The notes: generated by a model not told the origin, from the letters alone. Shown: positions 1-64,000, numbered from the stretch's first letter. The stretch is 64,000 nucleotides of DNA from Candidatus Nealsonbacteria bacterium (GCA_026396115.1 JAPLXL010000005.1:2967-66966), one strand, 5' to 3'. Program-made: numbers and translations.

Positions 1-1
1 T

Positions 2-343
2 TTCAGACAGCGTTTCCTCAACATGCTCTTCGGGCATCTGATGAGGGACCTCAAAAGGAAGGTCAAAGTAAACGGCGAGATAGTTGTAGGATTTACCGGC
101 AAGGTTGGCAGTCAGCATAAGAAGACATTCGGTTTAGCTGATAGTAATTACGTGCTGATAGGGATCTGCCAGAGACCTTATAGTCACGTAATTATTCATG
201 AAGTTGGACATGTCTTCGGTGCTGACGACCGACCCGACTCATCTGTGATGAGTAGCCAAGGATTTTCCTACACCTATGATTTCTCGCTTCAAGACAGAGA
301 AATCATCACTCGCTCACTTCTTCGATCCCCAAAGGAGAGTTAG
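2..343 (+). CDS. Metzincin-like zinc metalloprotease, C-terminal part (5' end off-window)
   Basis: Frame is open from the window edge. HEVGHVFGADD fits HExxHxxGxxD (Asp third ligand, snapalysin-like), followed by a Met-containing SSVMSS. Visibly more G+C-rich than neighbours. Confidence 0.5.
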   Translation, partial: FRQRFLNMLFGHLMRDLKRKVKVNGEIVVGFTGKVGSQHKKTFGLADSNYVLIGICQRPYSHVIIHEVGHVFGADDRPDSSVMSSQGFSYTYDFSLQDREIITRSLLRSPKES

Positions 344-471
344 GAGAAATCTTTCCAGATGTTGAAAACCATCTTAAATGTTTTCACTTCTGAAATCGAA
401 AGATTTCCTTCTTCCTCTCCTTTTTCTTTTTTACATTTGCTTCCGCTAAAAATTTTTGTTATTCTATTATT

Positions 472-588
472 ATGTTAAAATTTGAAATCATGGCGGCAGT
501 TATCCTTGCTTTTTTTATTCTGTTTTATGCTTTTAATAATCTTTTGCCGGAGATTTTGCCGGCTTCTTTATTGGAGCAAATTCGTTAA
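472..588 (+). CDS. Possible 38-aa single-TM peptide (MLKFEIMAAVILAFFILFYAFNNLLPEILPASLLEQIR)
   Basis: Manual translation. The stop abuts the acyP ATG at 589 and the core is hydrophobic. No clear SD. Confidence 0.25.
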   Translation: MLKFEIMAAVILAFFILFYAFNNLLPEILPASLLEQIR

Positions 589-909
589 ATGTTTTTCAGA
601 AAAAAAATAGAGCAAAAAAAGGGCGAAGAAAACGTGAGGGTCCATATTTTTGTTTCCGGAAGAGTCCAGGGCATTTTTTTTAGGGAAAATACCAAAAAGA
701 AAGCTGAAAAATTGGCTATTTCCGGCTGGGTTAAAAACCTTAGAGATGGCCGTCTGGAAGCGATTTTTGAAGGAGACAGAGAGAATATTGAGAAGATGGT
801 CAATTGGGCTAAAAAAGGCCCAATTTGGGCTAAAATAGACGATTTTAGCCTGGTCCGGGAGGATTATCAGGGAGAATTCAAGGAGTTTTCAATTGAATAT
901 GATATTTAA
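589..909 (+). CDS. acyP: Acylphosphatase
   Basis: About 100 aa with VSGRVQGIFFR ... GWVKNLRDGRLEAIFEG, the classic acylphosphatase signatures. Confidence 0.85.
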   Translation: MFFRKKIEQKKGEENVRVHIFVSGRVQGIFFRENTKKKAEKLAISGWVKNLRDGRLEAIFEGDRENIEKMVNWAKKGPIWAKIDDFSLVREDYQGEFKEFSIEYDI

Positions 910-920
910 TAAAAAAAGTA

Positions 921-953
921 GGCGAAGAGAACTGCGTTCTCTTCTTTACCTTC
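921..953 (-). repeat. Hairpin repeat family copy (orientation B, truncated), intergenic
   Basis: ggcgaagagaactgcgttctcttctttaccttc. GAAGAGAAC/GTTCTCTTC stem. Confidence 0.8.
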
Positions 954-975
954 ATTTTTACTTCATAAAAATTCG

Positions 976-2115
976 GTGATTGATTTTAAAATTCTTAAAA
1001 AATCAAAAAAGAGCAAAGCGAGATTGGGATTGTTAAAAACAGGGAAAGGACTGGTTGAGACGCCTTGTTTTGTAGCCGTAGCCACCCAGGCAGTTGTAAA
1101 AACTTTGGATAGCCAAGAAGTTAAAGAAACCAAAAGCCAGATTTTAATTGTCAATACCTTTCACTTGCATTTGAAACCGGGGGAAGATGTGATTAAGAAA
1201 GCCGGTGGTCTTCATCAATTTATGAATTGGCAAAGACCTCTAATGACGGATTCTGGCGGTTTTCAGGTTTTTAGCTTGGGATTTGGCAAGGATTTTGGAA
1301 TGGGAAAAATTTTGAAAAAGAGAGTTGCTAATCAAAAGATTGAATATAGTCAGCAGCCAAAACTTTTAAAAATCACCCAAGATGGAGTTTATTTTCGTTC
1401 TTTTTTGGACGGCAAAAAAGTATTTTTGGGCCCCAAAGAATCAATTAAGATTCAGGAAAAATTAGGGGCAGATATTATTTTTGCTTTTGACGAATGCACT
1501 TCACCCATAGCCGATTACAAATACACTAAAAAATCTTTGGAAAGAACTCATCGATGGGCAAGAATTTGTTTAAAAGAGAAAAAGTCCAGTCAAGCTCTTT
1601 TTGGCATTGTCCAGGGCGGCAGATATAAGGACTTGAGAGTTGAAAGCGCCGGATTTTTGGGAGATTTGCCTTTTGACGGTTTTGGAATCGGCGGTGAATT
1701 CGGAGACAATAAAGAGAAAATGCTGGAAATGTTAAATTGGGTAATTAAAGAATTGCCGGAACAAAAACCCAGGCATCTTTTGGGAATCGGCTATTTGGAA
1801 GATATTCCCAGAATTATTGAAAGGGGAGCGGATTTATTTGACTGCAGCGTTCCCACTCATTATGCCAGGCGGGGGATTGCTTTTACATCTATGGGTAAAT
1901 TAGATTTAGGAAAAATTGAATTTTTGAAAGATAAATCTCCGCTTGATAAAAAATGTTCTTGTTTTGTCTGTCAAAATTATACCAGAAATTATATTTCCCA
2001 TCTTTTCCGGGCAAAAGAAATCACCGCTCTTAAATTATTAACCTTTCACAATCTTTATTTTTTTAACAGTTTTGTTGAAAAGATAAGAAAGAAAATAAAA
2101 GAGGGAAAAATATGA
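976..2115 (+). CDS. tgt: tRNA-guanine transglycosylase (queuine tRNA-ribosyltransferase)
   Basis: 379 aa. ARLGLLKTGKGLVETPCF N-terminus, MTDSGGFQVFSL, and a C-terminal Zn site C..CxxC..H pattern (CSCFVCQNYTRNYISHLF). Confidence 0.9.
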   Translation: MIDFKILKKSKKSKARLGLLKTGKGLVETPCFVAVATQAVVKTLDSQEVKETKSQILIVNTFHLHLKPGEDVIKKAGGLHQFMNWQRPLMTDSGGFQVFSLGFGKDFGMGKILKKRVANQKIEYSQQPKLLKITQDGVYFRSFLDGKKVFLGPKESIKIQEKLGADIIFAFDECTSPIADYKYTKKSLERTHRWARICLKEKKSSQALFGIVQGGRYKDLRVESAGFLGDLPFDGFGIGGEFGDNKEKMLEMLNWVIKELPEQKPRHLLGIGYLEDIPRIIERGADLFDCSVPTHYARRGIAFTSMGKLDLGKIEFLKDKSPLDKKCSCFVCQNYTRNYISHLFRAKEITALKLLTFHNLYFFNSFVEKIRKKIKEGKI

Positions 2116-2583
2116 AAAAACAATTAATATTTTTTAGAAACCGAGCTTCCGAAGGAAGCGAAGGTGAAGAAGAGAATGGAATTCTCTTCGCCAAATATAT
2201 TTTTTCTCTTTGGAAATTTATTTTAGCGGCTGTTTTGGTTTTTGTTTTTGCCGCTTTTAACGGTTATTTTTTTGCTCAAAACTCGCCTTTGGAAACGAAG
2301 CTGGTTTTGGAAAATCTTCAGGAAGTGCTTGGGCCCATAGTAGAGATGACGCCTTTTGGCCAGTTTTTATTTGTTGTTTTAAACTTCTGGCTTGCGCTAT
2401 TGGTTTAAAACTTGGAAAAACTCTACTTGATAGAGTTTTCAAAAACCGAGCCCCGCAAAAGCTTGGCGAAGCAGATATTAAAACAGAATTAAATACTGCT
2501 TTAGTTTTTTTTATAAAAGTTTTATTTCCTCTTTTGCTTTTGGCAGCTGCCGTTGAAATTTTCATCACCGGTCAGCTTTTGTA
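2112..2583 (+). pseudogene. SpoIIM-like membrane protein, apparently disrupted (frame change near 2405) with a repeat element in its N-terminus
   Basis: ORF 2112-2408 ends in LNFWLALLV*. The -1 frame from 2405 continues to ...LFPLLLLAAAVEIFITGQLL*, a SpoIIM-type C-terminus. The central TM region seems to be missing. Confidence 0.4.
2140..2192 (+). repeat. Hairpin repeat family copy (orientation A), in-frame in the N-terminus of the 2112 ORF
   Basis: accgagcttccgaaggaagcgaaggtgaagaagagaatggaattctcttcgcc, translated as RASEGSEGEEENGILFA. Confidence 0.85.
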
Positions 2584-2593
2584 GAAACAAAAC

Positions 2594-2622
2594 AAAAAAC
2601 CCGGCAAACGCCGGGTTTTTTG
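2594..2622. terminator. Bidirectional rho-independent terminator between convergent genes
   Basis: aaaaaaCCCGGCaaacGCCGGGtttttt. GC stem flanked by A-run and T-run. Confidence 0.8.
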
Positions 2623-2632
2623 TTTTTTAGGA

Positions 2633-2809
2633 TTATCTGTTGAAATCTCTTTTTGGTCTTCTTTTTGACCAGCACTCTTTGCAGTAAATAGGTCTGTCTT
2701 GAGCTGGTTCAAAAGGAAGTTCGGTGATTTCTACCCCGCAGTCTGAGCATTTCCAATTGCCTTTGACTGTTTCCCGGGGCCTAAATCCTCTATCTGAATC
2801 GAACGCCAT
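2633..2809 (-). CDS. Small CxxC...CxxC zinc-ribbon protein
   Basis: MAFDSDRGF...KCSDCGVEITELPFEPAQDRPIYCKECW. The tracked ORF start (2860) lies inside a repeat element, so the ATG at 2809 is preferred. Confidence 0.6.
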   Translation of the reverse strand: MAFDSDRGFRPRETVKGNWKCSDCGVEITELPFEPAQDRPIYCKECWSKRRPKRDFNR

Positions 2810-2819
2810 GTTATTTATT

Positions 2820-2875
2820 GGCGAAGAGAACTTTGTTCTCTTCTTTACCTTCGCTTCCATAAATGGAAGCTCGGT
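2820..2875 (-). repeat. Hairpin repeat family copy (orientation B, full two-hairpin form)
   Basis: ggcgaagagaactttgttctcttctttaccttcgcttccataaatggaagctcggt. Confidence 0.85.
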
Positions 2876-3071
2876 TTTTGATGAATGAAAAGCGACCTTG
2901 AAACTCTAAGTCGCTACACTTAACTACTGCTAAGCTACTTCGACTTATTGTCTACTGCTGATTATATAGCATCCATAAACAATGTCAAGTCTTAGCTTGA
3001 CCATAATCTTCGACCATGGGAGTAGACAAGAGATCTCAAAAATGGCAAAATTAAACTAAGCTTTAAAAAAA

Positions 3072-3410
3072 ATGCCAAAAAAAGTAAAATCTTTTGATGA
3101 AGAATCATATAAAAAGATTAGAATTATTGACCTGATTCTTTTTGGTATCAATTCAATAATAGAAAACAAAGAAAAATGTACGTTTGAAAAATTGATTAAA
3201 GAATGCTTTATTTTATTTCCCAAGGCCTTTAGTTTTTCTCAAAGTCCTGAATGGCCGGACTCTCGAAAACTCGATCGGACGCTTCGAACCCTAAGAAAAA
3301 GAAAATTAATCACTGGCAACCCTCAAACATTTTTTTCTCTTACCAAGGATGGAAAACAAATAGCCGAAGAGACGGCAAAAGCTTTCCGACAGAGAAAATT
3401 ATTTAAATAA
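3072..3410 (+). CDS. Hypothetical protein (possibly winged-helix-like)
   Basis: 112-aa ORF with compact context. No motif recognised. Confidence 0.45.
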   Translation: MPKKVKSFDEESYKKIRIIDLILFGINSIIENKEKCTFEKLIKECFILFPKAFSFSQSPEWPDSRKLDRTLRTLRKRKLITGNPQTFFSLTKDGKQIAEETAKAFRQRKLFK

Positions 3411-3422
3411 ATCCTGCACCGA

Positions 3423-3613
3423 GGGCGAAGAAGATAAATCTTCTTCTTTACCCTTCGCTGCAGCTCGGGTGGGCGAAGAAGATAAATCTTCTTCTTTATC
3501 CTTCGCTGTAGCTCGGGTGGGCGAAGAAGATAAATCTTCTTCTTTACCCTTCGCTGTAGCTCGGGTGGGCGAAGAAAATAGATTTTCTTCTTCCCCCTCG
3601 CTCCGCTCGGGAG
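3423..3613 (-). repeat. Tandem array: 4 head-to-tail units (48-nt period) of the hairpin repeat family
   Basis: Units start at 3423, 3471, 3519 and 3567. Example: gggcgaagaagataaatcttcttctttacccttcgctgcagctcgggt. No spacers between units. Confidence 0.9.
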
Positions 3614-3633
3614 GGAGAAATTTAATTTTAGGG

Positions 3634-3662
3634 TTGACAAGATTAAAATTTTAATATATAAT
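3634..3662 (+). promoter_or_regulatory. Consensus sigma70-type promoter
   Basis: TTGACA (3634-3639), 17-nt spacer, TATAAT (3657-3662). Followed by SD aaaggagg and the ATG at 3694. Confidence 0.7.
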
Positions 3663-3693
3663 AAGACATCAATTCCAAAAAGGAGGAATAAAT

Positions 3694-4185
3694 ATGTTCA
3701 TTAAAAAAGCCTTGATTGTTGCGATTTTTTTGTTTTTTATCTTTAATTGTCTCGGGACTGATGCCTGCGCAGAAAATAAAGCAGAAAATAAAATACTGAT
3801 TCTTTTGTATTATCTCAACACCAAAATGGTCTTGCAAGAGTTTCCGTTTGAGCCGGAAAAAGCGGTATTTCCCGTTTACAGGGAAATACCAAAAAGCGCA
3901 ACCTTGATAAGGGACACGATAGAATTTCTTATAAGTGAAGAACTGACGAAACAGGAAGAGGAACTCGGATTTATTACAGAGTTTCCTCACCCGGGATTTA
4001 AGTTGATTGGTTTAGATTTAAAAAAAGATGGTACGTTAGTCTTGGAATTTACGGAAATATTTGGTTTTACCACTGGAGGCGCGTCGAGAATACTGGTGAT
4101 ACGAGAGCAAATTGAAAAAACCGCTCTCCAATTCGCAGCCGTGAAAAGAATTGAATTCTATCCGGAAAGTCTCTTCCAACCTTAG
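3694..4185 (+). CDS. GerMN-domain exported protein
   Basis: N-terminal signal/TM. The C-terminal pattern DGTLVLEF...GGASRILVIREQIEKTALQF..VKRIEF is typical of GerMN domains. Confidence 0.6.
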   Translation: MFIKKALIVAIFLFFIFNCLGTDACAENKAENKILILLYYLNTKMVLQEFPFEPEKAVFPVYREIPKSATLIRDTIEFLISEELTKQEEELGFITEFPHPGFKLIGLDLKKDGTLVLEFTEIFGFTTGGASRILVIREQIEKTALQFAAVKRIEFYPESLFQP

Positions 4186-4200
4186 AATCTTAATCATTAA

Positions 4201-4237
4201 GCCGAGAATTAATTCGAGAATTATTCTCGGCTTTTTC
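4201..4237 (+). terminator. Rho-independent terminator
   Basis: GCCGAGAAT...ATTCTCGGC 9-bp stem followed by ttttt. Confidence 0.75.
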
Positions 4238-4287
4238 TTTGCCAAAAACCTTATGTCGCCTGCTCCTGGCTCTGTGATTTTTGCCAC

Positions 4288-4315
4288 TTGACTTAATTTT
4301 ACTTTGCTTTACAAT
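4288..4315 (+). promoter_or_regulatory. Putative promoter
   Basis: TTGACT, 16-nt spacer, TACAAT, 14 nt upstream of the ATG at 4330. Confidence 0.5.
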
Positions 4316-4329
4316 TTTTATTAAGGCAT

Positions 4330-6345
4330 ATGGCTAATTTTTTGAAAAAGAAAATTGAGGGAAGAATAGCTTTAGCTATTTTAATTGGAGTTTTTCTAAT
4401 CGCCGTTTTGGCTATTTGGGTTTCTTATAAAAATTTAGAATTTGAATTTGGAGTTTCTTTACCCCCTATTTCTTTTCCTCAAGTCCCTTTTATTTCCTCC
4501 CCAAAACTCGAAGGAATTAAAAAATTTTCTGATGAAGAAGAGTTTAAGAGTTATTTAGAAGAGACAGAAGCAGCAGCCGAATATTTGGGTTTGGGGGGAT
4601 TGGCCTTAGAGAGAGTAATGGGGCCTACTTCCTTAATTGAAGCTCCTTTTATGGCCGAAAAAGCTGCTTTGCCAGAAAGAGTTTCTGAAACCACGGTTCA
4701 AGTGCCTGGTATTGATGAGCCAGATATTGTCAAAACCGATGGTAAGGAAATTTATTTTTCTCCCGGAAGGATTTGGCCAATTTGGCGAGAACCAATGATA
4801 ATGGAGGAAAAAATAATTTCGCCCTACGAAGAAGCCAAAACTGAACTCATCAAAGCGTATCCCTCGGCTGATTTGGCTTTGGATGGCGAGATTGAGCGGT
4901 CGGGCGATTTGCTCTTAGTGAAAGATATTTTAGTGATTTTCTCCGGTCAAGATATCGAGGGCTACGATGTTTCCAATCCTAAAACACCTGAAAAGAAATG
5001 GGAGATAAAATTGGAAGAGAAAAATTCAATTGTTACCTCACGGCTTTACAAAGATAAAATCTATTTGATAACTAAAAATTTAATTGATGAGATTCATCCT
5101 TGTCCAATTAAGCCTTTACTTATTGAAGGAAAACCCTTAACAATTGAATGTCGAGAAATTTATCATCCTGTTTTACCTGTTCCGCTAGATGTTACTTTTT
5201 TAGCCATGGTTTTAGACCCTGTTTCAGGAGAAATTGAAAACAAAGTTTCTTTTGTTGGTTCCTCCGGCCAATCGGTAGTTTATATGTCCGAGAAAGCAAT
5301 TTATATTACTTATTCTTATTATGAGAGTATTGTTAAGTTTTTTTCCAAATTTTTAAAAGAAAAATGCCGAGATTTAATTCCCAATTTGGTTTTAGAAAAG
5401 CTTGAAAAATTAGAAGGTTATGATCTCAGTCAGCAAGCCAAACTCTTGGAATTGCAAACCATTTTAGAAAAATATCAAAGCTCTTTAACCGAAGATGAAA
5501 GATTAAGAGTTGAAAACGAGTTGACCGATCGAATGTCAGATTATTACAAGGAAGAAAAAAGAGAATTAGAAAAGACAGGGATTTTAAAAATTGGATTGGA
5601 AAAATTCGAAATAACAGCCACGGGCAATGTTCCGGGTTCTCCCTTAAATCAGTTTGCTTTAGATGAATATCAAGAAAATCTGAGAATTGCGATAACTATT
5701 GGTGAAAGGTTTGGATGGTTTGGTTTTGGAATGGGTGGGGGAGAATCAGCCAATGATGTTTATGTCTTGGATAAAAATTTGGAAGTCCTTGGTTCAATAA
5801 AAGATTTAGGTCTGAAAGAGAGAATTTATTCAGCCAGATTCATTGAAGACAAGGGCTATTTGGTTACTTTCCGCCAGATTGATCCTTTTTATGTTTTAGA
5901 TTTATCCGATCCTCAAAAGCCGGAATTAAAAGGCGAGTTGAAAATTCCAGGGTACTCTTCTTATTTGCATCCCATCACAAAAGACAAAATTTTGGGTATT
6001 GGACAAGAAGATTGGAAGGTGAAAATTTCTCTTTTTGATGTGGCTCTGGCGGAAAATCCCAAAGAATTAGATAAATACATTTTAGATGAATCTTGGTCAG
6101 ACATTCTTTCCACTCACCATGCCTTTTTGCTGGATAAATACCATGAAATCTTTTTCTTACCCGGCAGTCGGGGCGGCTATGTTTTTTCTTATAAAAATGA
6201 TAAATTAGGATTGATAAAAGCAGTCAGCGGAATTTCAGCTAGAAGGGCAGTCTATATTGACGATTATTTATACATTATTGGCGATAACAAAATTACGGTT
6301 TTGAATGAAATTGACTGGCAAAAAGTTAAGGAACTCGAACTTTAG
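4330..6345 (+). CDS. Secreted/anchored beta-propeller domain protein (PF09826/COG4880-like)
   Basis: N-terminal TM. TTVQVPGIDEPDIVKTDGKEIYF and the C-terminal PGYSSYLHP...LLDKYHEIFFLP pattern are typical of this family. Confidence 0.7.
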   Translation: MANFLKKKIEGRIALAILIGVFLIAVLAIWVSYKNLEFEFGVSLPPISFPQVPFISSPKLEGIKKFSDEEEFKSYLEETEAAAEYLGLGGLALERVMGPTSLIEAPFMAEKAALPERVSETTVQVPGIDEPDIVKTDGKEIYFSPGRIWPIWREPMIMEEKIISPYEEAKTELIKAYPSADLALDGEIERSGDLLLVKDILVIFSGQDIEGYDVSNPKTPEKKWEIKLEEKNSIVTSRLYKDKIYLITKNLIDEIHPCPIKPLLIEGKPLTIECREIYHPVLPVPLDVTFLAMVLDPVSGEIENKVSFVGSSGQSVVYMSEKAIYITYSYYESIVKFFSKFLKEKCRDLIPNLVLEKLEKLEGYDLSQQAKLLELQTILEKYQSSLTEDERLRVENELTDRMSDYYKEEKRELEKTGILKIGLEKFEITATGNVPGSPLNQFALDEYQENLRIAITIGERFGWFGFGMGGGESANDVYVLDKNLEVLGSIKDLGLKERIYSARFIEDKGYLVTFRQIDPFYVLDLSDPQKPELKGELKIPGYSSYLHPITKDKILGIGQEDWKVKISLFDVALAENPKELDKYILDESWSDILSTHHAFLLDKYHEIFFLPGSRGGYVFSYKNDKLGLIKAVSGISARRAVYIDDYLYIIGDNKITVLNEIDWQKVKELEL

Positions 6346-6376
6346 TGGTGCCTAAGCAATTTTAGCAAAGTAGAGG

Positions 6377-6401
6377 AACAGCTCTCTGAAGCTGTTTTTT
6401 T
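6377..6401 (+). terminator. Rho-independent terminator
   Basis: AACAGCT-ctctga-AGCTGTT followed by ttttt. Confidence 0.75.
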
Positions 6402-6422
6402 GTCTGAGTTTAGCCGGAGGGC

Positions 6423-6451
6423 TTGACAAAAAAATAATGTTTGATAAGATT
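6423..6451 (+). promoter_or_regulatory. Consensus promoter with extended -10
   Basis: TTGACA (6423-6428), 17-nt spacer, TAAGAT, with TG at -15/-14 (tgaTAAGAT). Confidence 0.65.
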
Positions 6452-6457
6452 AAAGTG

Positions 6458-6710
6458 TCCTTTTAAAATAAAGAACATCGTGCTGGGCGGGAGCCACCAA
6501 GGTTTGAATAATAATCTCATTGTCCCCAACTAATTATTAGGTGAGCGAAGCGAAGCGAATTTCTTACGATGAGAATATTATTTCAACTCTTAACCTTTGT
6601 GAGCGCAAAGCTTACACAGTACTTCAAGAGAGAAGAATGCACAAACTTCCATTGTATTAAACTTCTATATAGCTTGTACAAATTGACATTCTTCTCTCTT
6701 TTTCTTTTGG
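6458..6710 (+). ncRNA. Candidate ~250-nt non-coding transcript or greA leader (unclassified)
   Basis: Bounded by the 6423 promoter and a 13-bp perfect hairpin (AGAGAGAAGAATG 6627-6639 / CATTCTTCTCTCT 6687-6699) plus a T-rich tail. No plausible ORF. Internal 14-bp stem around 6517-6530 / 6583-6596. Confidence 0.35.
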
Positions 6711-6754
6711 CGGAGACGGTTTTTTGGTAGAATAAAAAGGGCAGAATAATAATA

Positions 6755-6847
6755 GGCGAAGAGAACTTTGTTCTCTTCTTCACCTACCCGAGTCGCAACG
6801 ACGGGTGAAAAAGAGATTTATCTCTTTGATTCCTTCGAAAGCTCGGT
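6755..6847. repeat. Composite of hairpin repeat family units (B half + A unit + B tail) in the greA 5' region
   Basis: ggcgaagagaactttgttctcttcttcacct / acccgagtcgcaacgacgggtgaaaaagagatttatctctttgat / tccttcgaaagctcggt. Confidence 0.75.
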
Positions 6848-6882
6848 ATATGAAAAAAATTAATATTATGGAATGTAAAAAT

Positions 6883-7335
6883 ATGGTAAAATATTTAACC
6901 AAGGAGGGCTTGGAGAAATTCAAAAAAGAGCTTGATTATTTGGAAAAAGTCAAAAGAAAAGAAATTTCAGAAAGAATAAGGCATACTGTTTCCCAGGGCG
7001 ATTTGAAAGAAAATGCGGGTTACGATGCCGCCAAGGAAGAACAGGGTTTTATTGAAGGAAGAATAAAAGAATTAAAAGAAATTCTTTCCCAGGCCAAAAT
7101 TATTGAAAAGAGAGAAGGCAATAAGGTTCAAATAGGTTCTTTTGTTTGTTTGGAATCAGACGAAGGAGAAAAAAGTTTTCAAGTTGTCGGACCGGAAGAA
7201 TCAGATATTTTACAGGGGAAAATATCATTTAAATCTCCTTTGGGCAGCGCGATTTTAAACAAGAAGAAAGGAGATATTGTGGAGATTGATACTCCGGAGG
7301 GCAGAAAAGAATATGAAATTATTGAGATTAAATAG
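6883..7335 (+). CDS. greA: Transcription elongation factor GreA
   Basis: MVKYLTKEGLEKFKKELDYL...GDLKENAGYDAAKEEQ. The start was moved to the ATG at 6883 because the tracked 5' extension is repeat sequence. Confidence 0.9.
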   Translation: MVKYLTKEGLEKFKKELDYLEKVKRKEISERIRHTVSQGDLKENAGYDAAKEEQGFIEGRIKELKEILSQAKIIEKREGNKVQIGSFVCLESDEGEKSFQVVGPEESDILQGKISFKSPLGSAILNKKKGDIVEIDTPEGRKEYEIIEIK

Positions 7336-7341
7336 TCGAAG

Positions 7342-7884
7342 ATGAAAAAATTAATTTTTATTGGAATATTAATAATTGCTTTGGTTGTTTTGTTTTTTGT
7401 CCTGAATTACAAAGGCGTTGAAGCGCCGGTAATCGCTATAAATTCTTTTGAAGAATGCGCTAAAGCAGGATATCCAATTTTGGAATCTTATCCCCGTCAG
7501 TGCAAAACGCCAGATGGGAAGACATTTGTTGAGGATATTGGCAATGAGCTTGAGAAAATAGATTTAATTAAACTTGAAAATCCGCGACCAAATCAGACAA
7601 TAGTCAACCCTTTATTTATAAAAGGAGAGGCGAGAGGATATTGGTTTTTTGAAGCCAGTTTTCCAATTCGGCTTTATGACGGCACAGGCAAGGAGATCGC
7701 TTTAACTATTGCTCAAGCTAAAAGCGACTGGATGACAGAAGACTTCGTTCCTTTTGAGGCGGTTTTAGAATTTACGGCTTCCGATACTAAAGAGGGAATT
7801 TTGGTTTTTAAAAAAGACAATCCTTCCGGTCTTCCAGAATTAGACGATGAGTTAAGAATCCCAATTAAATTCTTCGGTTTATAA
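7342..7884 (+). CDS. Gmad2 immunoglobulin-like domain exported protein
   Basis: Signal/TM, then IVNPLFIKGEARGYWFFEASFPIRLYD, typical of Gmad2 (PF10648). Confidence 0.6.
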   Translation: MKKLIFIGILIIALVVLFFVLNYKGVEAPVIAINSFEECAKAGYPILESYPRQCKTPDGKTFVEDIGNELEKIDLIKLENPRPNQTIVNPLFIKGEARGYWFFEASFPIRLYDGTGKEIALTIAQAKSDWMTEDFVPFEAVLEFTASDTKEGILVFKKDNPSGLPELDDELRIPIKFFGL

Positions 7885-7888
7885 GGAT

Positions 7889-7917
7889 TTGACTTTTTTT
7901 AAGATTTTTGATATAAT
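7889..7917 (+). promoter_or_regulatory. Near-consensus promoter
   Basis: TTGACT, 17-nt spacer, TATAAT, with an upstream TG (tgaTATAAT). Confidence 0.65.
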
Positions 7918-7980
7918 TTAAGCAGTTAAAGGCATTGTGCCTTGTTTTCAGAAAAAATACGGAAAGGATGGTGCAGAGTA

Positions 7981-8271
7981 ATGACAGTCGAGATTGACGT
8001 GGAAAGAGTGGACGGCAAAGCAGTAAGATTGGTGGCCTGGATAGGCGACATTAAGAGTAAATGGATTCGCCGACCCGACACCGGAGAGCCTTATGAAGCA
8101 AGCCGGAGTAACGTTGGAGTACAGGTCTTAGACCAAGACACTCTGTGGATTTCTCCCGGGGACTATAGAGATCTTTACCGAACGGTTAATAAGGTTTTCA
8201 GTGAAGACCGTTCCAAGTCTCGTCCCCGCAAAAAGAAGCTCCAATCGGAACTTCAGGGGAAACTCTTCTAA
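7981..8271 (+). CDS. Hypothetical protein, G+C-richer orphan
   Basis: ATG preceded by aaaggatggtg. 96 aa ending in a basic tail (SKSRPRKKK). No recognisable domain. Has its own promoter and terminator. Confidence 0.45.
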   Translation: MTVEIDVERVDGKAVRLVAWIGDIKSKWIRRPDTGEPYEASRSNVGVQVLDQDTLWISPGDYRDLYRTVNKVFSEDRSKSRPRKKKLQSELQGKLF

Positions 8272-8273
8272 TA

Positions 8274-8325
8274 GCGCGATCTAAAACATTTCTAACAGTC
8301 ATGGGTCGCGCTTTTTGTTTTTTTT
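8274..8325 (+). terminator. Putative terminator
   Basis: AGCGCGA...TCGCGCT stem (large loop) followed by a long T-run. Confidence 0.5.
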
Positions 8326-8347
8326 AAAAAAATGGTAAAATGATCTT

Positions 8348-8902
8348 ATGAACAGAGAAGAGGCTTTTAATATATTAAAAGAAAATCTTTCAAATCAGAA
8401 TTTAATTAAGCATAGTTTGGCCGTGGAGGCGATAATGAGGGTTTTGGCCCGGCACTTTGGCAAAGATCAAGAAAAGTGGGCCTTGGCAGGATTATTGCAT
8501 GATATTGATTACGACAAAGTAAAAAATGATTTGTCTCAGCATTCTTTAGCCGGGGCTCAAATGTTAGAAAAATTAGGATTAGATAAAGATATTTGTCAGG
8601 CAGTAAAGGTTCATAATGAAGCTCACGGCATAGCTCCCGAGACCATAATGGAAAAAGCTTTGTTCGTTACCGATCCCTTGACCGGTTTAATCGTGGCTGC
8701 TGCTTTGGTTTTGCCGTCAAAAAAATTAAATGATCTGACTCCGGAAAATGTTTTAAATCGTTTCAAGGAAAAAGCCTTTGCCAGAGGAGCTAATCGGGAG
8801 ATTATTAAGAAATGCGAAGATTTGCTTAACTTAAAATTAGAAGAATTTGTTAAAGTCGGTCTTGAGGCAATGCAAAAAAGTTCTCAAGAATTAGGCCTAT
8901 GA
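8348..8902 (+). CDS. HD-domain (HDIG-type) phosphohydrolase
   Basis: H...LLHDIDY motif and a size of ~184 aa. Confidence 0.8.
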   Translation: MNREEAFNILKENLSNQNLIKHSLAVEAIMRVLARHFGKDQEKWALAGLLHDIDYDKVKNDLSQHSLAGAQMLEKLGLDKDICQAVKVHNEAHGIAPETIMEKALFVTDPLTGLIVAAALVLPSKKLNDLTPENVLNRFKEKAFARGANREIIKKCEDLLNLKLEEFVKVGLEAMQKSSQELGL

Positions 8903-9591
8903 ACAATAATAAACCAGTTCAATTATCTCCCAATTCTTTGAATTTATATCTGGAGTGCCCTTGTTGTTTCTGGCTGGAAAAGAAAATGAAAATCAGAAGG
9001 CCCCAGCCCTACCCTTACGCTTTGAATACCGCCGTTGACCTTCTTTTAAAGGAGGAATTTGACGACTACAGAAAAAAAGGCGAGCTACATCCTTTGCTTT
9101 TAGCCTACAATATTAAGGCCAAACTTTTCCCAAACCAAGAATTATTGAACCAGTGGAGAAGCAATTTCAGCGGAATCCGCTATTATGATAAAGAATTGGA
9201 CGCCACTCTTTTTGGCGCTGTTGACGATATTTTAGAGTTTGAAGACGGCAAATTAGCCCCTTTGGATTATAAATCTACGGGTAGCGCAACGGCCAATATC
9301 TACGACCGTTTTCAAATACAGATGGATGTTTATACTTATCTTTTGGAAAAAAACGGATTTCCAACAACCAAAAAGGGATATTTAGCTTTTTATATTGTTA
9401 ACAAGAAAAACGGTTTTGGAGACAGATTGCCTTTCAGAAAAGAAATTCAGGAAATAGAAACAGATCCTTCGGACATCCCTCAATTATTTAAAGAAGCGGT
9501 GGCGATTTTAAAAAGAGTCGTGCCGCCGCCGCACAACCAGGAATGTCAATACGGCCAATGGTTCAAAAAAGCCTCCAGTTTCAACAACTAA
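8899..9591 (+). CDS. PD-(D/E)XK nuclease family protein (Cas4/RecB-like fold with Cys cluster)
   Basis: ECPCCFW near the N-terminus, VDDILEF...LAPLDYKST (D...D/E-x-K), and C-terminal Cys/His residues. ATGA overlap with the upstream HD gene. Confidence 0.65.
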   Translation: MNNNKPVQLSPNSLNLYLECPCCFWLEKKMKIRRPQPYPYALNTAVDLLLKEEFDDYRKKGELHPLLLAYNIKAKLFPNQELLNQWRSNFSGIRYYDKELDATLFGAVDDILEFEDGKLAPLDYKSTGSATANIYDRFQIQMDVYTYLLEKNGFPTTKKGYLAFYIVNKKNGFGDRLPFRKEIQEIETDPSDIPQLFKEAVAILKRVVPPPHNQECQYGQWFKKASSFNN

Positions 9592-9596
9592 AATTT

Positions 9597-10115
9597 ATGG
9601 CCAGAAAGAAATTGGTAAAAAAAGTCGTTATTGGCGGAACTTTTGATATTTTGCACAGGGGACACGAGGCATTATTAAAAAGGACTTTTAGTTTGGGGGA
9701 AACAACTATCGGATTAACTTCAAACAAAATGGCTGAAAAAATTAAAAGAAGAAGGGTTGGAAATTTTCGAAGCAGAAAAAAAGAATTGGAAAAATTTATA
9801 AAAGAATGGTTGCTGGGCAAATATAAAATAAAGAAAATTGAAGACAAATTCGGCCCCACTTTAAAAGAAGATTTTGATTATATTGTGGTTTCTCCGGAAA
9901 CTTACAAAACGGCCTTGCTCATCAACAAAAAACGCCGGGAAATAAAGAAAAAACCGATAAAAATTGTTAAAATAAAGTTTGTTTTGGGAGAAAACGGAAA
10001 ACCCATCAGCGCCACTCAAATAATAAAAGGCAAAATAGATAAACAGGGAAAATTAATTACCGAGTCACGCTTGCGGGACGAAGGTGAAGAAGAGAACGAA
10101 GTTCTCTTCGCCTAA
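9597..10115 (+). CDS. Cytidylyltransferase-family nucleotidyltransferase (archaeal-type PPAT-like)
   Basis: VVIGGTFDILHRGHEALL (HxGH). The start was moved to MARKK at 9597. The last ~18 aa and the stop lie inside a repeat element. Confidence 0.7.
   Translation: MARKKLVKKVVIGGTFDILHRGHEALLKRTFSLGETTIGLTSNKMAEKIKRRRVGNFRSRKKELEKFIKEWLLGKYKIKKIEDKFGPTLKEDFDYIVVSPETYKTALLINKKRREIKKKPIKIVKIKFVLGENGKPISATQIIKGKIDKQGKLITESRLRDEGEEENEVLFA
10059..10112 (+). repeat. Hairpin repeat family copy (A) forming the C-terminus of the 9597 CDS
   Basis: accgagtcacgcttgcgggacgaaggtgaagaagagaacgaagttctcttcgcc, translated as TESRLRDEGEEENEVLFA*. Confidence 0.85.
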
Positions 10116-10194
10116 AAATTGTGCCTTTTCTTTTTGAAAATGGTAAAATAGTAAACAAAGGGTCGATAATAAATTTTAATTTTTAAGTAAATAT

Positions 10195-10956
10195 ATGTGC
10201 AACCTAAAAGAAGAAGTTAAAAATATATTTGTCGTGATATTGGGATTATTTTTAATTGCCCTGATTATTTCTACGGCAATTGATATTAAAAATAAATTAG
10301 AAGAAACGGAAAATACAATTACAGTTTCAGAAACCGGAACCGTTTATATTAAGCCAGATTTGGCTTTGATAAACTTCTCCATAGTTACCGAAGCTGAAAC
10401 GGTAGCCGAAGCCATGGGCAAAAATACCGAGAAAATGAATGCCGTAATTAATTTTGTGAAAGAACAGGGTATAGAGGATAAAGATTTAAAAACCACAAGT
10501 TTTGATATTTATCCTCGTTACGAATGGTATGATAAGACCCAAAATTATCCTTCCGGGGAAAGAGTATTGGTGGGGTATGAAGTAAGACAGTCGCTTCAAA
10601 CAAAAATCAGAGATATGGAAAAAATCGGTGAGATTATTGAAGGTGGAACCTCGGCCGGAGCCAATGAGGTCAGCGATTTACAATTTACCGTTGATAATCA
10701 AGATGAATTTAAAAAACAAGCGAGAGAAGAAGCAATTACCAAGGCTAAGGCTAAGGCAGAAGAATTAGCCAAACAGTTAGGAGTGAACTTAGTGAGAATC
10801 AGTAATTTCAGTGAAAGCAGCATTTTGCCTTACTTTTATTCAGCAAAAGAATCGGCTATGGGGCTGGGCGGAGCGGAAACTGTCCCTCTTCCTGAAATTG
10901 AAACCGGAGAAAATAAAATAGAGGTGACAGTAAGCATCACTTATGAAATTAATTAA
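10195..10956 (+). CDS. SIMPL/DUF541 domain protein
   Basis: N-terminal TM, then ITVSETGTVYIKPDLALINFSIVTEA and the C-terminal GENKIEVTVSITYEI pattern typical of DUF541. Confidence 0.8.
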   Translation: MCNLKEEVKNIFVVILGLFLIALIISTAIDIKNKLEETENTITVSETGTVYIKPDLALINFSIVTEAETVAEAMGKNTEKMNAVINFVKEQGIEDKDLKTTSFDIYPRYEWYDKTQNYPSGERVLVGYEVRQSLQTKIRDMEKIGEIIEGGTSAGANEVSDLQFTVDNQDEFKKQAREEAITKAKAKAEELAKQLGVNLVRISNFSESSILPYFYSAKESAMGLGGAETVPLPEIETGENKIEVTVSITYEIN

Positions 10957-11272
10957 AAACGAAGAGAGAAAGATAGTTTGGACGGAGCATTCAAAAATGA
11001 AATTAAAGCAATACCGATTTTCAGAAAAAAGAGTTTTAAGAATTTTTCGCCAACCGGATAGAACAGAAGAGGGGATAGCCGAAGGAACAATTGCGGTAAT
11101 GCAGATTACAGGTACCAAGAGAAATTCTACCGAAGCCTGGATGATGTATGTAATAATGAAAAGACCCAAGGGAATTAAAATAATTTCTGCCTGGAGGTAT
11201 CCCGGAAGAACGCCGAAAGGCGAAAGGCCGATTATTCCGGAGGATACTCTTAAAGAATTAGGTTTAATTTAA
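10943..11272 (+). CDS. Hypothetical protein
   Basis: 109-aa ORF overlapping the upstream stop by 14 nt. No secure motif. Confidence 0.45.
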   Translation: MKLIKNEERKIVWTEHSKMKLKQYRFSEKRVLRIFRQPDRTEEGIAEGTIAVMQITGTKRNSTEAWMMYVIMKRPKGIKIISAWRYPGRTPKGERPIIPEDTLKELGLI

Positions 11273-11280
11273 ATATAATT

Positions 11281-11628
11281 ATGAAATATTCGCCAATCGT
11301 CGGTTGGATTCTATTGTTAGCGGGCATCGGCATTATTGGTTGGACACTGATTAATTCTTATAATATTTTCACTGCCAAAGCCGTGTTGCCCGAATTTTTT
11401 GAAGCACCGAAAGAAGAAGTTGTAACCAAAAAAGAAGGCGGCCAGGACATTCAGGTCCAGATGGAGCAGATGATAGGCGAGCAACTGAAAGGAATTTTGC
11501 CTGTTGATTTTATAACAAAACTTTTAAATTTAGTCGTCCGGTCAATACTGGCTTTTATTTTAATTTTCGGCGGCAGCCAAATTTCCGGCCTGGGCATAAA
11601 ATTGATTAAAAACCGAGTCCTGCAGTAA
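11281..11628 (+). CDS. Hypothetical membrane protein
   Basis: Two hydrophobic helices. The stop codon lies inside a repeat element. Confidence 0.5.
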   Translation: MKYSPIVGWILLLAGIGIIGWTLINSYNIFTAKAVLPEFFEAPKEEVVTKKEGGQDIQVQMEQMIGEQLKGILPVDFITKLLNLVVRSILAFILIFGGSQISGLGIKLIKNRVLQ

Positions 11629-11666
11629 CGGGACGAAGGTGGAAAAGAGGATAAAATCCTCTTTGA
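11612..11666 (+). repeat. Hairpin repeat family copy (A variant) bridging two genes
   Basis: accgagtcctgcagtaacgggacgaaggtggaaaagaggataaaatcctctttgac, immediately followed by ttATG (11670). Confidence 0.8.
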
Positions 11667-11669
11667 CTT

Positions 11670-12068
11670 ATGATAGAAGCAGCCAAAAGACAAAATATGG
11701 TTACTCAATATTTAATTTGGCAGTTTTTTGATGTGCCGAGAGAACTTATCAAGGCCTGGAAGAATTTTCTTTTGTTTTATTCAAACTATTTTTCAATTCC
11801 CTTACTTATTAAGACTTTTTTTTCTTATTGGAGAAGATATAAATGGTCTTACGGAAGAGGATTTGATATAGGAAGATACCTCGAAGTTTCCTTTTCTAAT
11901 TTAATTTCTAGAGTTTTGGGAGCCGTAGTCAGGAGTTTTTTGATATTTTTTGGTTCAATTGTGGAAATTTTTATAGTTTTTGTCGGCTTCATTGTTTTTA
12001 TTGGCTGGTTAATTAATCCGGTAATTTTAATTGCCGGATTAATTTTCGGATTTAAAATAATTCTTTAA
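11670..12068 (+). CDS. Hypothetical membrane protein
   Basis: 132 aa with several TM segments. Confidence 0.5.
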   Translation: MIEAAKRQNMVTQYLIWQFFDVPRELIKAWKNFLLFYSNYFSIPLLIKTFFSYWRRYKWSYGRGFDIGRYLEVSFSNLISRVLGAVVRSFLIFFGSIVEIFIVFVGFIVFIGWLINPVILIAGLIFGFKIIL

Positions 12069-12070
12069 TA

Positions 12071-12173
12071 ACCGAGCTTTCGCGCAGCGAAAGCGAATTC
12101 GAAGAACATTCGTTCTTCTCTACCCTTCGTTGCGACTCGGATAGGTGAAGAAGAAAACGAAGTTCTCTTTGAC
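12071..12173. repeat. ~100-nt composite multi-hairpin repeat module
   Basis: accgagctttcgcgcagcgaaagcgaattcgaagaacattcgttcttctctacccttcgttgcgactcggataggtgaagaagaaaacgaagttctctttgac. Near-identical modules lie at 18904 and 21922. Confidence 0.85.
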
Positions 12174-12175
12174 TT

Positions 12176-14770
12176 ATGGCAGATAAATTTAATTTTAATC
12201 TAAAAACAACAGCGATTTATCAGGCAGTAAAATGGGCAAAGAATCCTGTTTTTAAATTGGCAAAATCTTTAAGAAAGCTATTTTTGTTTTTATTTGTTTT
12301 AGTTTTTTTAATATTTATTTATGGGTTTTTAACCGATGCTATCAGTAAAAACGCCCAATCTTTAACCTTAGGATTATCAATAATTTTTCTTACCTTATTT
12401 TTAATTTTTCGGCTAATAGAATCTTTTTTTAATTCAAAAGTTAAAAACCCAAAATTAAACATACAAATTACCGAACTTGTTTCCAATTTAGAAAAGTTCA
12501 ATCTGGCAGATTTTTTAAGTTTTGAAGTTGCCAAAGCAGTTTCAGATTCTATAAAATTTTGCAAAAAAAGGAAAATTGCTGAAATCAGCTCAACTCTGCT
12601 TTTTTACTTTCTTATTTCCAATAATCAAAATTTAAATTTTATATTTTCTCGAGCCCTTTTAAGCGTTAAAGAAATTAAGAAATTTCTTGAAAACTATTTT
12701 AAAACCATAAGCTCCGAAGCCCAGCGAGAGAAGAGGACGAAGTCCTCTTCGAGCATGGTTTATTCGGAAGATTTTCAGTATTCAATTTTTGAATCTCTAA
12801 AAGTAGCCGAAAAAAAGAATCATTTAAGAATTGAAGCGGGAGACATAATTACCGGTCTTGCCAAACATGATTTAATTTTTAAAAAAATTTTAATTGATAA
12901 TAATCTGAAAGTTCAAGATATTGAAAATTTAAGCTGGTGGCTGGAAGATCTGGAAGAAAAAATAAAAGAAAGTAAAAAGTTCTGGGAATGGAAAAACTTA
13001 ATAAAAAGAGGTTCTTTAGGAAAAGAATGGACGGCCGGCTACACTCTTACCTTAGACCGGTTTTCAATTGATTTATCCGAGGTACTAAGGAAAAGAGGAT
13101 TCCCGGAAATTATCGGCCATCAAAAAGAAATTAGTGCCGTGGAAAGGATTTTATCCAGAAGAGAAATAAACAATGTTTTGATAGTTGGCGAAGCGGGCAG
13201 CGGCAGAAAAAGTATGGTTCATGCTTTGGCTAAAAAAAGCGTTTTGGGAGAAAGTTCAGCCGAAGTAAATTATAAAAGAGTTGTTCAATTGGACCTGACA
13301 AACCTTTTAGCCCAGATTTCATCTTTCGAAAAGGTAGAAGTAACTTTGGACAATATCTTTAGAGAAGTGATTTTGGCTGGCAACGTTATTTTGGTTATAG
13401 ACGAGTTTCACAATTTTATTAGCGGCGGCATCAGACCCGGGGTAATAGATATTTCCGGGGTTCTCGCTCCTTATTTGCCATATCCTACTTTTCAGATTGT
13501 AGCCATTACCACTTTTGAAGGTCTTCACAAAAATATTGAACTAAATCCTTCTATTTTATCTCTGTTTGAAAAAGTTGAAGTTGCTGAAGTTTCTGAAAGA
13601 GAGACATTAATGCTTTTGCAAAACCTGAGTTTAATATTGGAACAAAAATACAAAAAATTCGTTTCTTACCAATCCCTCAGAGATATTATTGTTTATTGTT
13701 CAAAGTATTTGCCGGCAATTCCTTTTCCCGAAAAAGCAATGGATTTGCTTGATGAGGTAATGGTTTACCTTAACCAAACCATTAAAGACAAAGTACTTTT
13801 ACCAAAACATATTGCTTATATTATTTCAGAGAAAACTCAAATTCCGATTGGAGAAATAGAAGAAAAAGAAAGACAGGTTTTGCTTAATTTGGAAAATTTA
13901 ATTCATGAGAGAATCATCAATCAGCAGGAAGCTGTTAAAGAGGTTTCCGCCGCCCTAAGAAGGGCCAGGGCAGAGGTTACCACAAGATCTGGCCCCATGG
14001 GAACTTTTTTGTTTTTGGGGCCAACCGGCGTTGGTAAAACCGAGACTTCCAAAGCTCTTGCCGAGATATACTTTGGTTCCGAAGATAGAATGATAAGGTT
14101 AGATATGTCAGAATTTCAAAGCGCTGCGGATATTCCTCATTTACTCGGAGCTCCGGGAGAAGAAGGACTTTTAACCACTGAGGTCAGAAAAAGACCGTTC
14201 TCTTTGATACTTTTAGATGAAATAGAAAAAGCCCATCCCAATGTCTTAAATTTATTTTTGCAAATACTGGACGAAGGACACGTAACGGACGGACTCGGCA
14301 GAAAAGTTGATTTTAAAAATTCGATAATCATTGCTACTTCTAATGCCGGTTATCAAATAATTTTGAAGGCCTTAAAAGAAAAAACCGAATGGTTTAAAGT
14401 TAAACAAAAACTTTTGGACCGTCTTTTTGAAGAAGGGATTTTCAGGCCGGAATTTATCAATCGATTTGATGCAATGGTGGTTTTCAAACCTTTAAGTAAA
14501 GAAAATCTTTTAGATATAGCCGATTTGATGCTCAAAAAATTAAAGAAAAACCTGAAAGAAAAAGAGATTGAGTTTGTTATCACCGAACCTCTCAAAGAAA
14601 GAATAGTTGAATTGGGTTATGACCCGACCTTCGGCGCAAGGCAGATGAGAAGAGTTATTCAAGACAAAATTGAAAATGTTTTAGCTTCTGCGCTTTTGTC
14701 CGGCGAAATCAAAAGGGGGTATAAAGTAGAAATAGATTCTGAAGATTTTAGATTAAAAATAATTCAATAA
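12176..14770 (+). CDS. ClpA/B/C-family double-AAA+ ATPase with N-terminal TM helices
   Basis: D1: IGHQKEISAVERIL..GEAGSGRKS (atypical Walker A) and VILVIDEFHNF. D2: GPTGVGKTE, LILLDEIEKAHP, GARQMRRVIQ. Hydrophobic aa ~35-80. Confidence 0.85.
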   Translation: MADKFNFNLKTTAIYQAVKWAKNPVFKLAKSLRKLFLFLFVLVFLIFIYGFLTDAISKNAQSLTLGLSIIFLTLFLIFRLIESFFNSKVKNPKLNIQITELVSNLEKFNLADFLSFEVAKAVSDSIKFCKKRKIAEISSTLLFYFLISNNQNLNFIFSRALLSVKEIKKFLENYFKTISSEAQREKRTKSSSSMVYSEDFQYSIFESLKVAEKKNHLRIEAGDIITGLAKHDLIFKKILIDNNLKVQDIENLSWWLEDLEEKIKESKKFWEWKNLIKRGSLGKEWTAGYTLTLDRFSIDLSEVLRKRGFPEIIGHQKEISAVERILSRREINNVLIVGEAGSGRKSMVHALAKKSVLGESSAEVNYKRVVQLDLTNLLAQISSFEKVEVTLDNIFREVILAGNVILVIDEFHNFISGGIRPGVIDISGVLAPYLPYPTFQIVAITTFEGLHKNIELNPSILSLFEKVEVAEVSERETLMLLQNLSLILEQKYKKFVSYQSLRDIIVYCSKYLPAIPFPEKAMDLLDEVMVYLNQTIKDKVLLPKHIAYIISEKTQIPIGEIEEKERQVLLNLENLIHERIINQQEAVKEVSAALRRARAEVTTRSGPMGTFLFLGPTGVGKTETSKALAEIYFGSEDRMIRLDMSEFQSAADIPHLLGAPGEEGLLTTEVRKRPFSLILLDEIEKAHPNVLNLFLQILDEGHVTDGLGRKVDFKNSIIIATSNAGYQIILKALKEKTEWFKVKQKLLDRLFEEGIFRPEFINRFDAMVVFKPLSKENLLDIADLMLKKLKKNLKEKEIEFVITEPLKERIVELGYDPTFGARQMRRVIQDKIENVLASALLSGEIKRGYKVEIDSEDFRLKIIQ
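12711..12754 (+). repeat. Hairpin repeat family copy (A-like) in-frame inside the ClpC-like CDS
   Basis: gctccgaagcccagcgagagaagaggacgaagtcctcttcgagc, translated as SSEAQREKRTKSSSSM. Confidence 0.7.
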
Positions 14771-14827
14771 ATCATCTCTTGGGCAATATGCGGTTCCGTT
14801 AAAAACGGGGCCGTTTTATTTTAGGAC

Positions 14828-14995
14828 TGTGGATTTCCTGTGGAAAAATAAACCGTGGTTTTCTATTTTATTCCTATTTTGCCTGTTTTTTAAATGGAAA
14901 AGAATGGTTGACTAAGGATATGAAGTGGATAATAATATAGTTGAAGTGGGGAATTGTGGATAAGTATGTAGATAACTAGCCACTTCTGTGGATAA
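14828..14995 (+). promoter_or_regulatory. Array of same-orientation GTGG boxes (DnaA-box-like TGTGGATAA) overlapping the mraZ promoter; probable MraZ operator
   Basis: tgtggattt 14828, tgtggaaaa 14839, agtggataa 14924, agtggggaa 14945, TGTGGATAA 14955, tgtagataa ~14967, TGTGGATAA 14987. TTGACT lies at 14908. Confidence 0.55.
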
Positions 14996-15013
14996 CTATT
15001 TTACTACTTCATC

Positions 15014-15445
15014 ATGTTCTCAGGAGAATATACATATTCAATAGACGAAAAGAAAAGATTGGCTGTTCCTGTTAAATTCAGGCAGCTTTTAGGTAAGAAA
15101 GCAGTTATCACTCGAGGACTGGATCAATGTTTGTTTCTTTATCCAGCTAAAGAATGGGGAGAATTGGCCAAAAAAATATCTAAACTTCCCTTGGCCCAGG
15201 CCGATGCCAGAAGTTTTGCCAGATTAATGCTGGGCGGAGCAATGGAAGTAAGTTTTGACAATTTGGGCAGAATTTTAATCCCTGATTATTTAAAAAATTA
15301 TTCAGGACTTAAAAAAAGAGTTATTTTTGTTGGCCTTTACAACAGGATTGAGATTTGGGATGAAATAGGATTCCAAAAATACAAAAAGAAAACGGAAATG
15401 GCAGCCGGCGACATAGCAGAACGTCTTAAAGAGTTAGGAGTTTAA
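15014..15445 (+). CDS. mraZ: Transcriptional regulator MraZ
   Basis: MFSGEYTYSIDEKKRLAVPVKFR, duplicated SpoVT-AbrB pattern, first gene of the dcw cluster. Confidence 0.95.
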   Translation: MFSGEYTYSIDEKKRLAVPVKFRQLLGKKAVITRGLDQCLFLYPAKEWGELAKKISKLPLAQADARSFARLMLGGAMEVSFDNLGRILIPDYLKNYSGLKKRVIFVGLYNRIEIWDEIGFQKYKKKTEMAAGDIAERLKELGV

Positions 15446-15449
15446 TATT

Positions 15450-16349
15450 ATGGTTCATATTCCCGTATTGCAAAAAGAGGTTCTCCAGTATCTTGAGCCA
15501 AAGCCGAATGAAAATTTTATTGATTGTACCATAGGAAAAGGAGGTCATGCCTTAGCTATCTTGGAAAAAAATGGTCCAAATGGAAAAGTATTAGGAATCG
15601 ATCAAGACCAGGAAATAATCCAATGTTTAAAAACCCGAGCCGCAGCGAAGGGTGAAGAAGAACGATTGATTCTGGTTTGTGATAATTTTGCTAACTTAGA
15701 GGAAATCGTTAAAAAACAAAATTTTAAAAAAATATCCGGAATTTTATTTGATTTGGGAATGTCAAGCTGGCATTTAGAAGAGTCGGGTCGGGGATTCAGT
15801 TTTTTAAGGAATGAACCATTAGACATGAGATACGATTTAAGAAATCCTTTGACAGCCGAAAAGATAATAAACTTTTGGTCAGAGCCGGATATAGAAAAAA
15901 TTTTAAAAGAATTTGGAGAAGAAAATTTTTCGGAAAAAATTGCCAAAACCATTATTAAAGAAAGAAAATTCGGCTCGATTAAAACAACTTTTCAATTAGT
16001 AAGAATCATTAAAAAAGCAGTTCCTTTAAGATATCAAGAGCAAAGATTACATTGTGCGACAAGAACATTTCAGGCAATAAGAATTGCGGTAAACGAAGAG
16101 TTAGAGAATTTGAGAAAAGTTCTTCCCCAGGCAGTAGAAATTTTGCCAGCCGAGGGAAAACTGATAGTTATTTCTTTTCATTCTTTGGAAGATAGAATTG
16201 TTAAAAATTTTTTTCGGGAAAAAGCCAGAGAAAATATTTTAAAAATAATAACCAAAAAACCGGTCAGTCCCGACTTAAAAGAAATTAAAATTAATACTCG
16301 GTCTCGGTCCGGTAAGCTGAGAACGGCAGTAAAAATATGTCTCAAATAA
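15450..16349 (+). CDS. rsmH: 16S rRNA (cytosine1402-N4)-methyltransferase RsmH
   Basis: HIPVL..EVL..L, DCTIGKGGHA, DLGMSS, ISFHSLEDRIVK. Confidence 0.95.
   Translation: MVHIPVLQKEVLQYLEPKPNENFIDCTIGKGGHALAILEKNGPNGKVLGIDQDQEIIQCLKTRAAAKGEEERLILVCDNFANLEEIVKKQNFKKISGILFDLGMSSWHLEESGRGFSFLRNEPLDMRYDLRNPLTAEKIINFWSEPDIEKILKEFGEENFSEKIAKTIIKERKFGSIKTTFQLVRIIKKAVPLRYQEQRLHCATRTFQAIRIAVNEELENLRKVLPQAVEILPAEGKLIVISFHSLEDRIVKNFFREKARENILKIITKKPVSPDLKEIKINTRSRSGKLRTAVKICLK
15633..15665 (+). repeat. Hairpin repeat family copy (A, 3' arm degenerate) in-frame inside rsmH
   Basis: acccgagccgcagcgaagggtgaagaagaacga, translated as TRAAAKGEEER. Confidence 0.65.
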
Positions 16350-16684
16350 ACAAGCTTTTAGCATCGTCTTTCCCAATTTCAGTAGTGCCCCTTAGATTAA
16401 AACTAAGTTTAGGCTCGAAATTTCTTTGGATTTTTATTATTTTGATAATTTTTTCTCTTTTGATTGTTTTTATATATCAGCTTAATGCTTATGCTTCAGA
16501 AGTTTATTTTATTCAGAGTTCTGAAAAGAAAATAAGCGAATTTACCCAAGAAAATAAAACCTTAGGAATTAATTTCGCCAAAGCTAACTCTTTATGGAAT
16601 ATCGGAAACTACGTTCAAAATTTTGAAAAAGCAGGCAAGATAGAATATATTCGGGTCTTGGAGAGTACGGTCTTGGCAAAGTAA
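16337..16684 (+). CDS. Single-TM protein at the FtsL position of the dcw cluster
   Basis: One TM helix (FLWIFIILIIFSLLIVFIY). Placement between rsmH and ftsI; the call is positional only. Confidence 0.4.
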   Translation: MSQINKLLASSFPISVVPLRLKLSLGSKFLWIFIILIIFSLLIVFIYQLNAYASEVYFIQSSEKKISEFTQENKTLGINFAKANSLWNIGNYVQNFEKAGKIEYIRVLESTVLAK

Positions 16685-16687
16685 CCC

Positions 16688-18373
16688 ATGCTTCGTTGGA
16701 AAATCAATTTCATTTTAGTATTCTTGTTTCTTTTAGGAATGGTCATTTTGGGCCGGCTTTTTTATATTCAAGTCGTTAAGGCCGACTTTTACAAAGCTTT
16801 GGCTCAAGGATTATATAGTATTGATAAACAAATTATTGGAGAAAGAGGAGAGATTTTTTTTAAAAACGGGGAAGCTTTAGCCATAAACATGGATTGGTCC
16901 TTGGTTTTTTCCTCACCAATAGAAGTTAAAGAAAAAGAGATTGCCGCCGAAAAATTAGCCGAAATTCTTTCTTTGGGCGAAGAGAATAAATCCTCTTCTT
17001 CCCCCTTCTCTACGGCTCAGGTAGCTAAAGATTTTATTTTGGAAAAATTAGAAAAAAACAATTTATATGAACCCATTAAAAAAAGAATAACTGATGAGGA
17101 AATTCAAAAAATAAAAGAACTAAACCTAAAAGGAATTTATCTGGACAGGGAAAAGGGAAGATACTATCCCCAAGGAACCTTTGCTTCCCAGTTAATCGGT
17201 TTTGTGGACGCCGACCGGCAAGGACAATATGGCATAGAAGGTTATGACGATGAGATTTTGCGGGGTAAAAAAGACCAACGAGGCAAAGATATTTTTTTAA
17301 CTATTGATTACTCCATTCAATTCAGAGCCGAAAAACTTTTAGAACAGGCAAAAGAAAATTTGGAGATTGAGGGCGGAGAAATTATAGTTATGAATCCTGA
17401 TTCCGGAGAAATTTTAGCCTTAGCGAATTTTCCGAACTTTAATCCCAATCAATATTCAGCGGTTTCTGATTTTGAAATTTTTGAAAATGGGGCGACCCAA
17501 AAAATTTTTGAGCCGGGTTCTATTTTCAAACCCATAACTATGGCTGCTGCTTTGAACGAGGAAAAAATCACTCCTCAAACCACTTATCTGGATAAAGGAA
17601 TATTGATGATAGGCGGCTGGCCAATTTCTAACTACGATAACAGAATTCATGGAGAACAAACTATGACTAATGTTTTAGAAAAATCAATTAATACCGGAGC
17701 AGTTTTTGTTGAAGAAAAGCTCGGGCATAATTCCTTTTTGAGGTACTTGGATAAATTCGGTTTTTTTAAACTGACCGGAATCGATCTCCAGGAAGTTTAT
17801 TCTGAAAATAGGGAGTTTAAAAAAGGATATGAAATAAATTTTGTCACGGCCAGTTTTGGCCAGGGAATAGAAATGACGCCAATCCAGTTAATCAGAGCTT
17901 ATAGCGTCATTGCTAATGGTGGAAAACTGGTAAAACCTTATCTGGTTAAGAAAATTATAAATGGCGAGGAGGTTTTGGGTGGCGAAGAGGATAAATCCTC
18001 TTCTTCACCCTTCGCTGCGACTCGGGTAATAGAAGACGATTTGGTAATTTCTCAAAAAACCGCCTCTCAATTAACAGCTATGCTGGTCAGCGTAGTTGAA
18101 AATGGTCCCTATACAAAGGGGGCTAGAATCCCTGGCTATTGGGTTGCAGGTAAAACAGGTACTGCCCAGGTACCAGAAAAAGGAACATATTCATCCGACA
18201 AAACCTGGCAATCGTTTGTAGGATTTGTCCCGGCTTTTAATCCTGAATTTGTAGTTTTAGTAAAACTTGATAATCCGAAGACGAAAACTGCTGAATATTC
18301 GGCAGTTCCTATTTTCCAGGATTTGGCAAAATATATCGTTGATTATTATCAAATACCGCCGGACCATGAATAA
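16688..18373 (+). CDS. ftsI: Penicillin-binding protein 2/FtsI-type transpeptidase
   Basis: N-terminal TM, dimerisation domain, SIFKP (SxxK), SIN (SxN), KTGTA (KTG). Confidence 0.9.
   Translation: MLRWKINFILVFLFLLGMVILGRLFYIQVVKADFYKALAQGLYSIDKQIIGERGEIFFKNGEALAINMDWSLVFSSPIEVKEKEIAAEKLAEILSLGEENKSSSSPFSTAQVAKDFILEKLEKNNLYEPIKKRITDEEIQKIKELNLKGIYLDREKGRYYPQGTFASQLIGFVDADRQGQYGIEGYDDEILRGKKDQRGKDIFLTIDYSIQFRAEKLLEQAKENLEIEGGEIIVMNPDSGEILALANFPNFNPNQYSAVSDFEIFENGATQKIFEPGSIFKPITMAAALNEEKITPQTTYLDKGILMIGGWPISNYDNRIHGEQTMTNVLEKSINTGAVFVEEKLGHNSFLRYLDKFGFFKLTGIDLQEVYSENREFKKGYEINFVTASFGQGIEMTPIQLIRAYSVIANGGKLVKPYLVKKIINGEEVLGGEEDKSSSSPFAATRVIEDDLVISQKTASQLTAMLVSVVENGPYTKGARIPGYWVAGKTGTAQVPEKGTYSSDKTWQSFVGFVPAFNPEFVVLVKLDNPKTKTAEYSAVPIFQDLAKYIVDYYQIPPDHE
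16975..17022 (-). repeat. Hairpin repeat family copy (B, 48 nt) in-frame inside ftsI
   Basis: gggcgaagagaataaatcctcttcttcccccttctctacggctcaggt, translated as GEENKSSSSPFSTAQV. Confidence 0.85.
17980..18027 (-). repeat. Hairpin repeat family copy (B, 48 nt) in-frame inside ftsI
   Basis: tggcgaagaggataaatcctcttcttcacccttcgctgcgactcgggt, translated as GEEDKSSSSPFAATRV. Confidence 0.85.
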
Positions 18374-18920
18374 AATTAAATTTTTTTTAAGAAAGCCAAA
18401 GGTGGTGATTGTTATTGGGGAGAGAAAAAAAATGGTAAAAGAAGCCATTTTTCAGGTTTTGAAGCAATATTCTAAAATTGACAAAGATGTCTTGATTCTT
18501 GAAACAGAAGAAAAAAAAATTAATAAATTTGCTTTTTATTTAAAAAACTCTAAATTGCCGATTTTAGTAATAGCTGGCATTAATGATATCTATTTAGTTA
18601 AAAATCTGCCTGTTAACACTCATTTTGTTTTAAATTACGACGATGAAAAACTAAAAGAAGAAATTAATAACCTTGATAATTTTAAAACCATGAAATTTGG
18701 CTTTAAAGAAGAAAATGATATTTTTGTCTCCGATCTCAAAGAAAACGGCGGGACAAATTTCAAGGTAAATTATAATGGAAAAAGTGTGCCATTTTGGCTG
18801 AATGGACTTCTTGACCAAGAGCAAATTTACGCCATCCTGGCCGCAATCAGCGTTGGCACAATTCTTGGCTTAAACCTGGTGGAAATTTCCCAATCCTTCA
18901 AATACCGAGCTTTCGCGTAG
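18366..18920 (+). CDS. Short, degenerate Mur-ligase-like protein (MurF-like central region, no P-loop)
   Basis: KVVIVIGERKKM sits where GTNGKT is expected. NFKVNYNGKSVPFWLNGLLDQEQIYAILAAISVG resembles the MurF central domain. Only 184 aa, and the stop lies inside a repeat. Confidence 0.4.
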   Translation: MNKIKFFLRKPKVVIVIGERKKMVKEAIFQVLKQYSKIDKDVLILETEEKKINKFAFYLKNSKLPILVIAGINDIYLVKNLPVNTHFVLNYDDEKLKEEINNLDNFKTMKFGFKEENDIFVSDLKENGGTNFKVNYNGKSVPFWLNGLLDQEQIYAILAAISVGTILGLNLVEISQSFKYRAFA

Positions 18921-19005
18921 CGAAAGCGAAAGTAAGAAAGAGGGCGAAGAAAAGCGTTTCTTCTTCCGTCTCGTCTTCGACTCGACGAACGAAGCTCTCT
19001 TCGCC
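18904..19005. repeat. ~100-nt composite multi-hairpin repeat module
   Basis: accgagctttcgcgtagcgaaagcgaaagtaagaaagagggcgaagaaaagcgtttcttcttccgtctcgtcttcgactcgacgaacgaagctctcttcgcc. Confidence 0.8.
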
Positions 19006-19052
19006 TATTTTTGTTTATTTTTTGATTTTGTGATAAATTAAAACTTGCCACT

Positions 19053-19128
19053 GGCCCTATCGTCTAGTGGTTCAGGACGTCTGCTTCTCAGGCAGGAAAC
19101 ACCGGTTCAAATCCGGTTGGGGCCGCCA
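19053..19128 (+). tRNA. tRNA-Glu (anticodon CUC), CCA encoded
   Basis: Manual cloverleaf: acceptor GGCCCTA/TGGGGCC, D arm GTCT-AGTGGTTCA-GGAC, anticodon arm TCTGC-TTCTCAG-GCAGG, T arm ACCGG-TTCAAAT-CCGGT, then G-CCA. Confidence 0.85.
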
Positions 19129-19165
19129 TTTCTAACAGAGTTAGCCCCTGTTAGAACAAAAATCT

Positions 19166-20023
19166 ATGTTTTCGTATGCCAATGGAAAGTTTATTCTAAC
19201 CGAAGAATTAGCTCTACCTATAAAAGAAGATATCACAGGCACTATTCGCGGATTTCGTATTTTTACTGCTTGCCGTACCTTACCAAACGGGAAGGTTTTT
19301 CGTTTAGAAGATCACATTGATCGTCTGTTTAATTTTGCTAAGACTATTTATATGGAATTACCTCACGATAAGAATGAGCTAAAAGAAGTTATTCAAGAGA
19401 CAATAGTCAAAAACAAAGAAGAGGGGGAGTTGCTGCTTGAGATAATATACAGCGGCGGTAGCGCAAATTTAAGCGGGGTAGCGCCAACAGGAAAGGCTAT
19501 TTTATATATAATGGTTCTTCCTTTAAAGATGCCTCCTGCTAGGTGGTACGAAAAAGGAATAAAGCTGGCAGTTTATCCTTACCAGCGCCAGTGGCCGGAA
19601 ATTAAATTTTTGAATTATGTAGGCGCAGTTATTGCCCACCAAACAGTGGTTAAAAAATACGAAGCCGATGATGCCTTATTTATCTCGCCTCATGAAAAGA
19701 AAATTATTTTGGAAGGAACCACCTTCAATTTTTTTATAATAAAAAATGGCGTTATTATAACTCACCCAGCGGATGGTAAAATTTTACCTGGCATAACGCG
19801 CAAAGTTGCGCTGGAATTAGCTTGTCAGCGGGGGATTAAAACAAAAGAAGATTATTTTTCTCTTGATGATTTACTTGAAGTTGAAGAAGCGTTTATCACT
19901 TCTTCAACGCGTAATATAGTGCCAGTGGTTAGGGTTGATGATATAGTTATAGGAAGCGGCCAGCCCGGGGAAATAACTAATAAATTAGCTAGGTTTTTTA
20001 AAGAATATCAGGCTAATTATTAA
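19166..20023 (+). CDS. Class IV aminotransferase (D-amino-acid / branched-chain type)
   Basis: 285 aa with fold-type IV patterns: FRLEDHIDRL, E..G.N.F.IKNG.I.T, ILPGITR, EAFITSST. Confidence 0.8.
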   Translation: MFSYANGKFILTEELALPIKEDITGTIRGFRIFTACRTLPNGKVFRLEDHIDRLFNFAKTIYMELPHDKNELKEVIQETIVKNKEEGELLLEIIYSGGSANLSGVAPTGKAILYIMVLPLKMPPARWYEKGIKLAVYPYQRQWPEIKFLNYVGAVIAHQTVVKKYEADDALFISPHEKKIILEGTTFNFFIIKNGVIITHPADGKILPGITRKVALELACQRGIKTKEDYFSLDDLLEVEEAFITSSTRNIVPVVRVDDIVIGSGQPGEITNKLARFFKEYQANY

Positions 20024-20098
20024 TTGTTTACTTTAAAAAGAAAATTTTTCATATTATTTGAGCAAAGATTCCTAAGAATTTTTGTTTTTTTGTTGTTC

Positions 20099-20127
20099 TT
20101 GACAAAAAGAAATTAACTTGCTATAAT
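20099..20127 (+). promoter_or_regulatory. Perfect consensus sigma70 promoter
   Basis: TTGACA (20099-20104), 17-nt spacer, TATAAT (20122-20127). Confidence 0.7.
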
Positions 20128-20168
20128 ATAGGCAGTACATAAAATCTTTTTTAGGAAAGGAGGACGCA

Positions 20169-20786
20169 GTGATTACACTAGATGATTCTGTTCGGTTAGT
20201 TAGTATGCAATTCAGCTTTTCTAACATCAATGTTGTTCCAACCTCGGTGAAAAAGCTGGAACTGGAAATGCTGGAAGAGCGAAATGAGCGTAAGACGTAT
20301 AAGGGTAATGGCGAATTGATCATTAAGCCTATCGAGAATGTTTCCCTCGTGGAATTTCTCGATAACCTCGAGGTAGCTGGATACGAATTGGTAGATGCGT
20401 TCTATCAGCCAAGAATCGATCTCAAGGATCTTCGAGGAAATAGAATCTATCACATGGTGCGTTTTCTATTCGCTCGCCGCAAGTATGTGGAACTTTCCGA
20501 TGAGTTCAAGGAGGTGCGAAGCACTATTCATGCTGAACTTCGGAAAATCTGCGAGCAAGCGATGTGGCGAGTCCGGGCATTCCTTAACCCCTTCTTTATG
20601 GACGACGAGGAAGTTCTTGGCCAGCACGCACTAAGTATAAATCTCGAGGCACGTAAGCCTCTCTTTCATCCCGACGGTCAGCTAGTAATGGTCTGGCAGA
20701 AGGATGAGAGGGGTAACCGCGTGGGCGAGACGCCGTTTCCGCTTAAACCTGATTACTATCTCCGTATTGAGGACAACATGGCTTAG
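20169..20786 (+). CDS. Hypothetical protein, G+C-richer orphan (GTG start)
   Basis: SD aaaggagg lies 5 nt before the GTG. 205 aa with no motif recognised. Composition clearly differs from flanking genes. Confidence 0.5.
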   Translation: MITLDDSVRLVSMQFSFSNINVVPTSVKKLELEMLEERNERKTYKGNGELIIKPIENVSLVEFLDNLEVAGYELVDAFYQPRIDLKDLRGNRIYHMVRFLFARRKYVELSDEFKEVRSTIHAELRKICEQAMWRVRAFLNPFFMDDEEVLGQHALSINLEARKPLFHPDGQLVMVWQKDERGNRVGETPFPLKPDYYLRIEDNMA

Positions 20787-20823
20787 TCCTTACCACGACA
20801 AGTAGGAAGACTTATCAACTCAG

Positions 20824-20873
20824 TGGCGCCGTTGCTAAACAGATTATCTGTTACGCGGCGCTATTTTTATTTG
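20824..20873 (+). terminator. Rho-independent terminator
   Basis: GCGCCG...CGGCGC outer stem with inner AACAG/CTGTT, followed by tatttttattt. Confidence 0.65.
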
Positions 20874-20969
20874 AAAATCCGTCGCCAAAAAATGAAAAAT
20901 GTTCGAGTTAATTTAAGAATAGTCCACCATAGACGATTTCTTTCGCTCTCGCCCCTCGCGGAGTTTACC

Positions 20970-21059
20970 CTGCTGTTGTGCGGGGCTCGGGGTTGGGGCT
21001 TCCGGCGAGCTCGCAACTCTTCGCTTCGCTTCGGTGATGCCGCACTTGCACAACAGCGG
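20970..21059. other. GC-rich structured non-coding element (strand unknown)
   Basis: 12-bp closing stem CTGCTGTTGTGC (20970-20981) / GCACAACAGCGG (21048-21059). The interior holds GGGGCTCGGGGTTGGGGCT (three G4 runs), the palindrome GCGAGCTCGC and cttcgcttcgcttcgg. Confidence 0.35.
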
Positions 21060-21067
21060 ATAATGGG

Positions 21068-21095
21068 TTGACATTTTTTATTTTTGTGATATATT
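21068..21095 (+). promoter_or_regulatory. Promoter with extended -10
   Basis: TTGACA (21068-21073), 16-nt spacer, tgaTATATT. SD aaaggagg precedes the ATG at 21137. Confidence 0.65.
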
Positions 21096-21136
21096 TTAGA
21101 TAGTACACAAAATCAAAATATAAAGGAGGAGCGAAG

Positions 21137-21829
21137 ATGAAGAAAGTTGTGATAGTGTTGTTGGTAGTGTTTCTGATGGGCATGGGCGTTCCGGTGTTTG
21201 CTATCGAAAGTGCTGAGGAAACAGAGGCCTTGCATCAGATGGAGGCACAGGCAGTTATTTCAATTGGTGTAATGCCGATTGAAAATGCCCAGCGTATCCC
21301 TCATGTGGGGGATGCATTCCGGCAGATCTTGGTTTCGGCTCTCAATGAGTCCGGGATCAAGGTAGTGGAGTCTATGGACGATGAAACCCTATACTGGGTT
21401 CGTCGTCAGGATCAATTAGTCCGCGAGGGCTGGATTGATTCTTACACTGCCCCGGCCGTCGGAGAATTGTATGGAATAACTCACTTTCTTCTTGGTATTG
21501 TTACTCAGTACCAAGAGGCTGAGGTGATGGAAGAGGTTATGGGGGGAATTTTTTACGTGAACATTGATGGGGAGCGAATCCGGACCAGGGTCCAAACCGG
21601 ATCCTTAGCAGTCGACTTTCGTGTCGTCGACGCGAGGACTGGTGTCGTGGAAGTCGCTTTCGGAGTAAAAGTCGAAGTTCGGCGATCCGAAAGCGCTATC
21701 GGTTCTATCCTTACCGCCATTTTTGGCGGTACAAAACAGAAAAAGGAGATACCTCTTCCGGAAGAAGTAGCTCGCTCGGTAGCAGAGCAAGCAGCCGAGC
21801 GAATTGCGGCTGTTCTGTTTGTGAAATAA
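21137..21829 (+). CDS. CsgG/HfaB-like secreted protein
   Basis: Signal peptide (no lipobox Cys). ISIGVMPIEN...DAFRQILVSALNESGIKVVE...LYGITHFLLGIVTQY...VDFRVVDARTGVV follows the CsgG-family pattern. G+C-richer. Confidence 0.55.
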   Translation: MKKVVIVLLVVFLMGMGVPVFAIESAEETEALHQMEAQAVISIGVMPIENAQRIPHVGDAFRQILVSALNESGIKVVESMDDETLYWVRRQDQLVREGWIDSYTAPAVGELYGITHFLLGIVTQYQEAEVMEEVMGGIFYVNIDGERIRTRVQTGSLAVDFRVVDARTGVVEVAFGVKVEVRRSESAIGSILTAIFGGTKQKKEIPLPEEVARSVAEQAAERIAAVLFVK

Positions 21830-21857
21830 CTGTGTGGATTGAAAAAAAATAAGAAAA

Positions 21858-21908
21858 AAGGGGGAGGTAAGAATAAACCTTTTTAACTCTCCCTTTTTTT
21901 GTTAGAAT
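21858..21908 (+). promoter_or_regulatory. Terminator hairpin plus T-run fused to an extended -10 (TGtTAGAAT)
   Basis: aagggggaggt...aactctccctttttttgTTAGAAT. Confidence 0.55.
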
Positions 21909-21921
21909 AAAAAAATCACCA

Positions 21922-22023
21922 ACCGAGCTTTCACGCAGTGAGGGCGAATCGAAGAACATTCGTTCTTCTCTACCCTTCGCTGCGACTCGGGTAGGTGAAG
22001 AAGAGGGCGAAACCCTCTTCGCC
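21922..22023. repeat. ~100-nt composite multi-hairpin repeat module in the 5' UTR of the ATPase gene
   Basis: accgagctttcacgcagtgagggcgaatcgaagaacattcgttcttctctacccttcgctgcgactcgggtaggtgaagaagagggcgaaaccctcttcgcc. Confidence 0.85.
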
Positions 22024-22037
22024 TAAATATACTGATT

Positions 22038-24833
22038 ATGAATTCATTCCATTCCAAATCCATTGAGAAGACCTTGGAAGAACTTTCTTCTTATCCGGAA
22101 GGTTTGACTTCAGAGGAAGTGAAAAACCGTTGGCAAAAATTCGGTTTTAATGAAATACCCGAGAAAAGGGCCTTGCACCCGGCTTTTATTTTTTTGAAAC
22201 AGTTCCATTCTTGGCTGATATACATACTTATTGGAGCAGCTCTTTTTTCCTTTTGGACCAGGCACATGTTCGATGTTTATATAATTTCGGCCGTTCTTTT
22301 GCTTAATGCTCTCATGGGCTTTATTCAAGAATCCAAGGCAGAGAAAGCCATTAGGGCTTTAAAGAAGATGGTTGTGCCTTTTGCTAAAGTCATCAGAGAA
22401 GGGGAGTTATTAAAAATTCCGGCCAAAGAATTGGTTCAAGGCGATATTATTTTATTGGGAGAAGGAGATAGAATTCCGGCTGACGCCAGATTGTCGGAAT
22501 TAAAGAATTTTAGGACAATGGAAGCGGCCTTAACAGGTGAATCGGTTCCGGTAGATAAAAACCTTGAAGAGCTGCCCAAAAAAACTCCTTTGGCTGACCA
22601 AAAAAATATGATTTGGCTGGGAACATTTGTTACAGCTGGTCAAGCAAAGGCAATAGTTGTTGCCACCGGACCCAAAACCGCTTTGGGACAAATCGCTGAA
22701 AGTCTTGAAAAAATTGAAACTCCGAAAACTCATTTCAAAATAAAAACCGATTTGCTGGCAAAACAAATGGCCGGAATTGCTTTTGGTTGTGTTTCGGCGC
22801 TTTTATTGGTTGCGTTATTTATTGGCCATTTTGAATTTAAAGATGCATTTCGTTTTGCGGTTGCCGCTCTTGTTTCGGCAATTCCCGAGGGACTGCCAAT
22901 AGTATTGGTCATTGTTCTGGCCATGGGAGCTCACCGGATGGCAAAAAGAAATGCGATTGTCAGAAACCTGCAGGCTACAGAAACTCTTGGCGTGGCAAAT
23001 ATTATTGCCGTGGATAAAACCGGAACTATTACTCAAAACACAATGGACGCAGAAAAAATAATTTTATTAAATCAAGAAGAAATTACGGTTTCCGGAGGCG
23101 GCTGGAAGCCAAAAGGCGAATTTATTCAAAAAGAAAAAGTTTTCTTTCCTTTGGAAAATCCTCAATTAAGAAAGCTTTTACATATTGCCTGTATTTGCAA
23201 CAATGCCAGATTGCTCAAAGAAAACGGCAAAAAGGAAAATTACAGAATCATTGGCGACCCGACAGAGGCGGCCTTGGTTGTCCTGGCAGAAAAGGCCGGG
23301 CTTAAAAAAGAAGTTTTGCTGGAAAAAGAAAAAATAATTGATGATTTGCCATTTAATCCGGAATTAAAATATGGAGCTTCGCTTATCGAGCTTCCGCAGG
23401 AAGCGAAAATTAAGAAGAGGATAAATTCCTCTTCGCCTGCTATTTTAACTAAAGATACGACAGAAAAAGAAATTTATGTAGTTGGGGCGCCGGAAGCTAT
23501 TTTAGAAATTTCTTCCTCAGGATTTGGAGAAAAAGAGAAGAAATTAGCGCTAAAAGAAAAAAAAGAAATTTTAAATAAAGTAGAAGGTTTAGCAAAAAAT
23601 GGTTTAAGGGTTATCGGGTTGGCTTATAAAACCGTTCCTTTTGAAACGGAAAAATTGACCCCAGACCTAATTAAAAACCTCGTTTTTGTGGGAGCGGTAG
23701 GAATGGAAGATCCCCCGAGGCCCGAAGTTAAAGAAGCTATTGCCAAAACAAAAACAGCCGGAATCAGAGTGATTATGAAAACCGGCGACCATAAAGAAAC
23801 TGCCATAGCTATTGCCAGAGAAATCGGTTTAGTCAAAAATGAAAAAGAGAACAATTATCCTTTGGCTTTAACCGAAAAAGAATTAGAAAAGTTGACTGAG
23901 AAAGAGTTTAACGAAGCAGTAAAGCATGTTTCAATTTTTGCCAGATTAACTCCGGCAATGAAATTAAAAATTTTAGAAAGCTTGCAAAAACAAGGATATA
24001 TTGTGGCCATGACCGGTGACGGAGTCAATGACGCCCCGGCTTTAAAAAAAGCTGATATTGGCATTGCTATGGGACAAATCGGTACCGATGTTGCCAGAGA
24101 AAGCAGTTCCATGGTTTTGGCCGATGATAATTTTACTTCCATTGTCAATGCCATTGAAGAAGGAAGAACCGTTTTTACTAACGTTAAACAAGTCAGCCTG
24201 TTTTTAATTACCACCAATTTTGCTGAAATTGCCACCCTGGTAACTTCTTTAATCATCGGTGCTTATTTGTGGGGCCAAACCCTTTTGATTATTTTGCCGG
24301 CTACCATTATTTTTATGAATTTAGTAACCGATGGCTTTGCCGATGTTGCTTTGGCTTGCGAGCCCAGTCATGAAGATGTCTTGAAAAAACCGCCGAGAAA
24401 AAAAGAAGAAAATATTTTGTCCAAAGATATTTTCCCATTTTTAGTTTTAATGGTTATGATAATGACCGTTTTAACGATTTTTATTTTTAAAACCTTTTTA
24501 CTTCAGGATTCTTTGGAAAAAGCCAGGGCCGGTGCTTTTGCCGTCATGGCTATTACCCAGTTATTTAATGTTCTTAATATGAGGAGTCTCAACCAATCCA
24601 TTTTTAAGATAGGGTTCTTTTCTAACAAATTCATAGTGGGAGGTTTGACAGTTTCTATTATTTTAATAATAATAGCTCTTTTTGTCGGAGGTGTGGCGGA
24701 AAAATTTGGCTTTGAACCTCTTTCTCTTTCAGAATTTTTAATCATAATCTTGCTTTCCTCTCTGGTTTTGTGGGGCGGAGAACTCTATAAATATTGGCGT
24801 CGAAGGTCAACACGCTTTTTGTTGAAAAATTAG
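22038..24833 (+). CDS. Cation-transporting P-type ATPase (type II, Ca2+-ATPase-like)
   Basis: LTGESVPV, VDKTGTITQN, MKTGDH, MTGDGVNDAPALKKADIGIAMG, about 10 TM segments. Confidence 0.9.
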   Translation: MNSFHSKSIEKTLEELSSYPEGLTSEEVKNRWQKFGFNEIPEKRALHPAFIFLKQFHSWLIYILIGAALFSFWTRHMFDVYIISAVLLLNALMGFIQESKAEKAIRALKKMVVPFAKVIREGELLKIPAKELVQGDIILLGEGDRIPADARLSELKNFRTMEAALTGESVPVDKNLEELPKKTPLADQKNMIWLGTFVTAGQAKAIVVATGPKTALGQIAESLEKIETPKTHFKIKTDLLAKQMAGIAFGCVSALLLVALFIGHFEFKDAFRFAVAALVSAIPEGLPIVLVIVLAMGAHRMAKRNAIVRNLQATETLGVANIIAVDKTGTITQNTMDAEKIILLNQEEITVSGGGWKPKGEFIQKEKVFFPLENPQLRKLLHIACICNNARLLKENGKKENYRIIGDPTEAALVVLAEKAGLKKEVLLEKEKIIDDLPFNPELKYGASLIELPQEAKIKKRINSSSPAILTKDTTEKEIYVVGAPEAILEISSSGFGEKEKKLALKEKKEILNKVEGLAKNGLRVIGLAYKTVPFETEKLTPDLIKNLVFVGAVGMEDPPRPEVKEAIAKTKTAGIRVIMKTGDHKETAIAIAREIGLVKNEKENNYPLALTEKELEKLTEKEFNEAVKHVSIFARLTPAMKLKILESLQKQGYIVAMTGDGVNDAPALKKADIGIAMGQIGTDVARESSSMVLADDNFTSIVNAIEEGRTVFTNVKQVSLFLITTNFAEIATLVTSLIIGAYLWGQTLLIILPATIIFMNLVTDGFADVALACEPSHEDVLKKPPRKKEENILSKDIFPFLVLMVMIMTVLTIFIFKTFLLQDSLEKARAGAFAVMAITQLFNVLNMRSLNQSIFKIGFFSNKFIVGGLTVSIILIIIALFVGGVAEKFGFEPLSLSEFLIIILLSSLVLWGGELYKYWRRRSTRFLLKN
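23385..23437 (+). repeat. Hairpin repeat family copy (A) in-frame inside the P-type ATPase (cytoplasmic N-domain region)
   Basis: atcgagcttccgcaggaagcgaaaattaagaagaggataaattcctcttcgcc, translated as IELPQEAKIKKRINSSSPA. Confidence 0.8.
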
Positions 24834-24844
24834 GATAACAACAT

Positions 24845-24868
24845 TATAATAAAAAAAACGTATTGAAA
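24845..24868 (+). repeat. 24-nt exact repeat TATAATAAAAAAAACGTATTGAAA (copy 1; -10 box plus leader)
   Basis: Identical 24-mer at 26351-26374. Confidence 0.8.
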
Positions 24869-25013
24869 AAGGTCGAGGATAATAAAATTTTTTAATTTTT
24901 AAAATACGAATTACGCTTTTTCTAAAATTTTAATCTTAGTTGTTCTTATTATTCTCGCTGCCGGAGGGATTTTATCTTGGCAGTATTTTGGGGAGCTAAA
25001 AGAGGAAGTTGAA

Positions 25014-25937
25014 GTGCCGGAAGAAGTTGAGATGCCGGAAGAAAAAACAGAAGAAGTGATTGAAGATGAAACCGCTGAACTTGCCCCGAGCGAAGTTGAG
25101 GGATGGAAGACTTATAGAAACGAGGAGTATGGATTTGAATTTCAATATCCAAAGGATTGGGGGGAAATTAACCTAGAGCAACAGGCTGTAGATGAACCCG
25201 CAGAGCATTTCGACTATGAATACAAGAGAGTAATCTTTGAAGCTCAAATGAAGGTAGGAGTCTACACATTTTTTTTAGATAATAAAAAGATTAAAAAAAT
25301 TTGGTATCAACCCTCTTCGGAAAGTTTAGCTTTTGTGGAATACGGAGAGGAAGAGTATGAAGCGGTAGACAGTAGGGACATACGTAAACAGGAAACATTA
25401 AAAATTATTGGATCCAAGGGTGAGATTACCCAAATTTACACCGTTCCAGAAAATATAGTTCCGTGGTACGGAAAGATCGGTGCTGTAAGATTCTCTCTTG
25501 GCGGTAATTATGTTTGTTTTATTGAGGATGGTTGGGAAAACACCAAACTTATGATAGTTAATGTTCAAACCAAGAAAAATATATTAAAAGATATTGATAG
25601 TTGGTTTAACAGGCTGGATATTTACCAAAATATTTTTTGGTCGCAGAACGAGAAAGTTTTAGCAATTAAAAGTTACTGGAGCTCTTTTAGTGGCGAAGGG
25701 AGAGATGGGATATTTGTAAGCGATTATGGAAAACCGGAGAAATTAAATCAAGTTTTTACTTTTGGTGAAGGTTTTAAAGCGATGGAGTTCGAAGACGGTT
25801 CTGAAATTTATAATATTCGTTTAATGAGTGACGAAAAATTATATTTTTCGGTGAAATTCGCCCCATATGAGGGGGAAACTTACGAGAAAAAATACGAATA
25901 CATTGTAAAAACGAAAGAGTTAAAAGAAGTAAAATAA
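25014..25937 (+). CDS. Hypothetical exported/anchored protein (true start uncertain)
   Basis: 307-aa ORF from a GTG. The in-frame upstream stretch from 24903 encodes a TM-like ILILVVLIILAAGGILSWQYF but contains no canonical start codon. Confidence 0.5.
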   Translation: MPEEVEMPEEKTEEVIEDETAELAPSEVEGWKTYRNEEYGFEFQYPKDWGEINLEQQAVDEPAEHFDYEYKRVIFEAQMKVGVYTFFLDNKKIKKIWYQPSSESLAFVEYGEEEYEAVDSRDIRKQETLKIIGSKGEITQIYTVPENIVPWYGKIGAVRFSLGGNYVCFIEDGWENTKLMIVNVQTKKNILKDIDSWFNRLDIYQNIFWSQNEKVLAIKSYWSSFSGEGRDGIFVSDYGKPEKLNQVFTFGEGFKAMEFEDGSEIYNIRLMSDEKLYFSVKFAPYEGETYEKKYEYIVKTKELKEVK

Positions 25938-26017
25938 AAATCTTCAAGCAAATCTTTTTGTTAGAATTAGATGAGCCGAAAAACAGAACAATAATTGTTA
26001 AAATTATAGAAGATTGA

Positions 26018-26305
26018 ATGCCAAAAGAGAGAAAAAATAAGCGCAATTGGTCAGATTATGTAACCAAACATAGTTTTGCTCTGGATTTGGAAGAGGGTGT
26101 TTTTACCTGGGATAATCCGCGAAAGATTGCCGAATCCCTCAAAAAATCAGCCGAGGCGAGTATACGCCAGAAGGGCACGTCGTTTCAATCAGCCATGTCG
26201 ATGCTTAATTTTTACATCAATCGCGCCGGGAAAAAATTAAAACCTGACAGAAAAAAAATTCTGAAACAGGCAAAAATAGAATTGCGAAAATTATTTAACT
26301 GGTAA
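26018..26305 (+). CDS. DUF3175-like small protein
   Basis: SFQSAMSMLNFYINRAGKKL and the overall ~95-aa layout resemble DUF3175. Confidence 0.55.
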   Translation: MPKERKNKRNWSDYVTKHSFALDLEEGVFTWDNPRKIAESLKKSAEASIRQKGTSFQSAMSMLNFYINRAGKKLKPDRKKILKQAKIELRKLFNW

Positions 26306-26350
26306 CAAGAAAGCCTTATATGAAAGGACTTTTTTTATTTGGAGAATTTT

Positions 26351-26374
26351 GTATAATAAAAAAAACGTATTGAA
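26351..26374 (+). repeat. 24-nt exact repeat TATAATAAAAAAAACGTATTGAAA (copy 2)
   Basis: Identical to 24845-24868. Ends 2 nt before the ATG at 26377. Confidence 0.8.
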
Positions 26375-26376
26375 AT

Positions 26377-27474
26377 ATGAAAATAATTTACGCTATAGCC
26401 ATTCTTTCTGGCACCATTATTGGCGTGGGATTTTTTGCTTTGCCTTACGTTACTCTTAAGGTAGGTTTTTGGGTAATCCTTGGTTATTTTTTGGCTTTAG
26501 GAGCTTTGGTTATTTTAATTCATTTGTTTTTTGGAGAACTGGCATTAAAAACTCCTGATTTTAAAAGATTGCCGGGTTTTGCCAAAATTTATTTGGGAAA
26601 TTGGGGTCAGGTTGCAGCTTACACTTCAACAATTTTAGGAATTTTCGGAGCGCTTTTAGCTTATTTAATCGTTGGCGGAGAATTTTTAACAGAACTGTTT
26701 TTACCAATTTTCGGAGGAAGTTCCTTGGTTTACACCCTTTTTTATTTTGTAATTGCAGCTGCTTTAATTTTCTTTGGAATAAAAGCCATTGCTAAAGTAG
26801 AATTTTGGGGGTTAGTTTTATTTTTTATAACCTTGTTTGCCATATTCTTTCAAGGAAAATTATTTATAACAATTGAAAACCTTTTTCCTTCTCCGGATAT
26901 TTCTTATATTTTTCTGCCTTACGGCATTGTTCTTTTTTCTCTGTGGGGAGCAGCTTTAATTCCGGAAGTTGAAGAAATGCTGGGAAAAGAGAAAAATTTA
27001 CTTTTAAAAATTATTCCCATTGCCATTTTAATTCCAATGATTGTTTACCTTTTTTTTATTTACTTGATTTTAGGCATTACCGGGACTCAAACCACCGAAT
27101 CCGCTCTAATCGGATTAAGAAATGTTTTGGGCGATGGCACAGTGTCTTTAGCTCTCATTTTCGGGCTTTTAACCACTTTCACCTCTTTTATCACCTTAGG
27201 GCTAACCTTAAAGAATGTTTTCTGGTATGATTTAAAAATAGGAAAAAATATCGCTTTCGCAATTACTTGTTTTATTCCTTTAGTTCTTTTTTTAATTGGG
27301 ATAAAACAGTTTATTCCAATCATTTCTTTTGTCGGAGGAGTTATGCTTGGGATTGACGGTATTTTGATTTTATTAATGTATAGGAAAATAAAACCAAAAC
27401 AAATTTTAGTTTATCCTCTGTTTTTAATACTTTTTGGTGGAATCATTTACGAGATAATATATTTTATTAGATAA
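26377..27474 (+). CDS. Amino-acid permease-like transporter (aromatic amino acid permease family-like)
   Basis: About 11 TM segments. N-terminal SGTIIGVGFFALPYV motif. Confidence 0.6.
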   Translation: MKIIYAIAILSGTIIGVGFFALPYVTLKVGFWVILGYFLALGALVILIHLFFGELALKTPDFKRLPGFAKIYLGNWGQVAAYTSTILGIFGALLAYLIVGGEFLTELFLPIFGGSSLVYTLFYFVIAAALIFFGIKAIAKVEFWGLVLFFITLFAIFFQGKLFITIENLFPSPDISYIFLPYGIVLFSLWGAALIPEVEEMLGKEKNLLLKIIPIAILIPMIVYLFFIYLILGITGTQTTESALIGLRNVLGDGTVSLALIFGLLTTFTSFITLGLTLKNVFWYDLKIGKNIAFAITCFIPLVLFLIGIKQFIPIISFVGGVMLGIDGILILLMYRKIKPKQILVYPLFLILFGGIIYEIIYFIR

Positions 27475-27477
27475 ATT

Positions 27478-28431
27478 ATGCTTTTTTATCATGTTTTAAT
27501 TTTTGTTGGTTCTTTTGCTATACTTTTTTTCTCAAGCAATTTTTTAGTCGGTGGACTTACTAAACTTTCTAAATTCATAGGGTGGAAAGAGTTTGTAGTT
27601 TCTTTTCTTGTTATGGCTTTTGCAACCACCATTCCCAACTTTTTTATTGGAATAATTTCTGCTTTAAATAAAGTTCCTGAGCTTTCTTTTAGCGATGTTG
27701 TAGGAACTAATATTGCCGACCTTACTTTGGTCATAGCTTTATCTGCTTTGGTTTCAAAAATGGGTTTATCTGTTCCAAGCCGAACAGTTCAAGGAAGTTC
27801 TCTTTTTACAATTGGGGTTGCTGTTTTCCCCTTAATTTTAATTCAAGATGGTACTCTTTCCCGATTAGATGGAATTCTATTATTAGGCGCGTTCGCTGCT
27901 TATATTGCTTGGCTTTTTAATAAAAAAGAAAGATTTGAAAAGATTTATGACGGAACCTCGGAGAAATTAACTTTAAAATTTTTTACAAAGAATATAGTTT
28001 TGCTTTTTTGTTCTATTTTATTACTAGTAGTATCTTCTCATGGGATTGTTAAATCAGCTGTCTTTTTCTCAGGGTTTCTACGTTTACCCTTAAGTTTGAT
28101 TGGTATTTTGATAGTTGGCTTAGGTACTGCGTTGCCCGAACTTTCCTTTACCTTGCAGGCCGCAAGAAAATCTCAGGATTGGATGATAGTTGGAGACGTG
28201 ATGGGGTCGGTAATAATGACAGCCACCCTTGTTTTAGGAATCGTTGCTTTAATTTGTCCAATTAAAATTGTTGATTTTCAACCATTTGCCATCGGAAGGA
28301 TTTTTCTAATAATTTCGGCAATATTTTTTCTGCTTTTTATCCGAAGTGGCCGTAAAATCACGAGAAGAGAAGCCTTATTTTTATTGGGGATTTATATCAC
28401 CTTTGTCTTAGTTGAAATTTTAAGCAAATGA
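27478..28431 (+). CDS. Ca2+/cation antiporter (CaCA family, YrbG-like)
   Basis: Two alpha-repeats: GTNIADLTLVIALSAL and GLGTALPELSFTLQAA. Confidence 0.85.
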   Translation: MLFYHVLIFVGSFAILFFSSNFLVGGLTKLSKFIGWKEFVVSFLVMAFATTIPNFFIGIISALNKVPELSFSDVVGTNIADLTLVIALSALVSKMGLSVPSRTVQGSSLFTIGVAVFPLILIQDGTLSRLDGILLLGAFAAYIAWLFNKKERFEKIYDGTSEKLTLKFFTKNIVLLFCSILLLVVSSHGIVKSAVFFSGFLRLPLSLIGILIVGLGTALPELSFTLQAARKSQDWMIVGDVMGSVIMTATLVLGIVALICPIKIVDFQPFAIGRIFLIISAIFFLLFIRSGRKITRREALFLLGIYITFVLVEILSK

Positions 28432-28450
28432 TGGTAGGATAGTTTTAGTA

Positions 28451-28535
28451 TTCAATGAATCTTCGATTCATTTCAATGTTCAATGAATTTTTAATTCATT
28501 TCACCTTCGACTTCAATAAATTTTCAATTTATTTC
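28451..28535 (+). repeat. Three tandem imperfect palindromes (TTCAATGAAT-N5-ATTCATTTC type) just upstream of rmuC
   Basis: ttcaatgaatcttcgattcatttc (28451), ttcaatgaatttttaattcatttc (28479), ttcaataaattttcaatttatttc (28512). Confidence 0.8.
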
Positions 28536-28536
28536 G

Positions 28537-29559
28537 ATGAATGATTTTCTTTTTGTCTTGATAATATTTTTGATTGTGGCGGCAGGCGTGGGAGCAATCT
28601 TTTTTTTATTGCGTAAATCAAGAACTGATGAAAAACAGAGTGGCGCTATAGAAGATTTAAAAATAAGATTAGCTGAAATGACAGGTATTTTAAAAGAGAT
28701 GAGCGACAGCCAAGATGGAACTTCAAGAGCAATGCAAGATCAAATGCATTCTTTTACCAAAGAAGCAACCCAGATAAGAGAAGATTTAAAACATGTTCAA
28801 GAAAGCGTAAAAGACGTTTCTTCTTTTCAGGAAATTTTCAAAGCGCCAAAACTCAGGGGGCAATGGGGTGAAGCGTCTTTAGAACACATTTTATCCCAGC
28901 ACTTTCCCTCAGAGCTTTACAAATTACAATATCTGTTTTCTTCGGGCGAACAGGTAGACGCTGTGTTATCGCTTCCTAATGCCAAAACCCTGCCGATTGA
29001 CGCTAAATTTCCCTCTGAAAACTTTACTAAAATGGTTGAAGCTTCGGGCGCTGAAAAGGATGCTTTCCGGAAAAAATTCATTGATGACATCAAAGGCCAT
29101 ATTGATAAAATCGCTGCAAAATATATAATACCTGCCGATGGAACCGTTGATTTCGCTTTAATGTATATTCCGGCCGAAGCCATTTATTACGAGATAGTTA
29201 ATAATATTGGCAAAGAATTTGATTTAACGGGTTACGCTATGTCAAAGAAAGTGGTTCTCACTTCTCCCAACACGATTTATTTAACCTTAAGAACAATCGA
29301 GCATTGGTTTAAAGATACCCAAATTTCCCGGCAAACGCAGGAAATTCTGAAAAGATTAAATAAGGTTTATCAGGACGCCGGAAAGTTAATGGATGATTTC
29401 AGAAAACTGGGTTCACATTTAAAAAATGCCGTTTCTTCTTATGACAGTTCGGAAAAACGTCTTGATATGTTTTCTGACAAGGTCGAAAGATTATTAGAGG
29501 TCAAAAAAACTAAAGTTTCTTCTTCCCCCTCGCTTCGCTCGGGAGGTCAAAGAAGTTAA
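28537..29559 (+). CDS. rmuC: DNA recombination protein RmuC
   Basis: N-terminal TM, coiled coil, KLRGQWGEASLEHIL and the nuclease-like C-terminal half. The last ~14 aa are repeat-derived. Confidence 0.85.
   Translation: MNDFLFVLIIFLIVAAGVGAIFFLLRKSRTDEKQSGAIEDLKIRLAEMTGILKEMSDSQDGTSRAMQDQMHSFTKEATQIREDLKHVQESVKDVSSFQEIFKAPKLRGQWGEASLEHILSQHFPSELYKLQYLFSSGEQVDAVLSLPNAKTLPIDAKFPSENFTKMVEASGAEKDAFRKKFIDDIKGHIDKIAAKYIIPADGTVDFALMYIPAEAIYYEIVNNIGKEFDLTGYAMSKKVVLTSPNTIYLTLRTIEHWFKDTQISRQTQEILKRLNKVYQDAGKLMDDFRKLGSHLKNAVSSYDSSEKRLDMFSDKVERLLEVKKTKVSSSPSLRSGGQRS
29515..29545 (-). repeat. Half copy of the hairpin repeat family (B) forming the RmuC C-terminus
   Basis: gtttcttcttccccctcgcttcgctcgggag, which matches unit 4 of the 3423 array. 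Translated as VSSSPSLRSGG. Confidence 0.7.
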
Positions 29560-29583
29560 AAAATTAAAAAAAGGTGAATAAAT

Positions 29584-29922
29584 ATGTTAGCCATAATCAA
29601 AACCGGGGGCAAGCAGTATCTTGTATCTCCGGGACAAAAAATTAAGATTGAAAAAATTGATAAAACCGCCTTCGCTAAAACTAAGACGGACAAGGAAAGT
29701 CAAGAAATAGTTTTTGATGAAGTTTTGTTATTGCAAAAAGGGAATAAGCTGGAAATCGGCACTCCTTTGGTCAAGGGAGCAAAAGTTACCGGGAAAATTG
29801 TTCGGCAGGGTAAAGCTAAAAAAGTAATTGTTTTTAAATACAAAGCAAAAAAACGCTACAAAGTAAAAAAGGGCCATCGCCAGCCCTTTACTGAAGTAGA
29901 AATCACTAAAATTTCTAATTGA
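29584..29922 (+). CDS. rplU: 50S ribosomal protein L21
   Basis: MLAIIKTGGKQYLVSPGQKIKIEKI ... KKRYKVKKGHRQPFTEVEI. Confidence 0.9.
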   Translation: MLAIIKTGGKQYLVSPGQKIKIEKIDKTAFAKTKTDKESQEIVFDEVLLLQKGNKLEIGTPLVKGAKVTGKIVRQGKAKKVIVFKYKAKKRYKVKKGHRQPFTEVEITKISN

Positions 29923-29930
29923 CCTAATTT

Positions 29931-30593
29931 CTATTTTCGGCCTTCCAGAGCCGAAGATAAAGTTTCTTCATCAGCATACTCTAATTCACCGCCAAAGGGC
30001 AGCCCCCGACCAAGTCGGGTGGTTTTTTTGCCTAAGGGTTTTAGCGTTCTTTCCAAATACAAAGCTGTGGCTTCTCCTTCGGTTATGGGATTCAAAGCAA
30101 TAATAATTTCTTTTATTTCAGGGTTTTTAACCCTTTCTAAAAGCTCTTGAATCCTTCTTAATTTTTTTAATTCAGGGGCTCGTCCTTTGGACGGGAGGGT
30201 GGTGGGCGGGTTGTAGTCTTTTTTTAAGACAGAAACCGTTCCGCCCAATATAAAATACAAACCTTGATATTTTCTGGTTTTTTCAATAGAAATTAAATCC
30301 GTCTCTTTTTCAACCAGACAAATTAAGGACTTGTCCCGGCGGGGATCTTGGCAGATTTCGCAAAGCTCGCCTTCGGCTTTTTGGCCTGAGCTTGTCGAAG
30401 GCTCAAATGATTTGTAGCAAAGCTTGCACAATTTCACGTTTTCTTTAAGTTTTAAAATGGCTGAGGTTAATTCTTTTATTTCTCTTTCGTTCAGCCTTAA
30501 TAAGTAAAAAACAAATCGGCTAGCTGTTCTGGGACCTATCGTCGGGAATTTTGAGAATAAATTAATTAATTTTTGAATAGTAGGGGAATGCAT
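29931..30593 (-). CDS. recR: Recombination protein RecR
   Basis: LINLFSKFPTIGPRTASRFVFYLL (HhH), CxxC...CxxC zinc finger, Toprim region. The Zn-finger spacer is unusually long. Confidence 0.85.
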   Translation of the reverse strand: MHSPTIQKLINLFSKFPTIGPRTASRFVFYLLRLNEREIKELTSAILKLKENVKLCKLCYKSFEPSTSSGQKAEGELCEICQDPRRDKSLICLVEKETDLISIEKTRKYQGLYFILGGTVSVLKKDYNPPTTLPSKGRAPELKKLRRIQELLERVKNPEIKEIIIALNPITEGEATALYLERTLKPLGKKTTRLGRGLPFGGELEYADEETLSSALEGRK

Positions 30594-30596
30594 AAT

Positions 30597-31952
30597 TTAC
30601 TCTTCCATATACCCTTTCTCTAAATTTCTAAAGGCAACCCGACTTTCATCAAAATATAGTTCTACATTGCCCACAGGGCCGTTTCGATGTTTGGCGATAA
30701 TGATATCGGCAATATTTTTTCTGGCGGAATCGGACCTGTATCTGTCCTCGCGGTAAATAAACAAAACCACGTCAGCATCTTGTTCTATGGCTCCAGTTTC
30801 TCTTAAATCAGACAATCTGGGGATTTGGGGAGACCTTTGTTCAACTGCCCTTGATAATTGAGAAAGAGCCAAGACCGGCACATTTAGTTCTCTGGCTAAA
30901 GATTTAAGAGAACGAGAAATTTCTGTCATCTGCTGAACCATACTGGTCATGGCATTCCTTGGCTCCATTAACTGTAGATAATCAACAATAATAAGTCCTA
31001 ATCCTTTCTCTACCTGCAATCTTCTGGCCATTGCCCTCATTTGTAAAATATTACAAACAGCCGTGTCATCAATATAGATAGGAGCTTCGGACAAAACTCC
31101 CAAAGCATGTTGGATTCTGGTAAAGTCATTATCGTCCCCATCGCTGGAAAGTTTCCCGGTCCTTAATCTCCATAGATCAATTCCGGCTTGGTCGGCAATA
31201 AATCTATCAACCAATTGGTCTCTTGACATTTCCAAACTAAATATTCCTACCGGTATTTTTTCATTAATACTGACATAGCTGGCAATATTTGTTGCCAAAC
31301 TGCTTTTTCCCATGGCTGGCCTTGAAGCTAAAACAATTAAATCTGATTTTTGCAGACCGGCCAGAATATTGTCCAAACCTGTAAAACCGGTCGGTAATCC
31401 CCTCAGACCCCCTTTATATTTTGACAATTTATCAATTCTTTCAAAGGCCTCTCCCAAACTTGCTTTAATTGGAATAAAATTTTGAGAAAGACCTTGTTGG
31501 GCGATGCTAAAAATCTTTTTCTCTGCCCGGTCTAATAAAATATCAGTATCATCTGTTTCGTTATAACCCATTGTGGCAACTTCAGAACCGGTTTCAATCA
31601 AATCTCTTAGAATTCTCTTTTTTTGAACAATTTTGGCGTAATGCAAAATATTGGTGGCGGTTGGAACGCAGTTAACTAATTCGGTTAAATAACTGTTTCC
31701 GCCAATCTCTTCCAGACAACCCACCTCTTTTAGTCGGTTGGCAACGCTCAGAACATCAATTGCCTCTCCTTTTTCAAAGAGATCCTGACAGATCTTGTAA
31801 ATTTTTTCGTGAGCCGGCCGATAAAAATCATTGGGCCGAACAAAATCAACCGCTTTGACAATAGCGTTTTTATCAAGCATCAAACATCCCAATAAAGACC
31901 TTTCAGCATCTATATTTTGAGGAGGTAGTTTATCCGGGATTTCATTGGTCAT
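30597..31952 (-). CDS. dnaB: Replicative DNA helicase DnaB
   Basis: PPQNIDAERSLLGCLM, Walker A ASRPAMGKSS, IVDYLQLM, SQLSRAVEQR. Confidence 0.95.
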   Translation of the reverse strand: MTNEIPDKLPPQNIDAERSLLGCLMLDKNAIVKAVDFVRPNDFYRPAHEKIYKICQDLFEKGEAIDVLSVANRLKEVGCLEEIGGNSYLTELVNCVPTATNILHYAKIVQKKRILRDLIETGSEVATMGYNETDDTDILLDRAEKKIFSIAQQGLSQNFIPIKASLGEAFERIDKLSKYKGGLRGLPTGFTGLDNILAGLQKSDLIVLASRPAMGKSSLATNIASYVSINEKIPVGIFSLEMSRDQLVDRFIADQAGIDLWRLRTGKLSSDGDDNDFTRIQHALGVLSEAPIYIDDTAVCNILQMRAMARRLQVEKGLGLIIVDYLQLMEPRNAMTSMVQQMTEISRSLKSLARELNVPVLALSQLSRAVEQRSPQIPRLSDLRETGAIEQDADVVLFIYREDRYRSDSARKNIADIIIAKHRNGPVGNVELYFDESRVAFRNLEKGYMEE

Positions 31953-31960
31953 TGAAATAA

Positions 31961-32010
31961 GTCGAAGAGATAAATCTCTTCTTCATCTTTGCTTCCTTCG
32001 GAAGCTCGAT
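31961..32010 (-). repeat. Hairpin repeat family copy (B) upstream of dnaB
   Basis: gtcgaagagataaatctcttcttcatctttgcttccttcggaagctcgat. Confidence 0.8.
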
Positions 32011-32015
32011 AATTA

Positions 32016-32053
32016 AAAATTTATTGAAAATTGAAATGAATTGAAAATTCATT
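32016..32053. repeat. Palindromic motif pair of the AATGAAT-N5-ATTCATT type in the dnaB upstream region
   Basis: AATGAATtgaaaATTCATT at 32035-32053, preceded by atttattgaaaattgaaat. Same motif and spacing as the rmuC-upstream triplet. Confidence 0.7.
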
Positions 32054-32100
32054 GGTCATACGAATGTAAATTAGCACAAGGGAGGCAAATGCGCAAATTG

Positions 32101-33507
32101 CTAAATTTTCTTAATTTTTGGTCCCTCTTTAGTATCTTCAACCCAATAACCAAGTTTTTTAATTTTTTCTCTTATTTCATCGGCTTTCTGCCAAAGCCCT
32201 TGTTCCCGATATTTCTGGCGTTGATTAGTTAAACTAAGCAACTCGCTGGAGATTTTTTCCTTTGGTTTTTTCCATAATATAAAATTAAAAATTCTATCGA
32301 TCTTTTTCAAAAATTCTAAAATATTTTTGGCATTAGTAGAAGATAATTTATTTTGAGAGATTAAAATATTTCCCTTATTTACGAAATCAAATATAACAGC
32401 AATTGCTTTTGGCGTATTAAAATCATCTTCCATTGACCCGTTAAAATCCTTTTGACTTCTTAAAATTAAATCTTTAATAATTTTTGAGTTTTTAGATGCA
32501 GTTTTTCGCTTTGCGGTATGCCATTTTAGTTTTGATACAAACTCATCTATTCTTTCCAATTCTCTTTTTGTTTGTAAAACCAATTTATCATTGTAATCAA
32601 GAGGGGAGCGGTAATGATTTTTTATTATAAGCAACCTTAAAACCCGGCTGTCATTTTCTTTCAGAAAGTCCCTGATAGTAATAAAATTACCCAGGGATTT
32701 TGCCATTTTTTGCCCTGTTACGGTTAAAAATCCCGAATGGAGCCAGTATTTAACTAATGGTTTCTTTTCTGAGATTGCTTCCATTTGAGCAATTTCAGCT
32801 TCGTGGTGGGGGAAAATCAGGTCCCTGGCGCCACCGTGAATGTCATATTGCGGCCCAAAATATTTCTCTGTAATGGCCGTATCCTCAATGTGCCAGCCCG
32901 GTCTTCCCAAAAACCAGGGCGATTTCCATTTTGGCTCGCCAGTTTTAGATTTTTTCCACAGGCAAAAATCACCTTTATTCTTTTTCTCTATGCTTTCATC
33001 TATCCTTGATACGGCATCCTCTGCTCCTAAAACTGTTCTGCGAGAAAGTTTTCCGTAATTTTTAAATTTTGAAATATCATAATAAATTCCATCATCAATT
33101 TGATAAGCATACCCCTTTTTTAAAAGCCGTTTAACCTGTCTGATAATTTCTTTGATATGTTCTGTCGCTCTGGCGTATTTTGTCACGCTGTCTATTTTCA
33201 AACGTTTCATATCTTTCATATATTCCTTTTCAAAATCCCGCGCCAATCTTTGAGGAGAAGCTTTCTTTTCTTTTGCCCGATTGATGATTTTATCGTCAAT
33301 ATCGGTGATATTTTGAAGATAGGAAACATTAAATCCCTTTTCTCTCAAATATTTGACAATCATATCAAAAACAATATAGGTTCTGGCATGGCCTATATGA
33401 CTGAAATCGTATGGTGTGATACCGCAAACAAAAAGATTAATTCTTCCCTTTTTCAGGGGCCTGAAAACCTCCTTTTTCCGTGTTAGGGTATTATAAAGTT
33501 TGAGCAT
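32101..33507 (-). CDS. cysS: Cysteine--tRNA ligase
   Basis: CGITPYDFSHIGHARTY (HIGH) and KMAKSLGN (KMSKS). Confidence 0.95.
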   Translation of the reverse strand: MLKLYNTLTRKKEVFRPLKKGRINLFVCGITPYDFSHIGHARTYIVFDMIVKYLREKGFNVSYLQNITDIDDKIINRAKEKKASPQRLARDFEKEYMKDMKRLKIDSVTKYARATEHIKEIIRQVKRLLKKGYAYQIDDGIYYDISKFKNYGKLSRRTVLGAEDAVSRIDESIEKKNKGDFCLWKKSKTGEPKWKSPWFLGRPGWHIEDTAITEKYFGPQYDIHGGARDLIFPHHEAEIAQMEAISEKKPLVKYWLHSGFLTVTGQKMAKSLGNFITIRDFLKENDSRVLRLLIIKNHYRSPLDYNDKLVLQTKRELERIDEFVSKLKWHTAKRKTASKNSKIIKDLILRSQKDFNGSMEDDFNTPKAIAVIFDFVNKGNILISQNKLSSTNAKNILEFLKKIDRIFNFILWKKPKEKISSELLSLTNQRQKYREQGLWQKADEIREKIKKLGYWVEDTKEGPKIKKI

Positions 33508-33579
33508 TATTCTATTTTACCACAATTTATTTTCTTTTCAAAAATCCTATTTTATGATAATATAACTAAACATAATATT

Positions 33580-34200
33580 ATGAACTTAAAAAACTTTAGA
33601 AAATCGGATATTTTAGCTTCTCTTATTATTGCCGAAGTTGATGCCTGGCTTCTGCTCTTTATTTTAAAAACTATTAAAGTTCAGTTGCCTCCTATTCTTG
33701 ATCCGTTTTTGCGTTTTCTGCCTTTGATTTTACCTTTGTTAGCCCTTTTTTATATTATTGTCGGTTCTTTTTTCAAAGAAAAATTTTCTGCTATTTTTCA
33801 ACTCTTCAAATTTACTCTGACCGGTTCTCTGAATACTTTTATTGATCTCGCGGCACTAAATCTCCTGATGCAGGTTCTCCAGATAACTTCCGGCTGGTAT
33901 TTCTCCTTTTTCAAGTTAATCTCTTTTTCCTGCGCTGCAGTAAACTCCTATCTCTGGAATAAATTCTGGACCTTCAAAAAGAAAGAAACAAAGGTTGGGA
34001 CAAAAGAATTTTCCCAATTCTACATCATAACCGGAATTAGCCTCTTAATAAATGTCGGTTTAGCTTCCTTGATTGTTAATGTTGGGCCTCAATTCGGCCT
34101 CTCAGAGACGCTCTGGGCGAATGTAGGGGCTTTTGGAGGGGTTCTCGGCACCTTCATCTGGAATTTCTTAGGGTATAAATTTATTGTTTTTAAAAGCTGA
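33580..34200 (+). CDS. GtrA-family membrane protein
   Basis: FKFTLTGSLNTFIDL...NSYLWNKFWTFK...NFLGYKFIVF fits the GtrA pattern. Confidence 0.6.
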   Translation: MNLKNFRKSDILASLIIAEVDAWLLLFILKTIKVQLPPILDPFLRFLPLILPLLALFYIIVGSFFKEKFSAIFQLFKFTLTGSLNTFIDLAALNLLMQVLQITSGWYFSFFKLISFSCAAVNSYLWNKFWTFKKKETKVGTKEFSQFYIITGISLLINVGLASLIVNVGPQFGLSETLWANVGAFGGVLGTFIWNFLGYKFIVFKS

Positions 34201-34210
34201 AGCTAATAAT

Positions 34211-35320
34211 ATGTCCTTAGTATTATATCGAAAATACAGACCGAAAACTTTTACTGAAGTTGTAGGGCAAGAACATATAGTGAAAACCTTGACCAATGCT
34301 ATTGCCTCGGGAATGATTTCTCATGCCTATTTGTTTACCGGGCCTAGGGGAACAGGAAAAACAACTTTAGGCCGTCTTTTAGCTAAGGCCTTAAATTGTC
34401 AAAACAGGAAAGAAGGGGAGTATGAGCCTTGTAATCAATGCGACTCCTGCCAGGAAATAAATAAAGGAAATTCCATTGATATGATAGAAATAGATGCTGC
34501 TTCTAATCGGGGCATTGACGAAATGAGAGATTTAAAAGAGGGGATCCGTTTTGCACCCGCTAAGTCAAAATATAAGGTATTTATTATCGACGAATGCCAT
34601 CAGTTAACCAAGGAGGCAAATAATGCTCTTTTAAAAACTTTGGAGGAACCGCCTTCACACGCCATTTTTGTCTTGGCTACGACCGAAATCCATAAAATGA
34701 TTCCAACAATCATTTCAAGATGCCAGCGTTTTGACTTCAAAAAACTGACTTTACAAGAGATTATAAAAAAATTAGAATTTATTGCGAAAAAAGAAGAAGT
34801 TAAAATAGAAAAAAGAGCTTTGGAATTAATTGCCTTGAATGCCGCAGGTTCCGTCAGGGACGCAGAAAGCATCTTCGGCCAGATTTTAACCTTTGAAGAT
34901 ACGGCTCGGGAAATAAAAGCTGAAGAAGTGAAAGATTTGCTGGGCCTGGTGGAGATAAATTTAATCAGTCAATTATTTGATTTTCTTTCCCAAAAAAAAG
35001 CTTCGGAAGCTCTTAATTTTTTAAACGACATAATTGAAAAAGGCGTTGACCTCCAAGAATTTACAAAATCTTTGATTAATTATTTAAGACAAACTCTTAT
35101 TTTAAAAATAACCGGTTTACAAGAAACCAATCCGATTATCACCGGTTTGACCAAAGAAGAATTTCAAAAAATGCAAAAACAGACAGAAAGTTTTAAGGAA
35201 GAAGAATTGCTCCAAATTATAAATCTTTTTCTGGAAGCAGAAAATAAAATGAAATATTCTTCAATACTGCAGCTGCCCTTAGAATTAGCCATCATCGAAG
35301 CAATAGAGCCTATAGAGTAA
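34211..35320 (+). CDS. dnaX: DNA polymerase III subunit gamma/tau (short form)
   Basis: YRKYRPKTFTEVVGQEHIVKTL, GPRGTGKTT, Zn module CxxC, IIDECHQL, SRCQRF. Start moved to the ATG at 34211. Confidence 0.9.
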   Translation: MSLVLYRKYRPKTFTEVVGQEHIVKTLTNAIASGMISHAYLFTGPRGTGKTTLGRLLAKALNCQNRKEGEYEPCNQCDSCQEINKGNSIDMIEIDAASNRGIDEMRDLKEGIRFAPAKSKYKVFIIDECHQLTKEANNALLKTLEEPPSHAIFVLATTEIHKMIPTIISRCQRFDFKKLTLQEIIKKLEFIAKKEEVKIEKRALELIALNAAGSVRDAESIFGQILTFEDTAREIKAEEVKDLLGLVEINLISQLFDFLSQKKASEALNFLNDIIEKGVDLQEFTKSLINYLRQTLILKITGLQETNPIITGLTKEEFQKMQKQTESFKEEELLQIINLFLEAENKMKYSSILQLPLELAIIEAIEPIE

Positions 35321-35324
35321 TCAA

Positions 35325-35395
35325 TGCGGGGTCGTCTAATGGTAGGACAACAGATTTTGGATCTGTCTATCTTGGTTCGAATCCAAGCCCCGCAG
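35325..35395 (+). tRNA. tRNA-Gln (anticodon UUG)
   Basis: Manual cloverleaf: acceptor TGCGGGG/CCCCGCA, anticodon arm ACAGA-TTTTGGA-TCTGT, T arm CTTGG-TTCGAAT-CCAAG. Confidence 0.8.
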
Positions 35396-35401
35396 CAAAA
35401 T

Positions 35402-35435
35402 AAAAATCGCCAATCAGGCGGTTTTTTGGTAAGAT
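35402..35435 (+). promoter_or_regulatory. Conserved terminator-hairpin / extended -10 module
   Basis: aaaaatCGCCaatcaGGCGgttttttGGTAAGAT. The ATG at 35444 is 8 nt after the -10. Confidence 0.6.
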
Positions 35436-35443
35436 AAAAACAT

Positions 35444-35791
35444 ATGAATAAATTTCCTAAAAACTTGCTAATAAGTTATTGCGGTATCTGTTGTTCTTTG
35501 TGCCCGAGTTTTAGAAAGAAACAATGCCCTGGCTGTCTTAAAATTCCTGAGTGCGAGATTGGTAAATGTGCAAAATCCAAGAAGCAGAGATGTTGCTTTT
35601 TATGTAAGGAATTTCCTTGCAAGCTATATGAAGAAGGCTTTGATTGGAATTTAGATAAATTTGATGATCTCAAAAAATTTAAACTTGGTATTGTAAAATG
35701 GAAACCATACGACAAGGAATATATTAGATTATTTAAGATTGGCAAGGAAATAGATAAGAATAAAAAGCATAAGAAAGCAAAGAAGGCATAA
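35444..35791 (+). CDS. DUF3795-like Cys-rich protein
   Basis: YCGICCSLCPSFRKKQCPGC...CEIGKCA...CFLCKEFPC. Confidence 0.6.
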   Translation: MNKFPKNLLISYCGICCSLCPSFRKKQCPGCLKIPECEIGKCAKSKKQRCCFLCKEFPCKLYEEGFDWNLDKFDDLKKFKLGIVKWKPYDKEYIRLFKIGKEIDKNKKHKKAKKA

Positions 35792-35825
35792 TTTATATGA
35801 TAGAAGAGATTATATCTGTCAATTT

Positions 35826-37193
35826 ATGGAAAGAATTAAAAAAGCGAAAAACATAAAAAATATAGGCAAAATTTTTAAATATAAAAAAGTCCTGAATCTT
35901 GGAAGAGTATTTCAGAGAAAAAATTTTATTAAGCATATTCCCATTGCTGGATTGATATTAACTATTGCTATTGTGTTTTTTATATTTCGAATGGATATTT
36001 TGTCATATACTGATCCCATAGTAGAAACTCATGATGCTACCGATATATTAACAACTCAAGTTAAGGGAAATGGAGAAATAATATCAACAGGTGGGCAAGA
36101 TATCGATGAGATAGGATTTGAGTACGGTCTATCTCAAGAACCTACTTGGGTTAAAAATGAGACTGCTAATACGGAATATTGGTATAGGGCTTATGCAAAG
36201 ATAATAGCTAAGAAGATGTATGCTTTAATTGTTGCATCCCCAAATGAATTACAACTATTTGATATGGATGGAAATTTAGTAAATCAGATTGCAGTTGCAG
36301 GTTGGTCTTATGCTGGGTGTGGAGTAACTTTGGATTCTAAGGGTAATATTTATATAGAAGAAAATATGGAAGTAATTAAGAAATATGATTCTAATTTGAA
36401 TTTATTAGTTACCCAAAATATAGAAAGTGGGGATAACTGGATAGAAGGAATAAATATGGGACAAGATGGTTATTTGTATACACTTGAAGGTATAGCAAGT
36501 GGGTATGACATTAAAAAGAGGAATGTATCAGATTTGACTATTCAGGAAGTAATCCCTATAACTTCAGATATTTGGAATTTTCATACAGGCACACCTTGTC
36601 TTGATTCAAATGGTAATTTTTATATGGTTGGCCATGATGATGACATTGTAAAATATAGTAGTACAGGAGTATTATTAGCTTCAATAGATGTTGGTAGTAT
36701 ATCTAATGAATATGCTGGATGCGGTGTTTTGGGTAATTATGTGTATTTTGTCAAGAGTACAAATAAAATAGTTTATTTGCCATTAAATTTATCTACTTAT
36801 ACCGACTGGAATTTACCGTCTTCAATAGCTTATGGAATTACGGTTGCAGATGAACATCTAATCCTGTCAGGCTGGGATGGCGATAATGATGGCGCAACTT
36901 CGAAATATGATAGTGATAGAAATTTAGTTTGGACAAAGAAATTAACAGACGCTGGTTATGCATATAAGGCTGGCGGTTATCCGTCCCCTACTGAATATAT
37001 TGCTTACGGTGAATGGCTTGATTTTACTACGGCTGCTGGCCTCACAGTAGAAACTCATGATGCTACCGATATATTAACAACTCAAGTTAAGGGAAATGGA
37101 GAAATAATATCAACAGGTGGGCAAGATATCGATGAGATAGGATTTGAGTACGGTCTATCTCAAGAACCTACTTGGGTTAAAAATGACAAATAA
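35826..37193 (+). CDS. Membrane-anchored surface protein with propeller-like core, flanked by identical 47-aa repeats
   Basis: N-terminal TM. VETHDATDILTTQVKGNGEIISTGGQDIDEIGFEYGLSQEPTWVKN occurs at both ends. Confidence 0.55.
   Translation: MERIKKAKNIKNIGKIFKYKKVLNLGRVFQRKNFIKHIPIAGLILTIAIVFFIFRMDILSYTDPIVETHDATDILTTQVKGNGEIISTGGQDIDEIGFEYGLSQEPTWVKNETANTEYWYRAYAKIIAKKMYALIVASPNELQLFDMDGNLVNQIAVAGWSYAGCGVTLDSKGNIYIEENMEVIKKYDSNLNLLVTQNIESGDNWIEGINMGQDGYLYTLEGIASGYDIKKRNVSDLTIQEVIPITSDIWNFHTGTPCLDSNGNFYMVGHDDDIVKYSSTGVLLASIDVGSISNEYAGCGVLGNYVYFVKSTNKIVYLPLNLSTYTDWNLPSSIAYGITVADEHLILSGWDGDNDGATSKYDSDRNLVWTKKLTDAGYAYKAGGYPSPTEYIAYGEWLDFTTAAGLTVETHDATDILTTQVKGNGEIISTGGQDIDEIGFEYGLSQEPTWVKNDK
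36020..36160 (+). repeat. 141-bp perfect direct repeat, copy 1
   Basis: Identical by eye to 37046-37186 (offset 1026 nt, in-frame). Confidence 0.85.
37046..37186 (+). repeat. 141-bp perfect direct repeat, copy 2
   Basis: Identical to 36020-36160. Identity ends 5 nt before the stop of the 35826 ORF. Confidence 0.85.
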
Positions 37194-37234
37194 TTGGTAA
37201 TAAGATTTATTATACTTGGACAGAATATGATGCT

Positions 37235-39793
37235 TTGGGAGATGGGCAAATTTGGACAGCCGTATCAGAACTTGATGGTGGGAACTTTGTAGCAACTAAA
37301 AGGACCACAACAGCTTATAATTCGGATTTATCTCAGTTACAAGTAGTTGATAATAAAATATATTTTGTCTATAGCAAATATGATGATAATTATAACGAAC
37401 AAATCTGGACAGCTATTATGGATTTAGATGGTTCAAACTGGTCTGCCACCAAAAGAACTACTTCAAATTACAGTAAGATGAATCCTCATATGCAAGTGGT
37501 TGGTACTAAAATATATTATGCTTGGTATGAAAATAACGATTTAGGTAATTATCAAATATGGATAGCAAGTATGAATTTAGATGGTTCAAATTGGTCTGCC
37601 ACTAAAAAAACTGATACTGCTTATGATAATTTAGATATATCTTTCCAAGTAATTGACACTAAAATATATTATGCTTGGTGTGGGTTACAAGCTGATCATC
37701 ATCGTATCTTTACAGCCATATCAGACCTTGATGGTGGGAATTGGGAAGCTACTGAAAGAGTAGATACTGCTGGATTTACTTATACAAAGGGCATAGTACT
37801 TCAAGTAGTTGATACTAAAATATATTATACTTGGATACAAAGAGTTGTGGCGAATTATAAAGACCAAATTTGGACAGCAGTTATGAATATCGATGGAACT
37901 AATTGGGTAGCCACACAAAAAACTACATCGAATTATCATAAAGCATCTGTTCAATTAGAAGTTGTCGGTGACAAAATATATTATGCTTGGGAAGAAACTG
38001 ATGGTTCTGATTATCAAATCTGGACAGCCACAATGGATACAGACAGCACAGATTGGTTAGCGATTAAAAGAACGACTTCTGCTTACGATAAAGAATTTCC
38101 TCAATTGCAAATAGTGTCAGGTATCATATATTACTTGTGGGACGAATATGATGATTTGGGTAATAGCCAAATATGGATTACTATTTGGAATATTAGTGGC
38201 AATTTTGCTTACGGTGAATGGGTAAAATTCATATCAGAAGTGCCATCGCATGGCGGTGGTAGAATGCTTATGCCACCCCAAGCACCGGCTGGCGGTTTTC
38301 GGATTTTGATTAATGATGGTGCTGAATACCCTGATAGTCCAATCGTTAATCTCAAATTATTCGGTGGTCCGGATACGACAAGAATGGCAATTTCTAATTT
38401 TTCCGATTTTAGAGATGCCGAACAGGAAACTTATACCTTAACTAAAATTTGGGATTTATGTAAAGGATTTGCTTCCTGTCCTGAAGGCGAATATACTGTT
38501 TATGCTAAATTTTATGCTCCCTGGGGAACGGCTTCAGAAGTTGTTTCAGATAGTATTACTTATAAAAAACCAGAAGAAGAGCCAGAAGAGGAAGTGTCTA
38601 AGGAAGAGCAACCCGAGGAGAAAAAAGCAGAAGAAGAGATATTAGAGGAGGAAGAATTAGAAGAAATTCCCGGAATTTTCCCAGAGGGCGAGGAAGTCCC
38701 TGAAAAGGTATTACCAGAAAAAGAAATGCCAAAGAGGGAAACATTGCAAGAAAGATTCACTGCTCTTGTTTTAGGGATAATATCGGAAACAATAAAAAAG
38801 CTGAAAGAACTGAGAGAAAATGAAGCAATAATTAAAGTGAATTATCAGATTATTACCCCTGTTTTAGTCCCAATAGCCCTTATCTTAAATACTACAAATT
38901 TTGTTTTAACCAGCATCCCTCTTTTACTCCCTAATTTCCGATTTATTTTAGCCCAACTTTTTGGTTTATTAACAGGACTTTTTCGAAAGAAACGTAAGCC
39001 TTGGGGGGTAGTATTTAGTACTTTTAATCAAAAACCATTGAGAGGAGTGATAGTTAGAATTTATGAGAAACAAACTAACAAATTGATAGAAACGCAGATT
39101 ACTGATATACAGGGAAGATTTGGTTTTTTGGTTGGTCCTGGACAATATTATATTAAAGCTCAAAAGCCAGGTTATATTCTTTCAACTGCCAAAAAAGAAT
39201 TTATTTTTGATGGACAACAAATAACTCCTTACAAGGGAGAGGTTATTGATATTAAAGGAGAAGAGAAGGGAGAAAAAGGAGAAGGATTAATCAATGTTTT
39301 CATCCCTCTTGACCCTGATACATTTCTCGTTCCCGCCAAACGCTTAGTATTCTTTAAGCTATTTAATAAAGTTGAATCATTGTTAAGAAAGGTTAATCCC
39401 TATATTTTTGTTTCTGGATTTTCTTTTTCTGGTTTTGCTTTATTTGTTACTCCTGTCACTTATAACAAGGTAATTTTTGTTATGTATCTTTTTCTACTCG
39501 GAGTGAATATCATTACTTCCTTAAATTTGAGAAAACAGTATGGCGTGATAAAAGATTCCAGAACAAAATTATCTTTAAGCTCAGCGGTAGTTAGACTTTT
39601 TAATGCTGAATATGGCCAATTGGTCCAAGAGAGAATAACCGATCAAAATGGAAGGTACAGATTTTTACTTTCGCCCGGCACTTACTACCTTATAATTTTG
39701 AAAGAAGGATATCAGATTTTTCAAAGTGATCTCTTGGTTGTTAAGACAGAGAAAGCCATTGAGAAGAACTTTGAATTAGAAAGAGTAATATGA
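37235..39793 (+). CDS. Large repeat-rich surface protein (about 8 x ~55-aa KIYYxW...QIWTA...DGxNW..TK repeats, acidic linker, TM segments, two CarboxypepD_reg-like domains)
   Basis: Periodic repeats visible in the translation. GVIVRIYEK...ITDIQGRFGF and SAVVRLFNA...ITDQNGRYRF are carboxypeptidase-regulatory-like. The repeat unit continues upstream of the TTG start to 37187. Confidence 0.6.
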   Translation: MGDGQIWTAVSELDGGNFVATKRTTTAYNSDLSQLQVVDNKIYFVYSKYDDNYNEQIWTAIMDLDGSNWSATKRTTSNYSKMNPHMQVVGTKIYYAWYENNDLGNYQIWIASMNLDGSNWSATKKTDTAYDNLDISFQVIDTKIYYAWCGLQADHHRIFTAISDLDGGNWEATERVDTAGFTYTKGIVLQVVDTKIYYTWIQRVVANYKDQIWTAVMNIDGTNWVATQKTTSNYHKASVQLEVVGDKIYYAWEETDGSDYQIWTATMDTDSTDWLAIKRTTSAYDKEFPQLQIVSGIIYYLWDEYDDLGNSQIWITIWNISGNFAYGEWVKFISEVPSHGGGRMLMPPQAPAGGFRILINDGAEYPDSPIVNLKLFGGPDTTRMAISNFSDFRDAEQETYTLTKIWDLCKGFASCPEGEYTVYAKFYAPWGTASEVVSDSITYKKPEEEPEEEVSKEEQPEEKKAEEEILEEEELEEIPGIFPEGEEVPEKVLPEKEMPKRETLQERFTALVLGIISETIKKLKELRENEAIIKVNYQIITPVLVPIALILNTTNFVLTSIPLLLPNFRFILAQLFGLLTGLFRKKRKPWGVVFSTFNQKPLRGVIVRIYEKQTNKLIETQITDIQGRFGFLVGPGQYYIKAQKPGYILSTAKKEFIFDGQQITPYKGEVIDIKGEEKGEKGEGLINVFIPLDPDTFLVPAKRLVFFKLFNKVESLLRKVNPYIFVSGFSFSGFALFVTPVTYNKVIFVMYLFLLGVNIITSLNLRKQYGVIKDSRTKLSLSSAVVRLFNAEYGQLVQERITDQNGRYRFLLSPGTYYLIILKEGYQIFQSDLLVVKTEKAIEKNFELERVI

Positions 39794-40932
39794 ATATTCT
39801 CATTTTCCAAAATCTCTATATTTTCTTTTCAGCACTGGTTATAATTTGTATTTTTTTGATAGAAATCTTAACCATCAGAAGTAAGAAAAAAATCGAGCTT
39901 CAAAAAACAGCCATTGATTATTTATTTGATGGGTTGATTATAATCGATAGATCAAGGGTAGTAAGAGAACTGAATCCAAAAGCCGAGGAGATGTTGGGTG
40001 TCCAGAAAAAGAAAATAGTTGGTAAAATCTTCTCTGAAAAACTGAAAACTCCATATTTTGAAAGCCTTATCAGAATAATTTCTGTAATGGCCGAGAAAGG
40101 AAAGCGAGAATGGAAAGATATAATTATTGAAAAGCCGAGAAGATTAGTGCTCCGAGTAACGCCAATCCCTATTTTTAATAAAAAGAGAAAATGGACAGGA
40201 TATATTTTTATTCTTCATGATGTCACGCGAGAAAAGGAGATTGATAAAGTTAAATCGGAATTTATTACTATTGCCGCCCATAAATTAAGGACGCCTCTTT
40301 CAGAAGTAAAATGGGGGATCGGTTCATTAATGACTGAGAAAGAGAAGTTATCTTCTGATCAAAGGGAACTTTTAGAAAATTGTTATCAGGCAAACGATAG
40401 GATAATTTTTGAGGTAGATAGCTTACTTAATGTATCTGATCTTGAAAAAGGACTTTTCAAATATAAATTTATATTTGAATCTTTAGAGGATATAGTGGCT
40501 GAAGTTGTCCAGAATATGAGCGAATTTGCGAAAAAACAAGGAGTTTCTTTAAAATATCAAGAACCACCAGAAACTTTGCCCGAGGTAAAAGTAGATAAAG
40601 ACAAAATAAGTATAGTTGTCTATAATCTTTTAGATAACGCTTTAAGATATACCCCAAAAGGAGGTAAAGTATTAATTGGGATTAGAGAAAAAGATAAATT
40701 TCTTGTAGTTTCTATTAAAGATACGGGGATAGGCATATCTCCTTTAGAGCAAAAATTAGTATTCACTAAATTTTTCAGAAGCGAGAGAGCAATGAAGATA
40801 CATACGGAAGGTCTTGGTTTGAATCTTTTTGTCGTTAAAAATATTGTTGAAAAACATGAAGGAAAAATTTGGTTTGAATCCGAAGAAAATCAAGGAACTA
40901 CTTCGCACTTTAAATTACCAATTTTAAAATAA
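39790..40932 (+). CDS. Sensor histidine kinase (TM + PAS + HisKA + HATPase_c), no adjacent response regulator
   Basis: H-box FITIAAHKLRTPL, N-box LLDNALRYTP, G-boxes DTGIGI and GLGLNL. Confidence 0.85.
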   Translation: MNILIFQNLYIFFSALVIICIFLIEILTIRSKKKIELQKTAIDYLFDGLIIIDRSRVVRELNPKAEEMLGVQKKKIVGKIFSEKLKTPYFESLIRIISVMAEKGKREWKDIIIEKPRRLVLRVTPIPIFNKKRKWTGYIFILHDVTREKEIDKVKSEFITIAAHKLRTPLSEVKWGIGSLMTEKEKLSSDQRELLENCYQANDRIIFEVDSLLNVSDLEKGLFKYKFIFESLEDIVAEVVQNMSEFAKKQGVSLKYQEPPETLPEVKVDKDKISIVVYNLLDNALRYTPKGGKVLIGIREKDKFLVVSIKDTGIGISPLEQKLVFTKFFRSERAMKIHTEGLGLNLFVVKNIVEKHEGKIWFESEENQGTTSHFKLPILK

Positions 40933-40993
40933 AATTATCCATAAGTCAAAAATATTTTTTAAATTTAAATCGAATAAAATTTAATGCAGGATT

Positions 40994-41200
40994 ATGAATA
41001 ATAAATTAAACAAAAGGTCGACGATAAAGGGAATTATCTTTCCAGCATTTATTGGGGCAATAGCCGGTGCTTTAGGAGTTTCTATGAGAAGAGGTGGAGC
41101 CAGTTTATTAGAGATTATTTTGGTAGCAGTTGCTGTTGCTCTTGCCCTTGCTGTGGTTGGTTGGATATTTTCAAATCTATGGAAAAGCAAACAAAAATAA
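40994..41200 (+). CDS. Small membrane protein
   Basis: 68 aa with two hydrophobic helices. Confidence 0.35.
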   Translation: MNNKLNKRSTIKGIIFPAFIGAIAGALGVSMRRGGASLLEIILVAVAVALALAVVGWIFSNLWKSKQK

Positions 41201-41499
41201 CTTATTTGCTGTTTGGATTGACTATACTTTCTGTTATTCTACATAACGCTATTTCAGCTTTTTTTGAGATTGAGGAACCAGTATTTTTCATTCTGGCTCT
41301 TGTTTTCGCCTTAGGATTTGCCATTTCAGTCATTTACAACCTAATTAGCTATATTAAAAAGGGCGAACCAAAGGACTTATGGAAACTGGGGTTTTTAGGA
41401 CTATTTGGGTTATGCGGATTGATTGGCAGTCTTGGATTATATGGTTTCTTTGGCTTTTTCGGGTTCTTCGGAGCTAAAGGCTGGAAAAAGAAAGAATAG
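41179..41499 (+). CDS. Membrane protein with Gly/Phe-rich C-terminus
   Basis: TM helices. Tail GLFGLCGLIGSLGLYGFFGFFGFFGAKGW. The internal ATG at 41179 is preferred. Confidence 0.4.
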   Translation: MEKQTKITYLLFGLTILSVILHNAISAFFEIEEPVFFILALVFALGFAISVIYNLISYIKKGEPKDLWKLGFLGLFGLCGLIGSLGLYGFFGFFGFFGAKGWKKKE

Positions 41500-41808
41500 A
41501 AAAGACGGGTTCCATTTGGAAGACCCTCCTTTCGTGTCTCATTTGTCTCATTTTGTGTTAAAATAGTGAAATAAGCCCCGACCGAGACGCGTTATGAGAC
41601 AGCTCTAAAAAAGGCCAAAATTACTCTTAAAACCTTGGTTCTGGACCGAGACACACAGCAAATTAAATAAAAGGTCACAACCGTAATAAAAAATAAAAGA
41701 TAATAAAAAAATGGGTATGGGATGGGCGAACAAAAAAAGACTTGATAGAAGATTGAAAAAGAGAAACAGGAATGAAAATAAATCAAAGAAAAGATAGCAG
41801 AAGTCCGC

Positions 41809-41840
41809 AAAAAATCGCTTTCTTGGCGGTTTTCTAGTAT
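41809..41840 (+). promoter_or_regulatory. Variant of the conserved terminator-hairpin module
   Basis: aaaaaatCGCtttcttGGCGgttttctagtat. Confidence 0.4.
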
Positions 41841-41935
41841 CATAAAAATCGGGAATTCGCTATCAAAGACTCTGACGGTTACAAGATAATTTTCTATAAA
41901 AGGTCGTCTATATAATTAACAATAAAATTAAAATT

Positions 41936-42253
41936 ATGGAAGAAACATCAAAAAAAGAACAGTCTAATATAATGGCTATTCTAAGCTATATCAGCGTTCT
42001 CTGCTTAATCCCCATCTTAATGAAGAAGAAAGATGAATTTGTCAATTTCCACGCCAAACAAGGATTTATCTTGTTCGTCGCTGAAGCGGCAACTTGGATG
42101 GTTTTTAGCATTTTTCCTTTTCTCTGGTTTTTAGTCAATATCTTTGGCCTTGTTTGGCTTGTTTTGAGCATTATCGGAATCGTTAATGTTCTAAACAAGA
42201 AAAAGAAAGAGATTCCATTATTAGGCAGGTTTGCGGAAAAAATTAAATTCTAA
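41936..42253 (+). CDS. DUF4870-like membrane protein
   Basis: ILSYISVLCLIPIL...FVNFHAKQGFILFV pattern. Confidence 0.6.
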   Translation: MEETSKKEQSNIMAILSYISVLCLIPILMKKKDEFVNFHAKQGFILFVAEAATWMVFSIFPFLWFLVNIFGLVWLVLSIIGIVNVLNKKKKEIPLLGRFAEKIKF

Positions 42254-42265
42254 GAAATGAAGTTC

Positions 42266-42323
42266 AAAAAATCGCCAGGAAGGCGGTTTTTTGGTTGACA
42301 AATTTAAAATAGATATATATAAT
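42266..42323 (+). promoter_or_regulatory. Conserved terminator-hairpin module fused to a perfect TTGACA-17-TATAAT promoter
   Basis: aaaaaatCGCCaggaaGGCGgttttttgg, then TTGACA (42295-42300), 17-nt spacer, TATAAT (42318-42323). Confidence 0.7.
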
Positions 42324-42366
42324 ATAAACATCTTTAAAAATAAAATAAGGAAAGAGGTGATAAAAA

Positions 42367-42834
42367 ATGATAAAGAAATCAATAGAATTGATCGTAATCT
42401 TAGGAGTAATTTTGGTTTTTCTGATAGGTTGCGAATCAGTAGTACCAAACATAGAGGCTCCACTTGATGAAATTGTTGGCGGGCCAGGCGATCCTACTAT
42501 TGAATTCACCTATGTACCCCCCTATGGTAGTTTTGTAAATCTTAAAGGTCAGGTTTGGCATGTGAAACCAACTGACTATAAAGTAGCGGTGTATATCAAG
42601 GTAAACCTTGGGTGGTGGACCAAACCTTATTGGAGCACCCCACTGACGGTTATAAAGTTAGATGGAAGTTGGATATGTGACATTACAACCGGTGGAATTG
42701 ACGAGAAAGCAACAGGAATTGTAGCTTTCCTTGTACCAAACGGATATAGCCCGCCATCTATGTCAGGAGGTTCGACATTGCCCTCAGGGTTGGATGAAAA
42801 CGCGCTCGCAAAAGTGATAACAACACGTTTCTAA
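42367..42834 (+). CDS. Lipoprotein, function unknown
   Basis: Signal peptide with the lipobox LIGC. SD aaagaggtga. Confidence 0.55.
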   Translation: MIKKSIELIVILGVILVFLIGCESVVPNIEAPLDEIVGGPGDPTIEFTYVPPYGSFVNLKGQVWHVKPTDYKVAVYIKVNLGWWTKPYWSTPLTVIKLDGSWICDITTGGIDEKATGIVAFLVPNGYSPPSMSGGSTLPSGLDENALAKVITTRF

Positions 42835-43004
42835 AAAAGCAAAGAGGTGTAATAGCTTGTTACACCTCTCTTTGTTCAGTTAATGATACATAGTGTCAAC
42901 TCTATTTTTAACCCCGGTAGTAGAGCGAAGCTCACTACGGGGCAGGCAAAAATAGAATTGACAAGACTATTCAAGACTTGAATATAAAATGGTATAATAA
43001 AACT

Positions 43005-43967
43005 ATGGAAAACACTCAAGCTCATAATACGGGAAGCATGCCGAGGGATGTTTTTTTGTATCTTTTGAATATTTTCACTTTTTACGTTAGCGTTATCAGT
43101 TTTATTACTGTTTTTATCCAGTATATAAACGTTCTTTTTCCCGACCCGCTTAATTTTTATTACACGGGCATAACCAATGCGATCAGGTTGTGCACATCAA
43201 TACTGGTGATAGCGGTTCCGGTGTACATACTAACTTCCTGGATACTGGGCAAAGACTTTAAAAAGAATCACGAAAAGCGAGAGCTCAAATTGAGAAAGTG
43301 GCTGCTTTATTTTACCCTTTTTATATCGGCTGTCACCGTTATCATTGATTTAATTATTTTTGTTTATAACTTCTTTAGTGGAGAATTAACCGTGCGGTTT
43401 CTTTTGAAAATTATTGTTGTACTTTTTGTGGCAGCAGCCGTCTTTGGCTATTATATTTGGGATTTGAAAAGAAAAGACAGGGAAACTTCCCAAATACCCA
43501 AAAGGCTCTCCTGGGCTGTTTCTTTTTTGGTTTTGACAAGCATTGTTTTAGGTTTTTTTATTATCGGCACGCCCAAAGAACAGCGCGCCAGGAGGTTTGA
43601 CGAGCAAAGAGTGACTGACCTGCAAATGATGCAAGACCAACTTATTAACTATTGGTTACAAAAAGAAAAACTGCCCCAAGACCTTAGTCAACTGGAAGAC
43701 AGTATTTCAGGATTTATTGTTCCCAAAGATCCTGAAACCGCGGCTTCCTATGAATACAATGTGATTAATAATCTTTCTTTTGAATTTTGCGCTGTGTTTA
43801 AAACTTTAAGCAAAGATTTTGGCTCAGTTCCTGCTCGTCCGATTTTTTACGGTGACTTTTACCAGCAAAACTGGGCTCATGAAGTTGGCAGAACTTGTTT
43901 TCAAAGAACAATTGACCCTGATTTGTATAAAAAAACGCTGGTGCCGGAGCCAGTGCGAAAGGATTAA
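43005..43967 (+). CDS. DUF5671-like multi-TM protein
   Basis: PRDVFLYLLNIFTFYVSVISF N-terminal pattern, 4-5 TM segments, soluble C-terminal domain. Confidence 0.5.
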   Translation: MENTQAHNTGSMPRDVFLYLLNIFTFYVSVISFITVFIQYINVLFPDPLNFYYTGITNAIRLCTSILVIAVPVYILTSWILGKDFKKNHEKRELKLRKWLLYFTLFISAVTVIIDLIIFVYNFFSGELTVRFLLKIIVVLFVAAAVFGYYIWDLKRKDRETSQIPKRLSWAVSFLVLTSIVLGFFIIGTPKEQRARRFDEQRVTDLQMMQDQLINYWLQKEKLPQDLSQLEDSISGFIVPKDPETAASYEYNVINNLSFEFCAVFKTLSKDFGSVPARPIFYGDFYQQNWAHEVGRTCFQRTIDPDLYKKTLVPEPVRKD

Positions 43968-44101
43968 TTTCTTAAAAATAAAATGTTATTTTTTAATTAT
44001 CCTGCGTCGCAGGATAATTTAGTTCTTTTAGGAGGCAAATAGTGAAAGACAGGGTAGTTTTGGCGGTATCAGATAAATAATTGCAATAAAATTTTAAATC
44101 A

Positions 44102-44596
44102 ATGTTTAAAAAAAGAATAGTAGTTGTTTTTATTTTTTGTTTTTTGCTTATATTATTTTTTTTGATAGCACTTTATTATAATCAAATAGGAAACAGGGAA
44201 GAAATTGTAGGCGAAAAAAATAATTACTTGGATTTATCAAGTTTTTCCGAGATTTGCTTTAAAAGCTTTTGTTTTGAAATAGAAGTGGCACAAACTTCAG
44301 AAGAGAAAAAACAGGGACTTATGTTCAGGGAGTATTTGCCGGAAAACAAAGGAATGCTTTTTGAATTTAATCAAGAAGGAATCCATAGCATATGGATGAA
44401 AAATACTCTTATTCTTTTGGATATTATTTGGCTTGATAAAAATCTGGAAGTTGTTTTTATGAAAGAAAATGCTTTGCCGTGTAAAAGTGATCCTTGTCCA
44501 GTTTATAGCAATCTAATTCCAGCTCAATATGTTTTAGAAGTTAATGCGGGAAAAGTTAAGGAATTAGAGTTAGAAATAGGTGATAAGCTACAATAA
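44102..44596 (+). CDS. DUF192 (COG1430) protein
   Basis: FEIEVAQTSEEKKQGLMFRE...GMLFEF...IWMKNTLILLDIIWLD...YVLEVNAG. Confidence 0.8.
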   Translation: MFKKRIVVVFIFCFLLILFFLIALYYNQIGNREEIVGEKNNYLDLSSFSEICFKSFCFEIEVAQTSEEKKQGLMFREYLPENKGMLFEFNQEGIHSIWMKNTLILLDIIWLDKNLEVVFMKENALPCKSDPCPVYSNLIPAQYVLEVNAGKVKELELEIGDKLQ

Positions 44597-44673
44597 TATT
44601 CCGACAAAATCCGACTTCCCGGAAATAAGATAAATTTAAAATATAAAATCGAAAACGAGTTAAAAAATAAAAA

Positions 44674-44898
44674 ATGAAAATTTCTGTCAGAGTAAAGCCA
44701 AATGCAAAAGAAGAAAAAGTGAAGAAGATTAATGAGACATATTTTGAGATTTGTGTGAAAGAACCTCCAATAAAAGGAAAAGCAAATAAAGCAATAATTA
44801 GAGTCTTGGCTGATTATTTTGATATTTCTCCATCAAGAATAAATATTATTTCTGGTTTTAAATCAAAAGAGAAAATTTTAGAAATTAAACATAACTGA
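44674..44898 (+). CDS. DUF167 (YggU-like) protein
   Basis: ISVRVKPNAKEEKV...KEPPIKGKANKAIIRVLADYF. Confidence 0.8.
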   Translation: MKISVRVKPNAKEEKVKKINETYFEICVKEPPIKGKANKAIIRVLADYFDISPSRINIISGFKSKEKILEIKHN

Positions 44899-44973
44899 TA
44901 ATTCACCGAGAAAAAGAAATATTTATAATCCAATGAAAAAATATAATTTTACCAAGGCAGATATACTGTAAAC

Positions 44974-45005
44974 GAGTCGCCAATGGAGCGATTTTTTGGT
45001 AGAAT
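44974..45005 (+). promoter_or_regulatory. Conserved terminator-hairpin / extended -10 module
   Basis: gagTCGCcaatggaGCGAttttttGGTAGAAT. Confidence 0.55.
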
Positions 45006-45030
45006 ATAGGATATAAATCATCAAAATTGT

Positions 45031-46239
45031 ATGAGCAATGCAAAACAACAGCAGAATTTAAATTTTTATGGTCTCGGAATCGCGCCGGGGATTCTTGAGA
45101 TTTTGAAAAAGATTCGTTATGTGACGCCAACTCCCATTCAACATCAATCAATACCCATTGCCATTCAAGGAAAGGATATAGTTGGTATCGCCCAAACAGG
45201 TACGGGTAAAACTCTTGCCTTCGGTATTCCGATGATTCAGCGTTTGGCAAGCACTAAGGGTTTGGGATTGGTGCTTTTGCCGACCCGAGAGCTGGCGCTG
45301 CAAATCGATGCGGAACTTCGTAAAGTCGGCAATTCTCTCGGCCTTAGAACCGCAGTCTTGATCGGCGGGGTTCCCATCGGGCCTCAAATAGGATCTATTC
45401 GGAGAAACCCGAACATTATTATAGCAACACCCGGGCGCCTGATTGACCATTTGCATCAAAAAATAGTTAATCTTAAAAATGTAAATATTTTAATTCTTGA
45501 CGAAGCTGACCGCATGCTGGACATGGGATTTTTGCCGCAAATAACAGAAATTTTAAGATCGGTTCCAAGAGAACGCCAAACAATGCTTTTTTCAGCTACG
45601 ATTTCTCCGGAAATAATGAGCATTGCGTCGGCGAATATGAAGTTTCCGATCCGCGTCGAAATAGCTCCTACCGGTACGACAGTCGACAGCGTTTCTCAGG
45701 ATATTTTTATTGTCGCCAGAGAAGAAAAAGTGAGTTTGCTCAAAAAGGTTTTGGCCCAGTATTCGGGACCTACGCTTATATTTACAAGAACGAAATACGG
45801 AGCCCATCGTATCGCGCGGGCAATCAAGCAAATGGGTTATTCGGCGGCAGAAATACATTCAAACCTCACCTTTCCGCAGAGAAAAAGCGCTTTGAATGGT
45901 TTTAAGACCGGGGAATATCGCGTGCTCGTGGCAACCGATATTGTGGCGCGGGGGATTGACGTAATCGGAATAGAATTGGTTATAAATTATGATTTGCCCT
46001 CGCAAGCGGAAGACTATGTCCACCGAATAGGCAGAACTGCCCGTGCCGGCATGAAAGGCCATGCGATTTCTTTTGTGACGCCGTCTGAACAGGGAGAAAT
46101 TCGCGCAATCGAATGGTTAATCAGAAAAAAATTGAACGTATCTACGCTTCCTGAATTTCCGACTATGCAATTTGCAAAACCCCGGTTAGTTTATTCCAGC
46201 AGGAAGTACCGGAGGGGAAAAATGGGAGGAAGCAGATAA
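45031..46239 (+). CDS. DEAD-box ATP-dependent RNA helicase (RhlE/CshA-like)
   Basis: Q-motif region, AQTGTGKT, PTRELA, DEAD, SAT, HRIGRTARAG. Noticeably more G+C-rich than neighbours. Confidence 0.9.
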   Translation: MSNAKQQQNLNFYGLGIAPGILEILKKIRYVTPTPIQHQSIPIAIQGKDIVGIAQTGTGKTLAFGIPMIQRLASTKGLGLVLLPTRELALQIDAELRKVGNSLGLRTAVLIGGVPIGPQIGSIRRNPNIIIATPGRLIDHLHQKIVNLKNVNILILDEADRMLDMGFLPQITEILRSVPRERQTMLFSATISPEIMSIASANMKFPIRVEIAPTGTTVDSVSQDIFIVAREEKVSLLKKVLAQYSGPTLIFTRTKYGAHRIARAIKQMGYSAAEIHSNLTFPQRKSALNGFKTGEYRVLVATDIVARGIDVIGIELVINYDLPSQAEDYVHRIGRTARAGMKGHAISFVTPSEQGEIRAIEWLIRKKLNVSTLPEFPTMQFAKPRLVYSSRKYRRGKMGGSR

Positions 46240-46302
46240 AAAATACGAGTGTGGATTATATTTTGGAATTTTCTCGTAAGAGGTTGCCGGCAAATGAAGT
46301 TC

Positions 46303-46337
46303 AAAAAATTGCCAAGAATGCGGTTTTTTGGTAAAAT
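46303..46337 (+). promoter_or_regulatory. Conserved terminator-hairpin / extended -10 module
   Basis: aaaaaattgccaagaatgcggttttttGGTAAAAT. The ATG at 46344 is 6 nt after the -10. Confidence 0.55.
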
Positions 46338-46343
46338 GGAAAC

Positions 46344-46544
46344 ATGGAAGAAGAAATTTTTAAAAAAATTGAAGAACAGGATAAAAAACTCGAAGAAATT
46401 TATCGTTCTGTTGAAAAGATGAGAAAGTATTTTCTTTGGACGCTTATTGTAACTATAGCTGTGATTATCTTCCCGCTTATTGGAATATTACTTCTCATTC
46501 CTAAATTTTTAAGTACCATAAGTGGCAGTAATTTGGGTTTATAG
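46344..46544 (+). CDS. Small single-TM protein
   Basis: 66 aa: coiled N-terminus plus one TM helix. Confidence 0.4.
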   Translation: MEEEIFKKIEEQDKKLEEIYRSVEKMRKYFLWTLIVTIAVIIFPLIGILLLIPKFLSTISGSNLGL

Positions 46545-46599
46545 AATTGCTGGCAGAAATTGAATTACTTAATTAAGCCTTAAGAATTACCAGCAAAAC

Positions 46600-47148
46600 A
46601 TGACATTAGATGTAAAATTGCTCTATTTTCTCAATAACTTCGCTGGCAAATCCCAGCTTTTTGATGCTCTCACAGTTTTTCTCGCTTCATATTTGCAGTA
46701 TTTTCTCGTTGTCATCTTTCTTCTGCTTTTGTATTTTTCGGCATATTCAAAAAAGGAAAAACTCTACATATTTTGGACAACCACTATCTCAATTATGGTT
46801 GCCCGTCTCGGAATAACCGAAATTATCCGTTTCTTTTATAATCGTCCTCGCCCTTTTATTACCCATCAGGTGCACCAGCTCCTCTCCGAAAATGAGTGGT
46901 CATTTCCGTCTGGTCATTCAGCTTTTTTCTTCGCAATGGCAATCGCTATTTATCTTTGCAACAAGAAATGGGGCGTAGGATTTTTCATAGCCGCAGTCAT
47001 TATGAATATAAGCCGCATTGTTGCAGGAGTGCATTACCCATCTGATATTCTGGGCGGAATGATTGTTGGTGTTGCAGTCGCTTATGTTGTTTTCTACTTG
47101 ACTGAAAAGTGGATGATAAAACTTCCCGGAGAAAACAATAGTGTGTAG
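46600..47148 (+). CDS. PAP2-family phosphatase (undecaprenyl-diphosphatase-like)
   Basis: RPRP, PSGHSAF, SRIVAGVHYPSDILGG. Confidence 0.8.
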   Translation: MTLDVKLLYFLNNFAGKSQLFDALTVFLASYLQYFLVVIFLLLLYFSAYSKKEKLYIFWTTTISIMVARLGITEIIRFFYNRPRPFITHQVHQLLSENEWSFPSGHSAFFFAMAIAIYLCNKKWGVGFFIAAVIMNISRIVAGVHYPSDILGGMIVGVAVAYVVFYLTEKWMIKLPGENNSV

Positions 47149-47183
47149 CTAGCACATGCTAAGTCAGGTGACCGAGCCATCCA

Positions 47184-47215
47184 GAATCGCCAAGAAGGCG
47201 TTTTTTTGGTAGAAT
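47184..47215 (+). promoter_or_regulatory. Conserved terminator-hairpin / extended -10 module
   Basis: agaatCGCCaagaaGGCGtttttttGGTAGAAT. Confidence 0.6.
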
Positions 47216-47228
47216 AAAAAAGATTTTT

Positions 47229-49763
47229 ATGAAATTTTCAGATTACACAATAAAAAATGTTAAGTCGGTTTTAAAGGAGTTAAAAACTTCTGAGAAAGGC
47301 CTTTCAGAAAAAGAAGCTCTAAAAAGACTTAAACAATATGGGTTAAATGAGCCTACCAAGAAAAAGAAGAATAATATTTTTTTTCAAATCCTTTCGAGAT
47401 TTACCAATCCTCTTGTTGTTGCTCTTTTGGTTATTGCAATTATTTCAATGTTTTTAGGAGAGATAATTAGTGCAATTTTAATTTTTTTAATGGCTATAAT
47501 AAGCGTTTTACTTTCTTTTACTCAAGAACATCGAGCGGGAAAAGAAATAGAAAATCTTATTGAAATGGTGCGAACGACCGCTACTGTTTATCGAAATAGT
47601 AAACCAAAAGAAGTTAAAATTCAGGAACTAGTTCCCGGAGACATAGTTGAGTTATTTGCCGGCGATATGATTCCTGCTGATTTAAGAATTATTTCTTGCA
47701 AAGATTTGTTTATTAATCAAGCTTCTTTGACCGGGGAATCATTCCCCGTAGAAAAAGTTTCAACTCCCATAACATCGAAAAACGATTCAATGTCTGAGTT
47801 AAACAACATTGCTTTTATGGGATCAAGCGTGGTGAGTGGAGGAGCATTGGGAGTAGTTTTAAAAACGGGCACTTCTACGCAGTTTGGTGAACTTTCTCAA
47901 AAAGTTGCGGGAATCGAGGTAGAAACGGGTTTTGAAAAGGGAATACGTAACTTCACCTTGTTGATGATTCGTTCAGCGCTATTTATGGTTATTTTTATTT
48001 TTGCCATCAATGCTTTGCGTCGGGGCGATTTTATGGAGTCATTGCTTTTTTCCATTGGAGTTGCTGTTGGTCTTATGCCCGAAATGTTACCCATGATAGT
48101 CACCATAAACCTTTCCAAGGGTGCCATTACGATGTCAAAAAAAGAAGTTATTGTTAGACGTTTAGGTTCCATACAAAATTTCGGCGCAATGGATATACTC
48201 TGTACGGATAAAACCGGCACCCTTACTATGAATAAAATAATTTTGGAGAAGCATTGCGATGTTGCAGGCAAAGAAAGCGAAGACGTCTTGAGGTATGCTT
48301 ATATTAATAGTTTTTATCAAACAGGGTTAAAAGATCTTTTAGACCAAACGATTTTGAAGCACGAAAAAATATTATTAAAACAATTTAAAAAAATAGACGA
48401 AGTACCTTTTGATTTTTTAAGAAGAATTATGTCCGTAGTTGTAGAAACAGATAGCGAACGTACGATTATTTCAAAAGGCGCTCCGGAGGAAATATTTAAA
48501 AGATGTTCTCGATATGAGTTGGACGGCGGAATATTTAGAACAAACGATATTGTTTTTTTAAATTTAAAAAAACAATACGACAGCTTAAGTTCGGAAGGTT
48601 TTAGAGTTCTAGCAATAGCTTATAAAAAAGTAAATAACAAAAAAGAAATATTTTCAAAAGAAGACGAGTCAAGTTTAATACTTAAGGGATATGTGGCATT
48701 TTTTGACCCGCCAAAGCCCAGCGCTAAACCAACAATTATTGAATTAAAAAAAATAGGAATAGAATTTAAAATTTTAACCGGAGACAACGATTTAGTTACA
48801 AAAAAAATATGTAATGATGTCGGGCTTGAGATTAAAGGTTTGGCGACGGGAGACCAAATAGAAAGATTAAGCGATAAAGAAATTCAGGAGTTAGTTAAAA
48901 ATACCACTATTTTTGCTCGTCTTTCGCCGTTGCAAAAAGCAAGAATAGTAAGCGCCCTGCGAGAAAATAAACACATAGTGGGTTATTTAGGAGATGGCAT
49001 GAATGATGCTCCGGCGCTGAAAGCTGCTGACGTGGGAATATCAGTAAATAATGCCGTTGATATTGCCAAAGAATCAGCCGACATAATTCTTCTTCGGAAA
49101 AGCTTAACGGTGCTTCGAGAAGGCGTTATAGAGGGGAGAAAGATTTTTGGTAATATTCTTAAATACGTAAAGATGGGTTCAAGTTCAAACTTAGGCAATA
49201 TGTTAAGCATGACCGGAGGCAGTATGTTTTTGCCTTTTTTACCGATGTTGCCGATACAAATTCTTTTAAATAATTTTCTTTACGATATGTCTCAGGTGGC
49301 AATACCCACAGACGAGGTAGACAAAGAATATATAAACAAAGCACGGCCATGGAACGTAGGTTACATTAAAAGATTTATGTTTATTATCGGACCGATTAGT
49401 TCGCTTTATGATTTTATTACTTATGGAGTTATGTTGTTTGTTTTCAATGCTTCTGCTTTCCCGGAGTTGTTTCACACGGGATGGTTTATAGAATCCTTGT
49501 GTACTCAAACTCTTGTTATTCACATAATCCGTACGGGAAAAATTCCCTTCATCGAAAGCAGACCAAGCAGATCATTAATGCTAACCTCGTTTCTTATAGT
49601 GGCAATAGGTATAATTATTCCGTTTTCTCCTTTGGCAAAACCATTTGGATTTGTGGCGCCACCTCCCTTATATTTTTTAATATTATTTATTATGGTTATT
49701 ACTTATTTATTGCTTGTTCAGTTCGTTAAGAAATGGTTTATTAAAAAATACGGTTACGAATAA
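47229..49763 (+). CDS. mgtA: Mg2+-importing P-type ATPase (MgtA-like)
   Basis: LTGESFPV, CTDKTGTLTMNKI, AVGLMPEMLPMIVT, LGDGMNDAPALKAADVGISV. Confidence 0.8.
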   Translation: MKFSDYTIKNVKSVLKELKTSEKGLSEKEALKRLKQYGLNEPTKKKKNNIFFQILSRFTNPLVVALLVIAIISMFLGEIISAILIFLMAIISVLLSFTQEHRAGKEIENLIEMVRTTATVYRNSKPKEVKIQELVPGDIVELFAGDMIPADLRIISCKDLFINQASLTGESFPVEKVSTPITSKNDSMSELNNIAFMGSSVVSGGALGVVLKTGTSTQFGELSQKVAGIEVETGFEKGIRNFTLLMIRSALFMVIFIFAINALRRGDFMESLLFSIGVAVGLMPEMLPMIVTINLSKGAITMSKKEVIVRRLGSIQNFGAMDILCTDKTGTLTMNKIILEKHCDVAGKESEDVLRYAYINSFYQTGLKDLLDQTILKHEKILLKQFKKIDEVPFDFLRRIMSVVVETDSERTIISKGAPEEIFKRCSRYELDGGIFRTNDIVFLNLKKQYDSLSSEGFRVLAIAYKKVNNKKEIFSKEDESSLILKGYVAFFDPPKPSAKPTIIELKKIGIEFKILTGDNDLVTKKICNDVGLEIKGLATGDQIERLSDKEIQELVKNTTIFARLSPLQKARIVSALRENKHIVGYLGDGMNDAPALKAADVGISVNNAVDIAKESADIILLRKSLTVLREGVIEGRKIFGNILKYVKMGSSSNLGNMLSMTGGSMFLPFLPMLPIQILLNNFLYDMSQVAIPTDEVDKEYINKARPWNVGYIKRFMFIIGPISSLYDFITYGVMLFVFNASAFPELFHTGWFIESLCTQTLVIHIIRTGKIPFIESRPSRSLMLTSFLIVAIGIIIPFSPLAKPFGFVAPPPLYFLILFIMVITYLLLVQFVKKWFIKKYGYE

Positions 49764-50070
49764 TTTATTTTTAGATATAAAATTAATTTTACAAACCAAA
49801 TTCCTTGCACAAAATAGTTAATTATACATGAGACTAGGCTCTGACAGTGTCCAGTTCCCGGAGTTCCATATTGACTTTTAATTTATAATTTCGTACGGAT
49901 TTTTTCTTCCCTAAAAAGGATAAGGAAGGTTTCTTTCGATATACTTTTGGGGGAGTAGATTTTTGATGAAGAAATGATATATTCTACTTGAGAATAATTT
50001 TAATTACGGGCGGCTTAGTATAAATCACGAAAACTTATCAGGACTGATAAAATGTAAAGTTATTTTATTT

Positions 50071-50922
50071 ATGTTAGAAAACATTGTTATATCAAATCCA
50101 GAAAAGTTAGAAGAATCGAAAAAATTAATTTCTGAGGCTGGGGTAAATAAACTCCATATTGTAACTGATTTTGACAGGACTTTGACAACAGCTTTTGTTG
50201 ATGGGAAAAGTATCCCTTCTCTTATTTCGGTTTTGCGTGACGGAAACTATTTAACGCCCGATTATGCCCCAAAGGCAAACAGGCTTTACGCTAAATATCA
50301 TCCAATTGAAATCGATCCAAAAATTCCTTTTGAAGAAAAAAAGAAGGCGATGTATGAATGGTGGGCAACCCATTTCGATTTGTTAATTAAATCGGGATTA
50401 AATAAAAGGGATTTAAAAAGAGTTGTCGAATCTCAAAAAGTTAAGTTGAGAGATGGATTTGGAGATTTTATTGTTTTTTTAAAAACCCATAACATTCCTT
50501 TGGTTATTATTTCTTCAAGCGGTTTGGGTGGCGACACCATTTCAATGTATCTGGAAAAAGAAGGAAAGTTATATAATAACGTTCATATTATTTCTAATTC
50601 ATACGAGTGGGACGAGAATGATAATGCAATTGCCATTAGGCAACCGATTATCCATATGCTGAATAAAGACAAAACTGTAATCCAAAATCTCCCGGTTTTT
50701 AATGTAATAAAAAATAGAAAAAATATTTTATTATTAGGAGATAGTTTAGATGATATCGGAATGATTAAGGGTTTCGATTACAATAATCTGATTAAAATAG
50801 GATTCCTGAATGAAAATATAGAGGAGAATTTAGAACATTATAAACGTAATTTTGACATCGTAATTTTAAATGGTTATACTATGGATTATATTAATGCGTT
50901 ATTAAGAGAACTTTTTTCATAA
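50071..50922 (+). CDS. HAD-type pyrimidine 5'-nucleotidase-like protein (UMPH-1 family-like)
   Basis: LHIVTDFDRTLT (DxDxT), IISSSGLG, LLLGDSLDDIGM. The layout resembles cytosolic 5'-nucleotidase III. Confidence 0.55.
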   Translation: MLENIVISNPEKLEESKKLISEAGVNKLHIVTDFDRTLTTAFVDGKSIPSLISVLRDGNYLTPDYAPKANRLYAKYHPIEIDPKIPFEEKKKAMYEWWATHFDLLIKSGLNKRDLKRVVESQKVKLRDGFGDFIVFLKTHNIPLVIISSSGLGGDTISMYLEKEGKLYNNVHIISNSYEWDENDNAIAIRQPIIHMLNKDKTVIQNLPVFNVIKNRKNILLLGDSLDDIGMIKGFDYNNLIKIGFLNENIEENLEHYKRNFDIVILNGYTMDYINALLRELFS

Positions 50923-50969
50923 AAAAGGTCGGCAAAAATAAATAAAAATTAAAAATAAAATAAAAGACT

Positions 50970-51365
50970 ATGAAAAATTTAAAGAAAGAATTTTACGATA
51001 GTAAAGCCTGGGGTTTGTCAACCAGCGTAGACCTTTACAATTGTAATCCACAAATCATAAGAGATGCAGAAGCAATAAAAAGGTACGTTAAAGAACTTTG
51101 TGAATTAATTGAAATGAAACGATTTGGGGACACTCAAGTTGTTGATTTTGGTGAAGACGAGAAAGTTGCCGGATACTCTATGGTCCAACTCATTGAGACT
51201 TCCTTGATTTCAGGACACTTTACCAATAAGAGCAATAATGCCTACATAGACATATTTAGTTGCAAATATTATGAACCTTCGGTAGTAGCAGAATTTACAA
51301 AGAATTTCTTTAAATCAAAAAAAGTAAAGACGCATCATATCCTAAGAGGCAAAGAGAAATTATAA
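50970..51365 (+). CDS. S-adenosylmethionine decarboxylase-like proenzyme (SpeH type)
   Basis: ~130 aa. DLYNC...LIETSLISGHF contains the E-S self-processing site context. Confidence 0.6.
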   Translation: MKNLKKEFYDSKAWGLSTSVDLYNCNPQIIRDAEAIKRYVKELCELIEMKRFGDTQVVDFGEDEKVAGYSMVQLIETSLISGHFTNKSNNAYIDIFSCKYYEPSVVAEFTKNFFKSKKVKTHHILRGKEKL

Positions 51366-51418
51366 AAAAGAGACATAAAAGAGAAAAATGACTAAAAAGA
51401 AAAAAAGATAAACTTTAT

Positions 51419-51458
51419 AAAAAATCGCCAAGAAGGCGGTTTTTTGTTAATGTAAAAT
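51419..51458 (+). promoter_or_regulatory. Conserved terminator-hairpin module with a downstream -10-like box
   Basis: aaaaaatCGCCaagaaGGCGgttttttgttaatgtaaaat. The ATG at 51462 follows immediately. Confidence 0.5.
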
Positions 51459-51461
51459 AAT

Positions 51462-52259
51462 ATGTTGACTCTCTCGGGTTTAAAAAAAGAATTAAAAGCC
51501 AAAGCCAGTCCCAAAAAGGCGAAGATCCTGCAAAGATTCTTTAAAACAGGTCCCGGAGAATACGGCTATGGTGATGTTTTTTTAGGCGTGGTGGTTCCGG
51601 AAACAAGGAAAGTAGCCAAGAAATACAGCACTCTTAAAGTGGCAGATGCGGTAAAATTATTGCATTCCAAAATCCATGAAGAAAGATTAGCTGCTCTTTT
51701 AATTATGGTTGATAAATTTCAAGCTCCCGAGCAACAGCGAAGTCGAAAAAGGATTTCATCCTCTTTCTTACCTTCGCTTCCTTCGAAAGCTCGGTGGGGG
51801 AAGAAGAAAGTTTACTTTCTTCGCCCCGGAAACGAACAAGAAATAATTTATAAAACATATTTGAAAAACACAAAATACATAAATAATTGGGATTTGGTGG
51901 ATTTGTCGGCTGAAAAAATAGTAGGGGATTATCTTTTTGATAAACCGAAAGAAATTCTTTACAAATTAGCTAAATCAAAAAGCGTTTGGGAAAGAAGAAT
52001 AGCCATTATAGCAACTTTTAACTTTATTAAAAACAATAAGTTTGAAGAAACTTTTAAAATTTCTAAAATTCTTTTAAATGATGAACATGATTTAATCCAT
52101 AAAGCGGTTGGTTGGATGTTAAGAGAGGTTGGCAAGAGAGATATTAAAACAGAAAAAGATTTTCTTGATAAATATTCTAAAAAAATGGCTAGAACTACGT
52201 TTCGCTATGCCATTGAGAGATTTCCGGAAAAAAATATGTTAATTAAAAAGAAAAAATAA
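51462..52259 (+). CDS. DNA alkylation repair protein (AlkD-like HEAT-repeat family) carrying a ~33-aa repeat-derived insertion
   Basis: KAKILQRFFKTGPGEYGYGDVFLGV, NNWDLVD, HDLIHKAVGWMLRE. Confidence 0.75.
   Translation: MLTLSGLKKELKAKASPKKAKILQRFFKTGPGEYGYGDVFLGVVVPETRKVAKKYSTLKVADAVKLLHSKIHEERLAALLIMVDKFQAPEQQRSRKRISSSFLPSLPSKARWGKKKVYFLRPGNEQEIIYKTYLKNTKYINNWDLVDLSAEKIVGDYLFDKPKEILYKLAKSKSVWERRIAIIATFNFIKNNKFEETFKISKILLNDEHDLIHKAVGWMLREVGKRDIKTEKDFLDKYSKKMARTTFRYAIERFPEKNMLIKKKK
51725..51825. repeat. ~100-nt composite hairpin repeat module inserted in-frame in the AlkD-like CDS
   Basis: ctcccgagcaacagcgaagtcgaaaaaggatttcatcctctttcttaccttcgcttccttcgaaagctcggtgggggaagaagaaagtttactttcttcgcc, translated as APEQQRSRKRISSSFLPSLPSKARWGKKKVYFLRPG. 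Confidence 0.8.
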
Positions 52260-52262
52260 AAA

Positions 52263-52289
52263 CCCGCTTGAACTTTAAAATCAAGCGGG
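52263..52289. terminator. Hairpin terminator between convergent genes (T-run on the minus-strand side)
   Basis: CCCGCTTGA-actttaaaa-TCAAGCGGG with a flanking A-run. Confidence 0.65.
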
Positions 52290-52309
52290 CATAAACTTAA
52301 CTATTAAAT

Positions 52310-52660
52310 TCAGAATGCTTTGATTTTTCTCTTTTTATTTTTTCTTTTCGTATCCCGAAGGATACAAAAAAGTTCAGGTATTCGGCAAAGACACTCAATC
52401 TTCCCATTTATAGTGCAATATTGCCTCCCATCATCATTTATTTCATAAAAACTGCAAACTCCAAAATTAATTTTGTGCTTCCTTTGAAGGGAAAAAACAA
52501 GTTGTCTTGCCGACACAGGATCCCAGAGCAAGATTTCCGGTAAAATCTGCGTTAATTTAATATACCCTTCCCAAATGGTCGCACAATTACGTAAAAGATT
52601 AAAACCGTTCTTCTCCCTGATTAGTTTCAAAGCCTCTTTTACTTTATCCTTCATTTTCAA
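52310..52660 (-). CDS. Hypothetical protein
   Basis: 116-aa ORF with SD aaagggagg and an upstream consensus promoter. No motif recognised. Confidence 0.45.
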   Translation of the reverse strand: MKMKDKVKEALKLIREKNGFNLLRNCATIWEGYIKLTQILPEILLWDPVSARQLVFSLQRKHKINFGVCSFYEINDDGRQYCTINGKIECLCRIPELFCILRDTKRKNKKRKIKAF

Positions 52661-52709
52661 CCTCCCTTTAAAATAAAAATTTTATAAAGAACTACTAGAT
52701 TGAAATGTT

Positions 52710-52738
52710 ATTATAATATTTAAAGTAAGATGTGTCAA
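52710..52738 (-). promoter_or_regulatory. Consensus promoter on the minus strand
   Basis: Minus-strand reading: TTGACA, 17-nt spacer, TATAAT. Confidence 0.65.
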
Positions 52739-52825
52739 GTTTTCTTATTTTGACAAGAGAAACGTTTAAGTTAAGAGAATCCGAAAACAGAAAAAGAAAA
52801 TAGAGCTGACACCTATTTTCTTTAC

Positions 52826-52864
52826 TAAAAATCCTCTTATCTCTACAAAAGAAATAAGAGGATT
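52826..52864 (-). terminator. Rho-independent terminator of plsC
   Basis: AATCCTCTTAT...ATAAGAGGATT 11-bp stem with a T-run on the minus strand. Confidence 0.75.
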
Positions 52865-53598
52865 TAAATTTGGTCAACCTTCCTTAAAAGTTCTTCAACC
52901 ATTACTGCTCTTTTCTGAGCCTTAGTTAATTCCTTATTTTTGACTACTTTTTCTAAATCCCGGTAAAAGATAGGACCTCCAATTCTTAGGTCAGCTTCTA
53001 CCATTCTTGATAAATAATAATACCATTTTCCTTTGGGCTTCCCGTATGGACCTTTTGTTTTAACGTTTAGAGCAAATATAGGAATTTCCTGGCCGGTCAT
53101 TTGCTCGACTTTCTTGACAACTAAGATAATTCCTCCGAAGAATTTTTTATTTTCCGGGACGGTTGTACCTTCCGGAAAGATGGCAACATTGTTCCCATCT
53201 TTAAGAGTTTTAATAATCTCTTCGATAGTGCTTTTTTTCGGATTATCCCGGTCAATATAAATTATGAAGTTGTTTGAGAGAGGGATAAGTTGAAAAAATA
53301 CTTTTAACTCATTTTTGGCAACATATTTTAATCTGTTTTTCAGTGAAGGCCCAAATGCAACCGGTAGGAAAGGTATATCCCAGTAACTTTTGTGCCTGGC
53401 TACCACCACAAAAGGAAGGTGGTGTTGTTTCCGCCAGTTCAAAGGTTTTTCTCGACCGTAGATGCGGACCCGGAAAAGAAGACGGGAAATAAGAAAAAGT
53501 AAATAAGTGACAATTCGGTAAAATGCATCATTAAGAACAAGGTCAATGGCTTGTTTGGTTTTCCGGAAAGTGATTTTTAAAGAACTCATTATTTTCAC
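52864..53598 (-). CDS. plsC: 1-acyl-sn-glycerol-3-phosphate acyltransferase
   Basis: HKSYWD (HxxxxD) and IFPEGT motifs. Confidence 0.85.
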   Translation of the reverse strand: MKIMSSLKITFRKTKQAIDLVLNDAFYRIVTYLLFLISRLLFRVRIYGREKPLNWRKQHHLPFVVVARHKSYWDIPFLPVAFGPSLKNRLKYVAKNELKVFFQLIPLSNNFIIYIDRDNPKKSTIEEIIKTLKDGNNVAIFPEGTTVPENKKFFGGIILVVKKVEQMTGQEIPIFALNVKTKGPYGKPKGKWYYYLSRMVEADLRIGGPIFYRDLEKVVKNKELTKAQKRAVMVEELLRKVDQI

Positions 53599-53748
53599 CT
53601 CCTGAAAGAATTAATTGTTGATTGATAAATATACAATTAAATATGCTAAATGTCAATCGGGTTTTTAATTTGAGTTATTTTTAGCTATAATAAAAGAAAC
53701 TAAGACCAAAGGAAAAATGGTGTCAACTCTGATTCTTTAAAGCAAAAT

Positions 53749-54264
53749 ATGAAAAAAACTATTAAGAAAATTTTAAAAGTAAAACCATTCCAGGAGACAT
53801 TAAATAGTAGTTACTGCGGTCCGGCATCGCTAAAAATAGTATTAGATTATTACGGAATCAAGAAAACAGAAAAAGAATTAGCTAAAATGACTGGCTGGAA
53901 TAAGGATTTGGGAGTAGACGATAAAGGGATCAAAAAAGCAGCGGAAGCGTTGGGTTTTAAGGTAAAAATAAAAAATAATAGCAATTATTCAGATATCCAA
54001 AAATGGCTGGACAAAAGAGTTCCGGTTATTGTTGATTGGTTTACAAGGGGCAGAAATGATTGTACTGATTCTGATATTCCGGACGGCCATTCTTCTGTTG
54101 TGGCAGGACTTGATAATAAATTTATTTATCTTCAAGATCCTGAAATAGGGAAGATAAGAAAATTAAACAGGGAAGACTTTATGACAGTTTGGTTTGATTT
54201 CAGGGGTAAATATATAAAACCTAATGGATTAGTCATCAGACAGATTATCGCGATATATAAATAA
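53749..54264 (+). CDS. C39-like cysteine peptidase domain protein
   Basis: SYCGPASLKIVLDYYG (catalytic Cys context), DGHSSVV, YLQDP. Confidence 0.6.
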   Translation: MKKTIKKILKVKPFQETLNSSYCGPASLKIVLDYYGIKKTEKELAKMTGWNKDLGVDDKGIKKAAEALGFKVKIKNNSNYSDIQKWLDKRVPVIVDWFTRGRNDCTDSDIPDGHSSVVAGLDNKFIYLQDPEIGKIRKLNREDFMTVWFDFRGKYIKPNGLVIRQIIAIYK

Positions 54265-54273
54265 TATATATTT

Positions 54274-55527
54274 ATGGAAGAAGAATATCAACAAAAATCT
54301 GAGAAAATTTTCTCCGTTTCGGAGTTTATAACGCTTCTGAATATAGGACTTAATAAGTCCCAAGTTAAAATGATTGGAGAAGTAAGCGAGGCAAAGATCA
54401 ATTCGTCTGGCCATGTTTATTTTGTGTTAAAAGATAAAAAAGATGGAAGCGTAATAAATTGTGCAATCTGGAAACATAGATATGCGATATATGGAATCAA
54501 GTTGAAGGAGGGAATGGAGATTATTGTTTTTGGCCACCCCAATATACATAAAACTTATGGATTTTCTTTTATAGTCGAAACGGTTGAGTTGGCCGGGGAG
54601 GGAGCTTTAAAAAAAGAATACGAGAGATTGAAAAAGAAACTGACAGAAGAAGGGCTTTTTGCCGAGGAAAGAAAAAAACTGATTCCAAAATATTGCCGCA
54701 AGGTGGGTCTGATTACCTCAAAACAGGGTGCGGCTCTGGGGGATTTTTTAAGCAATTTGGGAAAATACGGATTTCAGATAAAAATGATTGATTCACGCGT
54801 TGAGGGGCAGGAAGCAGTTACCGAACTTTTGCGCTCAATAAAGACATTCAGAAATCAGGATATAGATGTTTTAGCCATAATCCGCGGGGGAGGATCGGCT
54901 GAATCTTTGGAAGTATTCAATAATGAATTGCTGGTCAGGGAGGTGGCAAAATTTCCGGTTCCGGTAATCGCGGGCATTGGACACGACAAAGACGAGCCGT
55001 TGGTTGCCTTGGCGGCCGACGCTTCGGAATCCACTCCTACTGCCGTTGCCAACCTGCTTAATGAATCATGGGAAGAAGCCCTCCTGCGTTTGGAGAGATA
55101 TGAGAGGGGAATTTTGGGATACTTTGAGGAAATTTTTGAAAAATATAGAAACGCAGAGCGCTCATTAATGATTTCTTTTGGGAACTTTAAAAATGCTTTA
55201 TTAAATGTTAAAATGAATTTAAGAAATTCGGTTAATAAATCTCTTTCTGGATTTAAATCATTATTATCAAAAATTAATCAGCAGCTGGAACACGCTGAAA
55301 AAGTAGTTAATCTTAATAATCCGGTGCGGCAATTAATGCTCGGTTACAGTATTGCCAGATGTCATGGCAGAATAATTAGAACCGTGAAAAATACCAAAAT
55401 AGGGGACAATATAGACATTCAAGTAATTGATGGAAAAATTAATTCGGAGGCGAAGAGAATTTCATTCTCTTCTTCACCTTCGCCCCTCCTCCAAAAAAGG
55501 GGCTCGGTAAGTAAAAAATATAAGTAA
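54274..55527 (+). CDS. xseA: Exodeoxyribonuclease VII large subunit
   Basis: OB-fold N-terminus (VSEFITLLN...GEVSE...SGHVYFVLKD), RGGGS, GIGHD. The C-terminal ~25 aa are repeat-derived. Confidence 0.9.
   Translation: MEEEYQQKSEKIFSVSEFITLLNIGLNKSQVKMIGEVSEAKINSSGHVYFVLKDKKDGSVINCAIWKHRYAIYGIKLKEGMEIIVFGHPNIHKTYGFSFIVETVELAGEGALKKEYERLKKKLTEEGLFAEERKKLIPKYCRKVGLITSKQGAALGDFLSNLGKYGFQIKMIDSRVEGQEAVTELLRSIKTFRNQDIDVLAIIRGGGSAESLEVFNNELLVREVAKFPVPVIAGIGHDKDEPLVALAADASESTPTAVANLLNESWEEALLRLERYERGILGYFEEIFEKYRNAERSLMISFGNFKNALLNVKMNLRNSVNKSLSGFKSLLSKINQQLEHAEKVVNLNNPVRQLMLGYSIARCHGRIIRTVKNTKIGDNIDIQVIDGKINSEAKRISFSSSPSPLLQKRGSVSKKYK
55449..55508 (-). repeat. Hairpin repeat family copy (B) forming the XseA C-terminus
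   Basis: ggcgaagagaatttcattctcttcttcaccttcgcccctcctccaaaaaaggggctcggt, translated as EAKRISFSSSPSPLLQKRGSV. Confidence 0.8.
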
Positions 55528-55553
55528 AAAAATATAGCGAAGAATTAAAAATT

Positions 55554-55787
55554 ATGGCAAAAGAAAAACCAGACACAAAAAATTTAAATAATAGTCTTAA
55601 ACGTCTATTTGAAATTACCGAATGGTTTGACAACCAGGAAGAAATTGATGTTGAAGAAGGATTAAAAAAGGTAAAAGAAGCGGCAGAGCTTATTAAAGCC
55701 AGCAAAGAACGACTTAAAACTGTTGAAAATGAGTTTGAGGAAATCAAAAAAGAAATAGATATTGAGGAGGAAAAAGAACAAATATGA
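55554..55787 (+). CDS. xseB: Exodeoxyribonuclease VII small subunit
   Basis: 77 aa, helical, directly downstream of xseA. LKRLFEITEWFDN...EEGLKKVKEAAELIK. Confidence 0.8.
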   Translation: MAKEKPDTKNLNNSLKRLFEITEWFDNQEEIDVEEGLKKVKEAAELIKASKERLKTVENEFEEIKKEIDIEEEKEQI

Positions 55788-55924
55788 GAAAATCGAGAAA
55801 GTATTCGACAAAAAAAGTTCTTAGTAAGAAGATATTTTTTCCTCAGATAACCAAATTCAGGGTGAGAAGCGTAGCGGCGAGATTGGAACATCGAAGAGTG
55901 GAAGGAAAAAGAAATAAATAAAAG

Positions 55925-55964
55925 GGATCGCCCCGCTTACATCGGGACGATTTTTTAGTATAAT
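55925..55964 (+). promoter_or_regulatory. Hairpin plus T-run fused to TATAAT; rlmN ATG 7 nt downstream (leaderless candidate)
   Basis: gatCGCCCCGcttacatCGGGACGattttttagTATAAT, then tttcact, then ATG (55972). Confidence 0.55.
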
Positions 55965-55971
55965 TTTCACT

Positions 55972-57027
55972 ATGGATTTAATACAATTTCAAAAATTATT
56001 TAAGAAAGAACCAAGATATCGTTCGGAGCAAGCTAAAAGATCCCTTTTCCGGGATTTAATTCAAAACTGGCAGGAAGCGGTGACCCTACCCTTAAGTTTA
56101 AGAGAAGAATTAAATAAAAAATGTCCGATTGAAATATCGGCAAAAACATTTTTTTCTAAAGACAAAAATACAATAAAAGCTCTTCTTACTCTAAAAGATG
56201 GTCTGAAAATTGAAACAGTTTTGATGCGTCATAAAGATAAAAGAAATACCATTTGCGTTTCTTCTCAGGTTGGTTGTCCTCTGAAGTGTTCTTTTTGTGC
56301 CACAGGAAAGATAGGATTTGAAAGAAACCTAGAGATTTGGGAAATTGTTGAACAAGTTTTATTTTTCGCCCGTTATTTGAAAAAAATTAAAGAGACGGTC
56401 AGTAATATTGTCTTTATGGGAATGGGAGAGCCATTTTTAAATTATCAGAATGTAATAGGGGCAATAAAAATCTTGAACGATAGAGATGGATTTAATTTAG
56501 GAGCAAGGCATTTTTCAATCTCTACTGTTGGAATTGTTGAGGGAGGGATTGAAGAATTAGCCAAAGAAAAATTACAGATAAATTTAGCTATTTCTCTTCA
56601 TGCGCCAAATGACGAACTCCGTTCAAAATTGATGCCGATTAACAAAAAATATCCTATCAAGAAGATTTTAAATGCGGTAGACGACTACATTAAGAAGACT
56701 CGGCGGCGGGTAATGTTTGAGTATATAATGATAAAGAATTTAAATGATTCTGAAGAACACGCTCAAACATTAGCCGGGTTGATGAAAAAACCTCTTTATT
56801 TTGTTAATCTAATTTCTTATAACCCAACTGGAATTTTTAAACCTTCCTCCTCCCGAGCAACAGCGAAGGGGGAAGAAGAAAATCTATTTTCTTCGCCCTC
56901 TTTAAGAATTAAAAAATTTAAAGAAATCTTAGAAAAAGAGGGTGTGATGGTTACCCAGAGATATCGTTTTGGCGAAGATATTGAGGCTGCTTGTGGCCAA
57001 CTGGTGGCTAAAGATGGGAGAAAATAA
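55972..57027 (+). CDS. rlmN: 23S rRNA/tRNA adenine-C2 methyltransferase RlmN (radical SAM)
   Basis: CVSSQVGCPLKCSFCATG, GMGEPFLNY, C-terminal ...AACGQL. Confidence 0.9.
   Translation: MDLIQFQKLFKKEPRYRSEQAKRSLFRDLIQNWQEAVTLPLSLREELNKKCPIEISAKTFFSKDKNTIKALLTLKDGLKIETVLMRHKDKRNTICVSSQVGCPLKCSFCATGKIGFERNLEIWEIVEQVLFFARYLKKIKETVSNIVFMGMGEPFLNYQNVIGAIKILNDRDGFNLGARHFSISTVGIVEGGIEELAKEKLQINLAISLHAPNDELRSKLMPINKKYPIKKILNAVDDYIKKTRRRVMFEYIMIKNLNDSEEHAQTLAGLMKKPLYFVNLISYNPTGIFKPSSSRATAKGEEENLFSSPSLRIKKFKEILEKEGVMVTQRYRFGEDIEAACGQLVAKDGRK
56851..56897 (+). repeat. Hairpin repeat family copy (A) in-frame inside rlmN
   Basis: tcccgagcaacagcgaagggggaagaagaaaatctattttcttcgcc, translated as SRATAKGEEENLFSSP. 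Confidence 0.8.
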
Positions 57028-57082
57028 AAAATCGCCAAGAAGGCGGTTTTAAGGTTGACATTTTTTTAAAAAAGTTTATACT
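57026..57082 (+). promoter_or_regulatory. Conserved terminator-hairpin module fused to a TTGACA-16-TATACT promoter
   Basis: aaaaaatCGCCaagaaGGCGgttttaagg, then TTGACA (57055-57060). Confidence 0.55.
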
Positions 57083-57152
57083 CAAAAACTGAAACTAGTT
57101 TTCATAAATTCGTTCGTTTAAAATTAAAAAATAGTTCAATCAAGGGAGATGA

Positions 57153-57752
57153 ATGAAGATGAAAGAATGGGTTGATATGGAAGGGAATCTTGTTTTTGAA
57201 ACAGGTTCAAAACAAATTAGTATTAACATTTTTAAAATGAGAGGTTTGACGGGGGCAAATATTAGATCTGTGTTCGGTCGCATTAAATCTTTAGGAGGCA
57301 GACTTTCCGATGATGGAGAAGCGTTTAAGAAAGAAAACAAAAAAGAAGGATGGATTTGTTTAAATCTTGACATGATTGTTAATCCGAAAGATAAAAATTC
57401 AACTGTTCAGAGAAAAATCATTGACGTTTTATCTCATGAAGCAAGACACATTACTCAACCTGAATCCAAAAGTGGATTATTAGAATTTTGCCGGAAGTTG
57501 TACATAATCTTTTTTTTGCCTCTCGCGATAATAAGTGCACTAGATGTAATTGCTCTAATTGTTTTTTGGGCAAAAGAATTTAGTGCTCCAATTTATGTTC
57601 TCTTAATTTTTTTTCCTACATTCTTAATTTTTATAGATATTTTTTATTTTTTAGACCCTAAAGAAAGAGATGCGAGAAAGTTTGCTAAAAAGGCAATTAA
57701 AGATAAAAGGTGGTTAGAGATCGTTCAGGTAAAAGAGGTAAAAGAAAAATAA
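57153..57752 (+). CDS. Hypothetical membrane protein with an HExxH motif
   Basis: LSHEARHITQ followed by two or three TM helices. Confidence 0.45.
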   Translation: MKMKEWVDMEGNLVFETGSKQISINIFKMRGLTGANIRSVFGRIKSLGGRLSDDGEAFKKENKKEGWICLNLDMIVNPKDKNSTVQRKIIDVLSHEARHITQPESKSGLLEFCRKLYIIFFLPLAIISALDVIALIVFWAKEFSAPIYVLLIFFPTFLIFIDIFYFLDPKERDARKFAKKAIKDKRWLEIVQVKEVKEK

Positions 57753-57825
57753 AATAAGGACATTTTCAAAAAATGTCCTTATTATTTTTAATGTGGAGGA
57801 AAAGCGGTAGATACGGTAAAAATAG

Positions 57826-57930
57826 CTTTGGAACACACAAATTCATCCCGTTATCGTTGATAAACGCCTCAGAGAGCTAAATTACGGCGATTTTAACGGT
57901 AAGCCAAGCGAGATTGTAGAACCAATGAGG
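57826..57930 (+). pseudogene. Remnant of a histidine-phosphatase (phosphoglycerate-mutase-family) gene
   Basis: A short open frame reads ...HPVIVDKRLRELNYGDFNGKPSEIVEPMR, matching the family's 'd.rL.E..fG.weG' segment. No start codon and no N-terminal RHG region. Confidence 0.35.
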
Positions 57931-57942
57931 GCGGTTTTTTAT

Positions 57943-57971
57943 TTGACATTTTTGATACTTTATATTATAAA
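57943..57971 (+). promoter_or_regulatory. Promoter
   Basis: TTGACA, 17-nt spacer, TATAAA, preceded by gagggcggtttttt. Confidence 0.55.
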
Positions 57972-58043
57972 CAATATAGATAATAGCTTTTTAAAAATTA
58001 GGCATCAGAATAGAATTTTAAATTTTAAAAGGAGGTAGGAACA

Positions 58044-58865
58044 ATGAAAAACAGGAGGGTAGTTTTGATAACCGGAGCTTCTTCCGGTTTCGGGAGGGCT
58101 ACTGCTGAATATTTAACTGAAAGGGGTTATTGGGTTTTTGGAACCAGCCGTCATCCTAAAAAACTAGAACCATTTGATACTGAAAAGTGGCAAGAAATTA
58201 TCAAAATGGATGTAAATTGCAATGAATCGGTTAAAAAGGGGATCGTTTTCGTGATGCAAAAAGCCGGCAGAATAGATATTTTAATAAATAACGCTGGCTT
58301 CGGTCTTACAGGAAGCATCGAAGACACTTCATTAAAAGAAGCAAGACATCAGTTTGAAACGAATTTTTGGGGAATGGATCGGACTTGCCTCCAGATTATT
58401 CCCATTATGAGAAAGCAAGGGTCTGGTTATATCATTAATATCAGCTCCTTGGCCGGTCTGGTAGGTATTCCTTTCCAAGCTTTTTACTCGGCAAGTAAAT
58501 TTGCCGTCGAAGGATTTACTGAAACACTAAGAATGGAAGTAAAGCCTTTCGGCATAAAAGTGGTTCTTCTTGAACCTGGAGATTTTAACACTCCTCTTAC
58601 TTTTAATCGTCAAAAAACAAAGGAGGCACAGGAAAAAACAGTTTATTGGGAAAGTTTTCAGAAAGCCCTAAGTGCGGCTGAGGAATCAGAAATAAAGGGG
58701 GGGTCTCCTAAAAAAATTGCTCAGTTAATAGAGAGAATAATAAACACTGATAAACCAAAATTACGTTATAAAATCGGACCCAGCTCAACTCTGGTTTCGT
58801 TGAAAGCTTTCATTCCTGCTCGTATTTGTGAATACTTAATAATGAAAACTTTCAAGCTCCTTTGA
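58044..58865 (+). CDS. Short-chain dehydrogenase/reductase (SDR)
   Basis: VLITGASSGFGRA, NNAG, YSASKFAVEG. Confidence 0.85.
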   Translation: MKNRRVVLITGASSGFGRATAEYLTERGYWVFGTSRHPKKLEPFDTEKWQEIIKMDVNCNESVKKGIVFVMQKAGRIDILINNAGFGLTGSIEDTSLKEARHQFETNFWGMDRTCLQIIPIMRKQGSGYIINISSLAGLVGIPFQAFYSASKFAVEGFTETLRMEVKPFGIKVVLLEPGDFNTPLTFNRQKTKEAQEKTVYWESFQKALSAAEESEIKGGSPKKIAQLIERIINTDKPKLRYKIGPSSTLVSLKAFIPARICEYLIMKTFKLL

Positions 58866-58872
58866 AAACTAA

Positions 58873-58909
58873 AAAGCGGTGAGGTTTCTGCCAATACCCG
58901 CTTTTTTAT
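58873..58909 (+). terminator. Rho-independent terminator
   Basis: AAAGCGG...CCGCTTT followed by ttttatttt. Confidence 0.7.
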
Positions 58910-59048
58910 TTTTAGGCTTTAAAAACTCAAAATATAAATTAAGATTACTTAAATACTGAAATAAATATTGACAATTGGCAAAATATATTTTATTATATAA
59001 TATTCTATTAGGATATTTTTTCATTAGATCTTTAAAAAGGAGGTATGG

Positions 59049-59153
59049 ATGATGAGAAATTTATTGAAATGGTTATTTTCAGAGGAATGTTTATTTTGGA
59101 TTATTTTACTGACGGCTCTATTATTTATCTTTCTTAGGTGGCGTACAATATAG
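59049..59153 (+). CDS. Possible 34-aa single-TM peptide
   Basis: SD aaaaaggaggt upstream. Reads MMRNLLKWLFSEECLFWIILLTALLFIFLRWRTI. Not in the ORF track because it is too short. Confidence 0.3.
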   Translation: MMRNLLKWLFSEECLFWIILLTALLFIFLRWRTI

Positions 59154-59192
59154 TTTTTAGTTAATAATTTTTAAGAAAGGAGAAAAAGTAGT

Positions 59193-59444
59193 ATGAAAAA
59201 TTTTGGAGAGGATAAAACCGGAATATTTAGATACGAAGTAGGGATTAAAGAACTGGAAGAAATAATATTTCTCAAATCGTTTAAATGGGGTAGTACAACC
59301 AATGCTTCTTTTATAAAATTCATCGAAAAATTAGAAGACGAGAATATCAAATACGCCATTGAAGCGAATAGTGCGTTCAAATGCCAAAACGTCTATATAG
59401 AAAGAAAAGATAAGCCAAAAATTAGCTTGTTAAAATTACTGTAG
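59193..59444 (+). CDS. Hypothetical protein
   Basis: 83-aa ORF with SD aaaggagaaaaag. Confidence 0.45.
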   Translation: MKNFGEDKTGIFRYEVGIKELEEIIFLKSFKWGSTTNASFIKFIEKLEDENIKYAIEANSAFKCQNVYIERKDKPKISLLKLL

Positions 59445-59521
59445 GTCGGGGAAAATCTCGACCTATTTATTTTGGTTTATGTTTTTAGGAAGCTATTCTA
59501 TGCAGTTTTTAGGGGATTATT

Positions 59522-59556
59522 TAAAAAGTCGCTAAAAGGGCGTTTTTTTGGTAGAA
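59522..59556 (+). promoter_or_regulatory. Conserved terminator-hairpin / extended -10 module
   Basis: aaaaagtCGCtaaaaggGCGtttttttGGTAGAAT. Confidence 0.55.
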
Positions 59557-59589
59557 TATAGTATAAAGAGTTTCTACTAAAATTAATTT

Positions 59590-60381
59590 ATGATAATAGA
59601 TAGCCACGTTCATATATCCTATCTAAAAAAGAAAAAAAGCTTCTTTCAAATAAAGGATGATTTGTTATTGAATATGAGACAAAACAAAATTGATTATTCT
59701 ATTGTAATTCCAGATAACATATCGAATTCCCAATGTGCAGACCTTCAAGTGGTTATGGATTTAATAAAAAATAAATCAAATCTATACATGATCGGAACGA
59801 TAAGAATTGCTCAAATTAACAAAATAAACCTCTTGGAAATTGAAAAGTTATTTCAACTAAAAATTATTAGGGGCTTTAAGATTTTCCCCGGCCATGATCC
59901 TATTTATCCGACAGATAAAAGGTGGCATCCTGTTTATAAATTATGTATAAAATATGACTTTCCGTTAATTATTCATACCGGAATTAATGTCGGCAATAGA
60001 AAATGTGCCAGATATAATAACCCTAAACATATTATTAAAATTGCTAAAAAATATCCCAAATTAAAAATTATTATCGCTCATTATTTTTGGCCTAAATTAG
60101 ATTATTGTTTTTCAATAACCAATGGTTTCAATAATATTTACTTTGACACTTCCGGATTAGCCGATCCAGAAGTAGTAAAGATAAGCGGAGGTATCAAAAA
60201 AATAAAAGGAATTTTGATAAAGACAATAAAACGTCGAGCCGAAAGCGTACTCTTTGGAACCGATTGGCCGATGTGTAATGTTAAAAAACATATAAATTTA
60301 GTAAACTCTTTGGATATAACAAAGGAAGAAAAAAATAAGATTTTTTATAAGAATTCTCGACACCTCTTTAGGTTGAAGTGA
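59590..60381 (+). CDS. Amidohydrolase-family (TIM-barrel metal-dependent) hydrolase
   Basis: MIIDSHVHI N-terminus, later HTG and IIAH motifs, FGTDWP. Confidence 0.7.
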   Translation: MIIDSHVHISYLKKKKSFFQIKDDLLLNMRQNKIDYSIVIPDNISNSQCADLQVVMDLIKNKSNLYMIGTIRIAQINKINLLEIEKLFQLKIIRGFKIFPGHDPIYPTDKRWHPVYKLCIKYDFPLIIHTGINVGNRKCARYNNPKHIIKIAKKYPKLKIIIAHYFWPKLDYCFSITNGFNNIYFDTSGLADPEVVKISGGIKKIKGILIKTIKRRAESVLFGTDWPMCNVKKHINLVNSLDITKEEKNKIFYKNSRHLFRLK

Positions 60382-60434
60382 TTTAATATAAAAATATAAA
60401 ATAAAAATGAGGTCATCAATTTTTCTTAATGACC

Positions 60435-61748
60435 TCATTCAATGAGTTGGTAAGTGCTATACTCCAATCCTTCTTCAATCAGCTGTTTATAAACATCCAT
60501 TATTCGTTTCCGCGAGACCGTAGGATCAACTTCGAAAGGATAATTATAGACCGTTTTCGTAAAATCATCCCATTGGGTCCAATCTTTTTGTGCTATCCAT
60601 TGCGATGTTTCACGATATAACTCTGTATTGGGAAATGGTGTGAGAAAAGAAAAATTTAACAAACTCGGCCTAATTTTTCGCACTAAATCTATAGTTAAGT
60701 TAATATCCTCTTTTCTTTCTCCGGGAACACCGACGATTAAATAAGCTCCAGCCCGTAATCCTACTTCGTGGCAAGCAATAAAGGTTCTGATTACTTCTTC
60801 ACGAGTAAAGCCCTTTTTAAGAAAGGATAGAATTCTATTGCTTCCCGACTCAACACCAAAAAGTAATTCAGTGCAACCTGCTTCTTTCATTGCAGAGAGC
60901 ATCTCTAAGTCAACTATCCCTACTTTACCTTGAGCACTCCATTTTAAGAGTAGAGTTCTTTGTTTAATTTCTTGGCAAATCATCATAATCTTTTCTTGCT
61001 GTAGTGTAAACAAATCATCAAATAGAAATATATCGTCGGGATGATATTGTTCCCAAAGTTGTTGCATCTCATCGACTACTAGTTTTGGGTTTCGGTATCG
61101 ATAGGTACGACCAATCACTGACTTGTCACAAAAGATACAGCCGAACGGGCATCCTCGGGAAGTAATCATGTGCAGAGATGTCATATTGGTATTCTCTTGC
61201 CATATTTTTAGATAAAGCGGTACATTGAATAATTCTCTGGCAGGAAACGGTAATAAATCCAATTCCGGAAGTGAAACGCTGGATTTGGTTTGTATTAATT
61301 TTCCACCGTCCACAAAAACAATATTTGGAATCTCCTCAAGATTGCCGTCTCGCTTAAAACAAGTTATTAACTGTTTCAGGGTTAACTCGCCTTCTCCGCG
61401 GACAAAAATGTCGAATTTCCCCATTGTAAATAATTCTGGCAATGTCAAAGAATGAGGGCCATAACCTCCGACGATTATTTTACATAAAGGTGAACTCGCT
61501 TTTACTAAATTAGCAATTCTTCCAGCCTCCTTCATCTGCCGTAGAGTAGCCGAAATACAAACTACTTCGCTATTTATCCCGGTAATTGCTTTTTCATAGC
61601 TTTCGCTACTAAGAATTTGCCCGTCAATACAATTTATATCATCCACTAAATCTTGAATACTAGCAGCTAAGTATCCAATCCCCAATGGTAGATATGGTGT
61701 ACGGTCGTAATAGTAAAAAATTTTAGGATAAACAAAGGTCACTTTCAT
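60435..61748 (-). CDS. B12-binding-domain radical SAM enzyme (class B rSAM)
   Basis: N-terminal Rossmann/B12-like half (LPLGIGYLAA, IIVGGYGPH), then SRGCPFGCIFCD (CxxxCxxC) and GVESGS. Confidence 0.85.
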   Translation of the reverse strand: MKVTFVYPKIFYYYDRTPYLPLGIGYLAASIQDLVDDINCIDGQILSSESYEKAITGINSEVVCISATLRQMKEAGRIANLVKASSPLCKIIVGGYGPHSLTLPELFTMGKFDIFVRGEGELTLKQLITCFKRDGNLEEIPNIVFVDGGKLIQTKSSVSLPELDLLPFPARELFNVPLYLKIWQENTNMTSLHMITSRGCPFGCIFCDKSVIGRTYRYRNPKLVVDEMQQLWEQYHPDDIFLFDDLFTLQQEKIMMICQEIKQRTLLLKWSAQGKVGIVDLEMLSAMKEAGCTELLFGVESGSNRILSFLKKGFTREEVIRTFIACHEVGLRAGAYLIVGVPGERKEDINLTIDLVRKIRPSLLNFSFLTPFPNTELYRETSQWIAQKDWTQWDDFTKTVYNYPFEVDPTVSRKRIMDVYKQLIEEGLEYSTYQLIE

Positions 61749-61836
61749 TAATATATCCTCCTCGTATAAAGATTTTAAAGAGCTGTTTAATAAATATTAA
61801 CCTAATCTATTGAAAAAGACAAGAAACACTCTGATT

Positions 61837-61884
61837 AAAAAAAATAACTGAGGATTAGATGAAATTATTCATCTAGATCCTCAG
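61837..61884 (-). terminator. Strong rho-independent terminator directly after the small peptide gene
   Basis: Minus-strand reading: CTGAGGATcTAGATGAA-taat-TTCATCTAATCCTCAG, followed by ttatttttttt. Confidence 0.8.
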
Positions 61885-61897
61885 CTTTGAACGGGCC

Positions 61898-62008
61898 CTA
61901 TTTTTTCTTGCCAGCGGCCCTTTTGGACTTCTTGGCGGACGGGATTTTCTTCCGTACGCTAAGTGAAGTCACCTTCTTGCTGTCGAGAACAGCCTTGCAC
62001 TTTGACAT
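61898..62008 (-). CDS. 36-aa Lys/Ser-rich peptide (candidate precursor or accessory peptide of the rSAM cluster)
   Basis: Manual translation: MSKCKAVLDSKKVTSLSVRKKIPSAKKSKRAAGKKK*. SD aagggggtga lies 7 nt upstream. Absent from the ORF track (below the size cutoff). Confidence 0.5.
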   Translation of the reverse strand: MSKCKAVLDSKKVTSLSVRKKIPSAKKSKRAAGKKK

Positions 62009-62044
62009 AGCCTTTCACCCCCTTTCTTTTCTGTTTGTGTGAAA

Positions 62045-62584
62045 TTAGTCTATAACAACAAGTCGTAGATACTTGTTGGGACCTTCTGGGAATTTAGAAA
62101 TACTATCTACACATCGATACGTTTCCATAATCTTTTTAAGAAGTCTTGGATGTAGACGTTTGAAGAGTGTAACGGCTCGATCTCGAAAAAGAACATCGGC
62201 TGCTTTTTGTTTCGAAAAGAGACAATCAAGATGTAGAATTAGATACACTATACTATTTTCTGTAGCAAATGCCAAAGGATACATTCTGCATACCAATGGC
62301 CTTTTGCTATAAATGGTGCATCTCTTTTTTTTACAAAATGGACAAGGAGGTTTAAATCGTTCAATATTAATTTTCTTATCCTTCTCAGTAAATGACTGGA
62401 GAAATGAGATATTGTTGTTGATTTCTAATATTTCTACTCCGTCTTGATATAATCTCTCAGCTTCCTGTGGTATAAGCCAGATAAAGCCCTGACAGTCATC
62501 ATCCTGACATTGCTGGCAAACTTCGCTAATCCCCAGAAATAAAGATCCGAGTGCTTTATAAAGTTCATTAAGTTTTTTAATCAT
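62045..62584 (-). CDS. YkgJ-family (CxxCxxCC-type) Cys-cluster protein
   Basis: CQQCQDDDCQGFIWL... and CPFCKKKRCTIYSKRPLVCRMYP. Confidence 0.7.
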   Translation of the reverse strand: MIKKLNELYKALGSLFLGISEVCQQCQDDDCQGFIWLIPQEAERLYQDGVEILEINNNISFLQSFTEKDKKINIERFKPPCPFCKKKRCTIYSKRPLVCRMYPLAFATENSIVYLILHLDCLFSKQKAADVLFRDRAVTLFKRLHPRLLKKIMETYRCVDSISKFPEGPNKYLRLVVID

Positions 62585-63500
62585 TTCTACACCTCGCTTT
62601 TTTAGTAAGTGGACAAGGAATCCCTTTATTCAGGCAGAAGACTAGATTGTTGCCCGTATAAATTTGATAGCAACATCTCAAGCGCGGATTGTTAACAAAA
62701 TTACCCGTACTTTCTTGTAGCTTTTCCCTAAATTCCGGGTTGTTTATATGTCCTATCGCTGATAAGGGACGCCGTAAGGCAACTTCAGTACAAGGATAAA
62801 CCATTCCATTAGAGGTAAGATAGAGAACTGAAAGATCCGCACTGCACCTATCCTCTGGTTTACTAAGATTTCCTCCGGTAGTGTCCTTTGCAAATTGCTG
62901 GAGATAAGATTTTTGTTGTTCTGTTATTTGAAGTAATTTCTGGTAATTTAAAGCACGTCCTGCCATAGTAATTTCAGAAATATGTACTCTGTTTGTTCCT
63001 AATGACCACGCAAGTTTTATTACGCATTCCATGTCATTAACATTTATTTTTGAAACAGTAAAATAAACTGAGACTGGTAGATAATCTACAAATATCTTAA
63101 TGGCTTGGCAAGCTCTTTCAAAACTATGTCTACCCCGAATAAAGTCATTGATTTCTGGTTTTGAACCGTCAAGACTTACACCTACCGCTTCAACAACCTT
63201 AACTAATTGCTGAACCAAACTGTGATCAACAGTAAATCCATTAGTTAAAAGTTGAATATTTATTCCTTCTTCTCTGCAATCATTTAGAATTATTAGCAGG
63301 TTTTTGAGAGCTAAAGGTTCTCCGCCGGTAATCATAAGGTTCTTACAGCCGAGACCAGCCATTGTCTTTATCGCTTTTTTTATACCATTAAGAGTAAGTT
63401 CATTTCTTCTAGGTTTACCGCAGTTATTCAAACAATGCAGACAGTTTAAGTTGCACCTTGTTGTTATTTCCCAATGCCATTCTCTGTGGTCTCCTGACAT
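62577..63500 (-). CDS. Radical SAM enzyme with SPASM/twitch-like C-terminal Cys cluster
   Basis: TTRCNLNCLHC (CxxxCxxC), ITGGEPL. C-terminal Cys residues: C...YPC, RLRCC, FC...PCP, C. Confidence 0.8.
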   Translation of the reverse strand: MSGDHREWHWEITTRCNLNCLHCLNNCGKPRRNELTLNGIKKAIKTMAGLGCKNLMITGGEPLALKNLLIILNDCREEGINIQLLTNGFTVDHSLVQQLVKVVEAVGVSLDGSKPEINDFIRGRHSFERACQAIKIFVDYLPVSVYFTVSKINVNDMECVIKLAWSLGTNRVHISEITMAGRALNYQKLLQITEQQKSYLQQFAKDTTGGNLSKPEDRCSADLSVLYLTSNGMVYPCTEVALRRPLSAIGHINNPEFREKLQESTGNFVNNPRLRCCYQIYTGNNLVFCLNKGIPCPLTKKARCRND

Positions 63501-63517
63501 TATTAACCACCTCCTTT

Positions 63518-64000
63518 CTAGTCAGTGATTCTGATTGCCTTTATAGCCGCAAGTTTAGTGACGAACGACCTAATCTCTTTTTCGTCGAAAATGCCTGCAA
63601 ATCGCGTCACCAAAGCTTTTTCATTCGTTTCGCCATTAATTATCACCCTCATAACTTCGGTTGTTTCGTTATCAATCTCGATGGTTTGATAACGAGTAAC
63701 GAGATATGGTTCACGGTGAAAAACATTTAGTTTGGTATAGGGATCAAGGCTAAAGTAACGGTAGTACTTTGGGTACTTACTCGGTAAATTCCGTCTGGGT
63801 ATCCCCGAGACAGGATAAAGAGGTTTGTTTAATCCCCGAACCGCATAGTCGACGCAATAACCAGTTGAATAACTACAATCTACCTTACAACCACATAAGC
63901 ACTCAGTTAAAACTCGACAGGAACGACACGGTTCAGTTACCCAGCGGAGATCACGAAACTCGTCTAATTGTTTCTTCTTCCATATCTGCTCAATAGGTTT
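63518..64000 (-). CDS. C-terminal part of a second SPASM-domain radical SAM protein (5' end off-window)
   Basis: Manual translation of the minus strand is open to the window edge: ...WVTEPCRSCRVLTECLCGCKVDCSYSTGYCVDY... ending ...AIKAIRITD*. The stop lies 17 nt before the next gene's ATG. Missing from the ORF track because no start codon is in the window. Confidence 0.6.
   Translation of the reverse strand, partial: KPIEQIWKKKQLDEFRDLRWVTEPCRSCRVLTECLCGCKVDCSYSTGYCVDYAVRGLNKPLYPVSGIPRRNLPSKYPKYYRYFSLDPYTKLNVFHREPYLVTRYQTIEIDNETTEVMRVIINGETNEKALVTRFAGIFDEKEIRSFVTKLAAIKAIRITD

Follow-up and report, generated by a model that had tools for sequence, protein, structure and literature searches.

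Tiny two-hairpin repeats behave as mobile DNA within and between the genes of Candidatus Nealsonbacteria and other Patescibacteria

Rickettsia palindromic elements (RPEs) are selfish palindromic repeats that lie in frame in unrelated housekeeping genes as well as in intergenic DNA, and they have no associated transposase (PMC10969869). Very small hairpin elements of organelles inhabit compact AT-rich genomes, exceed their hosts in G+C, occasionally occur in coding sequence and are arrayed in tandem where preferred targets lie (PMC2800124); for one of these groups, the double-hairpin elements of Allomyces mitochondria, a route through an RNA intermediate or template switching has been proposed (PMC2800124). 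We found no earlier description in the literature of such repeats in the Candidate Phyla Radiation (CPR). The Nealsonbacteria belong to this radiation of ultra-small bacteria with small genomes. Here, we describe mobile repeats of 48-57 bases that pepper such a genome, with about 40% of units lying inside genes, essential ones among them (123 of 309 in related CPR DNA totalling 1.06 Mb), based on a 64,000-nt stretch of a metagenome-assembled Candidatus Nealsonbacteria genome, hereafter the window.

An earlier note on the window proposed a dense family of two-hairpin repeats of about 50 nt with at least 20 copies, a claim borne out by both motif counts and a covariance model. The motif GAAGAAGAG occurs 11 times in the window (0.85 expected) and AAGAAGAG-N7-10-CTCTTCGCC is present 10 times, the expectation from 100 shuffles being 0.00. 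A covariance model seeded with nine units and run unfiltered across the window recovered approximately 28 units at 20 sites, covering about 2.2% of the sequence (Table 1). Every site listed previously was found at E<0.01, with the provisos that at 12711 the match spans the second hairpin only and that 15633, being half a copy, scores weakly (E=0.6). Three stretches previously put forward as weaker relatives were rejected by the same model (matches at 2429-2506, E=1.6, and 42836-42919, E=3.8; no match at 30365-30404, inside recR). The window also hosts a separate hairpin-plus-T-run family resembling intrinsic terminators.

Table 1. Positions, form and genomic setting of the repeat units and composites in the window; scores and match coordinates are from the covariance model.
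Position	Strand	Form	Match	Setting
919-978	-	L-type, AT-rich hairpin 1	59.7 bits, E=2.8e-15	Fills spacer between acylphosphatase (589-909) and TGT (976-2115) ORFs, neighbours by Pfam; upstream target tcaatc
2139-2194	+	L-type	78.6 bits; two-hairpin fold -22.2 kcal/mol, z=-3.6	In frame near N-terminus of ORF 2112-2408; encodes NRASEGSEGEEENGILFA
2818-2876	-	L-type	76.5 bits	Leader of small minus-strand zinc-ribbon ORF (about 2630-2810)
3422-3614	-	Four S-type, head-to-tail tandem array, 48-nt period	3422-3471, 3472-3517, 3518-3567, 3568-3612	Intergenic spacer; repeat families D1, D4
6753-6858	-	Composite, outer L-type; inner S-type 6786-6832 (+)	6753-6807(-), 6785-6832(+); 6753-6848 as one match	Immediately upstream of likely GreA start
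10058-10114	+	L-type	73.4 bits	Last 19 codons (TESRLRDEGEEENEVLFA, then stop) of NadD-like ORF 9543-10115
11611-11669	+	L-type	67.6 bits	Between ORFs
12069-12175	+	Composite, outer L-type, inverted S-type (12098-12146)	Covariance matches	Between stop of ORF 11670-12068 and ATG of ClpB-like gene
12711-12774	+	Degenerate copy, hairpin 2 at 12729-12750	25.6 bits, model positions 31-52	In frame in ClpB-like ORF, residues about 179-200
15633-15665	+	Half S-type		In frame in RsmH (TRAAAKGEEER)
16974-17022	-	S-type		In frame in FtsI/PBP2-like gene, site 1 (GEENKSSSSPFSTAQVA)
17979-18028	-	S-type		In frame in FtsI/PBP2-like gene, site 2 (GGEEDKSSSSPFAATRV)
18903-19006	+	Degenerate composite	18903-18971(+), 18941-18987(-)	3' end of Mur-ligase-like ORF, closely followed by tRNA-Glu (19053)
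21922-22025	+	Composite, outer L-type, inverted inner S-type (21949-21996); family D16	21947-22025(+), 21946-21993(-)	12 nt upstream of P-type ATPase start
23384-23439	+	L-type	70.5 bits	In frame in P-type ATPase nucleotide-binding domain (Pfam; IELPQEAKIKKRINSSSP)
29498-29546	-	S-type	20.6 bits, E=4e-4; 29498-29544	RmuC C-terminal tail
31959-32011	-	L-type	60 bits	Between CysS stop and DnaB start, both minus strand (Pfam)
51725-51830	+	Composite, outer S-type, inverted inner L-type (51741-51796)	51725-51827	In frame in AlkD-like DNA glycosylase, about 35 extra residues
55447-55509	-	L-type	71 bits	XseA C-terminal tail
56851-56899	+	S-type	31.4 bits	In frame in radical-SAM ORF, residues 294-309 (SRATAKGEEENLFSSP)

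Units have the layout (A/T)CC-GAG-hairpin 1-CGAA-GGT-GAA-hairpin 2-GCC(T) and range overall from 45 to 63 nt, with a long form (L-type, 54-63 nt) and a short form (S-type, 48 nt). Hairpin 1, closed by a short ACC/GGT helix, is free in sequence (GCTTCC, GTCCCG, GCCCCT and others) while retaining its pairing; hairpin 2 is conserved as GAAGAGnnn-loop-nnnCTCTTC, as are the unpaired GAG, CGAA, GAA and GCC(T), and a 15-nt core, GAAGGTGAAGAAGAG, is kept across lineages. Minimum-free-energy folds of the sense strand form the two hairpins with z-scores of -2.2 to -3.8. When 52 units drawn from many genomes are aligned, pairing is seen in 97.1% of cells and both sides have changed at 15 of the 18 pairs (146 cells), values of pairing and covariation reached by 0 of 500 shuffles, while slid controls pair in just 45-58% of cells. 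The two-hairpin fold is backed by these compensatory changes, and the stems described in the earlier note are real. Its reading of ACCCGAG/CTCGGGT as terminal inverted repeats does not stand: a single unit is asymmetric, its 5' end (ACCGAG...) and 3' end (...CTCTTCGCCT) are not mutually inverted, and the apparent inversion arises because units lie in opposite orientations or nested within each other.

GAA/CTT-rich codon usage, selection for a peptide motif or faulty assembly, in place of a real element, has a negligible probability of explaining the pattern. The purine-rich core does resemble Glu/Lys codons and metagenomic assemblies can mis-join repeats, but the motif counts lie far above those of shuffled sequence, unit boundaries are conserved, the helices covary, half of the copies are intergenic, and intragenic copies occupy five frames in both orientations, which together rule out low-complexity codon bias. 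Full-length matches were confined to Patescibacteria loci, and an assembly artefact is excluded: JGI, ENA and NCBI assemblies made independently of one another contain the family, as do a single-cell genome and a closed chromosome.

Among strains approximately 95-96% identical, units are cleanly present or absent, as blocks of 45-106 nt, at more than 12 sites. Compared to L001, a relative about 96% identical and syntenic over 20 kb, six unit blocks occur only in the window and three only in L001 (21-106 nt), and comparison to a further relative, L003, adds five presence/absence differences. The unit at 11611-11669 is a clean 57-nt insertion found only in the window; L001, 96.7% identical over that block, lacks it, and the flanking ORFs overlap there (ATGA). 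Also missing from L001 is the 106-nt composite at 12069-12175, which shares 87% identity with another composite, at 21949-22024 (repeat family D16). At the RsmH site three states are seen: L003 is empty, L001 has a full 48-nt unit (8904-8951), and the window retains half a copy, what a 42-nt deletion left of a full one. Within the ClpB-like ORF, the window and L001 differ by 21 nt at the degenerate copy. Both units of the FtsI/PBP2-like gene are missing from L001, and the second is mostly deleted in L003; homologues with 75-89% identity carry the site-1 insertion in some cases and not in others, and one has a tandem dimer. L003 retains a simple unit at 18903-19006 without its 45-nt inner unit, the whole element being missing from L001, and the 54 nt in the P-type ATPase at 23384-23439 are in L001 and missing from L003. 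The repeat family thus behaves as mobile DNA. Of the two marks of insertion suggested earlier for comparison among relatives, empty sites were found in L001 and L003, and target-site duplications were not: the clean filled/empty pairs (11613, 12069, the 48 nt in RsmH, the 45 nt in L003 and the 54 nt in the ATPase) show no consistent duplication of at least 2 bp.

Insertion occurs in a fixed register. All 26 of 26 window units are preceded by a T-Y-N4 target, and in related DNA T stands at -6 in 66 of 70 units (long, 45 of 49, p=2e-19; short, 21 of 21) and C or T at -5 in 48 of 49 long units. This motif is native sequence, present in the empty alleles, and went unnoticed in the earlier note. 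The target heptamer TTC(A/G)NNN^ is laid out like the element's own 3' end, TTCGCCT^, a resemblance that accounts for tandem arrays and nested composites alike. New copies would insert without terminal inverted repeats or target duplication, landing with exactly four nucleotides between a T-pyrimidine dinucleotide and the new copy; insertion behind an existing copy would extend a head-to-tail array, and insertion at TTCACCT in the strand opposite to a resident copy would create a nested inverted composite. In the array at 3422-3614, each unit comes after the TTCGCCC end of the preceding one, and in the composite at 6753-6858 the inner unit sits after the outer unit's TTCACCT (flank tcacct). 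The array's unit at 3567-3614 is 85% identical to the RmuC unit (family D4), and its stretch 3567-3598 is 100% complementary over 32 nt to the radical-SAM unit (inverted repeat I24).

Several coding insertions are not clean, either replacing a few native nucleotides or showing microhomology to the element ends, which would be compatible with recombination or template switching. Spread by an RNA intermediate, or by template switching or microhomology-mediated repair without a dedicated DNA transposase, would fit these insertions, as well as the lack of flanking duplications and of a detected transposase, and decay is clearly microhomology-driven, copies probably being lost by deletions between GAAGA-type repeats. 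We nevertheless regard such spread as quite unlikely, given that the fixed register of T at -6 points to enzymatic site selection, that the exact 57-nt and 48-nt insertions (11613, 12069, RsmH) involve no homology to the element, and that the window has no reverse transcriptase.

At roughly half of the sites in the window, the repeat is in frame within a conserved protein-coding gene: in the PBP (twice), ClpB-like, RsmH, P-type ATPase and AlkD-like genes, and at the C-termini of NadD, XseA, RmuC and the radical-SAM protein. These genes are intact and conserved by Pfam, and the insertions are gaps in alignments to solved structures, as seen for RsmH against solved RsmH structures and for both PBP sites against SpoVD (7rcz). 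In the NadD-like ORF the Pfam CTP_transf_like match stops at residue 162, and in the AlkD-like protein the DNA_alkylation match covers 248 residues compared to a profile of 213 positions. Across the 1.06 Mb of related DNA, intragenic units, defined as those in stretches of 150 or more codons without a stop, occur in five reading frames and in no case in the one containing TGA (sense 34/23/0, antisense 35/10/8), without bias in orientation (57 sense, 53 antisense), and peptides from differing frames and orientations are unrelated to one another. The intact frames suggest that intragenic copies are translated as extra protein loops or tails. Five of the six unit frames lack stops and would yield mostly hydrophilic Glu/Lys/Ser/Pro peptides; insertions in multiples of three may therefore survive in genes as such loops or tails, and the remaining insertions may survive in the few nucleotides separating tightly packed genes. 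The location of units inside genes is absent from the earlier note.

Conserved repeats in coding and non-coding DNA could also be DNA-uptake or recombination-drive signals (DUS/USS-like) sweeping populations of competent CPR cells. The conservation of the 15-nt core across lineages, the equal orientations, the tolerated frames and a PBP site-1 insertion whose occurrence is patchy when set against protein similarity, suggesting that alleles are exchanged by recombination, are all consistent with this possibility. It is very unlikely, however, as known uptake sequences come from point mutation and not from insertion of 45-106 nt blocks, and it leaves unexplained the new sites, the strict T-Y-N4 target, the nested and tandem arrangements and the covariation of the hairpins.

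Alternatively, the units may be functional cis-acting structures under selection, similar to REP/BIME sequences, with roles in mRNA stability or processing, protein binding or the initiation of translation, their spread being secondary. Compensatory change maintains the hairpins in distant CPR lineages, many intergenic copies lie exactly between a stop codon and the following start codon, and the unit at 2818-2876 lies between its gene and a perfect sigma-70-like promoter (12/12 in a promoter scan, 2988-2961). Moreover, the conserved centre, AGGTGA, is presumably complementary to the 3' end of 16S rRNA. Against such roles, the units stand in both orientations relative to genes without bias (57:53), 40% of them are in coding sequence, where these functions are hard to reconcile, they lack the T-run of intrinsic terminators (found in the separate terminator-like family), and none matches Rfam. 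Strains 95-96% identical differ in whether a given site carries a unit, which indicates that individual copies are dispensable, and we consider a primarily cis-acting function unlikely.

We favor as the likely explanation a repeat family of very small mobile DNA elements that are non-autonomous, occur in many CPR/Patescibacteria genomes and are akin to REP and Rickettsia palindromic elements. Mobilization would occur in trans by an enzyme specific for both structure and sequence, for which a single-strand HUH (Y1) transposase of the IS200/IS605-RAYT type offers the best precedent. Weighing against this explanation, Pfam scans of essentially all ORFs in the window revealed no transposase, recombinase or reverse transcriptase, in agreement with the earlier note as to transposases, and low-sensitivity searches of 2272 ORFs from the 1.06 Mb of element-rich DNA (partial genomes) yielded no recurrent transposase-like ORF cluster and, in a phmmer search with E. 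coli RayT, a best E of 0.05. A crude, low-sensitivity scan for the HUH motif gave no match.

Among known systems, the MITE/REP-like assignment of the earlier note holds in part: the family is dense, small, structured and non-autonomous, but it is not a classical MITE because it lacks target-site duplications. Classical MITEs carry terminal inverted repeats and target duplications (for example TA) and originate from DDE insertion sequences, whereas these units have neither feature. Correia/NEMIS, ERIC, RUP and BOX elements are likewise non-autonomous, abundant and structured, and some give in-frame fusions. With REP, BIME and REPIN sequences the units share abundant short hairpins without terminal inverted repeats or target duplications, in both orientations and often in inverted clusters, in which structure outweighs most of the sequence. 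REPs, however, are extragenic imperfect palindromes of 20-40 nt with a GTAG-type tetranucleotide, accompanied by a RAYT (Y1 HUH) gene, whereas the units have no GTAG in the alignment and lie inside ORFs at about half of the window sites and in 40% of 309 cases. No such gene was found in the window or, by the low-sensitivity search, in the 1.06 Mb of related DNA.

IS200/IS605 elements and PATEs similarly lack terminal inverted repeats and target duplications, have subterminal hairpins and insert 3' of a short target resembling the right-end cleavage site. Two differences count against the favored explanation: the left and right hairpins of IS200/IS605 are alike, unlike the variable hairpin 1 and the conserved hairpin 2 described here, and IS608-type copies are strand-biased, while the intragenic units show no bias relative to genes (57:53). 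Low-sensitivity searches found no TnpA-like ORF. Additionally, the IS200/IS605 target abuts the left end, in contrast to a conserved TY 4 nt from the junction. The Allomyces double-hairpin elements, yeast mitochondrial GC clusters and sponge repetitive hairpin elements are also very small mobile hairpins that, as the units do, inhabit compact AT-rich genomes and exceed their hosts in G+C, and the Allomyces elements, like the units, lack flanking duplications (PMC2800124). All of these reside in organelles, have no sequence relationship to the units and only rarely enter protein genes. With RPEs the units share a reduced host genome, stable hairpins, in-frame insertions that keep the ORF open and are probably read through, intergenic copies and the lack of a detected transposase. 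RPEs are described as elements of about 100-150 bp found only in Rickettsia, whereas the units measure 45-63 nt, occur in Patescibacteria, and are further distinguished by their two-hairpin architecture, T-Y-N4 target, and tandem and nested arrays.

The dense family of two-hairpin repeats described in the earlier note was fully recovered by a covariance model, built from nine long units and run on the window with filters off, which matches every site reported there and delimits ~28 units at 20 sites (~1.4 kb, 2.2% of the sequence), confined to 919-32011 and 51725-56899. The three weaker relatives that had been suggested were not upheld by this model (2445, E=1.6; 42913, E=3.8; 30365, no match), and the first of these, 2445-2472, falls in the second part of a membrane-protein ORF which carries a unit in frame and stops at 2408 with an apparent continuation in another frame; either a gene with a frameshift or a copy that has decayed may be present here. 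In a repeat search of the window the copies fall into many overlapping direct and inverted families; GAAGAAGAG occurs 11 times (0.85 expected) and the paired motif AAGAAGAG-N7-10-CTCTTCGCC 10 times (0.00 expected, 100 shuffles). JGI, ENA and NCBI assemblies that are independent also contain the family, as do the closed Nealsonbacteria chromosome CP179888.1 and the single-cell genome of Ca. Paceibacter normanii. Codon bias and assembly artefact are refuted as explanations. Scanning 596 Gb of genome contigs with the paired motif returned 114 loci, most of them chance matches; the pattern is too loose for a collection of this size, and only Patescibacteria genomes with multiple hits are informative. 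Viral contigs gave 0 matches in a strict pattern scan and no exact copy, and an Rfam search yielded two tRNAs at the gathering threshold and nothing relevant up to E=1.

Other repeats accompany the units. A second, unrelated family, AAAAATCGCCAAGAAGGCGGTTTTTTGGTAGAAT, occurs mainly in that half of the window which has no two-hairpin units, and combines a short GC hairpin and T-run (terminator-like) with a directly following TGnTAgAAT extended -10-like box, so that by its sequence it looks like a conserved intergenic terminator-promoter cassette. A periodic coding repeat of 153-156 nt is found in two large ORFs (455 and 852 aa), whose domains are Kelch-like and CarboxypepD_reg/SdrD_B.

The unit layout is (A/T)CC-GAG-(hairpin 1)-CGAA-GGT-GAA-(hairpin 2, GAAGAGnnn-loop-nnnCTCTTC)-GCC(T), with hairpin 1 closed by ACC/GGT pairing. 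Long units (54-63 nt) have a real 6-bp hairpin 1 that is free in sequence (GCTTCC/GGAAGC, GTCCCG/CGGGAC, GCCCCT/AGGGGC), and short units (48 nt) have the sequence ACCCGAGCnGCAGCGAAGGGTGAAGAAGAGGATTTATCCTCTTCGCCC. Predicted folds of single units have energies between -17 and -22 kcal/mol (z-scores -2.2 to -3.8), and the complementary strand folds about equally well. In an alignment of 52 units from the window and ~25 other Patescibacteria contigs, standard pairs occupy 97.1% of cells, against 83.4% in column shuffles and 45-58% with slid partners; fitting the alignment to the model works in favour of structure, and the margin is still large, with compensatory variants visible by eye. Compensatory changes between copies bear out the proposed hairpins, both sides being altered in 15 of 18 pairs (146 cells), and none of 500 shuffles reached the observed pairing values. 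Because G-U pairs are few, the alignment does not tell folding as DNA from folding as RNA. The ACCCGAG/CTCGGGT ends had been likened to short terminal inverted repeats (TIRs); the unit ends are not inverted repeats, and the appearance is due to oppositely oriented units. TIR, TA duplication and integron attC-like readings were all ruled out on sequence evidence.

The window was aligned globally with two contigs of close relatives, L001 (JGI; syntenic with window 9.5-30 kb, 95-97% identical) and L003 (NCBI; ~95% identical). As mobility would require, empty sites exist: units account for almost all long indels in these alignments, and even strains of 95-96% identity show turnover of the family. 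One RsmH site occurs in three states, empty in L003, with a full 48-nt unit in L001, and with a half unit in the window, where a deletion of 42 nt between GAAGA repeats took 18 native bases with it; L003 has a similar 48-nt deletion at PBP site 2, and both cases indicate that copies decay via microhomology deletion. Six PBP homologues in the 75-89% identity range have the site-1 insertion, and closer ones lack it. Filled and empty sites are usable as strain markers in metagenomes. The alignment with L001 also contains a 33-nt copy-number difference in AT-rich CAATGAAT/ATTCATTG-type repeats, an inverted pair of which brackets the RmuC-L21-RecR-DnaB block, where GC skew changes sign.

Features of the window, of its close relatives (L001, L003) and of other CPR loci; positions refer to the window unless a contig is named
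Feature	Size	Position	Remark
Window-only block	57 nt	11613-11669	
Window-only block	106 nt	12069-12174	
Window-only block	48 nt		PBP site 1
Window-only block	unit		PBP site 2
Window-only block	composite	18904-19018	
Block in window, absent from L003	54 nt		P-type ATPase
Relatives-only block (L001)	57 nt		NadD
Relatives-only block (L003)	45 nt		RsmH
Relatives-only block (L003)	48 nt		Mur-like ORF
Relatives-only block	51 nt (L003) or 93-nt composite (L001)	19425	class IV aminotransferase
Head-to-tail array	four units	3423-3614	
Composites at TTCACCT		6755, 12071, 21922	
Composite at TTCCCCC		51725	
Short units inside hairpin 1 loop of long units		L089 7142-7244; L110 41-142	CPR MAG JAUSLA01
UvrA ORF, closed Nealsonbacteria (CP179888.1)	1043 codons	L041 4773-7904	in-frame units at 6519, 7033, 7278
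AAAAATCGCCAAGAAGGCGGTTTTTTGGTAGAAT family		35402-35446, 41810, 42267, 44975, 46304, 47182, 51420, 57026, 59524	
CAATGAAT/ATTCATTG repeats	44-nt inverted pair	28453-28510, 32011-32054	91% complementary
Copy-number difference vs L001	33 nt	28478-28510	
Kelch-like ORFs	455 and 852 aa	35826-39793	common 151-nt segment at 36010 and 37036, 97% identity
Sigma-70-like promoter (12/12)		2988-2961	minus strand
Unit downstream of this promoter		2818-2876	
CxxC zinc-ribbon ORF		~2630-2810	
Membrane-protein ORF		2112-2408, apparent continuation to ~2585	
LAGLIDADG-type ORF		L071 3044-5960	

Target-site duplications (TSDs), which the earlier note had listed among the signs to be expected of insertion, are absent from every clean filled/empty pair in the L001 and L003 alignments. 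The ten bases 5' of the unit's ACC, numbered back from it, are tightly constrained: T stands at -6 in all 21 short units and in 45 of 49 long ones (p=2e-19), and there are, among the 49 long units, C (37) or T (11) at -5 and A (36) at -4, followed by A/T-rich positions -3 to -1. All 26 of the 26 window units have T-Y at -6/-5. Most empty alleles with a clean reading already have these bases as native sequence, and the T-Y motif is therefore a target outside the element. The target heptamer TTC(A/G)NNN^ is in register with the element's own 3' end, TTCGCC(T/C)^, and this mimicry explains head-to-tail arrays, such as the four-unit array in the window and a dimer in one PBP homologue (contig L118), as well as nested composites. 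In the first case a unit would land behind the end of another; in the second, the reverse complement of the conserved GGTGAA supplies TTCACC, and the incoming unit would land after TTCACCT. Nested units in JAUSLA01 do not lie at the TTCACC site and still keep T-C at -6/-5. In other CPR loci, units are flanked by 'attcattttcaatgaat' strings, which resemble the AT-rich CAATGAAT/ATTCATTG-type repeats.

Many units lie inside genes. According to Pfam, the unit-bearing ORFs are intact conserved genes (ClpB-like, RsmH, FtsI/PBP2 with two units, P-type ATPase, AlkD-like), and units make C-terminal tails in NadD, RmuC, XseA, a radical-SAM enzyme and a Mur-ligase-like ORF. The peptides that the units encode vary with frame and orientation (GEENKSSSSPF, TRAAAKGEEE, IELPQEAKIKKRINSSSP, AKRISFSSSPSP), which identifies the repeat as a nucleotide element and excludes a protein motif; predicted junction peptides of intragenic units contain EAKVKKRTESSSP, GSEGEEENEVLFA or RAKRTLFSSSPSF. 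The insertions sit in alignment gaps relative to solved homologues (RsmH; SpoVD 7rcz). An AlphaFold prediction for the PBP, made from 21 aligned sequences (mean pLDDT 50.7), was too poor for placing insertions, and the AlkD alignment to solved homologues was too weak for use. Similarly, other CPR genomes carry units in Mur ligase, UvrC, methionine aminopeptidase and ribosomal-protein operons, and the UvrA of the closed Nealsonbacteria genome has three in frame, adding ~60 residues.

A strict pattern scan of metagenome contigs and an nhmmer profile provided a wider sample of 1.06 Mb with 309 non-redundant units, 123 of which (40%) lie within stop-free stretches of at least 150 codons. Sense frame usage in this sample is f1 34, f0 23 and f2 0, the unused frame reading GG-TGA, and the antisense counts are 35, 10 and 8, hydrophilic frames being favoured. 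Only frame-open insertions survive, a sequence pattern which argues for units being translated rather than removed. Further invaded families in this sample include class I aminoacyl-tRNA synthetases, glycosyltransferases, TatD, DnaX and ThrRS.

That the units are primarily, and purely, regulatory RNA or DNA structures is unlikely, although secondary co-option is possible: intragenic units show no orientation bias relative to genes (57 sense, 53 antisense), individual copies are dispensable, coding sequence holds 40% of units, and the units have neither a terminator T-run nor an Rfam match. We also rejected, as a general explanation, a role as Shine-Dalgarno donor, with AGGTGA brought near the start by hairpin 2; units abut start codons in both orientations, owing to tight gene packing. 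One sigma-70-like promoter points towards a unit and the CxxC zinc-ribbon ORF, and the 180 nt upstream of it (region 2880-3060), with no ORF and no Rfam match, might hold an unannotated RNA.

Collectively, these data are best explained, with good confidence, by a target-specific two-hairpin mobile element that is mobilised in trans. Pfam searches of essentially all ORFs confirmed the earlier impression that the window encodes no transposase, and found no recombinase or reverse transcriptase either. Clustering 2272 ORFs from the 1.06 Mb for recurrent families returned housekeeping families only; the best match of E. coli RayT to these ORFs (phmmer) had E=0.05, and a crude HUH regex scan gave no match. 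Single-strand HUH transposition (IS200/IS605, RAYT) uses a site at a fixed distance from an end-mimicking motif and involves neither TSD nor TIR. By analogy, the fixed-distance, end-mimicking target and the lack of TSD and TIR would fit this logic, and given a mobile element, an HUH Y1 transposase is a tentative candidate for the mobilising enzyme. A strict IS200/IS605 model is disfavoured by the dissimilarity of the two hairpins, by the balanced intragenic orientation (57:53), and by those coding insertions that lie at microhomology or have replaced a few native bases. These misfits leave room for template-switch or RNA-mediated spread, a route proposed for mitochondrial double-hairpin elements (PMC2800124), which we consider improbable here. 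A DNA uptake-signal model leaves block insertion, the target rule and covariation unexplained and is very improbable. The trans-mobilised element might, in a more speculative and rather unlikely version, belong to a phylum-wide class moved by an enzyme outside known transposase families and generating loops and tails in essential proteins; the candidate would be a host housekeeping nuclease/recombinase or an unrecognised HUH-like protein, recognising the two-hairpin DNA fold and the TTCRNNN cleavage heptamer. If true, the element would be a standing source of surface-loop and C-terminal-tail variation in ultra-small bacteria. A LAGLIDADG-type ORF that adjoins apparent rRNA sequence in another CPR contig (L071) is unrelated to the two-hairpin family and fits the rRNA introns already known from CPR.

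The genomes of CPR/Patescibacteria are considered streamlined, with little mobile DNA. The units have hit a cell-division PBP, ClpB-like, RsmH, UvrA, tRNA synthetases and other essential genes and left them unbroken, and they explain many lineage-specific low-complexity insertions in CPR proteins, which one could otherwise mistake for functional domains or for noise in alignments. For tracing the mobilising enzyme, the two-hairpin fold and the strict target rule also offer a handle.

The MITE/REP-like interpretation of the earlier note is partly supported overall. Like Rickettsia palindromic elements (RPEs), palindromic selfish DNA that is translated as an in-frame part of housekeeping genes (PMC10969869), the units lie in frame inside such genes, whereas their size and host do not fit. 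With them the RPE phenomenon would have a second case, large and independent, so that the generality of translated selfish DNA becomes testable. In the CPR/Patescibacteria literature, incompletely covered, we found no MITE-, REP- or RPE-like elements reported, which is absence of evidence only. We classify the units as a new family within the small non-autonomous hairpin mobile elements, which stands out by a strict target mimicking its own 3' end and by pervasive in-frame colonisation of essential genes throughout a phylum considered to have little mobile DNA. The units resemble REP and IS200-type elements in insertion logic but lack the GTAG motif and extragenic location of REPs, and no RAYT gene was found in the window or the 1.06 Mb; they differ from classical MITEs in having neither TIR nor TSD, and from PATEs in lacking similar end hairpins, no TnpA-like ORF having been found in the 1.06 Mb, while in form they resemble mitochondrial double-hairpin elements and GC clusters (PMC2800124).

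Follow-up and report, generated by a model that had tools for sequence, protein, structure and literature searches.

Short repeats that enter genes are known from several bacteria. The Rickettsia palindromic elements (RPE) of Ogata et al. (2000), summarised in PMC10969869, lie in frame in numerous housekeeping genes that are unrelated to one another, in a genome that is small and reduced. For Coxiella burnetii, Table 2 of PMC5896051 lists functional genes that run at their 3' end into a copy of QMITE1 or QMITE2, from which they take C-terminal residues or a stop codon, and EnhC of the Dugway strain has a 33-aa C-terminal extension from QMITE2 (PMC5896051). Delihas (2011) describes small repeats (ERIC, BOX/RUP, BRE) that are fused in frame inside genes and others that lengthen 3' or 5' gene ends (PMC3184786, section 15). 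REP elements, which like BIME and REPIN elements are mobilised by RAYT transposases (PMC3733652, PMC3116915, PMC3184786), are extragenic by definition and carry a GTAG or CGTC tag at one end (PMC3733652).

For Patescibacteria we found no literature description of in-frame or gene-end repeat insertion, a process already described in Rickettsia and Coxiella. Very short mobile repeats of compact mitochondrial genomes, namely double-hairpin elements (those of sponges included) and GC clusters, likewise insert into coding sequence. We describe here a repeat family in a 64-kb stretch (the window) of a metagenome-assembled genome of Candidatus Nealsonbacteria (Patescibacteria). Very probably, this genome has been colonised by short modular palindromic repeats that are gained and lost between strains and that remodel gene ends.

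How does this family compare with the known ones? Like RPE, it is palindromic, has no coding capacity of its own and sits in frame in unrelated housekeeping genes of a reduced genome; the segments that RPE encode are considered compatible with the protein fold, and the present elements lie in predicted coil. It differs from RPE in phylum (Patescibacteria versus Rickettsiales) and in unit length (48-57 nt versus about 100-150 bp), probably in sequence family, as well as in its modular two-hairpin build, its composites and tandem arrays, its presence or absence at strain level and its many copies at junctions and start codons. With MITEs it shares small size, lack of coding capacity, multiple copies and presence or absence between related genomes, but it has no target duplication of fixed length (direct repeats are 0-2 nt at four clean junctions and 5, 7-8, 9 or about 12 nt at others), and neither the ORFs of the window nor the annotated flanking sequence of relatives encode a parent transposase or an HUH nuclease. 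QMITEs are described as having terminal inverted repeats and direct repeats, whereas the present elements lack a consistent duplication and are far more frequently internal and in frame. The family recalls REP elements in that its palindromes are short and imperfect, its numerous copies form mosaic clusters with alternating orientation, its stems show compensatory changes and a single-strand hairpin may be the substrate; its consensus, however, lacks GTAG and CGTC, about 40% of its copies lie in ORFs, and 13 window genes are affected. The ERIC, BOX and BRE fusions are scattered cases in Proteobacteria and Firmicutes, as against about 13 of the roughly 62 genes in a single 64-kb window. Mitochondrial double-hairpin elements are similar short mobile hairpins, but are organellar and presumably unrelated in sequence; the likeness is one of resemblance only. 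PARCELs too are coding sequences whose dyad symmetry allows reading in both directions, but they form tandem domains of 25 residues in uncharacterised surface proteins and are not scattered through housekeeping genes and intergenic DNA. The kind of event is already known (RPE- and MITE-like ORF fusions), and the present family adds a new example to it.

A modular double-hairpin repeat family

A single unit is a modular double hairpin of 45-60 nt that reads, in one orientation, ACC(C)GAG, a small variable hairpin, CGAAGG(G)TGAA, GAAGAG, a loop and CTCTTCGCC (consensus nCCCGAGC..AGCGAAGGnGAAGAAGAGGATTTAnTCCTCTTCGCC). Insertions usually measure 48, 54 or 57 nt, and the same modules also build composites of about 100 nt and tandem arrays. 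The two ends of a single unit differ and both of its hairpins are internal; composites have inverted flanks (ACCGAGC...GCTCGGT). The core GAAGAAGAG-N8-9-CTCTTCGCC has seven matches in the window and none in 100 dinucleotide shuffles, and a covariance model (CM) built from 20 units recovers about 30 full-length copies there at E<1e-3. In an Rfam 15 scan of the window only two tRNAs reached the gathering score, and the element matched no curated model. The full element was found at Patescibacteria loci only, for instance in the UvrA gene of CP179888.1, a complete Nealsonbacteria genome.

Across 148 copies, 97.5% of hairpin cells are paired, and 262 cells have changed on both sides, compared with 68.6±13 in shuffles (0 of 500) and at most 22 in slid controls. 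Copies occur in both orientations at about equal frequency, and in intergenic DNA also; in other genomes, 39 of 93 copies overlap ORFs of at least 120 codons. Because orientations are about equal and G·U and A·C mismatches in the stems are balanced, there is no strand-specific RNA signal. Peptides are read from at least four reading frames of the element, and 70% of its frames are stop-free, against 47% in random segments of equal length.

Altered gene ends and reading frames

Element-derived tails replace or extend the ends of five proteins, namely the PPAT-like, 11281 membrane, Mur-like, RmuC and XseA proteins, and in-frame copies are present in at least eight other genes (PBP with two, P-type ATPase, RlmN, AlkD-like, ClpB-like, RsmH, RecR and SpoIIM). 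Alignment with relatives L001-L008 shows the inserted copies, the precise points at which they join the native DNA and the reading frames that follow (Table 1).

Table 1. Positions of element copies and an adjoining tRNA gene in the window.
Feature	Position	Strand	Description
Acylphosphatase/TGT intergenic unit	921..978	-	CM match; alignment with L004
SpoIIM	2139..2192	+	54 nt in frame, aa 10-27 NRASEGSEGEEENGILFA; CM 65.3 bits
Intergenic unit	2820..2876	-	CM 59.6 bits
Intergenic tandem array	3421..3621	-	Four units, 48-nt period; absent from L002, L004
Composite upstream of greA	6755..6848	-	Element end, 1 nt, then ATG at 6850 in frame with GreA
PPAT-like gene, 3' end	10058..10115	+	Unit, orientation A, forming last 18 codons; CM 56.6 bits
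11281 membrane-protein gene/11670 gene junction	11613..11669	+	57-nt insertion; clean presence/absence versus L002
11670 gene stop (TAAT) to ClpB-like ATG	12070..12175	+	106-nt composite filling exact gap; absent from L002, L004
ClpB-like AAA+ gene	12726..12750	+	21-nt net in-frame hairpin remnant, REKRTKSSSS; versus L002, L004
RsmH	15633..15660	+	Half element
PBP/FtsI-like gene, site 1	16976..17023	-	48 nt in frame, GEENKSSSSPFSTAQVA
PBP gene, site 2	17981..18027	-	In frame, GGEEDKSSSSPFAATRV
Short Mur_ligase_M-like gene, composite within stop codon	18905..19005	+	Stop split TA/A; L007 versus window and L008
tRNA-Glu	19053-19128		Downstream of Mur-like composite
Composite 11 nt upstream of P-type ATPase start	21921..22026	+	In segment absent from L004
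P-type ATPase	23384..23437	+	54 nt in frame, IELPQEAKIKKRINSSSP
RmuC 3' end, decayed unit	29497..29542	-	46 nt between two GAGGTCAAA repeats; CM 54 bits
Unit directly 5' of dnaB start codon	31961..32011	-	In 79-nt insertion; absent from L007
AlkD-like DNA_alkylation gene	51725..51825	+	About three modules in frame; CM matches
XseA tail and xseA-xseB junction	55450..55553	-	Unit 55450-55510 plus duplicated and extra flank
RlmN	56851..56897	+	In frame, SSSRATAKGEEENLFSS; CM 62 bits

The PPAT-like protein ends in TESRLRDEGEEENEVLFA, about 18 residues beyond its orthologs, which end in GKL(I/L)K(K); some 60 of these stop within 0-9 residues of GKLI, the relative L116, which lacks the element, ends in GRLIKKTEDILQL, and the Pfam CTP_transf_like domain is complete by aa 162. 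At the 11281 gene the insertion lies at an ATGA stop/start overlap, which is kept at the empty junction of L002 (ATTAAAAA/ATGATAG). It changes a terminal K to NRVLQ and abuts the native ATG at 11670, and it folds as a double hairpin (z = -4.2). The Mur-like protein gains YRAFA: L007 ends in TTCAAATAA, and the window and L008 read TTCAAATA/CCGAGCTTTCGCGTAG. The first-pass annotation was right about this tail and its composite but called the ORF MurF-like; we reject a truncated MurF, the gene being naturally short (about 182 aa), Mur_ligase_M-like and conserved in relatives.

RmuC homology ends at about aa 320-325 and the tail reads KVSSSPSLRSGGQRS. The 46-nt insert shifts the downstream frame by +1, and the predicted native tail EVKKLKKGE, with the native stop that the first-pass annotation proposed to look for, is intact downstream but out of frame (29543-29581); the reconstructed tail resembles that of P0414. 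In xseA, for which 60 orthologs were aligned, the window has 103 nt where L001 (about 97% nucleotide identity) has 10, so that the tail changes from VKNIWQKKNQTQKI to AKRISFSSSPSPLLQKRGSVSKKYK (full window tail EAKRISFSSSPSPLLQKRGSVSKKYK). The element uncouples the xseA/xseB overlap, xseB now starting at 55554. Residues 393-417 of XseA are predicted to be disordered (AF2 pLDDT <50 for residues 384-417).

All five tails quoted in the first-pass annotation are therefore repeat-derived and read as quoted. Its proposal that insertion at gene 3' ends replaces or extends native termini also holds, since element-free alleles of the XseA, 11281 and Mur-like genes in strains 92-97% identical show clean insertion at or just before the native stop. 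That the elements donate stop codons is true of only two or three of the five genes: the stop lies inside the element in the 11281 (TAA, 11626-11628) and Mur-like (TAG, 18918-18920) genes and abuts its last base in the PPAT-like gene (TAA), whereas RmuC (29557-29559) and XseA (55525-55527) stop in flanking DNA in a shifted frame.

The scale first proposed was too low, because further genes beyond the quoted tails carry in-frame copies. Insertions inside intact genes are all multiples of 3 and stop-free; those at junctions and in intergenic DNA measure 46, 57, 70, 79, 93 (net), 106, about 120 and about 182 nt. The SpoIIM copy, read at first as donating an N-terminal segment, is there, but as an internal in-frame insertion after residue 9 that keeps the native start and first nine residues; L002 has it and L004 does not. 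The SpoIIM gene is also broken in the window by a 185-nt deletion. PBP site 2 is filled in the window and L008 and empty in L007 and L004, and the P-type ATPase site is filled in the window and L007 and empty in L008 and L004. The AF2 models place the inserted segments in low-confidence coil, in XseA at the tail and in the P-type ATPase (aa 450-467) in the only long internal stretch of this kind (residues 455-474). The RlmN insert corresponds to a gap of about 15 aa in the solved homolog 6fz6_A. The Pfam domain of the AlkD-like protein takes 248 aa to cover 213 profile positions, the insertion being common to L001, and the RecR copy differs in presence or absence from close relatives. In intergenic DNA, the end of the 921..978 element overlaps the TGT start, which is GTG in the window and ATG in element-free L004.

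More than 15 sites are polymorphic in comparison with L001-L008, with copies gained or lost between strains otherwise 92-97% identical. Some sites are filled in relatives and empty in the window (aminotransferase, PPAT 5' end, gtrA leader, Mur-like internal site, ATPase second site). Among the outcomes of this wider process, C-terminal remodelling stands beside many internal in-frame insertions and insertions at junctions and in 5' leaders.

Origin and possible roles of the insertions

In the Nealsonbacteria genome intergenic spacers are tiny and genes often overlap, so surviving copies lie at exact junctions or in frame in tolerant protein regions. A copy landing in the stop codon, or only a few codons before it, would let the ribosome read on into the element. 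The element being relatively stop-poor, termination would then come at a stop in the small-hairpin loop or at the first out-of-frame stop in displaced native DNA, and the native tail would be swapped or lengthened by 4-25 hydrophilic, probably disordered residues. Judging from sequence, such tails are probably translated and tolerated. The element itself is presumably a selfish mobile sequence whose mobilising enzyme would be encoded outside the window; neither the window nor the 8-20 kb stretches read from other genomes contained a RAYT (Y1 HUH) gene.

Are copies still moving? It is possible, though on the unlikely side, that the insertions are old and that their patchiness comes mainly from homologous recombination and precise deletion between short direct repeats. 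The XseA insertion with its frameshifted tail is common to orthologs of 63-69% identity and missing from the 98%-identical P0001; at PBP site 1 the window and the more distant L004 both carry a copy in the same position, and L007 and L008 have none; and three relatives share an aminotransferase insert that the window lacks, the empty site lying in a short purine-rich GAGGG/GGAGGG stretch. Deletion itself can be seen in RsmH, where a 42-nt in-frame loss between GAAGA repeats removed the main hairpin (L002 and L007 have the full element, L004 none). Such identical same-site insertions in divergent orthologs, with closer strains empty, point to recombination or precise loss being just as likely as new transposition. 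Recent copying within the genome is, however, implied by tandem units in the window that are 95-97% identical and by related composites of about 105 nt at the unrelated sites 12070 and 21921 (87% identity over 76 nt, 12099-12174 versus 21949-22024), and several copies are confined to the window among four related strains.

A second reading, which we consider rather unlikely, makes the elements functional cis-modules of REP type, whose RNA or DNA hairpins at gene junctions would protect the ends of mRNAs, keep overlapping genes apart or determine where translation starts. Coding overlaps would then be side effects, and the reading is compatible with mobility. Both hairpins are strongly conserved through compensatory changes. 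In 23 of 118 non-redundant copies a single nucleotide separates the element end ...GCTCGGTW from an ATG downstream, and 16 of these ATGs open ORFs of at least 80 aa, groES, groEL, map and murD among them; two window-specific junction insertions finish exactly at the ATG of the next gene, both with a hairpin downstream of an SD-like AAGGTG(G/A)A. The strong covariation and the fixed element end beside start codons leave room for a selected function. Yet the elements have no strand-specific RNA signal, many copies lie inside coding regions where a junction role is meaningless, old copies decay (RmuC gives no fold signal, z = +0.57, and RsmH is half deleted), and close strains do well without individual copies.

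That the tails are artefacts of mis-assembly, sequencing errors or mis-called stops, with native C-termini complete upstream, is largely refuted and highly improbable: the window does come from a metagenome-assembled genome and the SpoIIM deletion is suspicious, but identical tails carrying the element recur in assemblies made independently, from other samples and with other pipelines (PPAT in L002 and L003, RmuC in L007 and L008, Mur-like in L008, XseA in P0011 and P0021), the insertion boundaries are clean and the elements conform to the family pattern. Convergence of native low-complexity E/K/S-rich linkers, suggested by the hydrophilic peptides in predicted disordered regions, is scarcely credible and is refuted by presence/absence alignments, since the likeness is at the DNA level, holds for copies outside coding sequence and for either orientation and involves four or more reading frames, and element-free alleles exist in strains more than 90% identical.

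Beyond colonisation by mobile repeats, we offer the speculative and doubtful suggestion that the element is a portable gene-junction cassette tolerated or exploited by Patescibacteria. One end would close the upstream gene with a tail and stop, and the other, ...GCTCGGTW, would dock 1 nt before the start codon as the entire 5' leader and replace the Shine-Dalgarno site. If this is true, it would mean element-dependent or SD-independent translation initiation in these organisms, and a sequence-specific insertion mechanism with a target of the TGAA/ATGAA type (TTCA-NN-WACCGAG in the other orientation), which recalls the tetranucleotide targets of HUH single-strand transposases.

Element-derived protein ends

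The first-pass annotation proposed that repeat copies donate C-termini, stop codons and one N-terminal segment to several genes; the repeat is a ~50-nt double-hairpin element. That the element forms C-termini was confirmed, from ortholog ends and element-free alleles, in all five cases: PPAT, the 11281 membrane protein, a Mur-like protein, RmuC and XseA. Syntenic DNA from four related populations was compared by BLAST; loci L001, L002/L003 and L007 represent one close relative (~92-97% nucleotide identity), L008 a relative at ~89-96%, and L004-L006 stand at ~83-88%. For XseA and PPAT the best homologs all come from Patescibacteria, Paceibacteria or Nealsonbacteria.

Sixty XseA orthologs end in ...DGKI(N/I)SEVKNI plus 1-10 residues, where the window protein has ...SEAKRISFSSSPSPLLQKRGSVSKKYK. 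The 98%-identical protein P0001 (locus L001) lacks the element, with 10 nt there versus 103 nt in the window; its tail (WQKKNQTQKI) overlaps the start of xseB, and in the window the two genes stand apart and xseB is intact. The native GTAAAAAATATA is kept 3' of the element and duplicated. The 63-69%-identical proteins P0011 and P0021 share with the window both this element, at the same site, and the tail that follows it (SVSKKYK in P0021).

The 11281 gene ends in L002 with ...ATTAAAAA followed by ATGATAG, giving IKLIKK and a stop that overlaps the next gene by ATGA. A clean 57-nt insertion changes this in the window to IKLIKNRVLQ, terminated by a TAA from the small-hairpin loop of the element, and the native ATG of the following gene abuts the element end. 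The Mur-like gene ends in L007 as ...TTCAAATAA, and the window and L008 read ...TTCAAATA joined to CCGAGCTTTCGCGTAG; in other words, the insertion falls within the stop codon, and five codons on the hairpin loop supplies TAG. This ORF had been called MurF-like, but it is a short Mur_ligase_M-like gene conserved at 182-209 aa in L007 and L008, and a MurF truncated by the element was rejected.

About 60 PPAT orthologs end in ...GKL(I/L) plus 0-9 residues, before the element-derived tail, and a relative without the element ends in GRLIKKTEDILQL and a stop; the window and L002 go on with TESRLRDEGEEENEVLFA and a stop. PPAT probably has its true start at ATG 9597. Different element pieces occur in the PPAT of other lineages, internally in P0139, in the tail in P0133 and P0122, and near the N-terminus in L002, where the 5' end of the window gene has none. 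The RmuC tail is common to the window, L007 and L008. Its element unit, decayed and with no fold signal, lies between two GAGGTCAAA repeats 46 nt apart, which shifts what follows by +1 out of frame. Other RmuC proteins are homologous up to residue ~320-325. The original frame still reads EVKEVKKLKKGE and a stop just before rplU, so the native terminus is detectable downstream of the element; once reconstructed, this tail is similar to that of fragment P0414 (73% identical). Examples of the predicted junction peptides are ...INSEAKRISFSSSPSPLLQK, GEEDKSSSSPFAATR and LITESRLRDEGEEENEVLFA.

Replacement or extension of native termini by 3'-end insertion is supported by the comparisons of XseA with L001, the 11281 gene with L002 and the Mur-like gene with L007. 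Are the stop codons also borne by the element? In the 11281 and Mur-like genes they are, but the XseA stop lies outside the element in flank read in a shifted frame, and in PPAT the tail is element sequence but the TAA comes directly after the last element base. The supposed N-terminal donation concerned SpoIIM, where a 54-nt copy does encode aa 10-27 (in the window and L002, not L004); the first nine residues are native, and the copy is therefore an internal insertion. SpoIIM also lacks ~185 nt in the window relative to L002 and L004, with its C-terminal half in another frame; the 98-aa window ORF stops soon after this loss and is a pseudogene or an assembly error.

Structure of the element and copies within genes

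Genes in the window (36% G+C) are tightly packed and nearly all on the + strand. Repeat finding and a hairpin scan recovered a GAAGAG-loop-CTCTTC palindrome with conserved flanks, whose core pattern GAAGAAGAG-N8-9-CTCTTCGCC has 7 matches in the window versus 0 in 100 shuffles. The consensus of 20 aligned units is nCCCGAGC..AGCGAAGGnGAAGAAGAGGATTTAnTCCTCTTCGCC. Units fall into two size classes (~47 nt and 53-60 nt), each with two hairpins: an outer ACC...GGT stem around a small variable hairpin, and the main GAAGAG/CTCTTC hairpin. A covariance model finds ~30 full copies, all within 0.9-32 kb and 51.7-56.9 kb. Among 148 copies from 45 sources, in an alignment fitted to this model and so favouring the structure, 97.5% of cells are paired, with both-side changes in 262 cells versus 68.6±13 in shuffles (0/500) and at most 22 in slid controls. 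A strand-specific RNA structure was rejected: neither G·U nor A·C exceptions predominate, and copies face either way with respect to genes about equally often (~50/50). No Rfam family matches the element in a search of the window.

The modules combine freely, into a tandem array and ~100-nt composites (see the table). One composite is present in two related copies, at 12070 and 21921 (87% identity over a 76-nt stretch). TIGR arrays (PMC12045711) were dismissed for the tandem array on its properties, the units being dispersed, near-identical and inside genes. In a second family of repeats, AAAAAATCGCCAAGAAGGCGGTTTTTTGGTAGAATA, a GC hairpin with a T-run resembles a terminator and runs straight into a -10-like TAGAAT; this family is frequent where the window has few palindromic elements. 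The window also holds a ~2-kb segment of 45% G+C, and an 852-aa protein with Pfam CarboxypepD_reg and SdrD_B-like domains and a sub-threshold Kelch-like match.

The element touches ~13 of ~62 window genes (about one in five). In-frame copies also occur in PBP/FtsI (two sites) and in genes for a P-type ATPase, RlmN, an AlkD-like protein, a ClpB-like AAA+ protein, RsmH and RecR. Within intact genes all insertions have lengths divisible by 3 and contain no stop, a constraint that does not apply at junctions and in intergenic DNA (46, 57, 70, 79, 93 (net), 106, ~120 and ~182 nt). Stop-free reading frames make up 70% for elements versus 47% for random segments. The inserted segments are predicted to fall in low-confidence coil: in structure predictions the ATPase insert (aa 450-467) lies in the sole long internal low-confidence segment (residues 455-474) and the XseA tail (aa 393-417) within residues 384-417 of pLDDT <50. 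Compared with the solved structure 6fz6, window RlmN has its segment as an insertion.

Some copies are altered or patchily present. RsmH keeps only the first element half; an in-frame deletion of 42 nt, between GAAGA repeats, took away the main hairpin, and the copy is still complete in L002 and L007. In L004, L007 and L008 a class IV aminotransferase contains 31-32 aa of element insert; the window gene has none, and its empty site sits in a short purine-rich GAGGG/GGAGGG stretch; this suggests precise element loss in the window lineage. Further copies absent from the window are a second ATPase site and an internal Mur-like site (L008), and a RecR site and the gtrA leader (L007). Window RecR has its own GC-rich insertion of ~60 nt (TVSVLKKDYNPPTTLPSKGRAP), which gets no call from the covariance model and is perhaps another module or a degenerate one. 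The TGT start codon is overlapped by an element lying between this gene and the acylphosphatase gene, and reads GTG in the window and L002 and ATG in element-free L004.

Coordinates of the element and associated features
Feature	Locus	Positions	Remark
Tandem array	window	3421-3621	four 48-nt units
Composites	window	6755-6848; 12070-12175; 18905-19005; 21921-22026; 51725-51825	~100 nt
Second repeat family	window	35390, 42255, 44975, 46292, 47170, 51408, 57015, 59512	~40 nt each
XseA insertion	window	55451-55553	stop 55525-55527; xseB 55554-55787
11281 gene insertion	window	11613-11669	
RmuC original frame	window	29543-29581	
SpoIIM loss	window	2384/2385	
RecR insertion	window	30175-30240	
RsmH half element	window	15633-15660	
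Aminotransferase site	window	19421-19428	empty
Aminotransferase site	L007; L004	8247-8339; 17440-17543	filled
Element at TGT start	window	921-978	GTG at 976
Spurious ORF	window	19045-19320	overlaps tRNA-Glu (19053-19128)
Spurious ORF	window	3323-3640	minus-strand read-through of the 48-nt tandem array
45% G+C segment	window	20023-22023	three ORFs, one CsgG-like (21137-21829); composite at end; not in L004
852-aa protein	window	37235-39793	at least 6 tandem coding repeats, 153-156 nt each (~51 aa)
Start-docked copies	L019	3726-4072	
Start-docked copies	L045	1902-3606	
Start-docked copies	L012	2295-3134	
Start-docked copies	L013	1803-2951, 5820-7302	
Start-docked copies	L040/L053		
Start-docked copies	window	6755-6850	
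UvrA	L019	4773-7892	CP179888.1
Putative homing endonuclease ORF	L030	5304-5960	MAG E14_metabat.bin.93

Start-codon docking and distribution

In 23 of 118 non-redundant copies a single base separates the element end ...GCTCGGTW from an ATG that follows it; other offsets account for 0-9 copies. Sixteen of these ATGs open ORFs of at least 80 aa, most with an in-frame stop 3-18 nt upstream; among the docked genes are some that, by N-terminal sequence only, resemble groES, groEL, map, murD and an AI-2E transporter (two genomes). For gtrA the ATG is native, as the element-free window shows. Beyond the element end lies a purine-rich flank with the conserved pattern NNTGAA, position +4 being a purine in 115 of 118 copies; this would reflect either a target preference (TGAA/ATGAA) or five more element bases. 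No Shine-Dalgarno site lies near the docked genes. Docking one base before the ATG makes the element, as read from the sequence, the entire 5' leader of these genes under either reading of the flank. Coupled termination-reinitiation, with upstream ORFs reading through start-abutting copies, was not seen, only 0-44 codons being open upstream.

Patescibacteria (CPR) genomes are usually called streamlined, with few repeats. Species-representative genomes were scanned for the exact pattern, and the two-hairpin model was then applied to the matches listed. Among these it fits only Patescibacteria loci, with one exception: Nealsonbacteria (including the complete 639.5-kb genome CP179888.1), Paceibacter normanii, Parcubacteria CG1_02_39_15, a WWE3 MAG, MAG E14_metabat.bin.93 and several MAGs labelled Saccharibacteria. 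The exception is a MAG labelled 'Candidatus Humimicrobiaceae' (L081), with two full matches; the other listed seed matches in other phyla lack the rest of the element. Carriage by phage was rejected, since viral contigs in IMG/VR gave nine seed matches and no full element. Of 93 copies in other genomes, 54 are intergenic, 26 internal to ORFs of at least 120 codons, 8 at ORF 3' ends and 5 within the first 30 codons. Overlap with C-termini is thus a general feature of the group. The 1039-aa UvrA of CP179888.1 contains several element-derived segments, for instance ...SEGEEENKVLFA... and ...SSSPSPARAGS.... The element-rich locus of MAG E14_metabat.bin.93 holds a free-standing ORF for a putative LAGLIDADG homing endonuclease, called from a GDGHL motif only.

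Mobility, known systems and consequences

Close strains differ by insertion and loss of the element at precise sites. The window has no transposase, HUH or RAYT gene, and the relatives' DNA that was read has no transposase; neither an orientation bias of the copies nor an RNA-strand signature was found. A fixed target-site duplication was rejected because duplication lengths are inconsistent among junctions, as was target microhomology to the hairpin arm GGCGAAGAGGA as a general rule, the best matches of 14 empty sites being no better than at random window positions (mean 5.57 vs 5.91, P=0.94).

The best reading is of a selfish hairpin element on which selection would act as a filter, the genome having next to no free space. 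Could recombination or precise deletion instead have produced the patchy pattern? Some patterns favour this: PBP site 1 is common to the window and L004 only, the aminotransferase insert is missing only in the window, RsmH has its deletion between GAAGA repeats, and the XseA insertion is shared with 63-69%-identical orthologs and not with the 98% relative, which points to gene-end exchange between lineages or to repeated loss. What speaks for recent within-genome copying is the near-identity of the tandem units and the duplication of the composite.

Small repeats fused in frame with genes, extended 3' ends included, are established (Delihas 2011, PMC3184786 section 15). RPEs are fused in frame with genes (2024 MITE review, PMC10969869), and Coxiella QMITE1/2 give C-terminal residues and stops, including a 33-aa extension of EnhC (PMC5896051). 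The element works like RPEs and QMITEs. It failed the membership tests for REP, having no GTAG/CGTC tag and not being extragenic, and fits MITEs in part, without a fixed duplication or a visible parent IS. In the limited collection of literature searched, no paper linked Patescibacteria/CPR to such elements. Phenomena of this kind are known; the family, host phylum, essential-gene density and start-codon docking appear new to the literature.

The affected genes include the essential PBP, RecR and RlmN, and UvrA in a relative. Since about one in five genes is touched and strains 92-97% identical differ, the element is a major, ongoing source of variation in protein tails and loops, and it is also a source of operon-junction rewiring in ultra-small genomes. 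For annotation it is a hazard, through extended ORFs, mis-set starts and false 'hypothetical' ORFs such as the two spurious ones in the table. Beside Rickettsia it offers a second independent system for how selfish palindromes persist in coding DNA, and start-codon docking poses a testable question on CPR translation initiation.

Follow-up and report, generated by a model that had tools for sequence, protein, structure and literature searches.

Palindromic repeats fused in frame into conserved genes of a Candidatus Nealsonbacteria bacterium

Several conserved proteins encoded on a 64-kb stretch of DNA (hereafter the window) from a Candidatus Nealsonbacteria MAG (Patescibacteria) contain short segments derived from a palindromic repeat that also occurs between genes. 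Are these segments insertions, what kind of element gave rise to them, and do the host proteins remain functional? A sequence-only reading had likened them to the in-frame insertions of Rickettsia palindromic elements (RPEs), and our analysis supports this. Judged from orthologs and from ~95%-identical relatives that carry empty sites, the segments are insertions and not ancestral sequence.

The repeat family

One repeat family occupies ~20 loci in the window, and its unit is a double hairpin of 48 nt (16 codons). Its first hairpin has the form GGC-GAAGARnnn-loop-nnnYTCTTC-TTCACC, and a second, more variable hairpin (CTTCGC...GCTCGGG) lies 3' of the first. Single units, head-to-tail arrays and composites of mixed orientation all occur. 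The core hairpin was identified at 29 sites in the window, ~24 of which are family members, versus 0.68 expected from shuffles. An nhmmer profile of the 48-nt unit, which considers sequence only, gave 16 window matches with E<0.01. The NCBI, JGI and ENA records are independent assemblies and agree.

Stems are 8-9 bp long with loops of 2-5 nt, and 98.3% of stem cells are paired in the aligned hairpin copies. In these copies, which were partly selected for complementarity, 20 stem cells have changes on both sides (6.3+/-2.3 in shuffles), and three of the eight pairs change on both sides. The flanks in 22 aligned copies are (A/G/T)GGC on the 5' side and TT(C/T)(A/C)CC on the 3' side, given below as GGC and TTCACC/TTCCCC. 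No GTAG or CGTC tag was found next to the hairpin in these 22 copies, GTAG being just sporadic at unit junctions. The two ends of the unit, GGGCGAAG and GCTCGGGT, do not form an inverted repeat, and no Rfam match was found for the repeat.

Copies within conserved genes

All six peptides quoted in the sequence-only reading are present, in frame, in conserved, intact ORFs where it had placed them, and the identity of every host protein was confirmed using Pfam. The FtsI peptides are encoded at 16976-17023 and 17981-18028, and that of the P-type ATPase at 23385-23441. FtsI/PBP2 has two copies. At site 1 (about 16975..17022, plus strand) an in-frame 48-nt unit encodes GEENKSSSSPFSTAQV, and all 69 orthologs taken from GTDB species representatives have a gap of exactly these 16 aa. 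The site is empty in L154, P0123, P0124, P0128 and P0129 and filled in L156, L159, L158 and P0126; in L157 the unit is doubled in tandem inside the gene. The stem in L159 is different yet fully complementary, and the sequence of this allele suggests recombination between the two L157 units. Three compensatory pairs of the hairpin differ between lineages, and filled alleles are kept in lineages that share just 79-92% protein identity. Site 2, in the transpeptidase domain (about 17980..18027, plus strand), holds an in-frame 48-nt unit (GEEDKSSSSPFAATRV) that supplants five native codons, for a net gain of ~36 nt. It is empty in L154, and L156 has the first arm only, fused to native GAAGAGGAT. 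The AF2 model predicts that site 1 falls between helices 83-93 and 110-121 (pLDDT<50 at 98-108) and site 2 in a loop between strands 428-430 and 448-452 (pLDDT<50 at 434-443). Low pLDDT at these inserts weighs less than in AlkD (see below) because overall confidence in the FtsI model is just moderate (mean pLDDT 65.6). The SxxK, SxN and KTG motifs are invariant, and ftsI and rsmH occupy their usual position in the mraZ-rsmH-ftsL-ftsI cluster.

AlkD contains an in-frame 102-nt composite (51723..51824, minus strand) that adds 34 aa; its modules, two of the hairpin and two of the second hairpin, are in mixed orientation. It interrupts the target site between TTTCAA and CCGGAAAC. The insert is also present in L153 and is missing in L150 and L151, the alleles being 95% identical in protein with flanking DNA 100% identical. 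The AF2 model gives pLDDT<50 for residues 91-122, which are flanked by the confident helices 72-87 and 124-135. The suggestion that inserts occupy loops is in line with the models of AlkD and, for both inserts, FtsI.

RlmN has an in-frame 48-nt unit (RATAKGEEENLFSSPS; 56851..56898, minus strand) after the last barrel strand and before the C-terminal helix. All 45 orthologs, L070 and L071 (79-83% identity) among them, lack exactly these 16 aa, and the insert also falls in a gap when aligned with RlmN structure 6fz6. The empty DNA site joins CCTTCCTCC to TCTTTAAG. The CxxxCxxC motif and the C-terminal Cys are retained. The nucleotide-binding domain of a P-type Ca-ATPase-like protein includes an in-frame 54-nt unit of the 21-nt-hairpin subtype (IELPQEAKIKKRINSSSPA; about 23384..23437, minus strand). 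This insert is found in the window and L154, is exactly absent in L156 and is absent in L003 and L004; it coincides with an alignment gap against LMCA1 structure 6zhf, and DKTGT is retained. A second P-ATPase, 28% identical, is the only paralog in the window. The gaps in FtsI site 1 and RlmN orthologs and the empty alleles of AlkD and the P-type ATPase bear out the claim that these segments are insertions relative to orthologs.

That claim needs adjustment for two hosts. The RsmH segment (TRAAAKGEEER; 15633..15673, peptide 15633-15665, minus strand; nhmmer E=1.5e-7) is a remnant with the second-hairpin module and the first arm only. Three allelic states were identified: empty in L156, a full 48-nt unit in L154, and the unit minus 42 nt in the window. 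Comparing these alleles, the window segment is what a 42-nt deletion left of a 48-nt insertion, so its origin from the element holds and net insertion of a unit does not; the net length exceeds that of T. maritima MraW by 2 aa. The ClpC-like AAA+ ATPase has an element-derived segment (SSEAQREKRTKSSSSM; 12710..12757, minus strand) in which the hairpin at 12730-12750 is a perfect 9-3-9 and the second module is degenerate. The segment is in frame, as proposed, but the hairpin is all that differs from L154, the closest relative (95% identical), in which 21 nt at 12726-12746 are missing. Across 43 orthologs, this linker region varies in length.

Copies at gene ends and between genes

The element also supplies C-terminal tails. 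In a cytidylyltransferase it provides the last 16 aa (...ESRLRDEGEEENEVLFA) and the stop codon (10066..10115, minus strand), and the ortholog in L125 stops short of the element. Tails from the element were also identified in RmuC (KVSSSPSLRSGGQRS; 29499..29559, plus strand), more distant orthologs of which terminate in ...KKLK, and in the exonuclease VII large subunit XseA (55441..55527, plus strand). These three copies were not on the list of the sequence-only reading.

Intergenic copies include an array of four 48-nt units, head-to-tail (3423..3614, plus strand; families D1 and D2; E 1e-12 to 1e-17), and copies upstream of tgt (920..960, plus strand), downstream of tgt (2131..2192, minus strand, with a longer second hairpin GCTTCC/GGAAGC), at 2813..2875 (plus strand) and in the dnaB-cysS gap (31962..32020, plus strand). 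Composites occur upstream of greA (6753..6850; two opposed units, BIME-like), immediately upstream of the ClpC-like gene (12071..12170; 100 nt, family D13, window-only and absent from L154), at 18905..18994 (90 nt, window-only relative to L154; L156 is without 45 nt of it) and upstream of the P-type ATPase gene (21910..22026; families D12 and D13). A 57-nt copy at a gene junction (11613..11669, minus strand) is window-only, and is absent from L154 in a segment that is 97.5% identical.

Ten of the 20 loci are outside ORFs, in ~10% of the window (P=5e-6). Genic indel lengths are all multiples of 3, and one intergenic indel is 100 nt. In six of seven genic hairpins the second arm is translated as Ser-Ser (P=0.007). 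The frames in use are hydrophilic (GRAVY -0.8 to -1.8), as had been noted, but the idea that translation always picks out the hydrophilic frame goes too far, given that several unused frames are likewise open and hydrophilic. Host gene dN/dS values (0.16-0.31) are similar to those of insert-free neighbour genes; with intact frames, retained catalytic motifs and no window paralog other than the distant P-ATPase, the hosts do not look like pseudogenes. We infer that host proteins stay functional with an added disordered loop of 7-34 aa because selection keeps only copies that preserve the frame, lack stops, are hydrophilic and fall in a loop, linker or C-terminal end.

Turnover among close relatives

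Where the window and the ~95%-identical L154 and L156 differ by indels of 20 nt or more, almost every such indel is a copy of the repeat; the two exceptions (33 and 34 nt) are unrelated to it. Six repeat indels are window-only. The relatives carry extra in-frame copies at sites that are empty in the window, and relative-only repeat indels occur in RsmH (42 and 45 nt), a class-IV aminotransferase (93 and 51 nt) and a Mur-ligase-like ORF (48 nt). These patterns of presence and absence suggest that units are gained and lost between ~95%-identical genomes without visible target-site duplication, the filled/empty difference being unpolarised (gain or precise loss) at the aminotransferase site and FtsI site 1. 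In the clean filled/empty pairs (AlkD, RlmN and RsmH) no consistent target-site duplication was found, RlmN having an ambiguous CCTC and AlkD and RsmH none. New units often adjoin existing units, and copies recombine or lose parts between GAAGA-rich arms.

Origin and retention of the copies

It is highly probable that the repeats are a small, non-autonomous palindromic family of the REP/BIME type that is now active in one Candidatus Nealsonbacteria sub-clade. The family is best read as a selfish, REP/BIME-like repeat, with selection sieving its insertions into genes as it does for the RPEs of Rickettsia. Insertion would be mostly blind to gene boundaries, and sorting would be by selection. The surviving genic copies would be those that keep the frame (21, 48, 51, 54, 93 or 102 nt) with no stop in the frame that is read, yield a peptide that is hydrophilic and of low complexity (GEEDKSSSSPF..., TRAAAKGEEE... 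or ...KKRINSSSP) and sit in a surface loop, linker or C-terminal end. The candidate mobiliser is a trans-acting, single-strand, hairpin-recognising HUH/RAYT (IS200/IS605-like) enzyme, or possibly replication-associated template switching; either may fit the dependence on hairpins, the lack of target-site duplication and the way units insert next to existing copies. No Pfam match to a transposase was identified in the 48 window ORFs with 131 aa or more (the nine hosts and 39 others), which come from 64 kb of a contig of 225 kb, and there is none among the called genes of L154 and L156.

Rather less likely, at perhaps one chance in several, is spread through host recombination or replication errors (template switching, gene conversion and microhomology indels between GAAGA-rich tracts), with neither a dedicated enzyme nor transposition. 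The absence of both target-site duplication and transposase from the window is in keeping with this, as are targets that resemble element arms (native GGCGAGGAG and GAAGACGAT at FtsI site 2, and AAGAAGAGGG next to GGAG at the aminotransferase site), GAAGA microhomologies at deletion ends (in the window's RsmH and at FtsI site 2 of L156) and the exchange of the FtsI site 1 hairpin module between lineages. However, such errors account better for turnover than for first arrival at a fresh site. The 48-nt unit has also inserted cleanly into unrelated sites, for example those in AlkD and RlmN, that hardly or not at all resemble the element, and ~20 loci in 64 kb, compared with near absence of the repeat from most of 69 related species, looks like the burst of an element.

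We consider it improbable that the intragenic copies are useful rather than merely tolerated, whether as mRNA hairpins that tune translation or stability or as Glu/Lys/Ser-rich loops that serve as flexible linkers or modification sites. Full hairpin complementarity in most genic copies, including the three compensatory pairs of FtsI site 1, retention of that insert at 79-92% identity and the frame preference could be understood in this way. Yet stem swaps are explained by exchange with same-stem copies elsewhere, and the analogous insert in Rickettsia gmk was reported to be neutral or slightly harmful (PMC2229807). Moreover, all tested genic inserts are polymorphic in very close relatives, genes with empty alleles look healthy, host functions are unrelated and copies are strongly enriched outside genes. 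Finally, that the genes are not expressed as written, whether because the element is cut out of the mRNA or because the filled copies are young pseudogenes backed by others elsewhere, is very improbable, given neighbour-like dN/dS, intact frames and catalytic residues, filled alleles conserved between divergent lineages and the normal cluster context of ftsI and rsmH, and we know of no mechanism in bacteria that excises a 48-nt mRNA segment and religates the ends.

Comparison with known systems

The selfish repeat proposed here behaves in a way already described in Rickettsia and in a small number of other bacteria, and we found no report of it for the Nealsonbacteria group. MITEs with in-frame fusions include ERIC, the 107-bp form of Correia, QMITE1 and Anabaena MITEs (PMC2229807, PMC10969869). 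Like the Nealsonbacteria repeat, they are small and non-autonomous, with open frames that are at times fused into host ORFs. However, MITEs are 70-300 bp long with terminal inverted repeats (~15-30 bp) and target-site duplications, and the Nealsonbacteria repeat has neither.

REPs tagged with GTAG or CGTC carry the tetranucleotide at one end of a stem-loop with a stem of 5-13 bp and a loop of 2-20 nt (PMC3733652). Intragenic REPs, including RPE-4 and RPE-6 of R. conorii, have been described (Di Nocera et al., 2013; PMC3733652), and in-frame intragenic cases extend beyond Rickettsia, for example to Opitutus terrae and Thauera (PMC3733652), so that the novelty suggested by the sequence-only reading was overstated. 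In the literature searched we found no report of in-frame or intragenic repeats of the REP kind in Patescibacteria. The Nealsonbacteria repeat shares with REPs and BIMEs stem-loops (8-9 bp stems, 2-5 nt loops) maintained by compensatory change, and organization as single units, opposed dimers and clusters (the five composites and the array given above). As with REPs, copies are mainly between or downstream of genes, a minority lies within ORFs and encodes 20-30 aa, and repeat ends can provide stop codons or C-terminal residues. Unlike REPs, it lacks a GTAG/CGTC tag, having instead GGC and TTCACC/TTCCCC flanks, has an obligatory second hairpin and has no linked RAYT among the window ORFs and the called genes of L154 and L156.

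RPEs form ten families restricted to Rickettsia. They are 105-146 bp long, with one long stem-loop and terminal inverted repeats (PMC2229807), and add ~30-50 aa to proteins (Ogata et al., 2000, Science; summarised in PMC2229807 and PMC10969869). In both systems, palindromic repeats of a small-genome bacterium are intergenic and also fused in frame into many unrelated conserved genes that remain intact, and the short added peptides are apparently compatible with the fold. The window alone has seven internal and three C-terminal in-frame cases in intact conserved genes, with more in relatives, and a surface position is predicted from low-pLDDT loops for the AlkD and FtsI inserts and from structure gaps for those of RlmN and the P-type ATPase. 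Membership of the RPEs by descent is unlikely because the organism is a Patescibacterium. The phylum and the sequence differ (RPEs being judged by description), and the 48-nt Nealsonbacteria unit has two short, separate hairpins and adds 16 aa, only composites reaching 90-102 nt. The Nealsonbacteria repeat differs further from RPEs in its filled and empty alleles at ~95% identity and its tandem growth inside a gene.

Repeat families in the window

One family dominates the direct and inverted repeats found in the window. At its core, GGC on one side and TTCACC or TTCCCC on the other enclose a hairpin, GAAGARnnn-loop(2-5)-nnnYTCTTC; a second hairpin, of variable sequence, follows within CTTCGC...GCTCGGG. 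Complete units are most often 48 nt long. There are two subtypes, one with a 20-nt hairpin and a short second hairpin (48 nt in total), the other with a 21-nt hairpin and a longer second hairpin (54-57 nt). The core hairpin was found at 29 sites in the window, about 24 of which are clearly family members, compared with 0.68 expected from shuffled sequence. A sequence-only profile of the 48-nt unit has 16 window hits at E<0.01, and the density is about 3 copies per 10 kb. Among the 60-odd other related species that were sampled it is close to absent, with three significant hits in the first 69 loci (1.04 Mb).

Alignment of 22 distinct copies shows stem pairing in 98.3% of cells. Three inner stem positions vary on both sides (20 cells, compared with 6.3 +/- 2.3 in shuffles, 0 of 500 being as high), a count that is somewhat overstated because the aligned copies were partly picked for complementarity. 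Four 48-nt units lie head to tail at 3423-3614; a CRISPR-like reading of this array was ruled out, as the units abut without spacers. An Rfam search of the whole window at the gathering threshold returned two tRNAs only, and no match for the repeat. The tRNA genes are located at 19053-19125 and 35325-35395, the first directly 3' of a repeat composite at 18905-18994.

Two other dispersed repeats were seen. One, between genes, consists of a terminator-like hairpin, AAAAATCGCCAAGAAGGCGGTTTTTT, followed immediately by GGTAGAATA (35390-35443, 42255-42295, 44975-45013, 46292-46332, 47170-47223, 51408-51448, 57015-57055 and 59512-59565), and looks like a putative shared terminator and extended -10 promoter cassette. 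The other is a small intergenic hairpin family, AATGAATTnnnAATTCATT (28453-28533 and 32011-32066), of which a 33-nt copy (28478-28510) is missing from L154, a relative about 95% identical to the window. Tandem repetition was also seen: six 153-nt repeats (51 aa each) within a large protein of surface type (37235-39793), and, in the ORF upstream of it (35826-37193), a segment of 151 nt present twice at 97% identity (36010 and 37036).

Insertion into conserved genes

The window has a GC content of 33-42%, about 90% of it lies in ORFs, and at species level it is closest to Nealsonbacteria and other Patescibacteria (60-71% identity). The sequence-only reading had placed repeat copies in frame inside conserved, essential-type proteins. 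Pfam agrees with the host identities it named (a ClpB/ClpC-type AAA+ ATPase, RsmH (MraW) and a PBP2/FtsI transpeptidase, as well as a P-type cation ATPase, an AlkD-type DNA alkylation repair protein and the radical-SAM enzyme RlmN), and all of the quoted peptides are in place, in frame and within uninterrupted ORFs. The sequence-only reading had missed three additional copies, which supply the C-terminal tails and stop codons of genes for a cytidylyltransferase (10066-10115), RmuC (29499-29559) and XseA (55441-55527).

That reading had also regarded the genic segments as insertions, to be checked against orthologs lacking them. Comparison with orthologs and close relatives shows such empty sites. 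The closest comparisons are with L154 (a JGI contig, duplicated in ENA), which is syntenic with the window over 9.6-30 kb at 94-97.5% nucleotide identity, and with L156 (from GCA_030692425.1), about 95% identical to the window. At the first of two sites in FtsI, there is an exact 16-residue gap in 69 of 69 orthologs from GTDB species representatives. RlmN has an exact 16-residue gap in all 45 metagenomic orthologs, two of them 79% and 83% identical, and the empty-site DNA reads CCTTCCTCC|TCTTTAAG. For AlkD, 34 residues are missing in proteins 95% identical over aligned columns; in the DNA, more than 60 nt to either side of the site match at 100% identity, and the filled allele has 102 additional bases. 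This filled allele is also present in a second, independent assembly. The 54 nt in the P-type ATPase occur in the window and L154, and are exactly absent from L156 and two more distant orthologs.

Other sites are more complex. At the second FtsI site the element lies in a variable loop, where it replaces five native codons; L154 is empty, and in L156 only the first hairpin arm remains, fused to native GAAGAGGAT. Three states were found for RsmH: no element in L156, the whole 48-nt unit in L154, and in the window this unit less 42 nt (the hairpin and 21 native bases, lost between GAAGA repeats). The window protein is almost normal in length because of this deletion. The ClpC-like protein is the weakest insertion case, as the segment lies in a linker of varying length across orthologs and differs from L154 by the 21-nt hairpin only. 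On visual inspection of its translation, this protein (12176-14770) seems to have hydrophobic segments at the N-terminal end, and its first-domain P-loop, GEAGSGRKS, is unusual; this points to a probably membrane-anchored, possibly half-inactive AAA+ protein typical of the clade.

RlmN (FTRRSLGEGG), FtsI (RSDISGVPPAIDR) and RsmH of other Parcubacteria contain hairpin-forming in-frame inserts of their own, at L071:2816-2857, L035:11234-11284 and 8878-8946, and L156:2111-2155 in related loci. One of these inserts has a different stem, GATGAGC/GCTCATC. This suggests that the in-frame behaviour may be wider than a single repeat family. Among AlkD homologs, P0016 and P0094/P0105 have extensions, one C-terminal (...RTSPSSLPQLKLRWVKKRFISS...) and the others N-terminal (...AVGEEELAKF), both of which appear to resemble the translated repeat element.

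Turnover among close relatives

With two exceptions, of 33 and 34 nt, the indels of 20 nt or more among the window, L154 and L156 are repeat copies. Repeat segments found only in the window are at 11613-11669, 12071-12170, 12726-12746, 16978-17025, 17987-18022 and 18905-18994. Repeat sequence found only in the relatives includes 42 nt in RsmH and 45 nt at a second RsmH site, a 48-nt element of L156 in a Mur-ligase-like ORF, and in-frame copies of 93 nt (L154) or 51 nt (L156) in a class-IV aminotransferase. The aminotransferase has one or two units at L154:12589-12681, L156:5516-5566 and, in a further related locus, L158:4024-4115; the window is empty at the equivalent position, 19425. Either the repeat was lost precisely in the window lineage, or the site is a hot spot of repeated insertion.

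The short ORF directly after ftsI (18267-18920) has a match only to the final part of the Mur ligase middle domain. Repeat insertion as the cause of this truncation was ruled out by the presence of the same short ORF in L154 and L156; the truncated form is conserved, not broken by the repeat.

The insert at the first FtsI site is common to lineages 79-92% identical in protein sequence, all with TACGGYTCAGG in the second module. The related locus L157 has two tandem units here, and another, L159, has the hairpin of the first unit joined to the second module of the original unit. The L159 stem differs from that of L156 in three pairs, all fully compensated.

Host function and location of the inserts

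The hosts appear to be functional genes; pseudogenes with intact paralogs elsewhere would have told against the sequence-only reading. Values of dN/dS for the window compared with L154, L156 or L150 (a locus with the empty AlkD allele) are 0.16-0.31 for host genes and 0.14-0.46 for insert-free neighbours. Catalytic motifs are kept: SxxK, SxN and KTG are invariant columns in FtsI (100% identical to a protein of a Candidatus Nealsonbacteria MAG, entered at NCBI as an ordinary protein), RlmN has CxxxCxxC and the C-terminal CGQL, and the P-type ATPase has DKTGT and TGDGVNDAPAL. A second P-type ATPase, the only paralog in the window, was ruled out as a backup copy at 28% identity.

In the AlphaFold model of AlkD (mean pLDDT 83), residues 91-122 fall below 50 and their surroundings exceed 90; these residues lie between helices 72-87 and 124-135. 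The FtsI model is less confident (mean pLDDT 65.6), and both inserts are low-confidence coil, the first between helices 83-93 and 110-121, the second between strands 428-430 and 448-452. Aligned with structure 6fz6, the RlmN insert falls in a gap that separates the C-terminal helix from the last barrel strand, and the insert of the P-type ATPase falls in a gap relative to LMCA1, in the nucleotide-binding domain.

Signs of selection on location, length and reading frame

The distribution of loci, the indel lengths and the use of frames are signs of a selection filter. Ten of the approximately 20 repeat loci are in the roughly 10% of the window that lies outside ORFs (binomial P=5e-6). Genic indels are all multiples of three (21, 36 net, 42, 45, 48, 51, 54, 93 and 102 nt). 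Intergenic indels are 45, 57, 90 and 100 nt, too few (n=4) to separate an intrinsic from a selected length of 16 codons.

The consensus unit has a stop in one frame per orientation. Three classes of frame are used: GEEDKSSSSPFAA.RV (forward), TRAAAKGEEEDLSSSP (reverse) and PEQQ..KKRI.SSS (reverse, 21-nt hairpin). No genic copy uses the open, Leu-rich forward frame (AKRINPLLPPSLRLG), and in six of the seven genic hairpins the second arm reads Ser-Ser (P=0.007). The claim that the translated frame is always the hydrophilic one is only partly right: the used frames are hydrophilic (GRAVY -0.8 to -1.8), but certain unused frames are equally so.

Possible routes of spread

Sequence-identical units have been gained or lost at unrelated sites, new units adjoin old ones, and repeat deletions terminate in GAAGA microhomology. 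There is no consistent target-site duplication at the four clean junctions checked, and the unit has no terminal inverted repeats. No transposase was identified in the 48 window ORFs or among genes called on L154 and L156. The viral contigs scanned have no match to the core pattern, and thus give no hint of a phage vector. Copies are about evenly split between strands, so a replication-strand preference is unsupported. Units may be mobilised by a trans-acting, hairpin-specific single-strand enzyme (RAYT/IS200-like); alternatively, copies could be generated by replication template switching.

Significance and relation to known elements

Patescibacteria have very small, gene-dense genomes that are typically poor in mobile DNA. 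This Nealsonbacteria genome still holds an apparently active repeat, also inside genes for cell division, rRNA modification, DNA repair and transport. The finding is valuable chiefly for its clean natural set of alleles, with and without the element, in essential-type genes of this streamlined lineage. Near-identical alleles of both kinds in public metagenomes are a natural experiment on the tolerance of conserved enzymes for loop insertion, and also serve as strain-level markers. Caution is needed in annotation of candidate-phylum genomes, as inserts lengthen proteins, mimic lineage-specific loops and can give false C-termini.

It is possible, if rather doubtful, that the element is a "translatable REP" adapted to a ~90%-coding genome: at 16 codons, open and Glu/Lys/Ser-rich in either orientation, it could find safe landing sites inside essential genes, and in natural populations disordered loops would be continually added, doubled and removed, for example in FtsI. 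If so, loop length would have a lasting source of variation in a lineage that is otherwise streamlined.

Rickettsia palindromic elements (RPEs), 105-146 bp long, are defined by their in-frame fusion into conserved genes; the fusion in gmk of R. conorii proved to be translated and active (PMC2229807, PMC10969869). Short REPs that lie within ORFs and encode 20-30 aa, as singles, dimers or clusters, are on record for several other bacteria, Opitutus terrae and Thauera among them, and REP ends can provide stop codons (PMC3733652). The Nealsonbacteria family resembles both RPEs and intragenic REPs in behaviour, and the RPE-like interpretation of the sequence-only reading is supported. Unlike tagged REPs, it lacks GTAG or CGTC beside the hairpin in the aligned copies; it is much shorter than classical RPEs, and differs from both groups in its two-hairpin unit and in its host phylum, Patescibacteria, for which full-text literature searches found no report of such elements. 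The finding extends the RPE phenomenon to a distant phylum without revealing a new principle: the repeat family is new and well documented, but the kind of element is already known.
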